Part shown: positions 1-37,433 of the stretch, piece after piece | How positions within the stretch are numbered: the stretch's first letter is position 1 | How the letters are laid out: the number at the start of each line of letters is the position of its first letter | IMG/VR virus record: IMGVR_UViG_3300025073_000021 | Location: 1-37,433 of that record | Origin: a virus | Taxonomy: Duplodnaviria; Caudoviricetes | Length of the DNA stretch: 37,433 nt | Direction: 5' to 3' (one strand) | Position numbers and translations under genes: made by a program | Notes under the pieces: generated by a model | Databases searched by the model: none | What the model was told of the DNA's origin: nothing | Seen by the model: only the letters and a program-made list of their open reading frames with translations

Positions 1-127
1 GCATTAGCCACGGTTCTCAAAAGGAATCGTGGCTTTTTTTATTTATATGGCTGAAACAAATCCCAACGGAGCTAATCAGTATCAGTTAGACCCGAGGCAG
101 AAAATGTGTTGGGACTTTTACATAAAC
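1..127. repeat. Terminal direct repeat, copy 1 (circular-assembly overlap)
   Basis: Bases 1-127 (gcattagcc...tacataaac) are identical to 37307-37433. Confidence 0.95.
6..40 (+). terminator. Intrinsic terminator directly upstream of terS
   Basis: Stem agccacggttc/gaatcgtggct with a 7-nt loop, followed by a T7 run. Confidence 0.75.
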
Positions 128-589
128 CCTAAGTCAGAAACATTCTCAAACGCTTACAAATCCGCCTTAAAAGCAGGATACGAGGAAAGCACCGCATTAC
201 AGATAACAACGGAGAAATGGTTTACCGAAAGAGTGAGAAGAAACAATATGCTTTCAAAAGCTGAAAAAGTCTTAGACGAAATGCTTGAAATGCCTATAGA
301 AGTTCTTGAATGGGAAGGACGAGGGGAAGAAGCAGAGCAGATCGTAGTTACTAATCCAGCATTGGTCAAAGTAAAGCAAGACACAGCAAAGTTTGTTGCT
401 GAAAGACTAGGAAAAGATGATGGGTACTCAACAAGAAATGAAGTAACAGGAAAAGACGGAGAACGATTAGTCGAAGGTTTAACCAAAGAACAGCAAACTC
501 TCTTAGACACACTCCTCTATGATAAGCAAACAAGTAATGGACAAAGTAATACAGGGGACACAAGCAGAGAGAGCGTATCTGTGCAGTAA
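47..589 (+). CDS. terS: Terminase small subunit
   Basis: N-terminal HTH-like segment (ANQYQLDPRQ...NAYKSALKAGY) and C-terminal EVTGKDG motif; overlaps terL. ATG at 47 is preferred over GTG at 29, which lies inside the terminator stem. Confidence 0.85.
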   Translation: MAETNPNGANQYQLDPRQKMCWDFYINPKSETFSNAYKSALKAGYEESTALQITTEKWFTERVRRNNMLSKAEKVLDEMLEMPIEVLEWEGRGEEAEQIVVTNPALVKVKQDTAKFVAERLGKDDGYSTRNEVTGKDGERLVEGLTKEQQTLLDTLLYDKQTSNGQSNTGDTSRESVSVQ

Positions 590-1997
590 GGATTTTAAAT
601 ATTTTTTCATATATTACGCAGTAGATTACATCAAGTATAGTTTTGCTCCTTTTCACTACGAGATGTTCCAAGACCTTAATGACTTAATGGGAGATAGATA
701 CCGAGAGCTACTATGGCTCATGTTCCGAGAGAGTTCAAAAACAAGTTTTGCAAAGATTTTCCTGTTGTGGCTCATAACATTTAACAAACGTAGATATATA
801 AATGTAGACAGTTTTGACAAAGAGAATGCTGAACGAATCCTGTTTGACATCGTAGTAGAGATGCAGACCAATCCGAGATACAAGAGCGACTATGGGGAGA
901 TGTACAACGCTAAAAGAAACGCTGACGAAGTAACACAGAAACGAGTAAGTAACTTTATAACAAATAACGGAGTGCGTGTAGAAGCTCACTCAACACAAGA
1001 GAGTGTTCGAGGACGTATTCACGGACATCAACGACCTGACTTTCTATTACTAGATGATTTTGAAACAAACAAGACTAAAGATTCTAAAGCCTACACCGAA
1101 CAAGTAATTAAACACATAGACGAATTTAAAACAGGCTTAGATTCAACAGCAAAGATTATTTATTTAGGAAACTACATCACTGAGTACGGGTCGATACAAA
1201 CGCTATTGGATAGAGCAAAGACTGACGAGAAATTAAAAGTACGAAACGTCCCTGTAGAAAAAGGTGGTCAACCTACATGGTCGGACAAGTACGTGATGAC
1301 TGATGCTGAGGCACAAGGGACAAATAAAGTCAGTTTAGAAGATAAAAAGAAACAATTTGGCTCACTCGTGTATTCAGCGGAAATGCTTAATCAACCCATA
1401 GACGAGAGTAGCCAAGAATTTTTTAAACAGAATTTCAAATACAAAACATTTGAGGAAGTTAGACGGATGAAGACACGCAAGTTTGCAACGATTGATTCTG
1501 CCTTAACTAAACATGCTGAATCAGACTTTACAGGGATTACCAAGAATTACGTCAGTGAGAATAACGATTGGCACTTGGACGCTCGCAGATACAAGATAAA
1601 TTCTAAAGAACTAATTAACTTGATATTCCAATTACATGATGAAGGCTTTGAAAAGATAGGAATTGAAGAAGGAGCTTTCACGCAGGCGGTGGAACCTTTT
1701 TTCCAAGATGAGTGCCGAGTGCGAAACAAATACCCCTATATTGTGAAGCTCAAGCATGGGGGAGTGATGAAAGAAACACGCATAAGAGGACTTATCCCAC
1801 GCTATGAAGCAGGACAGATTTATCACATCACAGGTACAAGTCAAGAGTTAGAGGAAGAACTACTTAAATTTCCAAAAGGATTACATGATGACGTTGCAGA
1901 CGCAACGCAATACCAGAACAAGATCGCTGAACCACCTATGAAACAAATTATGTATCAACAACAACCAATGGAATCAATATTTGATATAGGAAGCTAA
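519..1997 (+). CDS. terL: Terminase large subunit
   Basis: Variant Walker A (FRESSKTS), Walker B (RPDFLLLDD), RNase H-like nuclease motifs (ATIDSA...DFT; FPKGLHDDVAD). Confidence 0.95.
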   Translation: MISKQVMDKVIQGTQAERAYLCSKDFKYFFIYYAVDYIKYSFAPFHYEMFQDLNDLMGDRYRELLWLMFRESSKTSFAKIFLLWLITFNKRRYINVDSFDKENAERILFDIVVEMQTNPRYKSDYGEMYNAKRNADEVTQKRVSNFITNNGVRVEAHSTQESVRGRIHGHQRPDFLLLDDFETNKTKDSKAYTEQVIKHIDEFKTGLDSTAKIIYLGNYITEYGSIQTLLDRAKTDEKLKVRNVPVEKGGQPTWSDKYVMTDAEAQGTNKVSLEDKKKQFGSLVYSAEMLNQPIDESSQEFFKQNFKYKTFEEVRRMKTRKFATIDSALTKHAESDFTGITKNYVSENNDWHLDARRYKINSKELINLIFQLHDEGFEKIGIEEGAFTQAVEPFFQDECRVRNKYPYIVKLKHGGVMKETRIRGLIPRYEAGQIYHITGTSQELEEELLKFPKGLHDDVADATQYQNKIAEPPMKQIMYQQQPMESIFDIGS

Positions 1998-1998
1998 T

Positions 1999-3924
1999 AT
2001 GATAGAAGATTTAATTTTACAACAAGCTCTCAAAGAGTATCAGATAGCTTTGAAATATAGAGCACAGCGTATTTCTTCGTGGCATAAAAACGAAGATTTG
2101 TATTTACAGAGAAAAAAGAAAGAAATACAAGGTCGTCATAACATACTCTTGGGAGAAATGCAGGGATTTGTTGACACCTTGCTTTCAAAGATTGATGACG
2201 CACCGACAATCAAATTCTTGCCTACAGATGAAGCAGACACTCGCAAGGCTGATAAAGTTAGCAAGGCATGGGAGAAAGACAGTTCTATCACACAAGGCGA
2301 CTGGGCGTATAAAGACCTATTAGGTAAAAAACAATGCGGACTTTACGGTCGCACTGGATATAAATACTTCGCTGAAAGCGATCCTAAGTATAACTCAAAT
2401 CTCGTGTTGATTGATGTCTACGATCTCCTTGTTGACCCATTAGCAGGTGGTGAAGATATCGAGAAAGGAAAGTTCTGTGGACATGACAACATTTTCAAAT
2501 CAGTATATGAAATCGAGCAGAGTTCTTTGTATGACTCAAGACAGGTTTTACTTGCTAAATTAGGTCTTTCACGAGAAGTAACTGAAAAGAATGATAACGA
2601 ACTCAATGAGAAGACTAACCGTGCTTCTATTTTAGGTTTAACACCTGACAAATATCAGAGTGAAGAAACAATGAAACTCTGTGAGTGGTATACGACATAC
2701 AAAGGTACTCGCTTCTTAGTGACATTTGACCACCGCAGTAAGCATTGGCTACGAGTTGAAAAACTGAAAGAAATCTTTACCACACCTGAATACGCTAACG
2801 ATGACCCACTCTATCCCTTAGACTCATGGGCTTCTAATCCTGACATGTTTGAATTTTGGACTCCTTCACCCGCTGACCAGGTGCGAGAAACGATCGAAGC
2901 CAAATCACTACTTATCTCTCAAGCATTCGACAACAGAATGTATAACAACTTTGGCATGAAAGCCTATGACGTAAACGCATTTGTTAATCCTGCGTTATTA
3001 GAACCTCGTTGGGCTGGGCTAGTACCTGTCAATGTGAAAGAAGGCAACTCACTACAAAACAGTATTTACGAGTTCAGATATCCAGCGTTAGGAGATACGC
3101 AAGTGCTATATAACATCTTAGACACTGAAAAGAGCAAAAACTCTGGTATTACGCCAGCAACACAAGGTCTAGCTGAAGAAGATAAGAAAGTTGGCGTAAT
3201 GGAGGGGGAATTGGCACAAGCTGCTGACCGCATGGGGCTGTTTAACAAGAGCTATGGTCGCTTCTGGGTGAAGATGGGTAAACGATATTTGAACGGCTTG
3301 AAAGAACATTTAAATGAAGACATGGCAGTGAAGATGATAGGGGAGAAAGGTATTAGTTGGGACAAGGTTTGTAAGCAAGATTTAAACGCTGAATTTGATA
3401 TTGAGATTATCGGTGCAAACGCTGAACTCTCATCTGATGCAAGATTAACAAAACAAAAACTCACTGTTCTCCAGGCACAGGTTCAGAACCCGAACTTCAA
3501 CCCTAAAACACGTGATAGAAAGATTTTAGAAATAGCAGGATTTGAAACAAACGAAATCAACGACCTTCTTGATACCGACAACTTGGCAAACAAAGAAGTC
3601 TCTTTGGAAGCAGCGGAAGAAAACCAAAAGATGCTCAAAAAAGATGTAGAACCTAATCGTAATGCTGATACGGCTCATGTAAGAAAGCATTTAGACTTTG
3701 TACGATCTAACGAACTTAAACCAGAAGTACATGCTCGCATTCTAGCTCACATGAAACTAGAGGTAGACATCGCACGCAAGAACATGGTTGAGAACCTAAC
3801 ATTTCAAAAAGCACAGATGGGCGTATTGCCAGAAATGGGGCAGTCAGAACTTGGTCAACCTATGGGGATGGAAGATTTACCAGATAGTAATTTAGAACCA
3901 CAAACACTTTTAAATAACGTCTAG
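1999..3924 (+). CDS. Portal protein (P22-like)
   Basis: 641 aa directly after terL; helical, with an SGITPATQG motif and a Q/M-rich C-terminal tail. Confidence 0.85.
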   Translation: MIEDLILQQALKEYQIALKYRAQRISSWHKNEDLYLQRKKKEIQGRHNILLGEMQGFVDTLLSKIDDAPTIKFLPTDEADTRKADKVSKAWEKDSSITQGDWAYKDLLGKKQCGLYGRTGYKYFAESDPKYNSNLVLIDVYDLLVDPLAGGEDIEKGKFCGHDNIFKSVYEIEQSSLYDSRQVLLAKLGLSREVTEKNDNELNEKTNRASILGLTPDKYQSEETMKLCEWYTTYKGTRFLVTFDHRSKHWLRVEKLKEIFTTPEYANDDPLYPLDSWASNPDMFEFWTPSPADQVRETIEAKSLLISQAFDNRMYNNFGMKAYDVNAFVNPALLEPRWAGLVPVNVKEGNSLQNSIYEFRYPALGDTQVLYNILDTEKSKNSGITPATQGLAEEDKKVGVMEGELAQAADRMGLFNKSYGRFWVKMGKRYLNGLKEHLNEDMAVKMIGEKGISWDKVCKQDLNAEFDIEIIGANAELSSDARLTKQKLTVLQAQVQNPNFNPKTRDRKILEIAGFETNEINDLLDTDNLANKEVSLEAAEENQKMLKKDVEPNRNADTAHVRKHLDFVRSNELKPEVHARILAHMKLEVDIARKNMVENLTFQKAQMGVLPEMGQSELGQPMGMEDLPDSNLEPQTLLNNV

Positions 3925-3925
3925 T

Positions 3926-4270
3926 ATGTTTGATCTCTTACAAAAATTACAAGAAAAGTACGCTGATATACGAGGAGATCATACACCAAGCGTGAAACTA
4001 GAACTAGCAGAATTGAAACGAAGAATACTCGAAAACACTGAAATGGAAACGATTGTAAACAGCGTGGCAGGAAAAAAGCTACTCAAAACGGTCACTGATT
4101 ACATAGAAAAGATTGATACGACGTGCATGGACGAGCAAGTCAAAGCTGAAGTCAAGCTAGATTTATTAAAACAACGAAAAGCCTGGCTCACCGTCTTACG
4201 AGTTATGCTCGGAGGCAAGAGCCAATTAGAAGCGATTCGGACACAGATAAATACCTATTTAAATGATTAG
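3926..4270 (+). CDS. Small helical head-module protein
   Basis: 114-aa ORF between portal and scaffold, tightly coupled to the portal stop. Confidence 0.7.
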   Translation: MFDLLQKLQEKYADIRGDHTPSVKLELAELKRRILENTEMETIVNSVAGKKLLKTVTDYIEKIDTTCMDEQVKAEVKLDLLKQRKAWLTVLRVMLGGKSQLEAIRTQINTYLND

Positions 4271-4317
4271 ACCTTATGGGTCAATCATGGAGAGTCAACT
4301 CCTAATCAAATCTTTAT

Positions 4318-5184
4318 ATGTTAGAGATTATGTCTCAAAAAGGTGAAGAGCTTACACTTGAACAAAAAGCTACTTTGGATGCTATCGAGGCTGAACAAAA
4401 GCCAGAGGTAAAACCAGAAGAGGTTAGGCCTACGGAAGAAGTTAAGCCAGCAGAAGAAGTAAAACCAGTGGAGAAATCAGAACAGGTTATGCCTGATCCT
4501 GATGAAGACATTGATGAGGGTAGCACGAACGATACCCGCCAACCTAAATTCGTGCGGTTGGAAAAGCACTTAAAAATGCGGGACAAGTTGAAGGAAATGG
4601 AAGAAGAGCTTTTAGCTCTTAGATCCAAACCTCAAACTCCTACAACAGAGGCTAAGCAAGAAGAGGTCGCTGACGAAATCAAATCTTATGCGGAAGCAAA
4701 CGGATATGATGCCGAACAGACTAAAAAACTTGTAGAGCTTGTTGAAAAAGGTGCTTACAGTCGCCTAAAGAAAGAATTTGATGACAAGTTTAATCAGCTC
4801 AACGAAGTTGCTGAAAAAGCTAAGCGAGAAAATGAAGAAGTCCAACAAGAAAAAATTTGGACGAAACAATACGCTGAATTGCTTGAGAAGTTCCCTAACG
4901 AAAAGGAGCATATCGAGTCAATCAAAATAAGTTTGAAAAAACTTGCGTATTCAAAAGAATTTCATCAATCACCACTATCTGCCTCGTATCTTTATCTACG
5001 GGAAGTAGAAGGTCTCAAGCCTGCTACAAAGACTAAAACCGTAGAGAGTGGTACAGGTGGTCAATCAAAAGGTGGTATTGATTACGCTCGCATTATAGCT
5101 GACAACGACGAACAAGCGATTAGAAATATGTCATCAGAAGAATTCGTAGGATTACAAAAATATATTAAAGATAATAATTTATAA
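4318..5184 (+). CDS. Capsid scaffolding protein
   Basis: Acidic E/K/P-rich N-terminus, coiled coil, C-terminal IRNMSSEEF helix; immediately upstream of the capsid gene. Confidence 0.8.
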   Translation: MLEIMSQKGEELTLEQKATLDAIEAEQKPEVKPEEVRPTEEVKPAEEVKPVEKSEQVMPDPDEDIDEGSTNDTRQPKFVRLEKHLKMRDKLKEMEEELLALRSKPQTPTTEAKQEEVADEIKSYAEANGYDAEQTKKLVELVEKGAYSRLKKEFDDKFNQLNEVAEKAKRENEEVQQEKIWTKQYAELLEKFPNEKEHIESIKISLKKLAYSKEFHQSPLSASYLYLREVEGLKPATKTKTVESGTGGQSKGGIDYARIIADNDEQAIRNMSSEEFVGLQKYIKDNNL

Positions 5185-5186
5185 AT

Positions 5187-6386
5187 ATGAGTAATTCACT
5201 CGGAAACGGTTTGCTTAACAAAGCATACTGGTCAAAGAAAATGCAGGAATATCGCAAAAAGAAATTGGTTGCTATGGCAATCTGCGATGTTTCTGAAAAA
5301 GCTGGTCTCTCATCTGGAGATACCATTCATAAACCTTACTCATCTGAAGTAGTAGGTCAGTCTTATACAAAAGGTACAGCATTCACCGTACAAGATGTAT
5401 CAGCTGTTGATGACACATTGACAGTAAGTACAGCTCGTGTTGCTCCTTTCTACATTGATGATGTAGACAAAATTCAAAACTCTTATTCAGCTGCTGATGA
5501 ATTTAGTGGCAAAGCACAAGACAAACTCAATCGGTTTGTTGATGCTGATGTATTGGCTGAATATGCAAACGCAACATCATACATTGACGCAGGAGATGTT
5601 GGTGGCTCTGCTGGAACAAGTATCACTCCTGATACAACAAATATCAACAAGATTTTCACTGCTGCTGGACGCAAATTGAACTTGCTCAATGTAGCACCTG
5701 AAAATCGTTTTGCTGTTATCTCACCTTCAATTCTTGAAGTATTGCAACAATATACTGCAGGTAAAGATACTGCTGTTGGTGATAAGGTAATGGACAATGG
5801 CTATATTGGTTCACGCTTTGGATTTGATTTGTATGTTTCAAACAACTTGACCTATTCAGCTGTTTGGACTCCATCTGATAATCCTACAGCAGCTGAAACA
5901 TTTATCATCGGTGGTGTAACCTTCACTTTTAAAGCAGACACAATGACTGCTGGTGCATTGCACATCTGTTCTGACACTGAAAACACTTTGGCAAATATGG
6001 CTGTAGCTTTGAACGCTCCTGCTACTGCGATTGTAGAAGCTACTAATGCTGGTTATGGTGCTTTGAGTGCTGCTAACCAAGCTAAGTTGGAAGGTATAAC
6101 TGCTACTGCTACTTCTACTGCTTTGACTATCACCTTCCCAGGTGGCGGTGAAACAGTTGGTGGCGGTACTGCACAAGGTACATGGTCATCTGAAATCGTA
6201 CACATGCTCTTTGGTCAAAAAGGTGCAACAGCTTTGGTTATGCAAAAAGAACCTAGCATTGAGATCAAAGATGTGTCTGACAAACTCGGAAAGAACTTTG
6301 CTCCCTGGATGCTCTATGGTTTGAAAACTTGGAACAATAACAAAGAATTACTTGTTGACGGACGTATACTCGCAACAGCACTTTAA
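5187..6386 (+). CDS. Major capsid protein (HK97 fold, P22-coat-like) with an inserted beta domain
   Basis: GDTIHKP, FYIDDVDKIQ, NRFAVISP, GYIGSRFGFDLYVSNN and LYGLK motifs; Ala/Thr/Gly-rich insertion at about aa 222-335. Confidence 0.9.
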   Translation: MSNSLGNGLLNKAYWSKKMQEYRKKKLVAMAICDVSEKAGLSSGDTIHKPYSSEVVGQSYTKGTAFTVQDVSAVDDTLTVSTARVAPFYIDDVDKIQNSYSAADEFSGKAQDKLNRFVDADVLAEYANATSYIDAGDVGGSAGTSITPDTTNINKIFTAAGRKLNLLNVAPENRFAVISPSILEVLQQYTAGKDTAVGDKVMDNGYIGSRFGFDLYVSNNLTYSAVWTPSDNPTAAETFIIGGVTFTFKADTMTAGALHICSDTENTLANMAVALNAPATAIVEATNAGYGALSAANQAKLEGITATATSTALTITFPGGGETVGGGTAQGTWSSEIVHMLFGQKGATALVMQKEPSIEIKDVSDKLGKNFAPWMLYGLKTWNNNKELLVDGRILATAL

Positions 6387-6411
6387 TTCACTGATTAAAA
6401 ACGAAAACGAT

Positions 6412-7152
6412 ATGAATATAAATAAAATGTTGACTGCAGTGATCGTTTTGTTGGTGGCTGTGCTGGGGTTGAGTGTGTATCTGGTCATGCCAAGCAAAAA
6501 ACTTGGCGGACAATATAACACTAATTACGCCTATTTCAACGGGCTTACCAATAGTGGGGCTACGGTACTTAGTGGGACAAATACTGTAAGTGGAGACACA
6601 ACCTTTACGGGAGCTGCAACCTTTAGTGGTGAGGTGACTGGAATTGCAACATCTTCACTTTCCACTCTAACGGTAACCGGAGCGAGTGTTCTCAATGGTG
6701 GATTGACGATGGATACCTCGGCTTTCACTGTGGCAGACACAAGTGGAAACACATCTATCGGGGGAACATTAGGCGTAACAGGAGTATCTACTCTTGCAAC
6801 AACGACCGCAACATCATTTACAGCTTCATTGCTCGCCAATCTTAACGGCGGGATTGCTGTAGACACTTCTGTTTTTACGGTTGATGGTATAACAGGAAAT
6901 ATCTCAACGAATGGCACGTTAGCTGTCACTGGTAACGCGTACAGTCTAGAAAATATGTCTGTTGGTACGACAACCATGACATACGATTTGTGGGTGACTA
7001 ACGGTGCTAATACCTCAACATTAGCAGTTGGTGGAGCTGGAAGTTCATTAGTATCAAAGATATGCGCTTGGAGTGGAACCTATTTCGTTATTGGTTCACC
7101 TTCAACAACTGGCGCAGGAATGGATTATACAACCTCAACTGTTTGTCAGTAA
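6412..7152 (+). CDS. Membrane-anchored or signal-peptide beta-rich fibre/decoration protein
   Basis: ATG at 6412, hydrophobic segment MLTAVIVLLVAVLGLSVYLVM then KKLGG, Thr/Gly beta repeats, C-terminal Cys pair. Confidence 0.75.
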   Translation: MNINKMLTAVIVLLVAVLGLSVYLVMPSKKLGGQYNTNYAYFNGLTNSGATVLSGTNTVSGDTTFTGAATFSGEVTGIATSSLSTLTVTGASVLNGGLTMDTSAFTVADTSGNTSIGGTLGVTGVSTLATTTATSFTASLLANLNGGIAVDTSVFTVDGITGNISTNGTLAVTGNAYSLENMSVGTTTMTYDLWVTNGANTSTLAVGGAGSSLVSKICAWSGTYFVIGSPSTTGAGMDYTTSTVCQ

Positions 7153-7153
7153 G

Positions 7154-7190
7154 TTCTCCTTGCCTCTCAAAACTGGGGGGCAGGATAGGA
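7154..7190 (+). other. Intergenic RNA hairpin with a C/AU internal loop (candidate processing site)
   Basis: ttct-c-cttgcctctc/ggggggcagg-at-agga; G-U pairs indicate the + strand; no U-tract. Confidence 0.55.
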
Positions 7191-7209
7191 TTTATTTAAT
7201 AATTTATAT

Positions 7210-7602
7210 ATGAACACACATTTCATCAAAGAAATCAGGGCGGCTGCGATTTTAACTACAAGTTATGTAGCAGCCACAGTTTTAGGAGGAGGACGGGATG
7301 AGGCTTTAGTTCCAGAGTATAACGAACTAGCGGCATATTTTATTTATACAAAAGGGTCTTTGACTTCTTTGGAAGTAAAGATTGAGTCGTCACTCGATGG
7401 CACAAATTACGTTACAGAAACGAATGTATCTGTATCAGGTACGACTAACACCATGAGCAAAGGTGAATATACAACTACAGAAGATGGAAATTTTAAAATC
7501 ACTGTTCCAATGTCAGCACGATTTGTAAAAGTTAGTGCAAAAGGTACAGGTACAACAACAAGTTCGTCATTAGCTATCCAGGCAATGTTACATTATGTCT
7601 AA
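7210..7602 (+). CDS. Small beta-sandwich virion (decoration-like) protein
   Basis: 130 aa with VKIESSLDGTNY and RFVKV beta motifs; located in the head module. Confidence 0.65.
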   Translation: MNTHFIKEIRAAAILTTSYVAATVLGGGRDEALVPEYNELAAYFIYTKGSLTSLEVKIESSLDGTNYVTETNVSVSGTTNTMSKGEYTTTEDGNFKITVPMSARFVKVSAKGTGTTTSSSLAIQAMLHYV

Positions 7603-8431
7603 AACATACAGCAATCTTTCAAAGATTCAGTTAAGAAATGAAAAAGAACGTCTATTAGACGAATTGGTTTATTTTTCAGGCAAGTTAAATGAAGCTGAAG
7701 AACAAGCTAAAAAGATTGTAGATCGAGATGCCTATTTGACAGACTTACAGTTAAAAATTGAAAAAGAAGAAAATGTTTATAGCAAAGTTGTTTCTTCTAT
7801 CGAAGAAAAAAACGGAGAACTAGAAAAGCTAAAAGAAGAAAATCTAGTGGCTAAAGATAAATTAAAGATAGTAGAGGAATTGTTAAACAACGTGAGCTGT
7901 AATGGAGAGCAAGAAGTACAGAGATATAAAAATTTAATAAGTAATCTTGAGACTAAGTTGTCACAAATAAAAGAAACGGTGGAAGAGAAACAGCCATTGT
8001 TAGATTCAATAGTTAAACAAATTCAAACAGAGCAAGATTTATTGAATGATTTAACATCACAAAATATAGTTCTAGAGCAAAACATACTTGAATTAAATGA
8101 AGCTATCAAAGTATTGAGAGATGAAGAGACAGAAATAACAGCTAGAATCAATGATTCTCAAAATGAACTATCGATGGTTATTGAATGGGTACAAACCGCA
8201 AAAAAAGATTTAGAAACTATAACAACAAAAAAAGTAGAGACAGAACTAGAAATACAAAAACTTGATAAAAAACATCGTGAGCAATGCTTACTAAGAGAGG
8301 AAGAAATAAACGAGAGAGAAGGACTTTTAATACGGAGAGAAAACCTCATGGAGGGCAAAAGAAAAGAATTGATAGAAATAAAAAATGGATTAGAGAAATA
8401 TCACAACAAACCTATCTTGATGAATATCTAA
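7595..8431 (+). CDS. Long coiled-coil protein
   Basis: 278 aa, E/K/L-rich heptad pattern throughout. Confidence 0.75.
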   Translation: MSKTYSNLSKIQLRNEKERLLDELVYFSGKLNEAEEQAKKIVDRDAYLTDLQLKIEKEENVYSKVVSSIEEKNGELEKLKEENLVAKDKLKIVEELLNNVSCNGEQEVQRYKNLISNLETKLSQIKETVEEKQPLLDSIVKQIQTEQDLLNDLTSQNIVLEQNILELNEAIKVLRDEETEITARINDSQNELSMVIEWVQTAKKDLETITTKKVETELEIQKLDKKHREQCLLREEEINEREGLLIRRENLMEGKRKELIEIKNGLEKYHNKPILMNI

Positions 8432-8519
8432 TGTGACGTATTACAACAGAAAAAATGATATTGGATTATTCCAGCAATAAATAAACGTAATTTAAAAGAG
8501 TCAAAATCGAAGAAATAAT

Positions 8520-9113
8520 ATGAATATCTTAAAACACAAAATAACTAAAATTTCATCTCTAGTTGTTTTGGCTGGAGGTGCTTTGTTTGGCGGATATTAT
8601 AATCTACAACAATATGTGCCAGATGATTTGTATGTAGATACTGCTACAATCACTTCCGCAACCATAGACAATCTTACTTTTGTAACCAGTACACAAACCA
8701 CAGGCATGGTATATGGTGGGGCGACACGAGAAACGAAAACTATTACTTATAATTTTTCCGCAACGACTACTGGAGTTCAAACAATCCAGTTATTTAATTA
8801 TTCGTCTTTGATGCCAAACGAATCATCTGCACAAGTGTTGGTAAAAGTTACTTCAGCGAGTGATGCAACAAATGACACTGACACCTATGCAAAAGGTGTT
8901 TTAATGTATGGTTATGTAAAGAGAACTGACGGAGTTATATCAACAATAGCTACCCCAATGATGGCAAATACTTCTTGTTACAATGATGGCGTGGCGTGTT
9001 CTAGTTCTGGCTTACAACCAACACTTAATAATGTCATATTCAGTTTAGTAGGGCTGACTGGAAAGAATATGTATTGGAATGGAACAGTTGAATTTACTTA
9101 TCAAACTAACTAA
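8520..9113 (+). CDS. Signal/TM-leader beta-rich structural protein
   Basis: Basic N-terminus, hydrophobic SSLVVLAGGALFGG, Thr-rich body, Cys pair (SCYNDGVAC). Confidence 0.7.
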   Translation: MNILKHKITKISSLVVLAGGALFGGYYNLQQYVPDDLYVDTATITSATIDNLTFVTSTQTTGMVYGGATRETKTITYNFSATTTGVQTIQLFNYSSLMPNESSAQVLVKVTSASDATNDTDTYAKGVLMYGYVKRTDGVISTIATPMMANTSCYNDGVACSSSGLQPTLNNVIFSLVGLTGKNMYWNGTVEFTYQTN

Positions 9114-9118
9114 TTTAT

Positions 9119-10777
9119 ATGAAAAAAATACTATATTTTTTCTCACTGTTGGTTTTGCTTGTTCCGTTATTGATACAAGCGACCTATACGCCAACTTATA
9201 CTAATGGGTTTGTTCAGGACATTTTTAATGTGGACGCAATGGCAATGTCCAAAGATTTAGTTGTTTCTTCTACACCAGCCTCTTTAATTGGGGATAATCT
9301 CAATGTCGGTTTGGTGAAATATGAAGTTACCGCTCCATTAAGTCAAACGCTTGCCCCTGCGTCAAGCACAGTATATTTACCTGATAATTTCGTTCAATGT
9401 CATTCTGATAATCTAGGTAACGCTTATACATACAACATAACAATTGACCCGAATGATAATGAAACAATAAACGGACAAGCGACTTATACCATAGATGAAA
9501 ACTGGGGTTCAGTATGTTTACGGGCTGACAGTGATACTAATTGGCGTGTAGTGTATGACAGTCAAACAGATTATCCAACTCTTTCAGGGTATAATCTTTT
9601 ATCAGATTTAACACCTTCTGTTTTCAGAACCAATGAGTCATATATTGTTCCAGCGGCGGCAAGCACGACTGCTTATTATTTAGGTCACGCTAATTATTTG
9701 CTTGACCAATCAGAAGTTGATTTGCCGAATTTGGGTTATGGTGGAAATGCGTATGGTTATCTTTATGGTTATGCTAAACAAAAACCTACTTCAACCTATG
9801 AGGCGTGGTTAATGGTTTTTACTGACCAATCTACAACAGGAACAGTTACTAACCTTAATATGTTGAATATTGGTAGTGAACAGACGGCTTCTGTGGTTAC
9901 TAATTTTACTGCTTTAAATTTATATAATAATCCATACGGTTTTAATCCAACTTCCACTTATTTTGCTAATTTCACCAATACATATTTGACGAACAATATG
10001 ATAAATGTTCGTAACGATTCAGATAAATGGTGGATACCGATGTCTTCGGCTACAAGTTCAATTACTTTCTTTGATACTTCCGCGCGAACGGCATCAATGA
10101 TGACTGTTCAAGCTGGTTCAGCATCAACTCCGATGAATACCCCATATACCGCAGGAGCTTCATTTTCTCAATTTTCTTCAAATATAGGTTTAGGTTTGAT
10201 TGGTTCTCAAACTTCCGCAGGACTTGATACTAGTGAATTTGCCAATGGTGTATCAGGTTTAATTGCTACTCACGCCAGCGATAATGCTGACGCAAATCTT
10301 AACTCTTTCCAAGCGCTTGGTAATTTCGCCGCTGGAAATACAGCGATGACAACCGCTTACGGGGCGGCGATGATAGGTGGCGTTGGTAATTTTGATTATT
10401 TGATAAATACTCAATATGCGTCTGATATTAGGGCGTATAAGGCAGTAAATGACGGCAGTCCAGTTTGGCGTTTTGGCTCAGCGGATGCTGAAAGTTTAGG
10501 AATACAAACTGTGTATGATACTGGTGCACAAACTCTTAATTATGTTAATTTTAATACTTATACAGCAAGTTCAACAGCAGATAAAGGTCAATATATATTT
10601 AATGTAGATGAAACTGAAGTTTTAAGTATTGATGATGCTGGATTGGTAAATAAATATGATGTTTACATAACTACATCTACAAAAGGAATAGTATTGACTT
10701 CACCAGATGGTACTTGTGCACGAGGAACTATAGATAATTCAGATGTACTTACATTTAGTTCTATAACTTGTCCTTAA
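9119..10777 (+). CDS. Signal-peptide-bearing fibre/spike-like protein
   Basis: Sec-type signal MKKILYFFSLLVLLVPLLIQA; ITIDPNDNETINGQATY fibre module; C-terminal GIVLTSPDGTC...TCP. Confidence 0.7.
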   Translation: MKKILYFFSLLVLLVPLLIQATYTPTYTNGFVQDIFNVDAMAMSKDLVVSSTPASLIGDNLNVGLVKYEVTAPLSQTLAPASSTVYLPDNFVQCHSDNLGNAYTYNITIDPNDNETINGQATYTIDENWGSVCLRADSDTNWRVVYDSQTDYPTLSGYNLLSDLTPSVFRTNESYIVPAAASTTAYYLGHANYLLDQSEVDLPNLGYGGNAYGYLYGYAKQKPTSTYEAWLMVFTDQSTTGTVTNLNMLNIGSEQTASVVTNFTALNLYNNPYGFNPTSTYFANFTNTYLTNNMINVRNDSDKWWIPMSSATSSITFFDTSARTASMMTVQAGSASTPMNTPYTAGASFSQFSSNIGLGLIGSQTSAGLDTSEFANGVSGLIATHASDNADANLNSFQALGNFAAGNTAMTTAYGAAMIGGVGNFDYLINTQYASDIRAYKAVNDGSPVWRFGSADAESLGIQTVYDTGAQTLNYVNFNTYTASSTADKGQYIFNVDETEVLSIDDAGLVNKYDVYITTSTKGIVLTSPDGTCARGTIDNSDVLTFSSITCP

Positions 10778-10788
10778 CATATTAGTAT

Positions 10789-11088
10789 ATGTCGAAACAA
10801 TTAGGCGAAGCAATAAGCCCACCAGGACGTAAAATATTACAAGCAGTAGCTGCTCTTGCAGTTTTAGCAGGGGTAGCTTATGGAGGGTATATGTATTCAT
10901 TCAAAGAAAATCTTGTTTTGACAACCTTTGAGAAAGGCAGACAAGAAGGCTTACAAGCTGGTCAAGTCATAGGTTCACAACAACAACAAAGTGCTGTGCA
11001 ACAACTTATTCAGCAGGGTAAATTGATTGTATCTCCTACGTTGCAAGCTGAGATAAATAAAGAAATACCACAAGAAACACCTCAATAA
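10789..11088 (+). CDS. Small membrane protein
   Basis: One TM helix (ILQAVAALAVLAGVAYGGY) followed by a Q-rich helix. Confidence 0.7.
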   Translation: MSKQLGEAISPPGRKILQAVAALAVLAGVAYGGYMYSFKENLVLTTFEKGRQEGLQAGQVIGSQQQQSAVQQLIQQGKLIVSPTLQAEINKEIPQETPQ

Positions 11089-11092
11089 TTAT

Positions 11093-13714
11093 ATGAAAAA
11101 AAAATCTGAAGAAAAAGAAAAACTTGGTGGTTATCAAAATGTGCAAGATACTACTCGTAAACCTTATTTTGATTTTAACCAAGTTGGAAGTTCACCAACA
11201 ACTCCTCCTACTGGTGTAATGAGAATGTTCACTAAAACAGATGGTTCTGCATATCTTCTTGATGATCAGGGGGTAGAAACCACAGTAGGTGGTGCAACAG
11301 GTTCAGGAGACATGACTAGAGCGGTATACGATTCAGATGATGATGGAAAAGTTACATCTGCAGTAACTGCAGATAACGCTACTCAACTTAATAGTCAATC
11401 AGCTTCATATTACGCAACTGCAGGGGATCTTACATCTCACACAGGAAATACCTCTAACCCACATTCCGTCACAGCCGCACAAGTGAGTGCCGTACCTACT
11501 TCTTACCTCGACACAGATAGCACAATGGCGGCTAATTCTGATGCAAAAGTAGCTACTCAGAAAGCTACTAAAGCTCACGTTGTTACTCAACTTGCTACGC
11601 TTACTAAGTCATCAGTGGGATTAGGAAATGTAGATAACACGTCTGATGCTACTAAGAACGCCGCGTCTGTTGCTTTGACGAATAAAACGATTGATGTAGA
11701 TAGTAACACAGTTTCAAATATTGAAGTAGATAATTTTAAATCTGGGGTTATAGACACTGATGGTACGCTTCTTGCTAATTCTGACACAAAACTTGCTACC
11801 CAAAGAGCTGTAAAAGCCTATGCTGACTCAGTTAGAACAGGCACAGCAGCTCGTATTGCGTGTGATGTGGCAACTGACGCAGCTTTACCAGCATGTACGT
11901 ATGATAATGGTACAGGAGGTGTAGGTGCTACTCTTACAGGAGATGCAGTCGGTGCTCTAACTGTTGATGGTGTTGATTTGAATGCAACAGGAGCTGAAGG
12001 CAATGGGCGTGTTCTTGTCAAAGATCAGGCGAACGGAGCACATAACGGAGTATACCTAGTCACTGAAGCGGGAGACGTTGGTACTGCGTTTATTCTCACC
12101 CGTGTTACAGACTATGATGCTGCCGATGCTTCTGAAATATCGAGTGGTTCTTTCTTCACGGTAATCTACGGTACAGAAAATAACAGTTCTCTTTGGATGC
12201 TTGCTACCACAGGAACAATAGTAGTAGGCACAACATCTCTTGTATTCACTCCATTGCCTGTTGCAGGTGCTTACACTGCCTCAAATGGTGTGAAAGTTGT
12301 AACAAGTGACATGCAGATTGATCTTTCTGATACTAACCCATCACTTGAAGTTTCAGATGGTGGTCTTAGGGCAAAAGTTGACGGGAGCACTATAGAACGA
12401 GCAGCTGGTGGGCTTCAGATTAAAGACGGTGGAGTTACCGCAGCTAAAATAGCTAATGCGGCTGGTATTCCATATTCAAAACTTACGCTTACAAACGAGA
12501 TAGTAAACGCCGACATTGATGACGCAGCTGCTATCGCTGAAACAAAACTCGCTTTGGATGTTGCTACTGCGACGCTTGACTCTACAAAACTTGCTAAAAC
12601 TCTTAACTCTGCTCAAATATTCGTAGGTAACGGCTCAAATGTAGCGACAGGAGTTGCAATGAGTGGGGACGTAGCCGTAGATAACACAGGTGCAACTACT
12701 ATTCAAAACGGAGCTGTTGAATATCCTATGCTTGCAGGCTCTATTCCTGATTCAAAACTAGACCAAATCACCACAGCTTCTAAAGTATCTGGTGCAGCTC
12801 TTATCGCATTAGCAAGTATTCCTTCAGGTGCAGGACAAGTGCCTGTAGCTAACTTAGGCACTGGCACAGGTTCATCAAGTAATTATCTTAGAGGGGATGG
12901 AGCGTGGAGCCCAGTAACAGGTACGAGTAGTGATTATTCTGTTACGCCATTATATTTTATGAATAAAGCCACAGCTGTTACATGGACTAACATGCCCGCA
13001 GCGGTAACTACTTTTTATAGTGCAGTATTAACTTATCGTACACGTTTAGACTTAACGTATGCTACACAATATAGAATAGTGGTTTATATGAGCGTAGCAG
13101 GGGCTACGAATGCTGACCTTAACTTACAGTATTCTTTAGATGGTTCAACAAGTTGGACTGCTTGTGATACAGGAGGTGCTGGTGAATTAGCTATAGGTTC
13201 TACTGGTTTTAAGGCGAGTTCATGGACTAACCTAGTTGCTGGTGCAAAGACAGATGTGCATTTAAGAGTTGTAGGCAAAGAGGGAGATGGGATTATTGAT
13301 CCTGTATTTTATGATTTAAAAGTTGAATTTAAGTATCCTGTCTACTCTCGTAAAATCCAAACAAAACAACCTATTGCAGAGACAACGACACTTACTACAG
13401 GGGATGGAATAGGGTATATAAATGTTCCATCAGAAATGAACGGCTTGGTTATTGCTGGCGTCGAAGGGTTTGTTTATACCGTTTCGTCTTCTGGTGCAGT
13501 AAATATCCAGCTTCATAACATGCGAACTGACCAAGATATTCTCTCAACCGCTCTGACGATTGACGCTAACGAATACACATCAGACACAGCGGCTACTCCT
13601 GCAGTTATTAACGCTACTTACGATGATGTACAGGCAGGGGACAGAATCCGTATTGACGTAGATGGAGCAGGTACAGGCACAAAAGGTTTAGAAGTTAAAT
13701 TGAGATACGCTTAA
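11093..13714 (+). CDS. Tail fibre protein
   Basis: 873 aa with HTGNTSNPHSVT, VGLGNVDNTSD, ATQKATKA and RVLVKDQ...NGVY fibre modules and V/I-T-A-A-K-I/L-type repeats. Confidence 0.85.
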   Translation: MKKKSEEKEKLGGYQNVQDTTRKPYFDFNQVGSSPTTPPTGVMRMFTKTDGSAYLLDDQGVETTVGGATGSGDMTRAVYDSDDDGKVTSAVTADNATQLNSQSASYYATAGDLTSHTGNTSNPHSVTAAQVSAVPTSYLDTDSTMAANSDAKVATQKATKAHVVTQLATLTKSSVGLGNVDNTSDATKNAASVALTNKTIDVDSNTVSNIEVDNFKSGVIDTDGTLLANSDTKLATQRAVKAYADSVRTGTAARIACDVATDAALPACTYDNGTGGVGATLTGDAVGALTVDGVDLNATGAEGNGRVLVKDQANGAHNGVYLVTEAGDVGTAFILTRVTDYDAADASEISSGSFFTVIYGTENNSSLWMLATTGTIVVGTTSLVFTPLPVAGAYTASNGVKVVTSDMQIDLSDTNPSLEVSDGGLRAKVDGSTIERAAGGLQIKDGGVTAAKIANAAGIPYSKLTLTNEIVNADIDDAAAIAETKLALDVATATLDSTKLAKTLNSAQIFVGNGSNVATGVAMSGDVAVDNTGATTIQNGAVEYPMLAGSIPDSKLDQITTASKVSGAALIALASIPSGAGQVPVANLGTGTGSSSNYLRGDGAWSPVTGTSSDYSVTPLYFMNKATAVTWTNMPAAVTTFYSAVLTYRTRLDLTYATQYRIVVYMSVAGATNADLNLQYSLDGSTSWTACDTGGAGELAIGSTGFKASSWTNLVAGAKTDVHLRVVGKEGDGIIDPVFYDLKVEFKYPVYSRKIQTKQPIAETTTLTTGDGIGYINVPSEMNGLVIAGVEGFVYTVSSSGAVNIQLHNMRTDQDILSTALTIDANEYTSDTAATPAVINATYDDVQAGDRIRIDVDGAGTGTKGLEVKLRYA

Positions 13715-13715
13715 T

Positions 13716-14690
13716 ATGGTATTTGATTCACAGTGGTTTGAACAAAATCAAAAGAAACTTCTCTGGCTTTTGAACACGCCAATTATTAAGTATTGGTTTA
13801 GGTGGTGCTTACGAATTAGAAGACATGATTGTACTTCTCGAATTATTAAAATCGAGCCAAACAAATATTGGTTTCAAGATGAGAACATCTACGTAGATAT
13901 TAGGACTCATAATAAGTTTTCTAAACGACTTTATTACGCTTTTAAGCCTTTTTGGTACTTGTTGCATGGTGTTGATTTTCTTCTTAACAGAGCCAAATTT
14001 CAGTATAATTTCGGGTTTGACACCTTAACTGCGTACCCTGATGCAAGCAGTGGAGGTACAACTGTAGACGGAGTAGTTGGACGTGTTGAAGTAGACGAAA
14101 CTTTTGCAACAATCCGTGCTGGGGCTGGGAATGGGTTTGATGTTACAGGTACAGAAGATTATTTTTGTGGATTAGATGCTACGACCACAACAGACCAATT
14201 TGCAAACCTGATAAGAGGAATATATACGTTTGATACATCAAATCTAAGATGGTCTGAAGTTTCCTCAGTTACGCTGTCATTATTTGGTCAAGGTACACAT
14301 TATGTTGGTTTAAGTGCAACTGGTGGGACAGCAGCAGATATACATGTTGTTTCAGCAAGTCCTGCTGCTAACAACAACTTAGCCAACTCAGATTATGGTA
14401 ACACAGGTACAACGAGCTTCGGCTCTATAGCAAGTGGTTCATGGAGTGCCATCGCATATAATGATTTTTCACTTAACGCATCTGGATTAGCAAATGTAGC
14501 AATTAACGGAATCACTAAGTTTTGTTCAAAATTATCATGGGATGTAACAGGTACATTTGGCGGGGCATGGTTGACAGGAGCTTCAGAGGCATTTCAAGGT
14601 TACTTCGCAGATCAAACAGGAACAACAAACGACCCAAAACTCGTTGTGACTTATACAACTCCGTTTATTCCATTATCAACATTCATGTAA
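13716..14690 (+). CDS. Virion protein with an aromatic amphipathic leader and a C-terminal beta-sandwich (carbohydrate-binding-like) domain
   Basis: Trp/Phe/Lys-rich first ~100 aa ending NFG, then an RGIYTFDTS...DPKLVVTY domain. Confidence 0.65.
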   Translation: MVFDSQWFEQNQKKLLWLLNTPIIKYWFRWCLRIRRHDCTSRIIKIEPNKYWFQDENIYVDIRTHNKFSKRLYYAFKPFWYLLHGVDFLLNRAKFQYNFGFDTLTAYPDASSGGTTVDGVVGRVEVDETFATIRAGAGNGFDVTGTEDYFCGLDATTTTDQFANLIRGIYTFDTSNLRWSEVSSVTLSLFGQGTHYVGLSATGGTAADIHVVSASPAANNNLANSDYGNTGTTSFGSIASGSWSAIAYNDFSLNASGLANVAINGITKFCSKLSWDVTGTFGGAWLTGASEAFQGYFADQTGTTNDPKLVVTYTTPFIPLSTFM

Positions 14691-14691
14691 T

Positions 14692-14850
14692 ATGGACTGC
14701 AAAGAACGCTACAAAGAATTTAGTATGGAAGGAGAATATATCGTAGACGATGAACTAGAGCATGATTGGATAATACATAATTTACAAGATTTTATTATTA
14801 AACAATGCCAATGGTGCAGAGTAACAAAAGATACATCGTATGGAGCCTGA
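14692..14850 (+). CDS. 52-aa Cys/His-containing protein (not in the ORF track)
   Basis: MDCKERYKEF...HDW...CQWCRVTKDTSYGA; fills the gap between two coupled genes. Confidence 0.55.
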   Translation: MDCKERYKEFSMEGEYIVDDELEHDWIIHNLQDFIIKQCQWCRVTKDTSYGA

Positions 14851-15130
14851 CGAAGAACACAAAAAATATTTTCATAATATGTCTCCAGAGACAAAAGAGG
14901 CTTTAGAATCTCTTAACAAACGTATGGATGTTATGGAAGAAAACCATAAGGAATTACGACAAGATGTAAAAGAGATAAAAGAAAATCATTTAGCTCATTT
15001 GCAATGTGGACAGAATGATTTAAAGATTGAAATGACCGCTCAAAGTACTAATTTAAAATGGATATTGATTATAGGTGGTTTTACTATCGTACAGGGTGCT
15101 GGAATATTAGTTGCTATTTTAACAAAATAA
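14840..15130 (+). CDS. Coiled coil with a C-terminal TM helix (XhlA/holin-like)
   Basis: Heptad region then WILIIGGFTIVQGAGILVAIL; located at the start of the lysis-position block. Confidence 0.6.
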   Translation: MEPDEEHKKYFHNMSPETKEALESLNKRMDVMEENHKELRQDVKEIKENHLAHLQCGQNDLKIEMTAQSTNLKWILIIGGFTIVQGAGILVAILTK

Positions 15131-15136
15131 TATATT

Positions 15137-15202
15137 GGAACTTCCCCCTCAATCGAGATACTTATCGATTGACACTCATATCATGGTTGGGTGGGAGGTT
15201 CT
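15137..15202 (+). ncRNA. Three-way-junction RNA leader of the GC-rich cassette
   Basis: Outer stem ggaacttccc/gggaggttct; inner hairpins tcaatcga/tcgattga and cactca/tgggtg. Confidence 0.5.
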
Positions 15203-15220
15203 AAACAATGGAGGGATAAG

Positions 15221-15295
15221 GTGAAAGAAGTGTTGGAGTACATCATGTTGCTCGTTACAGTGGCTCTCATCATCGCAGAGTTCTCACTCCTGTAG
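15221..15295 (+). CDS. 24-aa hydrophobic peptide, type I toxin-like (not in the ORF track)
   Basis: GGAGGG SD then GTG; translates as MKEVLEYIMLLVTVALIIAEFSLL. Confidence 0.55.
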   Translation: MKEVLEYIMLLVTVALIIAEFSLL

Positions 15296-15304
15296 GAGGG
15301 AAAC

Positions 15305-15556
15305 ATGAAGACCATGTGTGGGTGCGGACTTCGCATGAAGGACTACGGTGGTGTCGATGGTTTCGCCATCGAGGAGTGCGACTGGTGCTCGCAGAACGGT
15401 GGCGTGTACTGCAAGTCGCCCTACTGGGACACGAAACGGGACAAGGAGGATGACAAGCGTGTCCGACAGGGTATGGCGTACAAGGAAGCCATGAACAACG
15501 TGACCCCGCTCGAACGCACGAGACAGGGGAAGAAGAAGGGAAGGAGAGCCGCATGA
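15305..15556 (+). CDS. Small Cys-rich (Zn-ribbon-like) protein with a basic tail
   Basis: AGGAGGG SD 4 nt before ATG; CGC...CDWC...C; GC-rich codon usage. Confidence 0.7.
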   Translation: MKTMCGCGLRMKDYGGVDGFAIEECDWCSQNGGVYCKSPYWDTKRDKEDDKRVRQGMAYKEAMNNVTPLERTRQGKKKGRRAA

Positions 15557-15756
15557 GACTCGACGAGAAGTACGTTCAGCCGAAGCTGCTCTGCCCCACC
15601 TGCCGTGAGAAAACCGACCACGTCATCGACCACAAGACGCTCACCACTTCGGGAAGCCTCGTGCTGGCGTACTACACGTGCAAGACGTGTGGTAAGTCGC
15701 ACCAGGCGATCCTCGGAGAACTCCAGACCTTGTGTCAAGAGTTCAAAGCCGCCTAA
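15553..15756 (+). CDS. Small Zn-ribbon protein
   Basis: AAGGAGA SD, ATGA overlap with the upstream gene; CPTC...CKTC. Confidence 0.7.
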   Translation: MRLDEKYVQPKLLCPTCREKTDHVIDHKTLTTSGSLVLAYYTCKTCGKSHQAILGELQTLCQEFKAA

Positions 15757-15761
15757 TGCCA

Positions 15762-15783
15762 CCCACAGGGCATCTGCTGTGGG
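15762..15783 (+). other. Hairpin closing the GC-rich cassette
   Basis: cccacag/ctgtggg stem just after the last cassette stop codon; no U-tract. Confidence 0.5.
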
Positions 15784-15797
15784 GAAATCTATATATT

Positions 15798-16691
15798 ATG
15801 GAATACGGAACAGGCTTAGTGCCAGACATTTTAGACGAAAGGGATTACGAGTTAGACCATATCCTTATGGGTTCTCCTATTTTCGATTGGGAGAAAGGAT
15901 ATGACATCGAGGAAGAAATAGGTATGGAGATACCAACTAAAAGTCAGAATGGCTCTGGTTCATGTGTCGGACAGACATCAGCTACCTATATTTGGGTCAA
16001 GAATGTCGTTGAGGCTGTTCAGAAATATGGAAAATTAACAGAACAAACAAAACAATTTTTTAAAGAATACTACCAGATTTCTGCAAAGGCAGTCTACTCG
16101 CAGATACATCTTGAACAAGGTGGTGCATACTCACGAGACGCTATGATGTTGTGGAGAGACTGGGGTGCAGTACGAGAGAAAGAAGTGCCAAGCTACGATA
16201 ATGGCAATCCACCAAGTGAAGAGTTTATGCGAGGCACAGAATGGATGAATAAAACCTTATATCCTAAAACACTGCAGTCTTTTGAGGCAAGAATGCTCAG
16301 AGACAAGTCAATAGACGCTATTGCACAGGCAATACGAGATAATCACGGAATACATTTCGGAGTAAGAGGTGAGTGGAATAACACGTGGAAGAGTATGTTC
16401 CCTTTAGCACCTCAGAGTACGAATTTCTTTTACCATGCTCTCTACGCTGGTAAGGCGAATATGATAAACGGCAAGAAGTACATCGGTATTAAGAACAGCT
16501 GGGGAGACAATGTCGGACAGAAAGGTTGGCAATGGCTGTCTGAAGAGTGGTTTCCAGAGTATGTGATGAATCCGTGGGTAGCATTTGACCAAGCTAATTC
16601 AGGGCTACTAAAGTTCATAGATAAAAAAGGTAAACCACGTAAGCTCCCTGCTTATTGGATTAAATCAATAGCACATTTAATGTATGTCTAA
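15798..16691 (+). CDS. Papain-like cysteine peptidase (clan CA, C1-like) 1
   Basis: QNGSGSC (oxyanion Gln and catalytic Cys), YHAL (His), IKNSWG (Asn); propeptide-like GLVPD..DERD. Start placed at ATG 15798. Confidence 0.9.
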   Translation: MEYGTGLVPDILDERDYELDHILMGSPIFDWEKGYDIEEEIGMEIPTKSQNGSGSCVGQTSATYIWVKNVVEAVQKYGKLTEQTKQFFKEYYQISAKAVYSQIHLEQGGAYSRDAMMLWRDWGAVREKEVPSYDNGNPPSEEFMRGTEWMNKTLYPKTLQSFEARMLRDKSIDAIAQAIRDNHGIHFGVRGEWNNTWKSMFPLAPQSTNFFYHALYAGKANMINGKKYIGIKNSWGDNVGQKGWQWLSEEWFPEYVMNPWVAFDQANSGLLKFIDKKGKPRKLPAYWIKSIAHLMYV

Positions 16692-17676
16692 ACTATACTG
16701 GAAAATAACAAACGCCCTAGAAGCACAGGTTAAAAAATTCGTTCAGCCTTCTGGTGTTAAGACAGGTCTCTTGCGACATAAAGAAGATGGACGAGACAAG
16801 AACTTTGAGGCTACGATGGGTTGGCTTGGTAAACAACCTACATTCAAATCAGTCTCAAACTTCAATGGCGAAATAATGAGACAAGTACATAACATCTGTG
16901 TGTTCGCTTCTCGTAAAATGGGGCGACTATACCAGCAGGGATTAGAGTTTTCAATGAAACTTCCAGTTGTGTGGGGCAAGCGTAATGGTTGGGTAACAGG
17001 AGATGGGTTTTCAAGTCTTCGTGCAGAGAATGATAACGGAACTAAAAATGGGCTTGTGCTTGTAGAGGACTGTCCTGATACTCAGATACCGTGGAGAGAT
17101 TTTTCAACGCTTGATAACGCCACATACGCAAGCCTTATGGAGAAAGCAAAGCTCTGCAAGATACCTGCGTATAGACCTATTTACAACGTAGAAACAGCAC
17201 TAGAAGCTCTTGACAAAGGATTTGTACTATTCACTGGTTACAAGTGGTACAACAGTGATTACAGACTTAAACCACCTGACTTCATCTATAAGTTTAATGG
17301 CTCTATTATAGGGCACCATGCTATCAATGTAACAGGGACAATGCCGAATGGTTTGTATCAACAGCCTAATACATTTGGTAAAGAGTGGGGTGATGGCGGT
17401 GTAGGTTGGCTTAGAACTATCTTCTCTAAAAATCAATATCCTATCTACATTGAGGAGTTTATCCCACTAGAAACACGAATACCACTATTTATAAGGCAGA
17501 ATGAAGGCAGAGTAGTACGAACAGCGAATGACCCTGAGTGCTACAAGCTAGAAAATGGCACTAAACGATATATAGAGACTCTTAAAGATTATCATGCTCT
17601 CGGTGGAAAGAATAGAGTCGTAAAACAGGAACTGCTCGATGCAGTGCCTACAGGAGTACCTTATTCATTAACTTAA
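16684..17676 (+). CDS. Papain-like cysteine peptidase 2 with a C-terminal putative surface-binding domain
   Basis: QVHNIC, GHHAI and PNTFGKEWG catalytic motifs; C-terminal EGRVVRTANDPECYKLENGTKRYI module. Confidence 0.8.
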   Translation: MSKLYWKITNALEAQVKKFVQPSGVKTGLLRHKEDGRDKNFEATMGWLGKQPTFKSVSNFNGEIMRQVHNICVFASRKMGRLYQQGLEFSMKLPVVWGKRNGWVTGDGFSSLRAENDNGTKNGLVLVEDCPDTQIPWRDFSTLDNATYASLMEKAKLCKIPAYRPIYNVETALEALDKGFVLFTGYKWYNSDYRLKPPDFIYKFNGSIIGHHAINVTGTMPNGLYQQPNTFGKEWGDGGVGWLRTIFSKNQYPIYIEEFIPLETRIPLFIRQNEGRVVRTANDPECYKLENGTKRYIETLKDYHALGGKNRVVKQELLDAVPTGVPYSLT

Positions 17677-17680
17677 ACTT

Positions 17681-17914
17681 ATGTCTCTCGTAAAAAGATT
17701 TCCAGTGCTAGGTTCAAGTCAAAACCCAGAACAACTAGCACTTACAGTAAAAGGTGTACTTTTAACACTCATTCCTATTGTTGTTATGATGGCTGGCGGA
17801 TTGAATATTACCCTCAACTCAGATGATTTAATAGCATTTGTAAATACATTATTTGGAATTGTAACTCTTGGTATTACATTGTACGGAATTGTAAGAAAAA
17901 TCTTTAAGAAATAG
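17681..17914 (+). CDS. Holin-like two-TM protein
   Basis: 77 aa, two hydrophobic helices, basic C-terminus; follows the peptidases. Confidence 0.7.
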   Translation: MSLVKRFPVLGSSQNPEQLALTVKGVLLTLIPIVVMMAGGLNITLNSDDLIAFVNTLFGIVTLGITLYGIVRKIFKK

Positions 17915-18050
17915 CCTCAACCTCTCGTGCTATATCGGGCAGGATGCTAGATATACTGCGGAGCTATACATAGTCTGGGGTCTCCGAGTAATCGGGGTGT
18001 TACTTAGCCCTTTAGTCCCTTAGTGGGTAATGCTAGAGGGCTAGAATAAC
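17915..18050 (+). ncRNA. Structured intergenic RNA between the lysis block and tail genes
   Basis: GC-richer than its flanks; ctccga-GTAA-tcgggg GNRA hairpin and a 13-bp stem ttagccctttagt/gctagagggctag. Confidence 0.45.
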
Positions 18051-18059
18051 ATAATTTAT

Positions 18060-18731
18060 ATGACACCAAATCAACTTCAAACTTTATTTCAAGAATTAGT
18101 GGATGATACTAATTTAGCAGAGTCAACGGTATACACGTTTTTTAATAATGCTTTTAATGCGTTATGGCTTAAAAGACCCTGGGAAATAGCAAAGAAGTCC
18201 GATGACACTAAGTCTACAACTGTAGGTGGCACGTCAGTTGCTCTACCTACTAAATTTTTAAGACCATTACCTATTTGGATTGGAAGCACACAGATTTTAC
18301 CTATAAAAAGAGAAGATAGACGTTTATTTAGAGACAGTATGTTTCGATATTACGTTGATTGGCAAACATCCACTATCAAACTGACTTATAGTCCTACGTC
18401 AGCAGAGACTATCTATTGGGATTACATCTATGAACCTGATAACGCATTTACAACTGCTCTTGAAAGCACTGATTTAGAGACAACTATCCCTGGATTTAAA
18501 AAAGCATTTCATCCGTTAGTAGCGTATGAGGCGGCAAAGCTCTTCTATTACCAGGAGGTAGGATCTAAGAACGATAGTTGGACTTCAGAAATGCAATTTG
18601 AATATGATAGACTTTTTAATTTAATGTGTAGTTGGGACGCAGGGTTAAAGTCTGACGCACAAAATACTTCAATCCCAGATTTAATTTATTCAGGAAACAA
18701 TCGCAGTGATGTGATTGAACTTGGAGAATAA
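18060..18731 (+). CDS. Head-tail adaptor protein
   Basis: N-terminal helical pair, VALPTKF and FHPLVAYEAA motifs; located before the nozzle gene. Confidence 0.75.
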   Translation: MTPNQLQTLFQELVDDTNLAESTVYTFFNNAFNALWLKRPWEIAKKSDDTKSTTVGGTSVALPTKFLRPLPIWIGSTQILPIKREDRRLFRDSMFRYYVDWQTSTIKLTYSPTSAETIYWDYIYEPDNAFTTALESTDLETTIPGFKKAFHPLVAYEAAKLFYYQEVGSKNDSWTSEMQFEYDRLFNLMCSWDAGLKSDAQNTSIPDLIYSGNNRSDVIELGE

Positions 18732-18732
18732 T

Positions 18733-20637
18733 ATGTCAAATAGAAGTGTAAAAACAAATCTATTCAAGTATGGTGTCGTAGATAAATACGAAGCCTCTGA
18801 AATCCCACGTGGTGCTGCTTCGGCTTCTTCTAATTTCTTGACTAAACTCGATAGTATCGAATTGACCCGTGGACGTAAACGCTTAGGAGCTGAGATTACT
18901 GGTTCAGGTAAAATAACTGGTTTAAAGGTGGGCTACACAGGCACGGGTACACAGGTGTTATATCGGACAATTTCAGGAGGGAAATTACAGTATTATAACT
19001 CAACTACTGAATTATGGGTTGACGTACAAACTGGACTAACAAACGAAGACCACCAGTTAGAACCATATCGTTCTTTGGCAGGTGCTCAACTTATCATGTC
19101 GTCTGACACTGATGGATATTATAAAGTCATGGTAGATAACGCAACTGCAGTTAATGTAAATGATAGCACTCAGCAACCTGTAAAAGGAAAATTGAGAATA
19201 AAACGAGGACGTTCGTTTATGTGGTCTCACTCTGACCCAGCGACATTATATGGGTCATATATAGACGACCAGAATGTAAGTGACCAATACACTGCTGTTT
19301 CTGCCGAAGCTGTCGGTGGTTCAGGAGCAACACGGGCAGGCACTTTAGGTTTTAAAGCTGGTGGTGCGAGAAGAACATGTTTTAAAGTTTCGTTTACCGA
19401 CGGGACTGAGACTATTTCAGATAACTTCGATGGAACGCTCACAGGGTCAGCAGGAGGAACAGGAACGATAAACTACGCTACGGGTGCTTATTCAGTGACA
19501 TTTAACGCCGCTCCTGGTGCTCCTGTAACTACAAGTTATTTCTGGGAAGATATAGCTGTTCATGGAATATTAGACTTTACCAAGTCTGGTACTCGTGGAG
19601 CTGGAGAAGGCTTCTCGCTAAAACAAGCAGAGGGTGGAGATTCAATTCAAAACGTCGTCGTATATTCTGATGAAATTTATTCATTTAAAGAGCGGTCAAT
19701 TTACAAACTTACTCTTTCAGATGATGATACTTCTATTCTGAACAAGGTTTTTTCTCATCGAGCTGGAATAACATATTGGAAAGCTCTGTGGGAAGACGAG
19801 GAAGGAATCTTTTTTATTGACGATTCAACTGAAAACGAACCAAAATTAAGAATTGTAAAGCCACAAGAAGCTAACGGCGTTGTCATGCCACAACTCGTAA
19901 CTGATGCTGTAGACCTAACAGGATATTTATTTGATGAGTGCGATATGGTTGGATGGGGTGATTATGTTGTATTTACAGGACGGTCTACTTCAGTGACAGA
20001 AAATGACACTTTATTCTTATTTCATAAGATTTATAGAAGTATAGATAAAATCAATTGGTCACTTTCACGTATTGAAGTCATTGATGGCTCTCTAGTAGGT
20101 GGCGAATCAATCTCACAAAACGTATACCTTCTTTTTTCTGGGTTAGATGATGACAACTTCGGTTTGGATGCGTCATGGGAAAGTAAAGACGATGAGTTAA
20201 GCGATAAAAACACTGACGCTTCAGGACTTAAAAAAGTAAAACGACTACGAGTACGCGGGCTTATTGGGGTGAATCAAAAGATATATGTTTATGCTAATTA
20301 TGACAATTCAGGGTATCAGCTTGTCATAGACACTGACCACCCACTAGGTGCAATCGAAGGAAATGCAAGTTATGTAGATGGTGGTCAAAGTGTTGCTGTT
20401 GGCGCGACAACCATAGGACGTTTTGAAATAGGTGGAGGAACATCAGGAATAACGGCTTATCCTTTTTATACAGAATTTCGCTTAAATAGCCCTAAATTTG
20501 AACGAGTACAGTTGAAGTTTGCTCTACAGGCAATCAATGACGATAACAGTGAAAATATAGGTTATGCCTCTATATCTGAATACGAATTTTATTCAATACT
20601 TGGAAAATCTAAACGTATACCAAGTAAATATTCTTAA
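18733..20637 (+). CDS. Tail nozzle / head-closure protein (P22 gp10-like beta-propeller)
   Basis: About 634 aa, beta-rich, with TRGRKRLG and KKVKRLRV motifs and an inserted GTINYATG domain. ATG 18733 preferred as start. Confidence 0.75.
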   Translation: MSNRSVKTNLFKYGVVDKYEASEIPRGAASASSNFLTKLDSIELTRGRKRLGAEITGSGKITGLKVGYTGTGTQVLYRTISGGKLQYYNSTTELWVDVQTGLTNEDHQLEPYRSLAGAQLIMSSDTDGYYKVMVDNATAVNVNDSTQQPVKGKLRIKRGRSFMWSHSDPATLYGSYIDDQNVSDQYTAVSAEAVGGSGATRAGTLGFKAGGARRTCFKVSFTDGTETISDNFDGTLTGSAGGTGTINYATGAYSVTFNAAPGAPVTTSYFWEDIAVHGILDFTKSGTRGAGEGFSLKQAEGGDSIQNVVVYSDEIYSFKERSIYKLTLSDDDTSILNKVFSHRAGITYWKALWEDEEGIFFIDDSTENEPKLRIVKPQEANGVVMPQLVTDAVDLTGYLFDECDMVGWGDYVVFTGRSTSVTENDTLFLFHKIYRSIDKINWSLSRIEVIDGSLVGGESISQNVYLLFSGLDDDNFGLDASWESKDDELSDKNTDASGLKKVKRLRVRGLIGVNQKIYVYANYDNSGYQLVIDTDHPLGAIEGNASYVDGGQSVAVGATTIGRFEIGGGTSGITAYPFYTEFRLNSPKFERVQLKFALQAINDDNSENIGYASISEYEFYSILGKSKRIPSKYS

Positions 20638-20640
20638 TCT

Positions 20641-22326
20641 ATGAAAAGAATTTTTATAGGCTTGCTACTCGCCTTAGTAGTTGCAACACCTGTGAACGCT
20701 TATGTGGTGCAAAGAGGGGACACATTATCAAAAGTCTCATCTCGTTTTGGTATGACATGGCAGGAATTATGGGACTTGAATAAAGATATTGAGAATCCTA
20801 ATTTAATCTATCCAGGACAGGAATTAGATACTGGTGGCGATATGTGGATTCCAGAACTCGGTGTGACTCCACTTGATGTTGTGGCACTCTACGAAGATAA
20901 TCTACAAAATACGATTACTACATCTGATACATCGCTTACACTTGTCAGAGGTACAGATAAATCAGGATCTGCTCTATCAGGTACGTTCGGATTTATCATA
21001 GATGAAGGAACGACATTAGAAGAATTTATTATAGGAACATGTGCTGGAACTGCATGTACTTCTCTACAACGAGGTATTTCTGTAACAGACGGAAAGACAG
21101 AGGTAACTGCTTTGAAAAAAGCACATAGAAAAGGTGCATCTATAAAAATGACTAATTATCCTATCTTAGGACGATTGAATCGAATTTTATCAGGTCAAGA
21201 CTCTACAGGAACGACGACGTGGAAATGGGGAGGCGAAGTTAACACAACTCCTCTTACTCTTTATTTCTCTAACGGTACTGCTACTAACCCATTCCTTAGA
21301 TATAACGGGACTAATTGGCAATTTTCTGATGATGGCATCTCAAGTACAAATTTGGTAACAGGTGGTGGTGGACTTACCGCTTCTACGACAGCAGGTATAG
21401 GTATCACAGATTCTAAAATATATGTCAACGCCTCCTCAACAACAGGTATGGCATTTGACACAGACGGAGCCTTATATCAGAAGACTCAAAGTGCGACAGG
21501 TGTAGAAAGTGATAGCAACGGAGTAAAAATCAACACTTCAACACTCACAAACCTTATCGCCACCTCAACCCCCACAGCTTCTAAGATTCCTATGGCTAAT
21601 AGTAGTGGTGAGTTACATAATGATTGGATAGATGAAGGAAACTTAAATACACAACCTTTTATCGCTGGAGAAACTATAGATACATCAAGCACACCTCAAG
21701 CAGTTTACTTCAGCACATCAACTGGGCAAGTTTTAAAGACAGATGCAGACGCTGTTATAACTACATTCGGTTTTATAGGTTTTGCACAATTCGGACAGAC
21801 TATAACATCAGGAAATGCTATTAACGTACAAACAGACGGACTTGTATATGGGTTTACAGGGCTTACTACTGGGACGGTGTACTATGTGTCAAATGTAACA
21901 GGTGGAATTAGTACGTCAGCAGGAACAAATAGTTACAAGATAGGTAGGGCTATATCCCCAACGACTCTTTTAATAGAGAGAGGACTCAAAGTAATCAGTG
22001 GCACGATGCAATTTACCGCCACTGCGACTACTATAATAAATACTGGTTTTCAAGCATCACGTGTGAGAATACATGCTATAGGAGATGGTGCTTCTAGCTT
22101 TGGAAGTCAAGGTGGTTGGTCAGTAAATGGAGGAAACGATTGTATAAGTTTTGATACAAATGGAACAGTAACTAATGCCATACGAACAGATGCATGGTAC
22201 ACAGGAGATGACGCTACTGTTTATCATACAGGAGCAATCACTGCCACAGATAGTACCGTTTCATTTGTAAATACAGAAACATCTAACTCAATTACTGTAG
22301 ACTTATTCTACGAAATTGAAGGTTAA
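20641..22326 (+). CDS. Signal peptide + LysM + tail-spike/needle-like protein
   Basis: MKRIFIGLLLALVVATPVNA signal; LysM YVVQRGDTLSKV...NPNLIYPGQEL; then tail-like domains (LQRGI..TDG, GLTTGTVYYVS). Confidence 0.85.
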   Translation: MKRIFIGLLLALVVATPVNAYVVQRGDTLSKVSSRFGMTWQELWDLNKDIENPNLIYPGQELDTGGDMWIPELGVTPLDVVALYEDNLQNTITTSDTSLTLVRGTDKSGSALSGTFGFIIDEGTTLEEFIIGTCAGTACTSLQRGISVTDGKTEVTALKKAHRKGASIKMTNYPILGRLNRILSGQDSTGTTTWKWGGEVNTTPLTLYFSNGTATNPFLRYNGTNWQFSDDGISSTNLVTGGGGLTASTTAGIGITDSKIYVNASSTTGMAFDTDGALYQKTQSATGVESDSNGVKINTSTLTNLIATSTPTASKIPMANSSGELHNDWIDEGNLNTQPFIAGETIDTSSTPQAVYFSTSTGQVLKTDADAVITTFGFIGFAQFGQTITSGNAINVQTDGLVYGFTGLTTGTVYYVSNVTGGISTSAGTNSYKIGRAISPTTLLIERGLKVISGTMQFTATATTIINTGFQASRVRIHAIGDGASSFGSQGGWSVNGGNDCISFDTNGTVTNAIRTDAWYTGDDATVYHTGAITATDSTVSFVNTETSNSITVDLFYEIEG

Positions 22327-22362
22327 TCTCTCAACCCATCTCTTGTAGGTGGGTTGGATAGA
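22327..22362 (+). other. Intergenic RNA hairpin with a C/AU internal loop (candidate processing site)
   Basis: tct-c-tcaacccatct/aggtgggttgg-at-aga. Confidence 0.55.
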
Positions 22363-22381
22363 CTAAATTTAATATAATACT

Positions 22382-24196
22382 ATGGCAATAATGGAACAAA
22401 GCATACTTGACCCAAATCAACAAGTGCCAAAAAGTGTCAACGATGCAATAAGGGCACAAACAGCACAAAGTGAGCAAAATTTTCAGCAAGAACTTGCTGT
22501 AGACATGCTCAAAAACAAACGAGTTGATGAAACAATAAATGATGCTGTCGTACCAGTAGCACCTACTGCTCCTGTAATAGACGAGGAAGCTATCAGGAGA
22601 CAAGAAGAAGAAGCTATTGCCCAACAAATCAAAGCAATAGAAGGAGTTTATGCTGGCGAGATTACAAAAGCAAAACAAGCTGGCGAGGGAAGAGTAAAAC
22701 AACGAACTGCCATCTCTACGGTACGAGGTGGTGCTGGTTCTGATTTTGCAGCTGCGGAAAAAGACGCTGTTGACGCATATAACGCTGATATTATCACAGG
22801 AATCAATCAACAAATGGCTGCTGAAATTGCCTCAGCACAGGCAAAAGGTAAGGGAAATGCACGTCAAGCGATAGCTGATGCGTATGATAACGCTGCTAAA
22901 AAGAAAGCTCTTGCTGATACCTACATTCAAGAAGAAAAAACTAAATTTAGCGATGCTCAAACAAAAGCCACAATACTTTCTCAATCTGGCGTAGGGTATG
23001 AATCACTCGATCCTGTTACTAGAGGTCTGCTAGAGAAGTATTATGGTGGTCTTGATGCTGCGAAAAATGTATATACGCAGTTAGGACAAACAGAAGCAGA
23101 AGTAAAAGAGGTAAACGGTATTTTATACGAAAAACAAACTGATGGAACATGGAAAGCACAGACACCTGGAGAGGAAACTGCTCAAAGTATCGATTATCAA
23201 TATGTTCCAGCGTCTAAATACCAAGAAGCAGGATATTTTAACAAGGCTACAGGTGAATTTTTACCTATTTCAGGTGTAAATAAGTCAACTAATAGTAGTG
23301 GTGTAGGTAGTGCTGTAGGTTACACTCCTTTTTATCCTTCATCATCTACCGAGACAACTCCTACCATAACAGCAAAAACATTTGAAGAATATTTAAAACA
23401 GGAAGAAGATAAAGCAGGACAGACATTTTCTCAAACTAAAAGAGATCAGCTCAAAAAGACTTACGAGGCTTCACAGGTAACTCCTACGGGAAACGCAACG
23501 AATGCAGACGTGAGCAAGTATTCGTATCAAGTTCAACAAGTTATAAAGGGCAACATGTCTGCTGAGAGTGTTCTTTCGGGTGGTACACAATCTGAAAGAA
23601 ACAAATATGCAAAAGAATTACAAGACGCTGAAAATAGAGGATTGCTAACCACCACAAACGAGGAAAAAATTTATAGCGGATTGGATAATAAAACAGCTAC
23701 GGCGGTAAAATCAAGAGTCACTTCATTTAAAACAGAGCCTATAGTCACTAATTTTAATGTAATTAGCGAGGGCTATAACACAGTAAAATCCATTTCTGAC
23801 ACATCTGAGAATCCAAGTGATCACCAAGCACTGATATACGCTTTTGCAAAAATCATGGACCCAAATTCTGTTGTACGAGAATCTGAATATGCTACCGTAC
23901 AAAAATACTCTCAATCACTAAAGGACGCTTATGGAAAAAGCATTACTAACGCTATAAATGGTACAGGTATTTTGTCTGAGCAGGCTGTTAAAAACATGAA
24001 ACAAACATTAGAAACAAAATATCAGTCTTCAAAGAAGAACTACGATAATGTATATAATCAATATATAAATGCAATAAATAATGCAACAGGTAGAGATGAT
24101 GGAGCAAAATTTTTAACTGACTATTCAACTGCATTTTCGTCTTCAATAAACAATCAAGGACAAACATCTAGCGGTCTTAAGTATTCAATAGAATAA
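22382..24196 (+). CDS. Internal virion (DNA ejection) protein 1
   Basis: 604 aa, A/Q-rich and helical; SDHQALIYAFAKIMDPNSVVRESEY motif typical of podophage ejection proteins. Confidence 0.75.
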   Translation: MAIMEQSILDPNQQVPKSVNDAIRAQTAQSEQNFQQELAVDMLKNKRVDETINDAVVPVAPTAPVIDEEAIRRQEEEAIAQQIKAIEGVYAGEITKAKQAGEGRVKQRTAISTVRGGAGSDFAAAEKDAVDAYNADIITGINQQMAAEIASAQAKGKGNARQAIADAYDNAAKKKALADTYIQEEKTKFSDAQTKATILSQSGVGYESLDPVTRGLLEKYYGGLDAAKNVYTQLGQTEAEVKEVNGILYEKQTDGTWKAQTPGEETAQSIDYQYVPASKYQEAGYFNKATGEFLPISGVNKSTNSSGVGSAVGYTPFYPSSSTETTPTITAKTFEEYLKQEEDKAGQTFSQTKRDQLKKTYEASQVTPTGNATNADVSKYSYQVQQVIKGNMSAESVLSGGTQSERNKYAKELQDAENRGLLTTTNEEKIYSGLDNKTATAVKSRVTSFKTEPIVTNFNVISEGYNTVKSISDTSENPSDHQALIYAFAKIMDPNSVVRESEYATVQKYSQSLKDAYGKSITNAINGTGILSEQAVKNMKQTLETKYQSSKKNYDNVYNQYINAINNATGRDDGAKFLTDYSTAFSSSINNQGQTSSGLKYSIE

Positions 24197-24197
24197 T

Positions 24198-25601
24198 ATG
24201 CCAAAAGTTAAATTTGAAACGGGGCAAGTCGTAAATTTTGAGACAATGCCTACAGCACAAGATATAGAGGAAGTGGCACAAAAACTAGGTATTCAAAAAA
24301 AAGTTGAGCCACTTAAAAAAACATTTCTTAACAAAGCTGTTGATTTTGGTAAAGATGTTTTAACTTCTTTAGGTTCAACTGCTGTAAGAAGTCTTGTCGA
24401 AAGTAGCCCAATTATTAGTGCTATTGACCCATCAAGACAGTTACGTCAACGTCTTCCTGAAAATATTAAAACCCCAATAGGTGATATAGGAGTCAGATAT
24501 TCTTCTGATCCAAAAAAGGCAGTAGGGCAAGGTTTTGGTGATTTAGCGAATATAGTCGGTGGAGAAGGCGCAGGCAGTGTTGTACGCAAAACATTACAAA
24601 AAAGTGTTCTTAGTCCTATCTATCAAGGTGTTAAGACAGGAGTAAAAGCTGGTGGACTGCAAGGAGTTGGTTCTGGTTTCCAAGAAAGTAAAAGTTTACA
24701 AGAGTCTGCTTTACAAGGAGCTACTGGGGCGGTTGTTGGCGGTGCATTAGGCGGAACTTTGAGTGCTGTTACTCCTGTAGCGATTAAAACTCTGAATAAA
24801 ATACCAGGGTTTGTCAAAGCTGTCGCACAGCCAAGCAAAACTATTGGAACTGCCCTAAAAGATGTTGGAGAAAAAATTCAAACAACTGTCATTAAACCAA
24901 CAACAAAGGACAGATCAGCGGGATTTAAAATTGAAAATGTCACTAAATATGACGTTGGCGGAAATTTGGGGGACTCTCTTAATAAAACTGTATCAAAGAT
25001 AAGAGATTATTCTCGACAATTAAATACTCTGATTAAAGAAAAGGGAGACCAAAAAATACTAAGTTTGTCTAACGTGCTTGATGAACTAAAATCTAAATAT
25101 GAAAATAGAGGTTTGGCAGGTCTTGGAACTCAATCTCAAACTCTCAAAACAATTAAAGAAATTGAAAATGAACTTGATTTAATCCAACCTAATTGGAGGA
25201 ATCAAAATATTAGTCTTGCAGAAGGAATACAGACAAAAAGAGCCGCTGGTTTAAAAGCTGCATTTGAACATGACCCGCTCAAATCTGGTGCAAGCTCACA
25301 AGAACAGGTATGGAATGATCTTTATATGGTTTTGAAAAACAAAACAGAAGGTGTTGCTCCTGAAGGTCTTGCAGAAGTGAACAAAGCACTTTCTGAACTT
25401 ATACCGATTGAACAAGCTATTATACGAAGAATACCAGTAAGCCAAAGGAATAGTGTTTTGTCTTTGACAGATATGATAGGTCTAACAGGCTCTCTTGTTG
25501 ACCCAAGAGCTCTCACTATAAATGTAATAAATAGAATATTGAAGAGTGGTAAGGTAGCAAATACTCTATCTCAAACTGGGAAAAAATTACTTGGAAGATG
25601 A
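24198..25601 (+). CDS. Internal virion (DNA ejection) protein 2
   Basis: 467 aa with a Gly/Ala-rich membrane-inserting segment and a basic helical C-terminal half; last gene of the late operon. Confidence 0.7.
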   Translation: MPKVKFETGQVVNFETMPTAQDIEEVAQKLGIQKKVEPLKKTFLNKAVDFGKDVLTSLGSTAVRSLVESSPIISAIDPSRQLRQRLPENIKTPIGDIGVRYSSDPKKAVGQGFGDLANIVGGEGAGSVVRKTLQKSVLSPIYQGVKTGVKAGGLQGVGSGFQESKSLQESALQGATGAVVGGALGGTLSAVTPVAIKTLNKIPGFVKAVAQPSKTIGTALKDVGEKIQTTVIKPTTKDRSAGFKIENVTKYDVGGNLGDSLNKTVSKIRDYSRQLNTLIKEKGDQKILSLSNVLDELKSKYENRGLAGLGTQSQTLKTIKEIENELDLIQPNWRNQNISLAEGIQTKRAAGLKAAFEHDPLKSGASSQEQVWNDLYMVLKNKTEGVAPEGLAEVNKALSELIPIEQAIIRRIPVSQRNSVLSLTDMIGLTGSLVDPRALTINVINRILKSGKVANTLSQTGKKLLGR

Positions 25602-25760
25602 TTTTTTGTTAGATAACAAATTATTGATTTCATCATTTTTTTCATTGTAATTGTCTAGTGCGTCATTGATTTTTTCAGTTTCTTTAGCTTTACTCCACCA
25701 CGCAAATATGATAAAAACAATCGCTAAAAAAATTCCTAAAACACTTAGTTGTATTGTCAT
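25587..25760 (-). CDS. 57-aa N-terminally anchored membrane protein (not in the ORF track)
   Basis: MTIQLSVLGIFLAIVFIIFAWWSKAKETEKINDALDNY... Confidence 0.6.
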   Translation of the reverse strand: MTIQLSVLGIFLAIVFIIFAWWSKAKETEKINDALDNYNEKNDEINNLLSNKKSSSK

Positions 25761-25767
25761 ATATTTA

Positions 25768-25968
25768 TTATTTAATTCTATTAGCTTTATCTATACAATA
25801 TTTAATCACTTCATCTGGAACCATTGTTACATCATTATTTGAGATGAAGCAATCGTTAAAAACTTGGTTTCTTGCATGTTTTTTAACTAAGTAATTACTA
25901 TCAGTCAATAAAAGTATAACTATATTTATATTGATGATAATTATTATAATAAAAACTTTCCAAAACAT
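25768..25968 (-). CDS. 66-aa N-terminally anchored membrane protein with a Cys pair
   Basis: Ile-rich TM then a soluble C...C domain; downstream of a leftward promoter. Confidence 0.6.
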   Translation of the reverse strand: MFWKVFIIIIIININIVILLLTDSNYLVKKHARNQVFNDCFISNNDVTMVPDEVIKYCIDKANRIK

Positions 25969-26002
25969 ATAATTATAAATTACCCTGAAACCTTAACACG
26001 TC

Positions 26003-26031
26003 ACACTACTCTAAAACAGAATATATGTCAA
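26003..26031 (-). promoter_or_regulatory. Leftward sigma70-type promoter
   Basis: TTGACA-17-TAGTGT on the minus strand. Confidence 0.55.
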
Positions 26032-26047
26032 GACCGCTTACCTAAAG

Positions 26048-26092
26048 AGTATACAATTATTGTAGGTTTTTAGCCAAATATATGGTGGATAA
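26048..26092 (-). promoter_or_regulatory. Leftward promoter with an upstream DnaA-like box
   Basis: TTATCCACC (26092-26084), then TTGGCT-18-TATACT. Confidence 0.4.
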
Positions 26093-26103
26093 GTAGGGGA
26101 AAG

Positions 26104-26140
26104 TTATACACATCACAAAATACTAAATGAGTGATATACT
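26104..26140 (+). promoter_or_regulatory. DnaA box plus extended -10 promoter
   Basis: TTATACACA (26104-26112) and TG-A-TATACT (26132-26140). Confidence 0.45.
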
Positions 26141-26187
26141 TGACTTATCTGATAAATTGTTGTATAAGAATATTCTATAATAAAAAC

Positions 26188-26255
26188 AAAACCCGTCCAA
26201 CTAGGACGGGAAGTCTCGCAGACTTAGGCACTCTTAATAGGAGTGTCTTTTGTTT
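26188..26255 (+). ncRNA. Candidate small antisense RNA (three hairpins, the last a terminator)
   Basis: cccgtcc/ggacggg, aagtct/agactt and aggcactctt/aggagtgtct followed by T-rich sequence; TATAAT at 26176; overlaps the 3' end of the minus-strand ORF. Confidence 0.5.
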
Positions 26256-26379
26256 CTTCAAACTTCATTTGAGCAGGTCTTTCAACCTCTACCTCAAAAC
26301 AAAATGCTTGAAGTCCACGATCTCGAGCATAAATTCTATGCCCTTTAATCGTAATCCACGGCCTACAAATTGTAGACAT
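26224..26379 (-). CDS. 51-aa uncharacterised protein (not in the ORF track)
   Basis: MSTICRPWITIKGHRIYARDRGLQAFCFEVEVERPAQMKFEETKDTPIKSA; lies downstream of a long structured leader. Confidence 0.65.
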   Translation of the reverse strand: MSTICRPWITIKGHRIYARDRGLQAFCFEVEVERPAQMKFEETKDTPIKSA

Positions 26380-26409
26380 AAGATACAGTCACATCCTCTA
26401 AACTAAGGG

Positions 26410-26635
26410 AATGGTTTAGCCCTCCTAAGTAGCCGATTTACGCTACTTAGTAGAGCCAAACAAAAAACCTGTACCCAGTCTTAGCGTAGGCGCAAATACA
26501 CTTTTTAGGGTGAAAGTACGCACTAGAGCGTATGATCCTTTTAAGACCTACGCCAAGACTAGAAACAAGTTTAATCTTGTGTATTTGCTTTTGACGGGGA
26601 TCAGCCGTATTTGATAAAAGAGCACATTTATCTTA
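26410..26635 (-). ncRNA. Long structured leader / ncRNA
   Basis: Stems 26414-26461 and 26465-26572 pair best (G-U) on the minus strand; alternative 10-bp pairing 26492-26501/26579-26588; boxA-like TGCTCTTTTATCA near the 5' end. Confidence 0.6.
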
Positions 26636-26641
26636 ACACCT

Positions 26642-26677
26642 ATTATAACCTAATTCAAACATCTAAATTGTGGATAA
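26642..26677 (-). promoter_or_regulatory. Leftward -10 element with a perfect DnaA box
   Basis: TTATCCACA (26677-26669) and TATAAT (26647-26642); no good -35. Confidence 0.5.
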
Positions 26678-26769
26678 TTACCTAAAAGGGGACTTCTTTT
26701 TATAGCTTGGTAACTTTTTATCTTTCCACGCTAGTATCACTCCTAATGCAAGAGTGCCAAGTATTATTA

Positions 26770-26798
26770 TTGACAAAACTTTCATAAAGTTATAGGGT
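26770..26798 (+). promoter_or_regulatory. Rightward promoter
   Basis: TTGACA-17-TAGGGT, followed by a multi-hairpin leader. Confidence 0.45.
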
Positions 26799-26953
26799 TG
26801 CTTGTTACATTATCTTTCCCCCAAAGAAAGTGTAACAAAGAGAGTAGGGGCTTCTAGTAGGGGTGAGCCTACTATCAGCACAGTACTCTCACTTAAATCA
26901 TATCATATAATGACTGTGTACGCTATGCGGTGTGTACAGTCGGGTGAGATTAT

Positions 26954-27175
26954 ATGTTTCTTACGTTGACCTCTCCATTAGGAGGGAAAACTTTGCGTTC
27001 TTTGTGGTGTTCTGTAGAAAACAAGCCTAACGTCTCTATAGACCCCGATAGAGAGCCTACGTTAGTTCTAAACGAATTAGCGTGGAAAATAGGTTACACC
27101 TATAAAGACCTTAAAAAAGGCGACCCAATATACATCAAACGAGACCAATACGACCAATTAAAAAAGCTCTCCTAA
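26954..27175 (+). CDS. Small hypothetical protein (alternative SD-led TTG start at 26993)
   Basis: ORF between a structured leader and a terminator. Confidence 0.55.
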   Translation: MFLTLTSPLGGKTLRSLWCSVENKPNVSIDPDREPTLVLNELAWKIGYTYKDLKKGDPIYIKRDQYDQLKKLS

Positions 27176-27188
27176 TAGGGGAGTTTTT
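27161..27188. terminator. Bidirectional intrinsic terminator
   Basis: aaaaagctctcc-taat-aggggagttttt. Confidence 0.65.
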
Positions 27189-27204
27189 AGTTGGTGAAAC
27201 AAAC

Positions 27205-27251
27205 TTATCCACAGTGGAGTATTTGACACCTGTTTGATTTTATATTATAAT
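27205..27251 (+). promoter_or_regulatory. Consensus sigma70 promoter with a perfect upstream DnaA box
   Basis: TTATCCACA (27205-27213); TTGACA(27223)-17-TATAAT(27246). Confidence 0.85.
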
Positions 27252-27276
27252 ATATTTATATACATCAAAAATAATT

Positions 27277-27447
27277 ATGAAAAAATTTATATTCCAGTAC
27301 AAGAGTTTTGAAACAGAAGAAGAGATACGACGATTTGCTTATCAAGATAGGGTATCTGAAAGTACAATAGTAAATAAAGCACTTGATGAGTATGTCGCCA
27401 AAAGGCAAAAGAAAGAGGCTCGGAAGTCTAATTCCCAGCCACGCTAA
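27277..27447 (+). CDS. Ribbon-helix-helix (Arc/CopG-like) regulator, 56 aa (not in the ORF track)
   Basis: MKKFIFQYKSFETEEEIRRFAYQDRVSESTIVNKALDEYV...; strand-helix-helix pattern with S-x-S-x-I-V-x-x-A-L. Confidence 0.7.
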   Translation: MKKFIFQYKSFETEEEIRRFAYQDRVSESTIVNKALDEYVAKRQKKEARKSNSQPR

Positions 27448-27539
27448 GCCCTCTATTTGTCCCGTAGCGAGGTTTTACTAGCGTAAATGATATTCGCACT
27501 GTCTAACTCAAAACAAACGATTGTAGAGGCTCACACAGG

Positions 27540-27584
27540 TTATCCACTTTCAACATTGTACACGTTCATTACAAGTTATATACT
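27540..27584 (+). promoter_or_regulatory. Early-operon promoter with a DnaA-like box
   Basis: TTATCCACT (27540-27548); TTGTAC(27556)-17-TATACT(27579). Confidence 0.7.
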
Positions 27585-27595
27585 ACTAAAGCTGG

Positions 27596-27707
27596 TCTAC
27601 CAAGACCAGTAGAGAACTATCGGGCAAGTGTCTTACATTATATCTTGGCTAACCTTAGCCAATAAATAGTCTACAGACATCAGTAAAAATCTACTAAAAC
27701 CAGTAGA
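27596..27707 (+). repeat. Three copies of the quasi-palindrome TCTAC-N6-CA-GTARA
   Basis: Copies at 27596-27613, 27670-27687 and 27690-27707. Confidence 0.6.
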
Positions 27708-27733
27708 CCGATAGTAAAAACTATCGGTTTTTT
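27707..27733 (+). terminator. Leader terminator (attenuator)
   Basis: accgatagt-aaaa-actatcggt followed by a T-run. Confidence 0.75.
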
Positions 27734-27742
27734 ATTTACTCA

Positions 27743-27908
27743 TACAGTTCACCAAGTTTCCCGATAGTTACTTGGTTGACTGTAGTAGTAAGTACGAAAT
27801 TACAAGCCATTATAGGCAAGTAATAACCTGTCAAAAAAAGAGCGGGAAAACAGGAATATATGGAGATTTCTATTAGAGGTTTCTGTATATATCCCCAAGT
27901 ACCGCTCT
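27743..27908 (+). ncRNA. Structured RNA downstream of the attenuator
   Basis: Hairpin 27743-27784 with loop cccgatagtt; nested stems agagcgg/ccgctct and ggaatatatggagatttct/agaggtttctgtatatatcc ending at ATG 27909. Confidence 0.55.
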
Positions 27909-28118
27909 ATGACAGATAATCTAAACTTTATGAATAATTTAGGGGAACTACCTCCTGACAAAACATACCGACAGCTTGAGGGTGATGATGACCTTCATAC
28001 TCAAGCAGGATTAGTCGATGTCGGTGTGGACGAGGAAGGTGAGATACAGTACATCGGTACAAGATCTCAATGGTCTAAATTTGAACAACTAACAAATTCT
28101 TATGAAAATTCTAACTAA
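27909..28118 (+). CDS. Small acidic early protein
   Basis: 69-aa ORF, first gene of the early operon. Confidence 0.65.
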   Translation: MTDNLNFMNNLGELPPDKTYRQLEGDDDLHTQAGLVDVGVDEEGEIQYIGTRSQWSKFEQLTNSYENSN

Positions 28119-28266
28119 AATACTCTCCTTGTGGAGAGTACATAGATACTACAAAGCTCTTGCAAAGCTAAGTAGAAAAGAAAACAAACGTGTAAGTAAG
28201 TTTCTCAAAGGTCGCCGAAATAATATTCACCGCCTTTTGGTACCTAAAGTGTATCACAGGGCTTAA
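28102..28266 (+). CDS. 54-aa highly basic protein (not in the ORF track)
   Basis: MKILTKILSLWRVHRYYKALAKLSRKENKRVSKFLKGRRNNIHRLLVPKVYHRA fills the gap between genes. Confidence 0.5.
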   Translation: MKILTKILSLWRVHRYYKALAKLSRKENKRVSKFLKGRRNNIHRLLVPKVYHRA

Positions 28267-28277
28267 ATGAAGTCAAT

Positions 28278-28832
28278 ATGAAAACAATTACATTACAAGG
28301 AAAAGAATACGCACAAGTTGTGGAACGCTTAAAAGAGTTTAGAAAAGACAATCCTCGAGGAAAGATTGAAACTACTCCTCACATTCAAGAAGATGGAAAG
28401 GTGCTTTTCAAAGCCTATATTCTCAAAGACAAGAGTGACGAAAACTCCGCAGAGGCAACAGGACACGCTCTGGGAGAAAACAAAGGTATTAAGGCGTTTG
28501 AGAAGTTAGAAACAATCGCTGTCGGTAGAGCGTTAGCGTTACTCGGTTACGCTTCTGACGGAGAAATTGCCAGCGGTGAAGAAATGGAAGAATATCTAAA
28601 ATTCCAAGAGGAAAAGAAAAGCAATTTACTAGGAGAAGCACAAGTAAAATTAGAAAACACAAAGACATTGCAAGAATTGAGTGCAGTGTGGGCTTCAACC
28701 CCAGGCACTCTAAAACCTTTACTCGCAGAACTTAAAGATAATCTAAAAAAACAATATGAAAGTACTAAAGTTTCAAACACAGGAGGAGTGGATGGAAGCA
28801 CGAAAGTGCAAGATAACGGGATCAAGGCTTAA
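28278..28832 (+). CDS. Single-strand annealing protein (Rad52/Sak-like)
   Basis: GKEYAQVVER, ATGHA and ETIAVGRALALLG...IAS.EEM motifs; paired with an exonuclease. Confidence 0.7.
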   Translation: MKTITLQGKEYAQVVERLKEFRKDNPRGKIETTPHIQEDGKVLFKAYILKDKSDENSAEATGHALGENKGIKAFEKLETIAVGRALALLGYASDGEIASGEEMEEYLKFQEEKKSNLLGEAQVKLENTKTLQELSAVWASTPGTLKPLLAELKDNLKKQYESTKVSNTGGVDGSTKVQDNGIKA

Positions 28833-29376
28833 TGACATTGTCATCAAACGAGGAACAGGACAGAAAAAAGGATTTTACGAACTAATAGCTGAACGGCTCG
28901 CACTTCCTCCAGACGGCGAGGATGTGATGGATAGAGGCAATAGATTGGAAGATGAGGCGATCGAGATGTTTAAAAAAGAAACAGGAAAAGATGTTGATAC
29001 TTCGCTCGTAATCTGGACGAGAGATGACAATGAAAGTATCGCAATCAGTCCTGACGGATTTATTGGAGAGACCGAAGCAGTAGAAGCAAAATGTTTATGT
29101 TCGGCAAATCACATTGAATCGTATCTAACACAAGACTATCCAAAAACCTCAACGCAGTACAATAGTTACATCATGCAATCACGTCAGTATTTCATTGTGA
29201 ACGATAAGCTAGAAAAATTGCATGTGGTGTTCTATGACCCACGTTTACAGTTCAAAAACTTTTTTTACTTCACGCTTACTCGCCCCGTACTTGAAGCAGA
29301 GATAAAAAATTATCTTGAATATCAACGTACTACGTTAGAGGAAGTAGATAAAATCGTTAATGAATTAAGTTTTTAA
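28756..29376 (+). CDS. YqaJ / lambda-exonuclease family nuclease
   Basis: EWMEARKCKITGS, MDRGNRLE and SPDG...EAKC (PD-(D/E)xK) motifs. Confidence 0.9.
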   Translation: MKVLKFQTQEEWMEARKCKITGSRLNDIVIKRGTGQKKGFYELIAERLALPPDGEDVMDRGNRLEDEAIEMFKKETGKDVDTSLVIWTRDDNESIAISPDGFIGETEAVEAKCLCSANHIESYLTQDYPKTSTQYNSYIMQSRQYFIVNDKLEKLHVVFYDPRLQFKNFFYFTLTRPVLEAEIKNYLEYQRTTLEEVDKIVNELSF

Positions 29377-29379
29377 TAT

Positions 29380-29550
29380 ATGGGAGAAATAGCAGAAATG
29401 ATGTTAGGAGGAGTTATGTGTGAGATGTGTGGTGAATATCTTGAATGTGATGAGTGTGAAGATATGGGTATTCCAATGTACTGCTCTGAAGAATGTGCAA
29501 AAGACAGAGGAGCAAGCAAAGAACAAGTTTGTAGCCACAAAAAAAAGTAA
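29380..29550 (+). CDS. 56-aa Cys-rich Zn-finger protein (not in the ORF track)
   Basis: MGEIAEMMLGGVMCEMCGEYLECDEC...YCSEEC. Confidence 0.7.
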   Translation: MGEIAEMMLGGVMCEMCGEYLECDECEDMGIPMYCSEECAKDRGASKEQVCSHKKK

Positions 29551-29563
29551 ACAAACACCAACA

Positions 29564-29605
29564 TTTCCTTAGAGCTCATCTCAATGAGGTGGGCTCAATA
29601 GGGAA
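29564..29605 (+). other. Intergenic RNA hairpin (candidate processing site)
   Basis: tttcct-ta-gagctcatctc/gaggtgggctc-aat-agggaa. Confidence 0.5.
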
Positions 29606-29697
29606 TTAACCCAAAAGAAGACCCTTTAGGTCTCCATGCTGTCAAAATATGAAAAATATAAGCCTCCTTCAGTACTTTTGTACCCTCTAAAAATGCA

Positions 29698-29812
29698 GGG
29701 TTATTTGAGTTATAGATTGATTGATAATTTGGTTGTTTGCTTCTGACGTGTAGTTAGTAAGCATGGGGCAACCAGATTATCAATCAGCTTATAAACCCAT
29801 GCTTTACTAATT
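29698..29812 (+). ncRNA. Bistable leader upstream of the replication initiator
   Basis: 19-bp stem 29717-29735/29769-29787 versus an alternative stem 29754-29767/29796-29810. Confidence 0.6.
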
Positions 29813-29819
29813 TAATAAT

Positions 29820-30530
29820 ATGAAAGAAACATTTTATTTCTCGCATGATTACGGAGCACGAAACGATCCAAAAATGATTTCCCTCCGTTTTACAATTGGA
29901 CTAGAAGCTATAGGAGTTTATTGGTGTTTGATTGAAACACTGTATGAACAGGATGGGAAAATTGAATTGAAGTTTTTAGAGGAAACTATACGTTCGTATG
30001 GCGTATGTAATACGGACGTAGTACGAATAATTGACAAATTGTTTGAAACGCAATTGCTACAAAAAGATGAAAAAATTGTGTGGAGTGATGGTGTCAATTT
30101 ACGCATACAAAAACGTAAAGAGAAGTCAGAAAAGGCACGACAATCTGTGCTATATAGACACAATAAATACGAACGTAATACGAACGTAATACGAAAGTCT
30201 ACTATTAAAGTAAAGGAAAGTAAAGTAAAGGAAAGTAAATCATATACTACTTGCTCATCTCAAAAGATGAGCGAGGGACAGTTTGATACCTTTTGGAAAA
30301 CCTATCCAAGAAAGGTCGGGAAAAAGAAGGCACATGATAAATTTGTGAAATTAGACGTGTCGCTGTTTGAAATGATTATGAAGTCACTACTCGCCCAAAC
30401 AAAAACAGATCAGTGGCAAAAGGAAAATGGTCGATTTATTCCTCATCCGATTACATGGCTATATCAAGAACGCTGGAATGATGAGTTAGAGGAACAAAAA
30501 TTAGATATATCAGAAAGGAGAAAATTATGA
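29820..30530 (+). CDS. Replication initiator (DUF4373/Lin1244-like N-terminal domain)
   Basis: YFSHDYGARNDPK, IGVYWCLIETLY, KVKESKVKES linker, FDTFWKTYPRKVGK and HPITWLYQERWNDE; upstream of the helicase. Confidence 0.85.
   Translation: MKETFYFSHDYGARNDPKMISLRFTIGLEAIGVYWCLIETLYEQDGKIELKFLEETIRSYGVCNTDVVRIIDKLFETQLLQKDEKIVWSDGVNLRIQKRKEKSEKARQSVLYRHNKYERNTNVIRKSTIKVKESKVKESKSYTTCSSQKMSEGQFDTFWKTYPRKVGKKKAHDKFVKLDVSLFEMIMKSLLAQTKTDQWQKENGRFIPHPITWLYQERWNDELEEQKLDISERRKL
29990..30239. repeat. Iterons / probable origin inside the initiator gene
   Basis: aatacgaacgt x2.7 at 30166-30195, inverted copy at 29990-29999, variant at 30009-30019; adjacent A-rich aaagtaaagg repeats. Confidence 0.65.
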
Positions 30531-31849
30531 TCACATTTCCTCAAAACTTAGAAGCTGAACAGGCGGTTATAGGTTCAATCTTTGTAGATAATACATCGTT
30601 TTACAAAATATCTCATCTTATAACTCAAAATAATTTTTATGATGAACGTAATAGGTCAATATTTAGAGTCATAACTCAGTTACTTGGTAACAAAGAACAG
30701 GCAAATATTCTAGCCGTGTCAGAGAAATTACCAAATATGGCACGTTCGTATTTGGTCGAGTGTACCATGAAGATTACGACCGCAACACAAATTATTTCCT
30801 ACGCAAAAATTGTGTTAGACAAGTCAATTAGGCGACAGCTTATTATCGCCCAAGAATTGAACACACAAGTTATTTATGACGAGAACATTGATATTGAAAC
30901 CGTCCTTGCTGAAACACAAAAACAAATTTTGGAAGTCAACCTTGTTAAAAAACAAGAGGATGGTTCGCAAGCAATTATTACTGAAATAGAAGCGGTACAA
31001 CAAGAATATTCCGAGAAATATAAACAAGGTAAAAAGTATTTAGGAATTGAATCTGGATTTGAAAAGTTAGATGAAATCATTGACGGGCTTAGACCAGGAC
31101 ATGTGTGGGTAGTAGGTGCGTTTACGTCAACGGGCAAAACGCAGTTTTCTCTGAATGTCGTTCATTCCGTGCTTGAGCAAAATGTTCCTGTGTCAATTAT
31201 AAGTCTTGAGATGAGTCGAGTGGACACGGTGGCACGTTTAATTGGTATACGCCACAACATCAGCTCAATGCGCGTGCTAAAAGGCATAAATGACGCAGAT
31301 ACTACACAGCGAATTGACGAGGGCAAGCTATTTTTTAGACAGACACCTTTGGAAGTTCATACGACTTACTTTGAACTGGAAAAAATTAAAATGCTTATCC
31401 GTCATGACGTGTATGCTCGTGGTGTAAAATTGGTAGTTGTCGATTATGTACAAAATATTATGTCAGATAAGGCGTTGCGTGAGTACGATCTTTTAACTCA
31501 GTCAGCCGTAGATTTGCAGGCGTTAGCACGAGAGTTGAATATCACGATTTACATTGTTTCTCAGATTTCTAACGAAGCGGAAAAAGGACAAGGCGCAGGT
31601 GCTGGTTTTAAGGGTACGGGTGCGTTAGAGGCGGTTGCGGACTTGGCTATTAGGCTGAAACGAGAGAGAAAAGATGAAAGTACAAATGACGATTTTGTTC
31701 CTGTAAAAATTGTCGTATCTAAAAATCGTCATGGGTTTACTGGAAACATTGATAATTATTGTATGTGGTTGAAAAGCGGAAAGTTTGAAAAAGACCTTAT
31801 GTATATTAACGCAGATATTAAGCAACAAATGTATGGAACACATAAGTAA
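30527..31849 (+). CDS. dnaB: DnaB-like replicative helicase
   Basis: PQNLEAEQAVIGS, GAFTSTGKT (Walker A), SLEMS, VVVDYVQ, SQIS and KNRHG. Confidence 0.95.
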   Translation: MITFPQNLEAEQAVIGSIFVDNTSFYKISHLITQNNFYDERNRSIFRVITQLLGNKEQANILAVSEKLPNMARSYLVECTMKITTATQIISYAKIVLDKSIRRQLIIAQELNTQVIYDENIDIETVLAETQKQILEVNLVKKQEDGSQAIITEIEAVQQEYSEKYKQGKKYLGIESGFEKLDEIIDGLRPGHVWVVGAFTSTGKTQFSLNVVHSVLEQNVPVSIISLEMSRVDTVARLIGIRHNISSMRVLKGINDADTTQRIDEGKLFFRQTPLEVHTTYFELEKIKMLIRHDVYARGVKLVVVDYVQNIMSDKALREYDLLTQSAVDLQALARELNITIYIVSQISNEAEKGQGAGAGFKGTGALEAVADLAIRLKRERKDESTNDDFVPVKIVVSKNRHGFTGNIDNYCMWLKSGKFEKDLMYINADIKQQMYGTHK

Positions 31850-32042
31850 AATTTTAAAAAATAAAAAAGTTATTGATAAGCATTTTGTGTGTCCTCGTAC
31901 TGACTGTAAAGAAGACAACGCATACACTTTTTTCGACTGGGAAAGCAGAAAAACAAAGTTTCGATGTCCGACTTGTGGCTTGGAAGATTACTTACACAAT
32001 CTTAGTTATTTAACTAAACAATATGAAAGAAGTACGCCCTAG
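31833..32042 (+). CDS. Small Zn-ribbon protein
   Basis: CPRTDC...CPTC; start placed at ATG 31833. Confidence 0.65.
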   Translation: MEHISKILKNKKVIDKHFVCPRTDCKEDNAYTFFDWESRKTKFRCPTCGLEDYLHNLSYLTKQYERSTP

Positions 32043-32277
32043 TCTAAAAGATTTAATAGCCGACACAGTCATGGTACGAAAATTAGTAACGTATGACGAA
32101 CTTGAAGAACTAGCGATTAAAAACGGATATAAACCTGAAACAGCTACGAGACGATTGAGAGGTGGGGATGGCTGGGATATTCCTGTCATTAAACTAAACG
32201 CAAAGAAAAAACCAATAAAAGAAAGTGAACGAATATATTATTACAAATGGTGCGGAGGTAAAACTATTTTTAACTAA
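32023..32277 (+). CDS. Small winged-HTH-like DNA-binding protein
   Basis: TYDELEELA...KPETATRRLR followed by a basic beta wing. Confidence 0.55.
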   Translation: MKEVRPSLKDLIADTVMVRKLVTYDELEELAIKNGYKPETATRRLRGGDGWDIPVIKLNAKKKPIKESERIYYYKWCGGKTIFN

Positions 32278-32278
32278 T

Positions 32279-32587
32279 ATGATCCGCCTGTCAAAACTTA
32301 TTGTCATTTTATTTTTCATCATAGAAGTAGCAGATGTACAAAATGAGATTTTATATCAAGCACAGATTTATGGAGTAGACCCAGATACAGCGTTACGAAT
32401 AGCATTTTGCGAAAGTAGGTATGACATATATGCGAAAAATCCTAAGTCAAGTGCATACGGAATTTACCAGTTTACCACGCCAACGTGGAAATATATTGGG
32501 GGAAAAGATAGGTACGATTGGCGAGAGAACGTAGAGCAGTTTATGAGATGGTATCCCAAAAAAAAGTCGTGGTGGGTTTGTCAATAA
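32279..32587 (+). CDS. Membrane-anchored lytic transglycosylase (SLT domain)
   Basis: N-terminal TM; YGVD...IAFCESR (catalytic Glu), SSAYGIYQF, TW. Confidence 0.85.
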   Translation: MIRLSKLIVILFFIIEVADVQNEILYQAQIYGVDPDTALRIAFCESRYDIYAKNPKSSAYGIYQFTTPTWKYIGGKDRYDWRENVEQFMRWYPKKKSWWVCQ

Positions 32588-32613
32588 TTTAGTCAACATT
32601 TAGAAGTTTGTAT

Positions 32614-32976
32614 ATGAAGAACCTTTTTCAAACACCATCAACAATTGAAAATATCTCAACACGAAAAGATGGTACGATAAAAATTGTGATAGGCACACAA
32701 GAACTTCCACCAGACGAAATGGCACAGCTTATGAGCTTGTATAATAAACTTGGGTACTTTTTATTTAAAGAAAATGATATTACACCTGATGAAATCCCTG
32801 AAGATGACGCACCTGAATTTGAAGATGAAAAATCACCTACAAAAAGATTATACGCAGTTCTATACGTTTTTTGGAAACAACAAACGAGTAAAGGAAAAAT
32901 GTCAAAAAGTTTTAATGATTTTAGAAAGGAACAAATGGAAAAATTTATTGATGTAGTCAAGGATAAATTAGATTAA
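32614..32976 (+). CDS. Hypothetical phage protein
   Basis: About 120 aa with STRKDG and KSPTKRLYAVLY motifs; function unknown. Confidence 0.7.
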   Translation: MKNLFQTPSTIENISTRKDGTIKIVIGTQELPPDEMAQLMSLYNKLGYFLFKENDITPDEIPEDDAPEFEDEKSPTKRLYAVLYVFWKQQTSKGKMSKSFNDFRKEQMEKFIDVVKDKLD

Positions 32977-32978
32977 CT

Positions 32979-33302
32979 ATGCGTCTTATCCCACCAAAAA
33001 TTAGAAAACAAATTGCAGACGATCCGTTTATGAAAAAATGTATATGGACTGGTGAAACAAAAGACATAACCTGGGAGCATTGCTGGATATACGGGGGCAA
33101 GCAAATTATAGACGCATGGGCTACTGTACCGTTAGTTAGAAGATTAAACACAAACGCAATGCCCCAAGAAGTAAAAGAGTATTGCAGGTGGGTTACTTTG
33201 ATGAGAGCAACCGCAAAAGACTTGGCTAAATATCCAAAGAAAAACTGGGAACAAGAGAAAAAATATCTAACTTATAAATTTACAAACTATGCCAGAAAAT
33301 GA
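32979..33302 (+). CDS. Putative HNH/NinG-like nuclease-fold protein
   Basis: Degenerate C-x-x-x-G...EH...VPL pattern; located in a nin-like region. Confidence 0.45.
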   Translation: MRLIPPKIRKQIADDPFMKKCIWTGETKDITWEHCWIYGGKQIIDAWATVPLVRRLNTNAMPQEVKEYCRWVTLMRATAKDLAKYPKKNWEQEKKYLTYKFTNYARK

Positions 33303-33600
33303 CGTTTTACAATCAATTTGCGAATTTCTTTGGTATAACAAAATATTTTTTTACCGCAATAATAACACGCCTGTATTTAACGGAGATGTGTATCGTAAAA
33401 TGCCTAAATGGTCTATGAAAGGCGTACCTGATATTGTCGGAATATACAAAGGTCGTCCATTATACATTGAGGTAAAAAAGAAAGGTGGCTATCCGAGTAA
33501 AGAACAAAAAGCGTTTATTGAGTTGGTGAATAGTGAGGGCGGTATAGCGTTTGTTGCTCGCTCAATAGACGATGTAAAATCTAAACTCACCACCCTATGA
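33289..33600 (+). CDS. VRR-NUC domain nuclease (Holliday junction resolvase-like)
   Basis: E..LQ, KGVPDI, YIEVK, SKEQKAF, GG.AFVARSIDD. Confidence 0.9.
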   Translation: MPENDVLQSICEFLWYNKIFFYRNNNTPVFNGDVYRKMPKWSMKGVPDIVGIYKGRPLYIEVKKKGGYPSKEQKAFIELVNSEGGIAFVARSIDDVKSKLTTL

Positions 33601-33638
33601 CCAACGAACAACTCTATAACTCAATAACTAAATAATAT

Positions 33639-34427
33639 ATGTCAATAACAAATTCCAACGGAGTAAACGAAGAAAATTCTGACGCAGTCAATAGGTCTGA
33701 CGCAGTCAATTGGTCTAACGCAGTCAATTGGTCTAACGCAGTCAATTGGTCTAACGCAGTCAATAGGTCTGACGCAGTCAATGGGTCTGACGCAGTCAAT
33801 AGGTCTAATGCAGTCAATAGGTCTAACGCAGTCAATGGGTCTAACGCAGTCAATGGGTCTGACGCAGTCAATAGGTCTAATGCAGTCAATAGGTCTAACG
33901 CAGTCAATGAGTCTAACGCAGTCAATAGGTCTGACGCAGTCAATGAGTCTAACGCAGTCAATAGGTCTGACGCAGTCAATGGGTCTAACGCAGTCATAAA
34001 CTCTTATGGGGTATATAATTGTTTGTTTGTTGCAGATGAAAAAGGAGTAGCGTTTAAACTTTTCAAGACACAAGTAACCGGGGAGAGAATTGACGAGGTA
34101 AAGGCAGAATACAGAAACAAGCTCAAAAGTTGGAAACCGACATTCAATAATGGATTTGAATTATATTTGCAAAATGGCAATGAGTGGAAAAAAGTAAATG
34201 CGTCCCAAATATGTTCGACCCTTGAAGAATGGGACAAACCAGCTAAAGCGTGGAAAGGTATGCCACAAGATGCTATTGATTATCTGATGAGTTTGCCTGA
34301 ATGGGACGAAGCGACATTTACACAAATTACAGGACTTATACCAGCGAAAAAAGATGATGAAATAAAGAAAGCAATAAAACTCTTGCAAGAAAAAGGCAAA
34401 ATTAAAGACGGTAAAATAACAATCTAA
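33639..34427 (+). CDS. Hexapeptide-repeat (S-[DN]-A-V-N-x) beta-solenoid protein
   Basis: 17 full repeats plus one partial; C-terminal domain ending LPEWDEATFTQITG. Confidence 0.85.
   Translation: MSITNSNGVNEENSDAVNRSDAVNWSNAVNWSNAVNWSNAVNRSDAVNGSDAVNRSNAVNRSNAVNGSNAVNGSDAVNRSNAVNRSNAVNESNAVNRSDAVNESNAVNRSDAVNGSNAVINSYGVYNCLFVADEKGVAFKLFKTQVTGERIDEVKAEYRNKLKSWKPTFNNGFELYLQNGNEWKKVNASQICSTLEEWDKPAKAWKGMPQDAIDYLMSLPEWDEATFTQITGLIPAKKDDEIKKAIKLLQEKGKIKDGKITI
33678..34001 (+). repeat. 18-bp coding tandem repeat
   Basis: tct-[ag]a[ct]-gca-gtc-aat-(agg/tgg/ggg/gag), about 18 copies. Confidence 0.95.
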
Positions 34428-34503
34428 TCACCCCTAGTGGGGAATAATATATAACTAATTAACCTTATAATTCAGTAAAATAACTTACTTAATATATAGT
34501 TAT

Positions 34504-34818
34504 ATGAAAATAGAACGTTTAGATGTATTAAAAATGATAAGAATTGCAAAGGAGGATATGCAAAAGGATAAAGAAAATAAATCAAACACTATGACACTAA
34601 AACAACAAAAAAAAGAGGCGAGGAAAGAATTTGATGAGAAATTTCCAATATCACATTACTATTGTGAAGATTGTTGGTATTCTTGCCCCAAATCTAAAGA
34701 TGGTTGTTGTGATAATAGTCAAGGCGATGAATGTAATTGTAATGCAGAAATTGAACAAGAAAAACTAAAAGCCTTCATCGACTCTCTAATCGACAAACTC
34801 TTAAATAATAATAATTAA
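34504..34818 (+). CDS. Cys-rich small protein (possible internal start at 34591)
   Basis: HYYCEDCWYSCP...CC...CNC cluster. Confidence 0.65.
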   Translation: MKIERLDVLKMIRIAKEDMQKDKENKSNTMTLKQQKKEARKEFDEKFPISHYYCEDCWYSCPKSKDGCCDNSQGDECNCNAEIEQEKLKAFIDSLIDKLLNNNN

Positions 34819-34871
34819 TAAAGTGCGTTTATAATTCAAGATTAACACTCATAAAATAACCCCTAAACACT

Positions 34872-35192
34872 ATGTCCCTAAAAACTATCATGGAGGAAAA
34901 CGAGAAGATGTTTGATGAAGAATTTGCTGATGTAATTGACTTAACAAAAGATGACGGAGAGTATCATATTTTTTTACCAAATCCTGATAAAGTAAAATAT
35001 AATATTCATTATAAAGATGAAATTAAATATTTCCCCCGCTCCTCCCAACTTCGTCTATTAGAGGGGGTGAGGGAGATGGTGGAGAAAAAAAAGAAAAGTG
35101 AATGGGTTGATGAAGGTGAAATAAAGAACGCTCACGATGATGGGTACAATCAGGCTCTCGAAGATATTCTCACCGAGCTTAATATTAAATAA
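34872..35192 (+). CDS. Hypothetical phage protein
   Basis: 106 aa ending DGYNQALEDIL. Confidence 0.7.
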   Translation: MSLKTIMEENEKMFDEEFADVIDLTKDDGEYHIFLPNPDKVKYNIHYKDEIKYFPRSSQLRLLEGVREMVEKKKKSEWVDEGEIKNAHDDGYNQALEDILTELNIK

Positions 35193-35194
35193 CT

Positions 35195-35419
35195 ATGACC
35201 CTAAAACAACAAGCACGAGAAGAATTTAATAAACAATTTTGTTCACAAGAAGAACGAGAGAGATTAGCGGAAGAAATTCAGCTTAAAAATATTCATAAAC
35301 ATAATTGGGTATTTGTTGGAAATTATTTTTGGAAAAATGGATTGGGGCAAACAATAGATAGTTGTAAAAAGAAATTTATTTGTCCTGACTGTGAAGAAGA
35401 AAAATATGTTGATGATTAA
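35195..35419 (+). CDS. Small Zn-binding protein
   Basis: HKHNW...CPDC. Confidence 0.65.
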   Translation: MTLKQQAREEFNKQFCSQEERERLAEEIQLKNIHKHNWVFVGNYFWKNGLGQTIDSCKKKFICPDCEEEKYVDD

Positions 35420-35543
35420 AACTATTGGAAAAATTTTATTATTTTTTGGAAACACATTCGCTGGGATAGGAGCATTGTTTTTGATTATTGGAAAGCATTT
35501 GTCTAACTACAAGCGGACTAACTCCCTCCTTAATAAAGAATAA
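35412..35543 (+). CDS. 43-aa hydrophobic peptide (not in the ORF track)
   Basis: MIKTIGKILLFFGNTFAGIGALFLIIGKHL...; overlaps the upstream stop codon. Confidence 0.45.
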   Translation: MIKTIGKILLFFGNTFAGIGALFLIIGKHLSNYKRTNSLLNKE

Positions 35544-35545
35544 CT

Positions 35546-35713
35546 ATGAAAAAATATAGAGTTTATTTTGAACAAGAGAACGCAACTTATTATGAAGTAG
35601 AGGCTGAGGACAGAGAACATGCTTCCCAAGTAGCAAGAAAAGAATATCTTAATAACATTGCACCACTCATAAAACATATAGAAATAATTAACCCCCACAA
35701 GGGAACTAACTAA
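35546..35713 (+). CDS. 55-aa small protein (not in the ORF track)
   Basis: MKKYRVYFEQENATYYEVEAEDREHA...; preceded by ataactATG. Confidence 0.6.
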   Translation: MKKYRVYFEQENATYYEVEAEDREHASQVARKEYLNNIAPLIKHIEIINPHKGTN

Positions 35714-35719
35714 ATAACT

Positions 35720-35896
35720 ATGTCAACCAATAAACAATTAGAGGAGGCGGTAAGGTATTTGGCAAGAACAAGCGGTAATTTAAATATTATTGATAATATA
35801 GACAAAATCCTCTCTCAGCCTGAATATGATTTTGAAGAACACGACAAAAAAGTGGAGTTATCAACAATTTGCATATCGTTGACAAAAACGTATTAA
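35720..35896 (+). CDS. 58-aa small protein (not in the ORF track)
   Basis: MSTNKQLEEAVRYLARTSG...; preceded by ataactATG. Confidence 0.55.
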   Translation: MSTNKQLEEAVRYLARTSGNLNIIDNIDKILSQPEYDFEEHDKKVELSTICISLTKTY

Positions 35897-35907
35897 CGAG
35901 CTAAACT
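35879..35907 (+). promoter_or_regulatory. Candidate late promoter
   Basis: TTGACA-17-TAAACT upstream of the late-operon leader. Confidence 0.65.
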
Positions 35908-35913
35908 ATGTAT

Positions 35914-36036
35914 ATACAATTTATGCAATAACTACACACCTTTGAGGGCAAAAGCAAGCTCTTGAGGGATAGCTTTGTAGTTATTGCCTATTCTTCAAGA
36001 GATTTACTCCTGCCCTTAGATGGCAGGTTTTTATTT
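35914..36036 (+). ncRNA. About 120-nt leader RNA with two alternative stems and an intrinsic terminator
   Basis: 35925-35936/35976-35987 (12 bp) versus 35959-35972/35988-36001 (14 bp); terminator cctgcc/ggcagg followed by a T-run. Confidence 0.65.
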
Positions 36037-36107
36037 TCTTATGATAATAAATAAGAAAAAAGGTGGTAAAAAAGGATGTTGATACCTATTTTTAGGTATT
36101 TTTTATT

Positions 36108-36293
36108 ATGAAAGCATTTTGGAACACATACCCTAGTGAATTATCAGCTAAATTACGTCGCCCATTTGGATTTAAACGTAATAGACAACTCACCTCAAAA
36201 GAACTCGATGATCTAATTAAAAAACAAGGACTAGAAGACTACTGTCAAGAACTACGAGAAAAAACATATAAACGTTTACAGGGCACTGCGTAA
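36108..36293 (+). CDS. Small basic protein
   Basis: 61-aa ORF. Confidence 0.55.
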   Translation: MKAFWNTYPSELSAKLRRPFGFKRNRQLTSKELDDLIKKQGLEDYCQELREKTYKRLQGTA

Positions 36294-36486
36294 GCAGTTT
36301 GCTCTTTAGCCAAGCACGACACCCCTGACAGGCTATGCCGTGCCCTGTGTACAGCCCATCATTCGTAAGGATGACAGAAGAGAAGTCTACCACTAACCTT
36401 TATGGTTGGTGGGCTGTATATTTGTAAGGCGTATTAGCCGATATGCGTTATCCTTATTAGGAAACGGAAGGGGTTTAATGCCCCTT
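36285..36486 (+). ncRNA. GNRA hairpin + boxA + multi-branched structured RNA
   Basis: actgc-GTAA-gcagt, TGCTCTTTA at 36300, a multi-arm junction closed by tacagccca/tgggctgta, and further hairpins. Confidence 0.6.
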
Positions 36487-36494
36487 ATAAGTAT

Positions 36495-36569
36495 ATGGAC
36501 TGGATTACTATATTCGTCATGTCATTTATTGGACTACTTATCATAATGGCTTTAGCGTATGCAATCTAA
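36495..36569 (+). CDS. 24-aa hydrophobic peptide (not in the ORF track)
   Basis: MDWITIFVMSFIGLLIIMALAYAI. Confidence 0.5.
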   Translation: MDWITIFVMSFIGLLIIMALAYAI

Positions 36570-36572
36570 AGT

Positions 36573-36791
36573 ATGGGAAATAGATTATCTTTCAGAGGAT
36601 TTCATAGGAGGTTACAAGGAAAAGAACAAGAACCCCAAACTAACCCAACCTACTTCGTTATGGGAAAGAATGGGCTTATCCAAAAAAACAAAGAAGAACT
36701 CCAAGAAGAATACGAAGCAAGTCCCTATTGGGTAAGACAGATGGTAAATTTAGAAGGATTTATTCAATTAAGAGGTACGTTTAAAGTGTAG
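36573..36791 (+). CDS. Hypothetical protein
   Basis: 72-aa ORF in the late leader cluster. Confidence 0.55.
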   Translation: MGNRLSFRGFHRRLQGKEQEPQTNPTYFVMGKNGLIQKNKEELQEEYEASPYWVRQMVNLEGFIQLRGTFKV

Positions 36792-36819
36792 TAGTCATAA
36801 AAATCAATTCAAAAACTAT

Positions 36820-37050
36820 ATGGTTACAGAACAAAAAATTCAACCGCCACAAGAAGAAATAACAAATCTTGAACTTAAACCTTTGGCAGAAGTTAAGCCT
36901 GAAGATAAAGAGAAACAAGAGGACTACGATAAACGCATGAATGGATTTATGAAAGGTTTTGAACGACTCCAAAAGAAACATAATATTAAACTTATCCAAG
37001 TTCCTGCACGGATAATTTACGCGGATACCAAATATGATAAAGAAAACTAA
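36820..37050 (+). CDS. Hypothetical protein
   Basis: 76-aa ORF, coupled to the next gene. Confidence 0.6.
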   Translation: MVTEQKIQPPQEEITNLELKPLAEVKPEDKEKQEDYDKRMNGFMKGFERLQKKHNIKLIQVPARIIYADTKYDKEN

Positions 37051-37225
37051 AAAATTAAAAAAGAAAGTCGAAGAATTACCTATCGTAGAATTAGCTGCTA
37101 CGTTACCCGTAGTTGAAGGATTCAAAGTAGGTGATGTCCTTGAAGATTTAAGCAGTGGTAAACGATTTCACTATCATAATCAAAGTGTAGTGGATTCAGA
37201 TCCTAAACGATTTAAAAAGGTTTAA
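37034..37225 (+). CDS. Hypothetical protein
   Basis: 63-aa ORF with FKVGD. Confidence 0.6.
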   Translation: MIKKTKKLKKKVEELPIVELAATLPVVEGFKVGDVLEDLSSGKRFHYHNQSVVDSDPKRFKKV

Positions 37226-37235
37226 CAATTTATAA

Positions 37236-37296
37236 AACTTCTACAAACTCTTGAGAGCTTATTGCAATGCTTTTAAGGTAGGTTATGTAGAAGTTT
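37236..37296 (+). other. Long imperfect intergenic hairpin
   Basis: aaacttctaca/tgtagaagttt enclosing cttgagagc/gcttttaag. Confidence 0.55.
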
Positions 37297-37306
37297 CCTG
37301 CCACAA

Positions 37307-37433
37307 GCATTAGCCACGGTTCTCAAAAGGAATCGTGGCTTTTTTTATTTATATGGCTGAAACAAATCCCAACGGAGCTAATCAGTATCAGTTAGACCCG
37401 AGGCAGAAAATGTGTTGGGACTTTTACATAAAC
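37307..37433. repeat. Terminal direct repeat, copy 2
   Basis: Identical to bases 1-127. Confidence 0.95.

Follow-up and report, generated by a model that had tools for sequence, protein, structure and literature searches.

Filamentous phages provide known examples of virion proteins made with a leader: the M13 procoat proteins pVIII and pIII, whose leader is cut by the host leader peptidase. In tailed phages, cytoplasmic removal of pro-peptides is known from T4 (gp21) and phiKZ (gp175), and tailed-phage particles are held to be completed in the cytoplasm before lysis. In phage A1002, the first ~30 residues of the fibre gp41 are reported to be missing, and their cleavage has been suggested (PMC13730344); for the mycobacteriophages Che8 and Rita, glycosylation of virions is described (PMC11256854).

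Like the filamentous procoat, the uncultured phage studied here encodes probable virion proteins with leaders that would take them into or through the membrane and be cut before assembly. Unlike the filamentous phages, it is of the HK97 tailed type, lytic, and encodes terminase, portal and holins; the predicted second cut site lies downstream of the transmembrane (TM) segment or LysM domain, so the hydrophobic part would be discarded. Membership among the filamentous phages is ruled out by the genes for terminase, portal, major head protein and adaptor. As in T4, phiKZ and A1002, N-terminal leaders of structural proteins would be removed by proteolysis, but leaders in those phages are not known to serve for export or to tether proteins to the wall, and our candidate enzyme belongs to the papain C1A-like type. 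A probable sugar coat on virion proteins, suggested here by a sequence motif, recalls the mycobacteriophages. There, however, the glycosyltransferases are reported to be phage-encoded, whereas none of our 24 genomes with leaders matches PF00535 or PF00534, the two glycosyltransferase families searched; and here the motif sits on putatively exported accessory parts, not on the capsid.

The whole stretch of DNA analysed (the window, 37,433 nucleotides) is a complete podovirus-type genome of 37.3 kb. A Pfam and PHROG scan of the window found all of terminase, portal, major head protein and adaptor, and neither integrase nor tRNA was found in it; 10 of 50 relatives are proviruses or integrase carriers. 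Among 50,697 GenBank phage records there was no relative covering 80% of the capsid protein, and none for the body of 20641 (proteins are named by the first position of their gene; Table 1). The only GTDB matches, two contigs of 4–5 kb labelled Lithacetigena and Clostridia, are uninformative. Patescibacteria are the likely host: a provirus relative (G023) and a capsid homologue (P0059) are linked to a Patescibacteria genome, a link made via relatives only, although another relative (G024) carries a Syntrophales label. Capsid, portal, adaptor and nozzle, the core parts, are without a predicted export signal, and it is the accessory proteins of head and tail that have predicted export leaders. 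The nozzle tree is a quick version.

Table 1. Features of the window discussed in the text (all on the + strand).
Feature	Position	Strand	Remarks
Major capsid protein	5187..6386	+	Core, cytoplasmic, leaderless; PHROG 267, E 3.5e-28
Post-capsid fibre-like protein, likely head decoration	6412..7152	+	TM anchor, spacer, L31-G32/G33, body with 2 Cys and 2 motifs
6412 Leu-Gly junction	6502..6507	+	Predicted mature start 6508
Fibre-like protein, possible member	8520..9113	+	Weak N-terminal hydrophobic stretch ending F23-G24/G
Fibre-like protein, Sec-type signal peptide	9119..10777	+	4 motifs, 4 Cys, no [LF]G tether
Large fibre, no export signal	11093..13714	+	12-residue KLG leader; not counted as exported
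Protein with ~100-residue aromatic non-Sec N-domain	13716..14690	+	N-domain ends F99-G100/F101
Holin-like membrane protein	14840..15130	+	PHROG 1193, E 1.6e-7; PHROG 689 (holin), E 0.0018
Compact papain (C1A-like) protease	15798..16691	+	C-terminal amphipathic helix; start codon uncertain, ORF opens 15732
Second papain-like protease	16684..17676	+	Extra C-terminal domain; PHROG 16701, E 1.4e-7
Two-TM small protein	17681..17914	+	Putatively holin-like, from position and shape
Tail adaptor	18060..18731	+	Core, leaderless; PF24175 (SU10_adaptor), E 6.5e-9
Nozzle-like tail protein	18733..20637	+	Core, leaderless; putative name, from gene order and size
Nozzle-adjacent tail protein	20641..22326	+	Signal peptide, LysM, L73-G74/V75, conserved docking domain 75–200, fibre-like rest
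20641 Leu-Gly junction	20857..20862	+	Predicted mature start 20863

The leader of 20641 joins a signal peptide (top 15-residue hydropathy 2.7) to a LysM domain (PF01476, E 2e-14). We collected 107 non-redundant homologues, 89 with a signal or TM leader and 18 leaderless. [LFVI]G stands exactly before the conserved body in 66 of the 89 (background 2.4%) and within −5 to +1 of it in 10 more, and is absent from 13; the Leu-Gly boundary proposed in the initial annotation therefore occurs in homologues far above chance. Position −1 is Gly in 70/89, and position −2 is Leu in 43, Val in 15, Phe in 13 and Ala in 9. All 18 leaderless homologues, which belong to several lineages, begin at most three residues from the junction. 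Start-codon miscalls were ruled out, as an in-frame stop lies no more than seven codons upstream at 11 of 11 loci checked. Leader state requires five changes on the tree, with four of them forced by strong branches. The leaders themselves fall into two types, a short TM anchor and a signal peptide joined to LysM or some other small domain; an AxA-type site with a domain or extended spacer occurs in 28 of the 31 long leaders, compared with 13 of the 58 short leaders. Spacers are freely swapped among homologues while the LG is kept. Two other spacer domains had no Pfam match, and Pfam and NCBIfam gave no named leader family or sorting signal except LysM.

The place of 20641 in the genome is fixed between the nozzle and ejection genes, leader present or not, and the window holds no leaderless duplicate. 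Residues 78–203 of its model resemble residues 4–119 of chain 8jov_1 of the GP4 portal–tail complex in fold and N-terminal register (Z 9.3, rmsd 6.0, 107 aligned residues, 12% identity), and that chain has no leader in its modelled range; the Foldseek E value for 8jov is only 0.023, and barrels of the matched kind are common. Most BFVD matches of the model were to phage proteins, and several of those that have names are tail fibres; PDB sequence searches with the nozzle and with the 20641 alignment returned nothing. The fixed place after the nozzle gene and the tail-complex fold are those of a podovirus tail accessory protein; an early idea that 20641 is a tail needle was abandoned for lack of evidence. 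The nozzle is the predicted docking partner of mature 20641. Modelled with two copies of 20641 residues 75–240, it scored 0.54, rated weak by the tool, against 0.00 for the best control; runs agreed in at least 58% of contacts, and partner pLDDT was at least 67. Of 157 solved pairs 116 attained the docking mark, as did 2 of 215 mismatched pairs, but at ≤0.60 it was attained by only 18 solved pairs and by both mismatches.

The post-capsid protein 6412 has the same pattern. Its TM segment reaches a hydropathy of 3.0, and G32 and G33 are at least 90% conserved across 40 aligned homologues, which bears out the junction proposed for it; alignment of homologues thus places a conserved leader and [LF]G at the boundary in both the 20641 and the 6412 families. 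A leaderless homologue (L153) starts at the junction and is aligned from its residue 3 (E 1.5e-6; no reversed-decoy matches), whereas profile–profile comparison (HMM/hhalign) of the leader and leaderless 6412 families recovered no relation (probability 0.1). The 6412 model (pLDDT 56) is too poor for a fold search. Paired cysteines had been described for these proteins. Exactly two are present in 40 of 48 6412-family bodies and an even number in 76 of 89 leader-bearing 20641 bodies, but 20641 itself has three.

Every sequence quoted in the initial annotation was found where it had been placed, and of four proteins said to start with a signal peptide or TM anchor, 20641, 6412 and 9119 do so clearly. 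The fourth, 8520, has only a short, weak hydrophobic stretch (1.8) and one motif (p 0.17). The signal peptide of 9119 is strong (hydropathy 2.8) and its motifs number four against 0.5 expected; no [LF]G junction lies near its leader, and the protein is likely to be exported and then freed by signal peptidase. No homologues of 8520 or 9119 were found, and an HMM of the C-terminal Cys segment recovered neither 9119 nor 6412. The large fibre 11093 does have the KLG-G assigned to it, but not the features of a tethered, exported part (hydropathy 0.3, no motifs against 1.0 expected, three Cys); a homologue (P0319) has a signal peptide, LysM and LG, and the short leader of 11093 may be a vestige. The [FL]G-F of 13716 is also conserved, with Gly in 118 of 120 aligned rows, although the N-domain, itself conserved, is non-Sec and the junction is present in leaderless phages too. 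The N-domain is a second, separate type of putative leader. Type IV prepilins are cut between Gly and Phe, ahead of a hydrophobic helix with Glu5. This class is ruled out here: in 6412 and 20641 the junction comes after the hydrophobic segment, and 13716, which has the G-F, reaches a maximum hydropathy of 0.87.

Leaders extend beyond the two marker genes. On signal calls made by hydropathy and regular expression, 80 S/T/G-rich proteins with a hydrophobic leader occur in 24 leader genomes, against none among 70 S/T/G-rich proteins in 15 leaderless genomes, and the leader state of both marker genes is concordant in 42 of 48 contigs. The A[ST][ST][ST] motif noticed in the fibre-like proteins of the window is enriched there, with 10 copies against 1.95 expected in the four proteins assigned a signal or TM start and 2 against 2.7 in the other 30. 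It occurs 287 times against 50 expected (5.7-fold) in leader-bearing bodies, 10 times against 8 in leaderless bodies and never in 4,342 residues of leader segments; it is lower on the leaderless side in five of six lineage contrasts, and absent from 8 of 89 leader-bearing bodies. Enrichment of motif and Cys is limited to bodies with a predicted leader. Glycosylation of these bodies has, we judge, a little better than an even chance. The sequon of the general O-glycosylation system of Bacteroidota is D[ST][AILVMT], which is depleted in leader bodies (0.77-fold), and that reading was ruled out.

Two adjacent papain-like proteases are encoded in the window. Pfam assigns 15798 to C1_2/C1 (PF03051 above the cut-off; nearest solved structure 3ois, E 1.6e-6) and nothing to 16684, and PDB sequence matches are C1-family enzymes. 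The catalytic residues are Q..SC, HA and NSWG in 15798 and Q..IC, HA and NTFG in 16684. The latter is likely to be an endolysin; its C-terminal domain had no match in the ESM Atlas. The initial annotation was right to call these enzymes papain-like, but its analogy to C39 peptidases is unsupported because they are C1A-like and the P2 residue is hydrophobic. As in C39 or double-glycine systems, the cut would follow a leader ending in Gly; here, in contrast, a Sec-type signal or a TM anchor serves as leader, and P2 is Leu, Val or Phe. Such a system is ruled out by the absence of a C39 domain and by a position −2 other than Gly, and no ABC exporter was found among 35 window proteins scanned with Pfam and PHROG. 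Enzymes of the papain family favour a hydrophobic residue at P2, and 15798 is our candidate for the leader-cutting enzyme; whether a phage C1 enzyme is the protease we regard as evenly balanced.

We hypothesize that the accessory head and tail proteins are sent through the host secretion pathway while the core is built in the cytoplasm. They would be tethered on the cell surface by a TM anchor that stays uncleaved, or by a signal peptide with LysM or another small domain. There the part that is kept, the body, would form disulfides and would probably receive an O-linked modification from the host at A[ST][ST][ST]. Cutting after Leu/Phe/Val-Gly would yield the N-terminus that leaderless orthologues obtain from their start codon, and this new N-terminus would be the end that docks, on the nozzle in the case of 20641 and on the capsid in that of 6412. 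Because leaders end in [LFV]G where leaderless forms begin, it is likely that these parts are completed outside the cytoplasm and released by cleavage to join the virion late. As 15798, the likeliest protease, has no signal peptide, it would gain access to the tethers only once the membrane is opened by holin-driven lysis, which would time final assembly to lysis. Export of the accessory parts is very probable and a virion role for them highly probable; cleavage at the junction is likely, and addition to the particle at or after lysis is marginally favoured. The core of this explanation (export, tethering and release at [LF]G) had been put forward in the initial annotation; comparison of homologues supports it strongly for 20641 and 6412, but 11093 is not supported as a tethered part. 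The explanation as a whole we consider reasonably probable.

The same route could end with [LFV]G being cut by a host envelope protease; the two papain-like proteins of the phage would then be lysins, and mature parts could be shed prior to lysis. C1 genes adjoin holins and are found in 9 of the 15 leaderless genomes, which rules out C1 presence as a discriminator of the leader trait. The strict compact form with an amphipathic tail is missing from 19 of 36 leader contigs with C1, about half, which have only a longer, lysin-like C1, and one genome (G044) keeps the 13716-family [FL]G-F with no C1 detected, a hint of a host or other protease. However, C1 is present in 24 of 24 leader genomes, and the compact form occurs in 17 of the 36 leader contigs against 0 of 9 leaderless-20641 contigs, a comparison that ignores kinship and uses a rule set after the data were seen. 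The compact form also coexists with a second C1 or a separate amidase lysin, the latter in four genomes. We consider a host protease unlikely.

Alternatively, the leaders might never be cut, LG being a structural linker and the proteins adhesins, receptor-blocking or surface-remodelling proteins, or membrane-attached components of particles. TM anchors and LysM are ordinary means of surface retention, some relatives are proviruses or integrase carriers, and no cleavage product has been seen, the proteins being known here from sequence alone. Against this stand the constant locus of 20641 and the lack of a leaderless duplicate, the leaderless orthologues that start at the junction, the motif-free leaders, the tail-chain fold, and a window without integrase or tRNA. 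We judge uncut leaders improbable, and remodelling of the host surface, which the initial annotation had offered as an alternative, becomes less likely on the gene position, orthologues and fold. Very improbable, in our view, is a leader that parks proteins at the inner membrane face for cytoplasmic assembly, like a pro-peptide, with no real export or glycosylation. The aromatic N-domain of 13716, with its similar junction, and a candidate protease lacking a signal peptide would suit such parking, but AxA signal peptides followed by LysM, basic N-termini ahead of the hydrophobic segment, the even Cys counts and a motif bias confined to leader forms argue for export.

A literature search found nothing comparable to the proposed export, tethering and release of tailed-phage parts. 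If true, this route would break the rule that tailed phages are completed in the cytoplasm, explain how phage host-recognition gear acquires disulfides and host sugars, and suggest what the papain-like proteases, common in genomes of this kind, probably do; it also offers exact predictions, namely neo-N-termini and a protease–substrate pair. More speculatively, and with doubt prevailing, this may be a large Patescibacteria podophage family in which lysis sets free a phage papain protease that clips tethered, disulfide-bonded, O-glycosylated head and tail fibres at [LFV]G, particles being completed outside the cytoplasm, with A[ST][ST]T as an undescribed O-glycosylation sequon of the hosts. The proposed route also supplies a candidate modification motif for Patescibacteria, whose cell-surface biology is difficult to study.

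The window spans the entire record, and its 127-base terminal repeat implies that the genome is circular, at 37,306 bp. Besides the tabulated genes, it encodes two ejection-like proteins, DnaB, YqaJ and an SLT protein; neither an integrase nor a tRNA was detected. We found no close cultured phage (the capsid matched 26 of 50,697 GenBank phage records, none across 80% of its length). Relatives are common in IMG/VR, with 185 capsid matches (80 kept) and 72 for the family of protein 20641. Proteins identical to P0001, P0121, P0465 and P0473 of the window also lie on the record of a 617,594-bp contig, even though the window showed no integrase; this may reflect a provirus or a misassembly.

Coordinates of features in the window
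Position	Strand	Feature	Remark
519		Large terminase	
1999		SU10-type portal	
5187–6386	+	Major head (capsid) protein	About 100 residues (roughly 225–330) are not covered by the PHROG 267 match and may form a protruding insertion domain
6412	+	Post-capsid gene	Junction L31-G32
10789–11088		99-residue membrane protein	Hydrophobic segment ends AYG-GY; no homologue among the loci retrieved
13716–14015	+	N-domain of protein 13716	About 100 residues, aromatic, ending [FL]G before F
15798	+	Papain-type (C1) protease	Compact, with C-terminal amphipathic helix
16684	+	Papain-type (C1) protease	Longer, with extra domain
18060	+	SU10-type adaptor	
18733	+	Nozzle-position gene	634 residues; name inferred from order and size
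20641	+	Leader-bearing protein	Junction L73-G74
25587–25968	−	Two short hydrophobic ORFs opposite the ejection genes	Might mediate superinfection exclusion
33624–34068		18-base tandem repeat, coding for six-residue repeats	17 overlapping copies in a repeat scan; no family match for the 262-residue protein containing it

Searching with residues 60–200 of 20641 returned 59 proteins; with loci added, the set comprised 115 distinct bodies, or 107 at 90% dereplication (fragments L112 and L118 left out). A leader of 27–88 residues is present in 89 of the 107 and missing from 18, with no lengths in between. In 66 of the 89 leader forms, [LFVI]G is the pair directly ahead of the conserved body, and in 10 more it lies within −5 to +1; 13 have no pair, and the background is 49 of 2,028 spacer positions (2.4%). 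Glycine occupies −1 in 70 of the 89. All 18 leaderless homologues start within three residues of the junction, often with the Met exactly on the Gly, and these forms are genuine, because an in-frame stop lies within seven codons upstream at 11 of 11 loci checked. On a FastTree of the bodies, the leader label changes five times (shuffled mean, 17), four of these being forced by branches with at least 95% support; a nozzle tree built by a quick method from 30 genomes gives four changes, two of them forced. These label changes, together with starts at the junction, indicate at the level of sequence that the N-terminus of 20641 converges repeatedly on the junction.

The post-capsid gene (6412 in the window) behaves similarly: a hydrophobic leader was called in 49 distinct cases, of which two are other genes, and is missing in 42. 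An alignment of 40 leader forms shows conservation of at least 90% at both G32 and G33, and 40 of 48 leader forms have exactly two cysteines past the split. Leaderless forms usually start M-x-K-x-[FLY]-N-R ([FLY]NR in 24 of 42). BLAST links the two classes through 10 pairs (E up to 0.01; no reversed-decoy hits); L133 and L107 align to the leaderless L153 from its residue 3, and the L153 Met falls on the junction Gly of L133. Because a profile comparison of the two families did not recover the link and the structure model of 6412 is poor, we propose a head-decoration role from position and weak homology.

The trait extends across genomes. On contigs where both marker genes were seen, leaders occur on both in 32, on neither in 10, and are mixed in 6; in most mixed contigs another gene follows the capsid, and one lineage is truly mixed. 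In that lineage (L111 and L016/L099) the 20641 homologue is leaderless and the post-capsid protein has a leader, as does a fibre in L111; it is a natural intermediate of the leader trait. Counting marker genes, 80 S/T/G-rich proteins of 24 leader genomes start with a hydrophobic segment, as against 0 of 70 S/T/G-rich proteins in 15 leaderless genomes.

The initial annotation had described export signals in these parts together with A[ST][ST][ST] motifs. Every sequence string it quoted is in the window. N-terminal hydropathy (maximum over 15 residues) bears out the signals of 6412 (3.0), 9119 (2.8) and 20641 (2.7), is lower for 8520 (1.8) and 13716 (0.9), and fails for 11093 (0.3), which lacks export features and drops out as an exported part. 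The motif enrichment held: 10 occurrences in 6412, 8520, 9119 and 20641, where shuffling predicts 1.95, significant protein by protein only in 9119 and 20641, compared with 2 against 2.7 in the other 30 window proteins of at least 90 residues. Across genomes, the 80 leader-genome proteins contain 229 motifs (42 expected) and the leaderless S/T/G-rich proteins 23 (29 expected). Another 43 S/T/G-rich proteins in leader genomes, with no leader called, hold 62 (20 expected), an excess that weak signals or misplaced starts probably explain. In leader genomes the portal, adaptor, nozzle and ejection proteins show background levels, and the capsid is about twofold enriched in leader and leaderless genomes alike.

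Within the 20641 family, the variable part contains 287 motifs (50 expected) in leader forms and 10 (8 expected) in leaderless forms, and the leaders themselves contain none across 4,342 residues. Ten other patterns in the bodies range from 0.8- to 1.7-fold, including the Bacteroidota sequon (0.77) and [ST]Gx[ST] (1.18). A[ST][ST]T accounts for 220 of the 286 cases tallied, and no A[ST][ST][ST] occurs in 8 of the 89 leader bodies. Motif and cysteine are both lower in the leaderless lineage in five of six contrasts. A search of the 24 leader genomes found no GT1 or GT2 glycosyltransferase. We propose that the motif is a site of host extracytoplasmic O-glycosylation.

Leaders come in two designs. 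By a crude rule, an AxA-type signal-peptidase site occurs in 28 of 31 leaders of at least 60 residues versus 13 of 58 short ones; in long leaders the next element is mostly LysM or either of two further small domains. These two, for which Pfam gives no match, take the place of LysM ahead of the LG and after the signal peptide in P0124, P0126, P0129, L101:9770, L125:526 and L107:9776, and are candidate new cell-envelope-binding domains. We infer two routes: the transmembrane segment would be kept as an anchor, or the signal would be removed and a wall-binding domain would take over as the tether, with either being discarded at LG. Some fibres, and likewise 9119, have a signal-peptidase site alone at the position of the junction.

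For the cleavage, an analogy with C39 peptidases had been drawn; 15798 is instead C1A-like (PF03051 over cut-off; PDB 3ois), and its papain catalytic residues, like those of 16684, are intact. A C1 enzyme is encoded by all 24 leader genomes and also by 9 of 15 leaderless ones. The compact form occurs in 17 of 36 leader contigs having a C1 versus 0 of 9 leaderless (Fisher p 0.009, or 0.03 without near-duplicates, with kinship ignored and by a strict rule set after the data were seen). Four genomes with compact C1 only have a separate amidase and several others a second C1; this form may have a non-lytic job. Many compact C1 pro-regions (L160:6404, L090:6459, L096:2400) carry xFG-A a few residues upstream of where the mature enzyme is expected to begin, a possible self-processing site resembling the leader junction.

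Other junction-like sites differ. The KLG of 11093 may be a vestige, judging from its alignments, because P0319, a homologue of its N-terminal region, carries a signal peptide together with LysM and LG, and homologues without a leader start 2–5 residues past the window's LG. The 13716 family (647 homologues; no Pfam match) has Gly and the next Phe each in 118 of 120 aligned rows, an N-domain as conserved as the body and a median motif count of zero; one leaderless homologue starts one residue past the Gly (E 2e-37). The family also occurs in leaderless genomes, including one in which no C1 was found across the 40,000 of its 40,291 bases that were searched. The N-domain of the family possibly represents a second type of leader, cytoplasmic in this case, and might be a membrane-parking pro-domain. 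No homologues of 8520 or 9119 were found among the sequences at hand.

Several lines point to 20641 as a virion part. In the genomes listed, its gene is flanked by the nozzle and ejection genes whether or not it encodes a leader. Residues 81–180 of its AlphaFold model are confident; Foldseek against the PDB gave nothing under E 0.001 (8jov_1 at E 0.023), and VIA-align ranked 8jov_1, a chain of the phage GP4 portal–tail complex, best (Z 9.3, rmsd 6.0, 107 aligned). That alignment (78–203 to 4–119) places residue 75 at 8jov_1 residue 1; the modelled match is suggestive of tail-complex kinship only, because similar barrels reach Z 5–8 in other phage proteins and ATPases. Of the BFVD matches that have names, several are tail fibres, and the Atlas neighbours are for the most part clusters of tailed phages. 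When the nozzle was co-folded with two copies of 20641(75–240), the score was 0.54, compared with 0.00 for the highest-scoring of three controls; contacts agreed to at least 58%, and partner pLDDT was 67 or higher. The tool rates this as weak: 116 of 157 solved pairs pass its mark, as do 2 of 215 mismatched ones, but among those that pass, scores of 0.60 or less belong to only 18 of the solved pairs and to both of the mismatched ones.

The host is probably a member of the Patescibacteria, a prediction drawn from relatives and homologues of the window: the provirus G023, which has leaders, sits in a 122,695-bp contig with the label Patescibacteria group bacterium, and a capsid and a 13716 homologue are labelled Patescibacteria and Dojkabacteria. 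By contrast, G024 lies on a 209,498-bp contig labelled Syntrophales. Shine–Dalgarno-like sequences precede only 0–26% of genes in all 40 genomes. In the open literature we found neither exported, tethered or LG-cleaved tailed-phage parts nor a Patescibacteria protein glycosylation motif. The leader and junction are a real, conserved feature that has been gained or lost repeatedly. They are best read, from sequence comparison, as marking accessory virion proteins that would be exported, tethered and proteolytically released, for which we infer the protease, the modification and the timing.

Follow-up and report, generated by a model that had tools for sequence, protein, structure and literature searches.

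What might a short run of GC-rich, Shine-Dalgarno (SD)-led genes do in an AT-rich phage genome in which nearly all other genes begin differently? The window analysed here, 37,433 nucleotides in length, is a complete 37.4-kb phage genome with direct terminal repeats at 1-127 and 37307-37433. Profile searches found a terminase, a capsid protein, a YqaJ-type recombinase, a replication initiator and a DnaB-like helicase, and no integrase was seen among the 47 phage proteins scanned. The cassette (Table 1) lies between a hemolysin-family holin-like gene and two C1-type peptidases. An earlier note, made from the sequence alone, had placed it in a lysis-position block. The hemolysin-family PHROG match and the C1-peptidase matches agree with this, but none of these products is a proven endolysin: the upstream product may act as a holin, to judge from its position, the C1 peptidase at 15798-16691 is a putative lysis enzyme, and we infer "lysis block" as a plausible label for the surroundings. 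The stop codon of ORF3 overlaps an ATG that lies in the reading frame of the downstream peptidase (window 15755-15797; also in the related contig L002), and this ATG would permit a peptidase 14 aa longer via translational coupling. Far from the cassette, at 33678-33996, an 18-bp tandem repeat of 17.7 copies lies within a 262-aa ORF, and a 90% identical region occurs in G002.

Table 1. The cassette and its flanking genes, with positions in the window
Feature	Position	Strand	Basis
Upstream flank (outside the cassette): 96-aa holin-like protein, C-terminal hydrophobic segment, SD-less, AT-rich	14840..15130	+	phrog_1193 'hemolysin', E 1.6e-7
5′ leader: long outer stem (15135-15152 with 15187-15204), variable apical part	15135..15204	+	pairing, covariation, folding z-scores
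SD of ORF1, GGAGGG	15210..15215	+	sequence; -9.8 kcal/mol
ORF1: 24-aa hydrophobic peptide, GTG start; variable slot	15221..15295	+	ORF list, comparison with relatives
SD of ORF2, AGGAGGG	15294..15300	+	sequence; -10.7 kcal/mol
ORF2: 83 aa, CxC...CxxC zinc knuckle, GGxYxKSxxW motif, long helix, basic tail	15305..15556	+	alignment, AlphaFold2 pLDDT 81.6
SD of ORF3, AAGGAGA, inside the ORF2 end (ATGA overlap)	15541..15547	+	sequence; -8.1 kcal/mol
ORF3: 67 aa, CxxC...CxxC zinc ribbon	15553..15756	+	alignment; sub-threshold zinc-ribbon Pfam matches
3′ hairpin CCCACAG-N8-CTGTGGG, without U tract	15762..15783	+	folding versus shuffles
Downstream flank (outside the cassette): papain-like C1 peptidase, AT-rich, T-ATG start	15798..16691	+	PF03051, E 1.8e-5

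Composition and start signals

How distinct is the cassette from its surroundings? The impression of a GC-rich island, first gained from hand counts, was borne out by a sliding-window scan: the best 550-nt window (start 15235) has a GC content of 0.573, the best one elsewhere reaches 0.462 and the genome mean is 0.381; nowhere outside the cassette does a run of 300-nt windows exceed 0.50. Codon usage departs from the rest of the phage as well, the GC3 of ORF1, ORF2 and ORF3 being 0.72, 0.76 and 0.79 as compared to 0.15-0.43 in the 51 other listed ORFs. Across phages, codon usage of the cassettes correlates with that of the remaining phage genes at r -0.17 and with that of three GC-rich chromosomal genes of the genome G003 at r 0.90, a value that is partly circular because these genes were chosen for high GC3; for the phage backbone and the ribosomal-protein genes of G003, r is 0.72.

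The start signals are equally set apart, as the earlier note had claimed. When duplex energies with the anti-SD sequence ACCUCCUU were computed, all three cassette starts showed strong SD sites (energies in Table 1), whereas a single one of 46 other starts, picked by hand, reached -7 kcal/mol, namely that of the DnaB-like helicase (-8.0 kcal/mol). Conversely, T at position -1 is found at 45 of these 46 starts and at none of the three in the cassette. A recognisable promoter, too, had been reported missing, and this holds for the type scanned: sigma-70 promoter-like sites occur at chance level (two found, 2.0 expected; other promoter types lay outside the scan), none of them within the cassette, and the same scan found no U-tailed terminator there. 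Transcription of this promoterless cassette thus probably starts at the late promoter.

RNA elements and encoded proteins

Do the structured ends of the cassette matter? The leader of the window folds better than 200 of 200 shuffles (z -3.5), and the 5′ elements of four phages reach z -3.5 to -6.5. Their conserved part is the outer stem, with the core CCMCTCAA/TGGGTGGG: it pairs at 17 of 19 positions in the window, 16 of 19 in L005 and 18 of 19 in L016, compensatory changes included, while L002 carries a shorter stem variant. Conservation in relatives, on which the earlier note had made its reading depend, was thus found for this covarying stem in the window, L005 and L016. The three-way junction that the note had drawn at 15137-15202 did not survive: it makes up 45% of the ensemble in the window (-26.2 versus -26.5 kcal/mol for an unbranched rod), the branched fold drops to 0% in L005, 7% in L016 and 0% in L002, and only the outer stem covaries. 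Rfam holds no family for the leader, its three matches all falling far below the gathering score, and when about half of IMG/VR was searched with the leader pattern, only one of 120 loci had a cassette, the already-known L005. We rejected a leader stem on chromosomal cassettes: 11 matches in 10 of 240 genomes compare with five for a reversed control, none led a cassette except that of L016 itself, and three were antisense in dnaA-like genes. The leader is likely a processing or 5′-stabilising element.

At the other end, a hairpin does close the cassette as originally described, with a folding score that depends on the piece considered (z -3.0 when folded as 22 nt, z -0.8 within 51 nt). It is identical in L002 and replaced by different hairpins at the same position in L005, L016 and L034, and is likely a 3′ stabiliser. 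The 3′ hairpins of two phage and five chromosomal cassettes (L016, L034, L057, L059, L061, L062, L064) share a 9-nt loop, CT[GC]NNCAAA, which is absent from the window; three more matches occur elsewhere, and for five control loop patterns the number of matches was 0-6 per pattern. This hairpin is possibly a protein-binding site of an SD-led gene class. A viroid-like rod was dismissed, the coding part being no more structured than shuffles (z -0.39).

Among the encoded proteins, ORF2 and ORF3 are constant across relatives, and ORF1 is replaced by other ORFs or missing in three relatives with an intact 5′ end. ORF2 belongs to no Pfam or PHROG family. Its top matches are to ribosomal protein bL31 and weak: E 0.07 at the sequence level (one Thermus sequence in several forms), and E 1.3 or more with Foldseek, where ribosome entries fill most of the list. 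Like the bL31 zinc hairpin, ORF2 combines a CxCG knuckle, a beta-hairpin and a CxxC over ~30 residues; unlike bL31, it has no N-terminal IHP motif and no HPFYTG motif. At the profile level, membership in the bL31 family finds no support (hhalign probability about 4% [4.4%]; no Pfam fit, bL31 included, in 25 members), and bL31 mimicry was discarded (only PerR, Z 2.1, among 46 chains in VIA-align); we treat the likeness as a lead only. ORF3, by its sequence, is a generic zinc ribbon; atlas and Foldseek searches returned zinc-ribbon and small beta-fold matches, none at E<=0.001. From fold and charge, both products are predicted to bind nucleic acid or ribosomes. No export signal was evident by eye in the cassette proteins.

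Relatives in phages and in ABY1-class genomes

Three other phage contigs (L002, L005, L016) carry the cassette at the same holin-like/peptidase junction, and in all three the GC content of the contig peaks there. In a fourth, L034, which breaks off at a contig end, ORF2, an ORF3-like gene and a hairpin stand ahead of a terminase-like gene (named by eye), away from any lysis block. L012 and L013 (100% identical) represent the phage of the window itself and were left out of the counts; the marginal ORF2 matches L007 and L015 were dropped, L015 sharing nothing with the window. Relatives were retrieved with cassette or neighbouring-gene queries, so that cassette-free ones are poorly sampled; joints skipping the cassette were absent from the contigs of four sequencing runs, whose coverage was too patchy for this to count as evidence. 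The earlier note had proposed to check whether related phages bear non-homologous cassettes of similar style behind the same leader. GC richness, SD sites and a conserved outer stem were indeed found, but ORF2 and ORF3 are homologous, and the ORF1 slot is replaced or missing.

Gene content varies around this core. A fourth Cys/Trp-rich ORF (49-52 aa, CxxC...CxHC), missing in the window, lies between ORF2 and ORF3 in L002 (3841-3999), L005 (5231-5383) and L016 (6245-6394). The L002 cassette also contains, at 2790-3590, an AT-rich HNH-type endonuclease gene (by eye), preceded by the leader stem, a 14-aa SD-led ORF and a second hairpin. In L005 (4990-5003), ORF2 apparently starts with ATC, 5 nt past GGAGGT, and no ATG, GTG or TTG fits the SD spacing.

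Cassette proteins are 42-100% identical between phages, as against flanking peptidases and holin-like proteins of which only 1 of 12 pairs falls below E 1e-3. In 14 of 15 pairs of cassette genes pN is smaller than pS, which argues for purifying selection on the proteins. Moreover, with the exception of a single pair, pS ranges over 0.43-0.74, yet GC3 remains at 0.63-0.96 against a phage background of 36-40% GC; since GC3 is kept despite near-saturated synonymous change, the composition has been maintained and gives no sign of recent arrival. Between the window and L002, a block of 253 nt comprising ORF3 and the 3′ hairpin is 97.6% identical at an ORF2 identity of 45%, a pattern indicative of recent module exchange. 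Near-identical copies in a high-GC phage or plasmid, named in the earlier note as the mark of a simple transfer, did not turn up: tblastn of ORF2 against 50,697 phage records (E<=1) and a blastn search of 72,556 plasmids gave no match.

Where else does the family occur? ORF2 profile matches were obtained in 10 of 240 genomes of the order of G003, in three of the 401 genomes sampled from its class and, among 401 from its phylum, in G003 alone, as well as in 1 of 26 genomes of the order of G222. The nine order matches besides G003 are chromosomal and occupy two fixed sites between housekeeping-type genes, which we take to be rfbB/cupin and tgt/UvrD. Their GC3 (0.41-0.67) exceeds that of their neighbours, and GGAGG or GAGG precedes the ATG in five of nine (by eye). 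The G222 homologue, SD-led and AT-rich (GC3 0.20), is identical to a protein listed by NCBI under Ca. Falkowbacteria. An ORF3-like gene adjoins ORF2 on the G426 chromosome, the only ORF3 match in the order that was examined further; 25 of the 26 genomes matched (out of 240) gave weak hits (E 1e-5 to 1e-3), mostly in frames of 150-200 aa, that are probably generic zinc ribbons. In a tree without starred support, four phage ORF2 copies group with 11 context-less proteins and L034 with the chromosomal copies. Apart from these 11 of 25 context-less homologues, ORF2 was found only in ABY1-class genomes and related phages.

An ABY1-class CPR bacterium is the likely host, as we infer from one binned contig and common signals. 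L016 lies in G003, a 1.1-Mb bin labelled Gammaproteobacteria. On contig C2 of this bin, uS5 (66585-67064) is followed by uL15 at 67070 with uL30 missing between them; as absence of uL30 is given as a CPR trait in the accessible text of PMC9297842, G003 has CPR features. Its ribosomal-protein genes have SD-less T-ATG starts, as in the phage. The bin (L029, L030) also holds two different 16S genes; that on C19 carries an altered tail, CTATCTCCT, differs in helix 45 from most of the order and is probably a contaminant. The earlier suggestion of a CPR host is thus supported indirectly, by shared signals and one binned relative, but a bin with two 16S genes makes the binning no proof.

Could such a host read SD-led genes? 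Of the 40 16S loci read, with three genomes entering the count twice, 39 keep the anti-SD sequence CACCTCCT, all but the second 16S gene of G003, and SD-like sites precede an EF-Tu-like gene of G222 and the phage DnaB-like gene; hence, the SD route appears usable in a CPR cell. As a point that would speak against its own reading, the earlier note had named host genes that routinely use SD sites: SD-led genes do exist in G003 and G222, yet as a minority class in a T-ATG, SD-poor background. GC3 of this class is 0.66-0.79 in GC-rich G003 examples versus 0.30 in G222. By its strong SD sites in the same kind of background and its chromosomal homology, the cassette may be counted as a member. On G222:C8, about 41 SD-led genes in 198 kb are not GC-rich, and many have a sigma-70 promoter (by eye). 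Many also have, 25-50 nt upstream of the ATG, a boxA-like TGTTCCTTGAC motif similar to some 16S leaders; it emerged from 33 SD-led G222 leaders, scores high in four of nine 16S leaders and partly captures -35 boxes. As a signal for the cassette we set this motif aside, for it did not exceed the background in SD genes of G003 (p 0.31) or in the leaders of chromosomal ORF2 copies and of the phages.

Possible roles and known systems

What, then, is the cassette? Tentatively, and with a confidence that stays somewhat short of an even chance, we favour a conserved phage copy of an ABY1-class CPR chromosomal gene class that is transcribed late, trimmed and translated by CPR ribosomes via its SD sites. 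In bacteria with RNase J, processed mRNAs are stabilised by a 5′ stem, strong SD sites and a 3′ hairpin. RNase J is present in five of five and RNase III in four of five host genomes tested, and these enzymes together with the stabilising features at the cassette suggest a stable fragment of ~650 nt. The promoterless cassette would be read from the late promoter; the AU-rich holin end would be cut, with RNase J halting at the 5′ stem or RNase III cleaving within it, and the 3′ hairpin would block 3′ exonucleases, so that trimming would leave a stable mRNA between two hairpins. Strong SD sites and A/U-poor codons could keep this fragment ribosome-loaded and long-lived, thereby uncoupling its output from the T-ATG-started structural and lysis genes. 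Late in infection, the binding targets of the small zinc-finger, basic-tailed products might be nucleic acid, ribosomes or a host regulator, with phage ORF2 borrowing the role that its chromosomal homologue plays for the host. An RNA module cut from the late transcript had been one of two options in the earlier note; the covarying stem, the missing promoter and the host RNases fit it, though the cutting itself is a prediction. Against our explanation, a GC3 of 0.7-0.96 has no cause in CPR translation, ribosomal-protein genes preferring A/T-ending codons. Nor does the stability argument predict that the SD-led genes of G222, including its ORF2 homologue, are not GC-rich. The 11 context-less ORF2 homologues, which could lie on non-CPR DNA, count against it as well, as does a coding part that folds no better than its shuffles in the window.

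Alternatively, the ribosomes may be those of another cell. A hairpin-capped mRNA or phage DNA would enter a larger, higher-GC partner cell and be translated there, steering the host's host; we consider this unlikely, while giving it real weight. A single cause would then account for the SD sites and for a codon bias that runs counter to that of CPR ribosomal-protein genes, a bias that this model explains better. Retention of the bias at the observed synonymous divergence in an AT-richer background would also be accounted for, as would the lineage-dependent GC3 of the SD-led class, which varies between G003 and G222 as if tracking different partners. The cassette proteins, for their part, have no evident export signal. 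According to the available text of PMC10633639, Saccharibacteria have an essential T4SS proposed to act on their host, and that of PMC10746230 describes actinobacterial spacers targeting some predicted Saccharibacteria phages; in the literature searched, the accessible parts of these two papers included, we found no paper showing mRNA transfer from a CPR bacterium to its host. Yet hosts keep a canonical anti-SD, which makes a foreign ribosome unnecessary, no partner is known for these genomes and the phage DNA offers no partner-usable promoter. The earlier idea of translation in the host's own host cell is accordingly not required, given CACCTCCT and an SD-led class in the hosts themselves, but retains its advantage on codon bias. 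Extended to the chromosomes, it would mean that ABY1-class CPR bacteria write a second gene class for the ribosomes of the parasitised cell and ship hairpin-capped mRNAs, a route captured by phages for zinc-finger effectors—a proposal that we likewise hold to be unlikely. If a partner cell does translate the cassette, parasites and their viruses would have a new means to control a host, and if true, a virus would act across two cell boundaries through a transferred mRNA.

The genes might instead be accessory hot-spot genes, their composition stemming from GC-biased conversion or steady inflow from an unsampled GC-rich pool, with ordinary hairpin ends and a promoter of an unscanned type. The module shuffling between the window and L002, the variable gene content (ORF1, the fourth Cys-rich ORF, the HNH gene) and the grouping of L034 ORF2 with chromosomal copies, albeit without starred support, are in line with this. 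However, this would not explain why each ORF has an SD site, why T is lost from position -1 and why the stem covaries and is conserved in sequence, and we regard it as distinctly unlikely. Very unlikely is a Bacteroidia-type timing switch, in which SD-led genes stay silent until the anti-SD is freed late and then drive lysis. The cassette does adjoin putative lysis genes in four phages, its ORF3 stop overlaps the in-frame peptidase ATG in the window and L002, and bS21 sequesters the anti-SD in Bacteroidia (accessible text of PMC7797042 and PMC13000453). But bS21 did not exceed the Pfam cut-off in five host genomes (two weak matches), and in L034 the genes are not near a lysis block. L005 and L016 lack the in-frame overlap, since a different small ORF comes next in both, and GC3 is unexplained.

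Recent acquisition of a moron from a high-GC phage or plasmid, the other option of the earlier note, is suggested by the sharp compositional edges and already largely refuted: the copies share one site in four divergent phages, are deeply diverged with their composition retained, have homologues only in ABY1-class genomes and related phages and find no match in the phage and plasmid collections, leaving it a very slim chance. Equally improbable is a type I toxin–antitoxin or single-gene-lysis unit on the 24-aa peptide, which would suit the size and hydrophobicity of ORF1 and the structured leader but not the loss or replacement of ORF1 in relatives nor the lack of an Rfam antitoxin.

How does the favoured explanation, an SD-led mRNA processed and read within the CPR cell, relate to known systems? 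RNase III sites of T7 yield processed phage mRNA segments, and a 5′ stem and SD act as stabilisers against RNase J. Like these segments, the cassette has a long stem where two genes of a polycistronic transcript meet, a strong SD downstream and a 3′ hairpin; unlike them, it also changes codon style and start-signal class, and its cleavage is a prediction from sequence. With phage morons of the HK97 gp15 type, as portrayed in the accessible text of PMC3594210, it shares the nature of an extra unit of deviant GC between conserved late genes, with bacterial chromosomal homologues, and like the moron-borne T3SS effectors described there it may depend on machinery of the host for which the phage has no genes. 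Unlike morons, however, it has neither its own promoter nor a U-tailed terminator in the sigma-70 scan, and it occupies one site in divergent phages while being better conserved than its flanks, cassette-free relatives being poorly sampled. Its GC lies above the backbone rather than ameliorating, its start signals are of another class, and the phage has no integrase among the 47 proteins.

Bacteroidia with an SD-led rpsU and bS21 phages (PMC7797042, PMC13000453 and PMC9723584, in their accessible parts) offer another parallel, namely an SD-poor genome, an intact anti-SD and an SD-led minority; in contrast, bS21 stays below the cut-off in the hosts tested here, and the SD-led class is larger and compositionally distinct. 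Close kin are the chromosomal SD-led genes of G003 and G222, small orphan genes in a T-ATG, SD-poor genome, with which the cassette has the ORF2 family, an ORF3-like neighbour and codon style in common, and some phage cassettes also the 3′ hairpin loop. The phage version departs from them in being polycistronic, with overlapping ORFs and a long leader stem, and from many G222 genes, which have a stand-alone sigma-70 promoter (by eye), in being promoterless. In the openly accessible main texts, our searches turned up no account of a second, SD-led class of genes, either in CPR bacteria or in their phages. What is new is a selected, phage-borne, promoterless version of this class with a shared family and a covarying leader. 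CPR genomes appear to use two translation-start systems, and the retention of family, signals and codon style in several phages shows this signature to be under selection and useful to the virus rather than a leftover of import. Set beside its chromosomal counterparts, the cassette—one predicted 650-nt RNA encoding two conserved proteins—is a compact object with which to test which cell translates the SD-led class.
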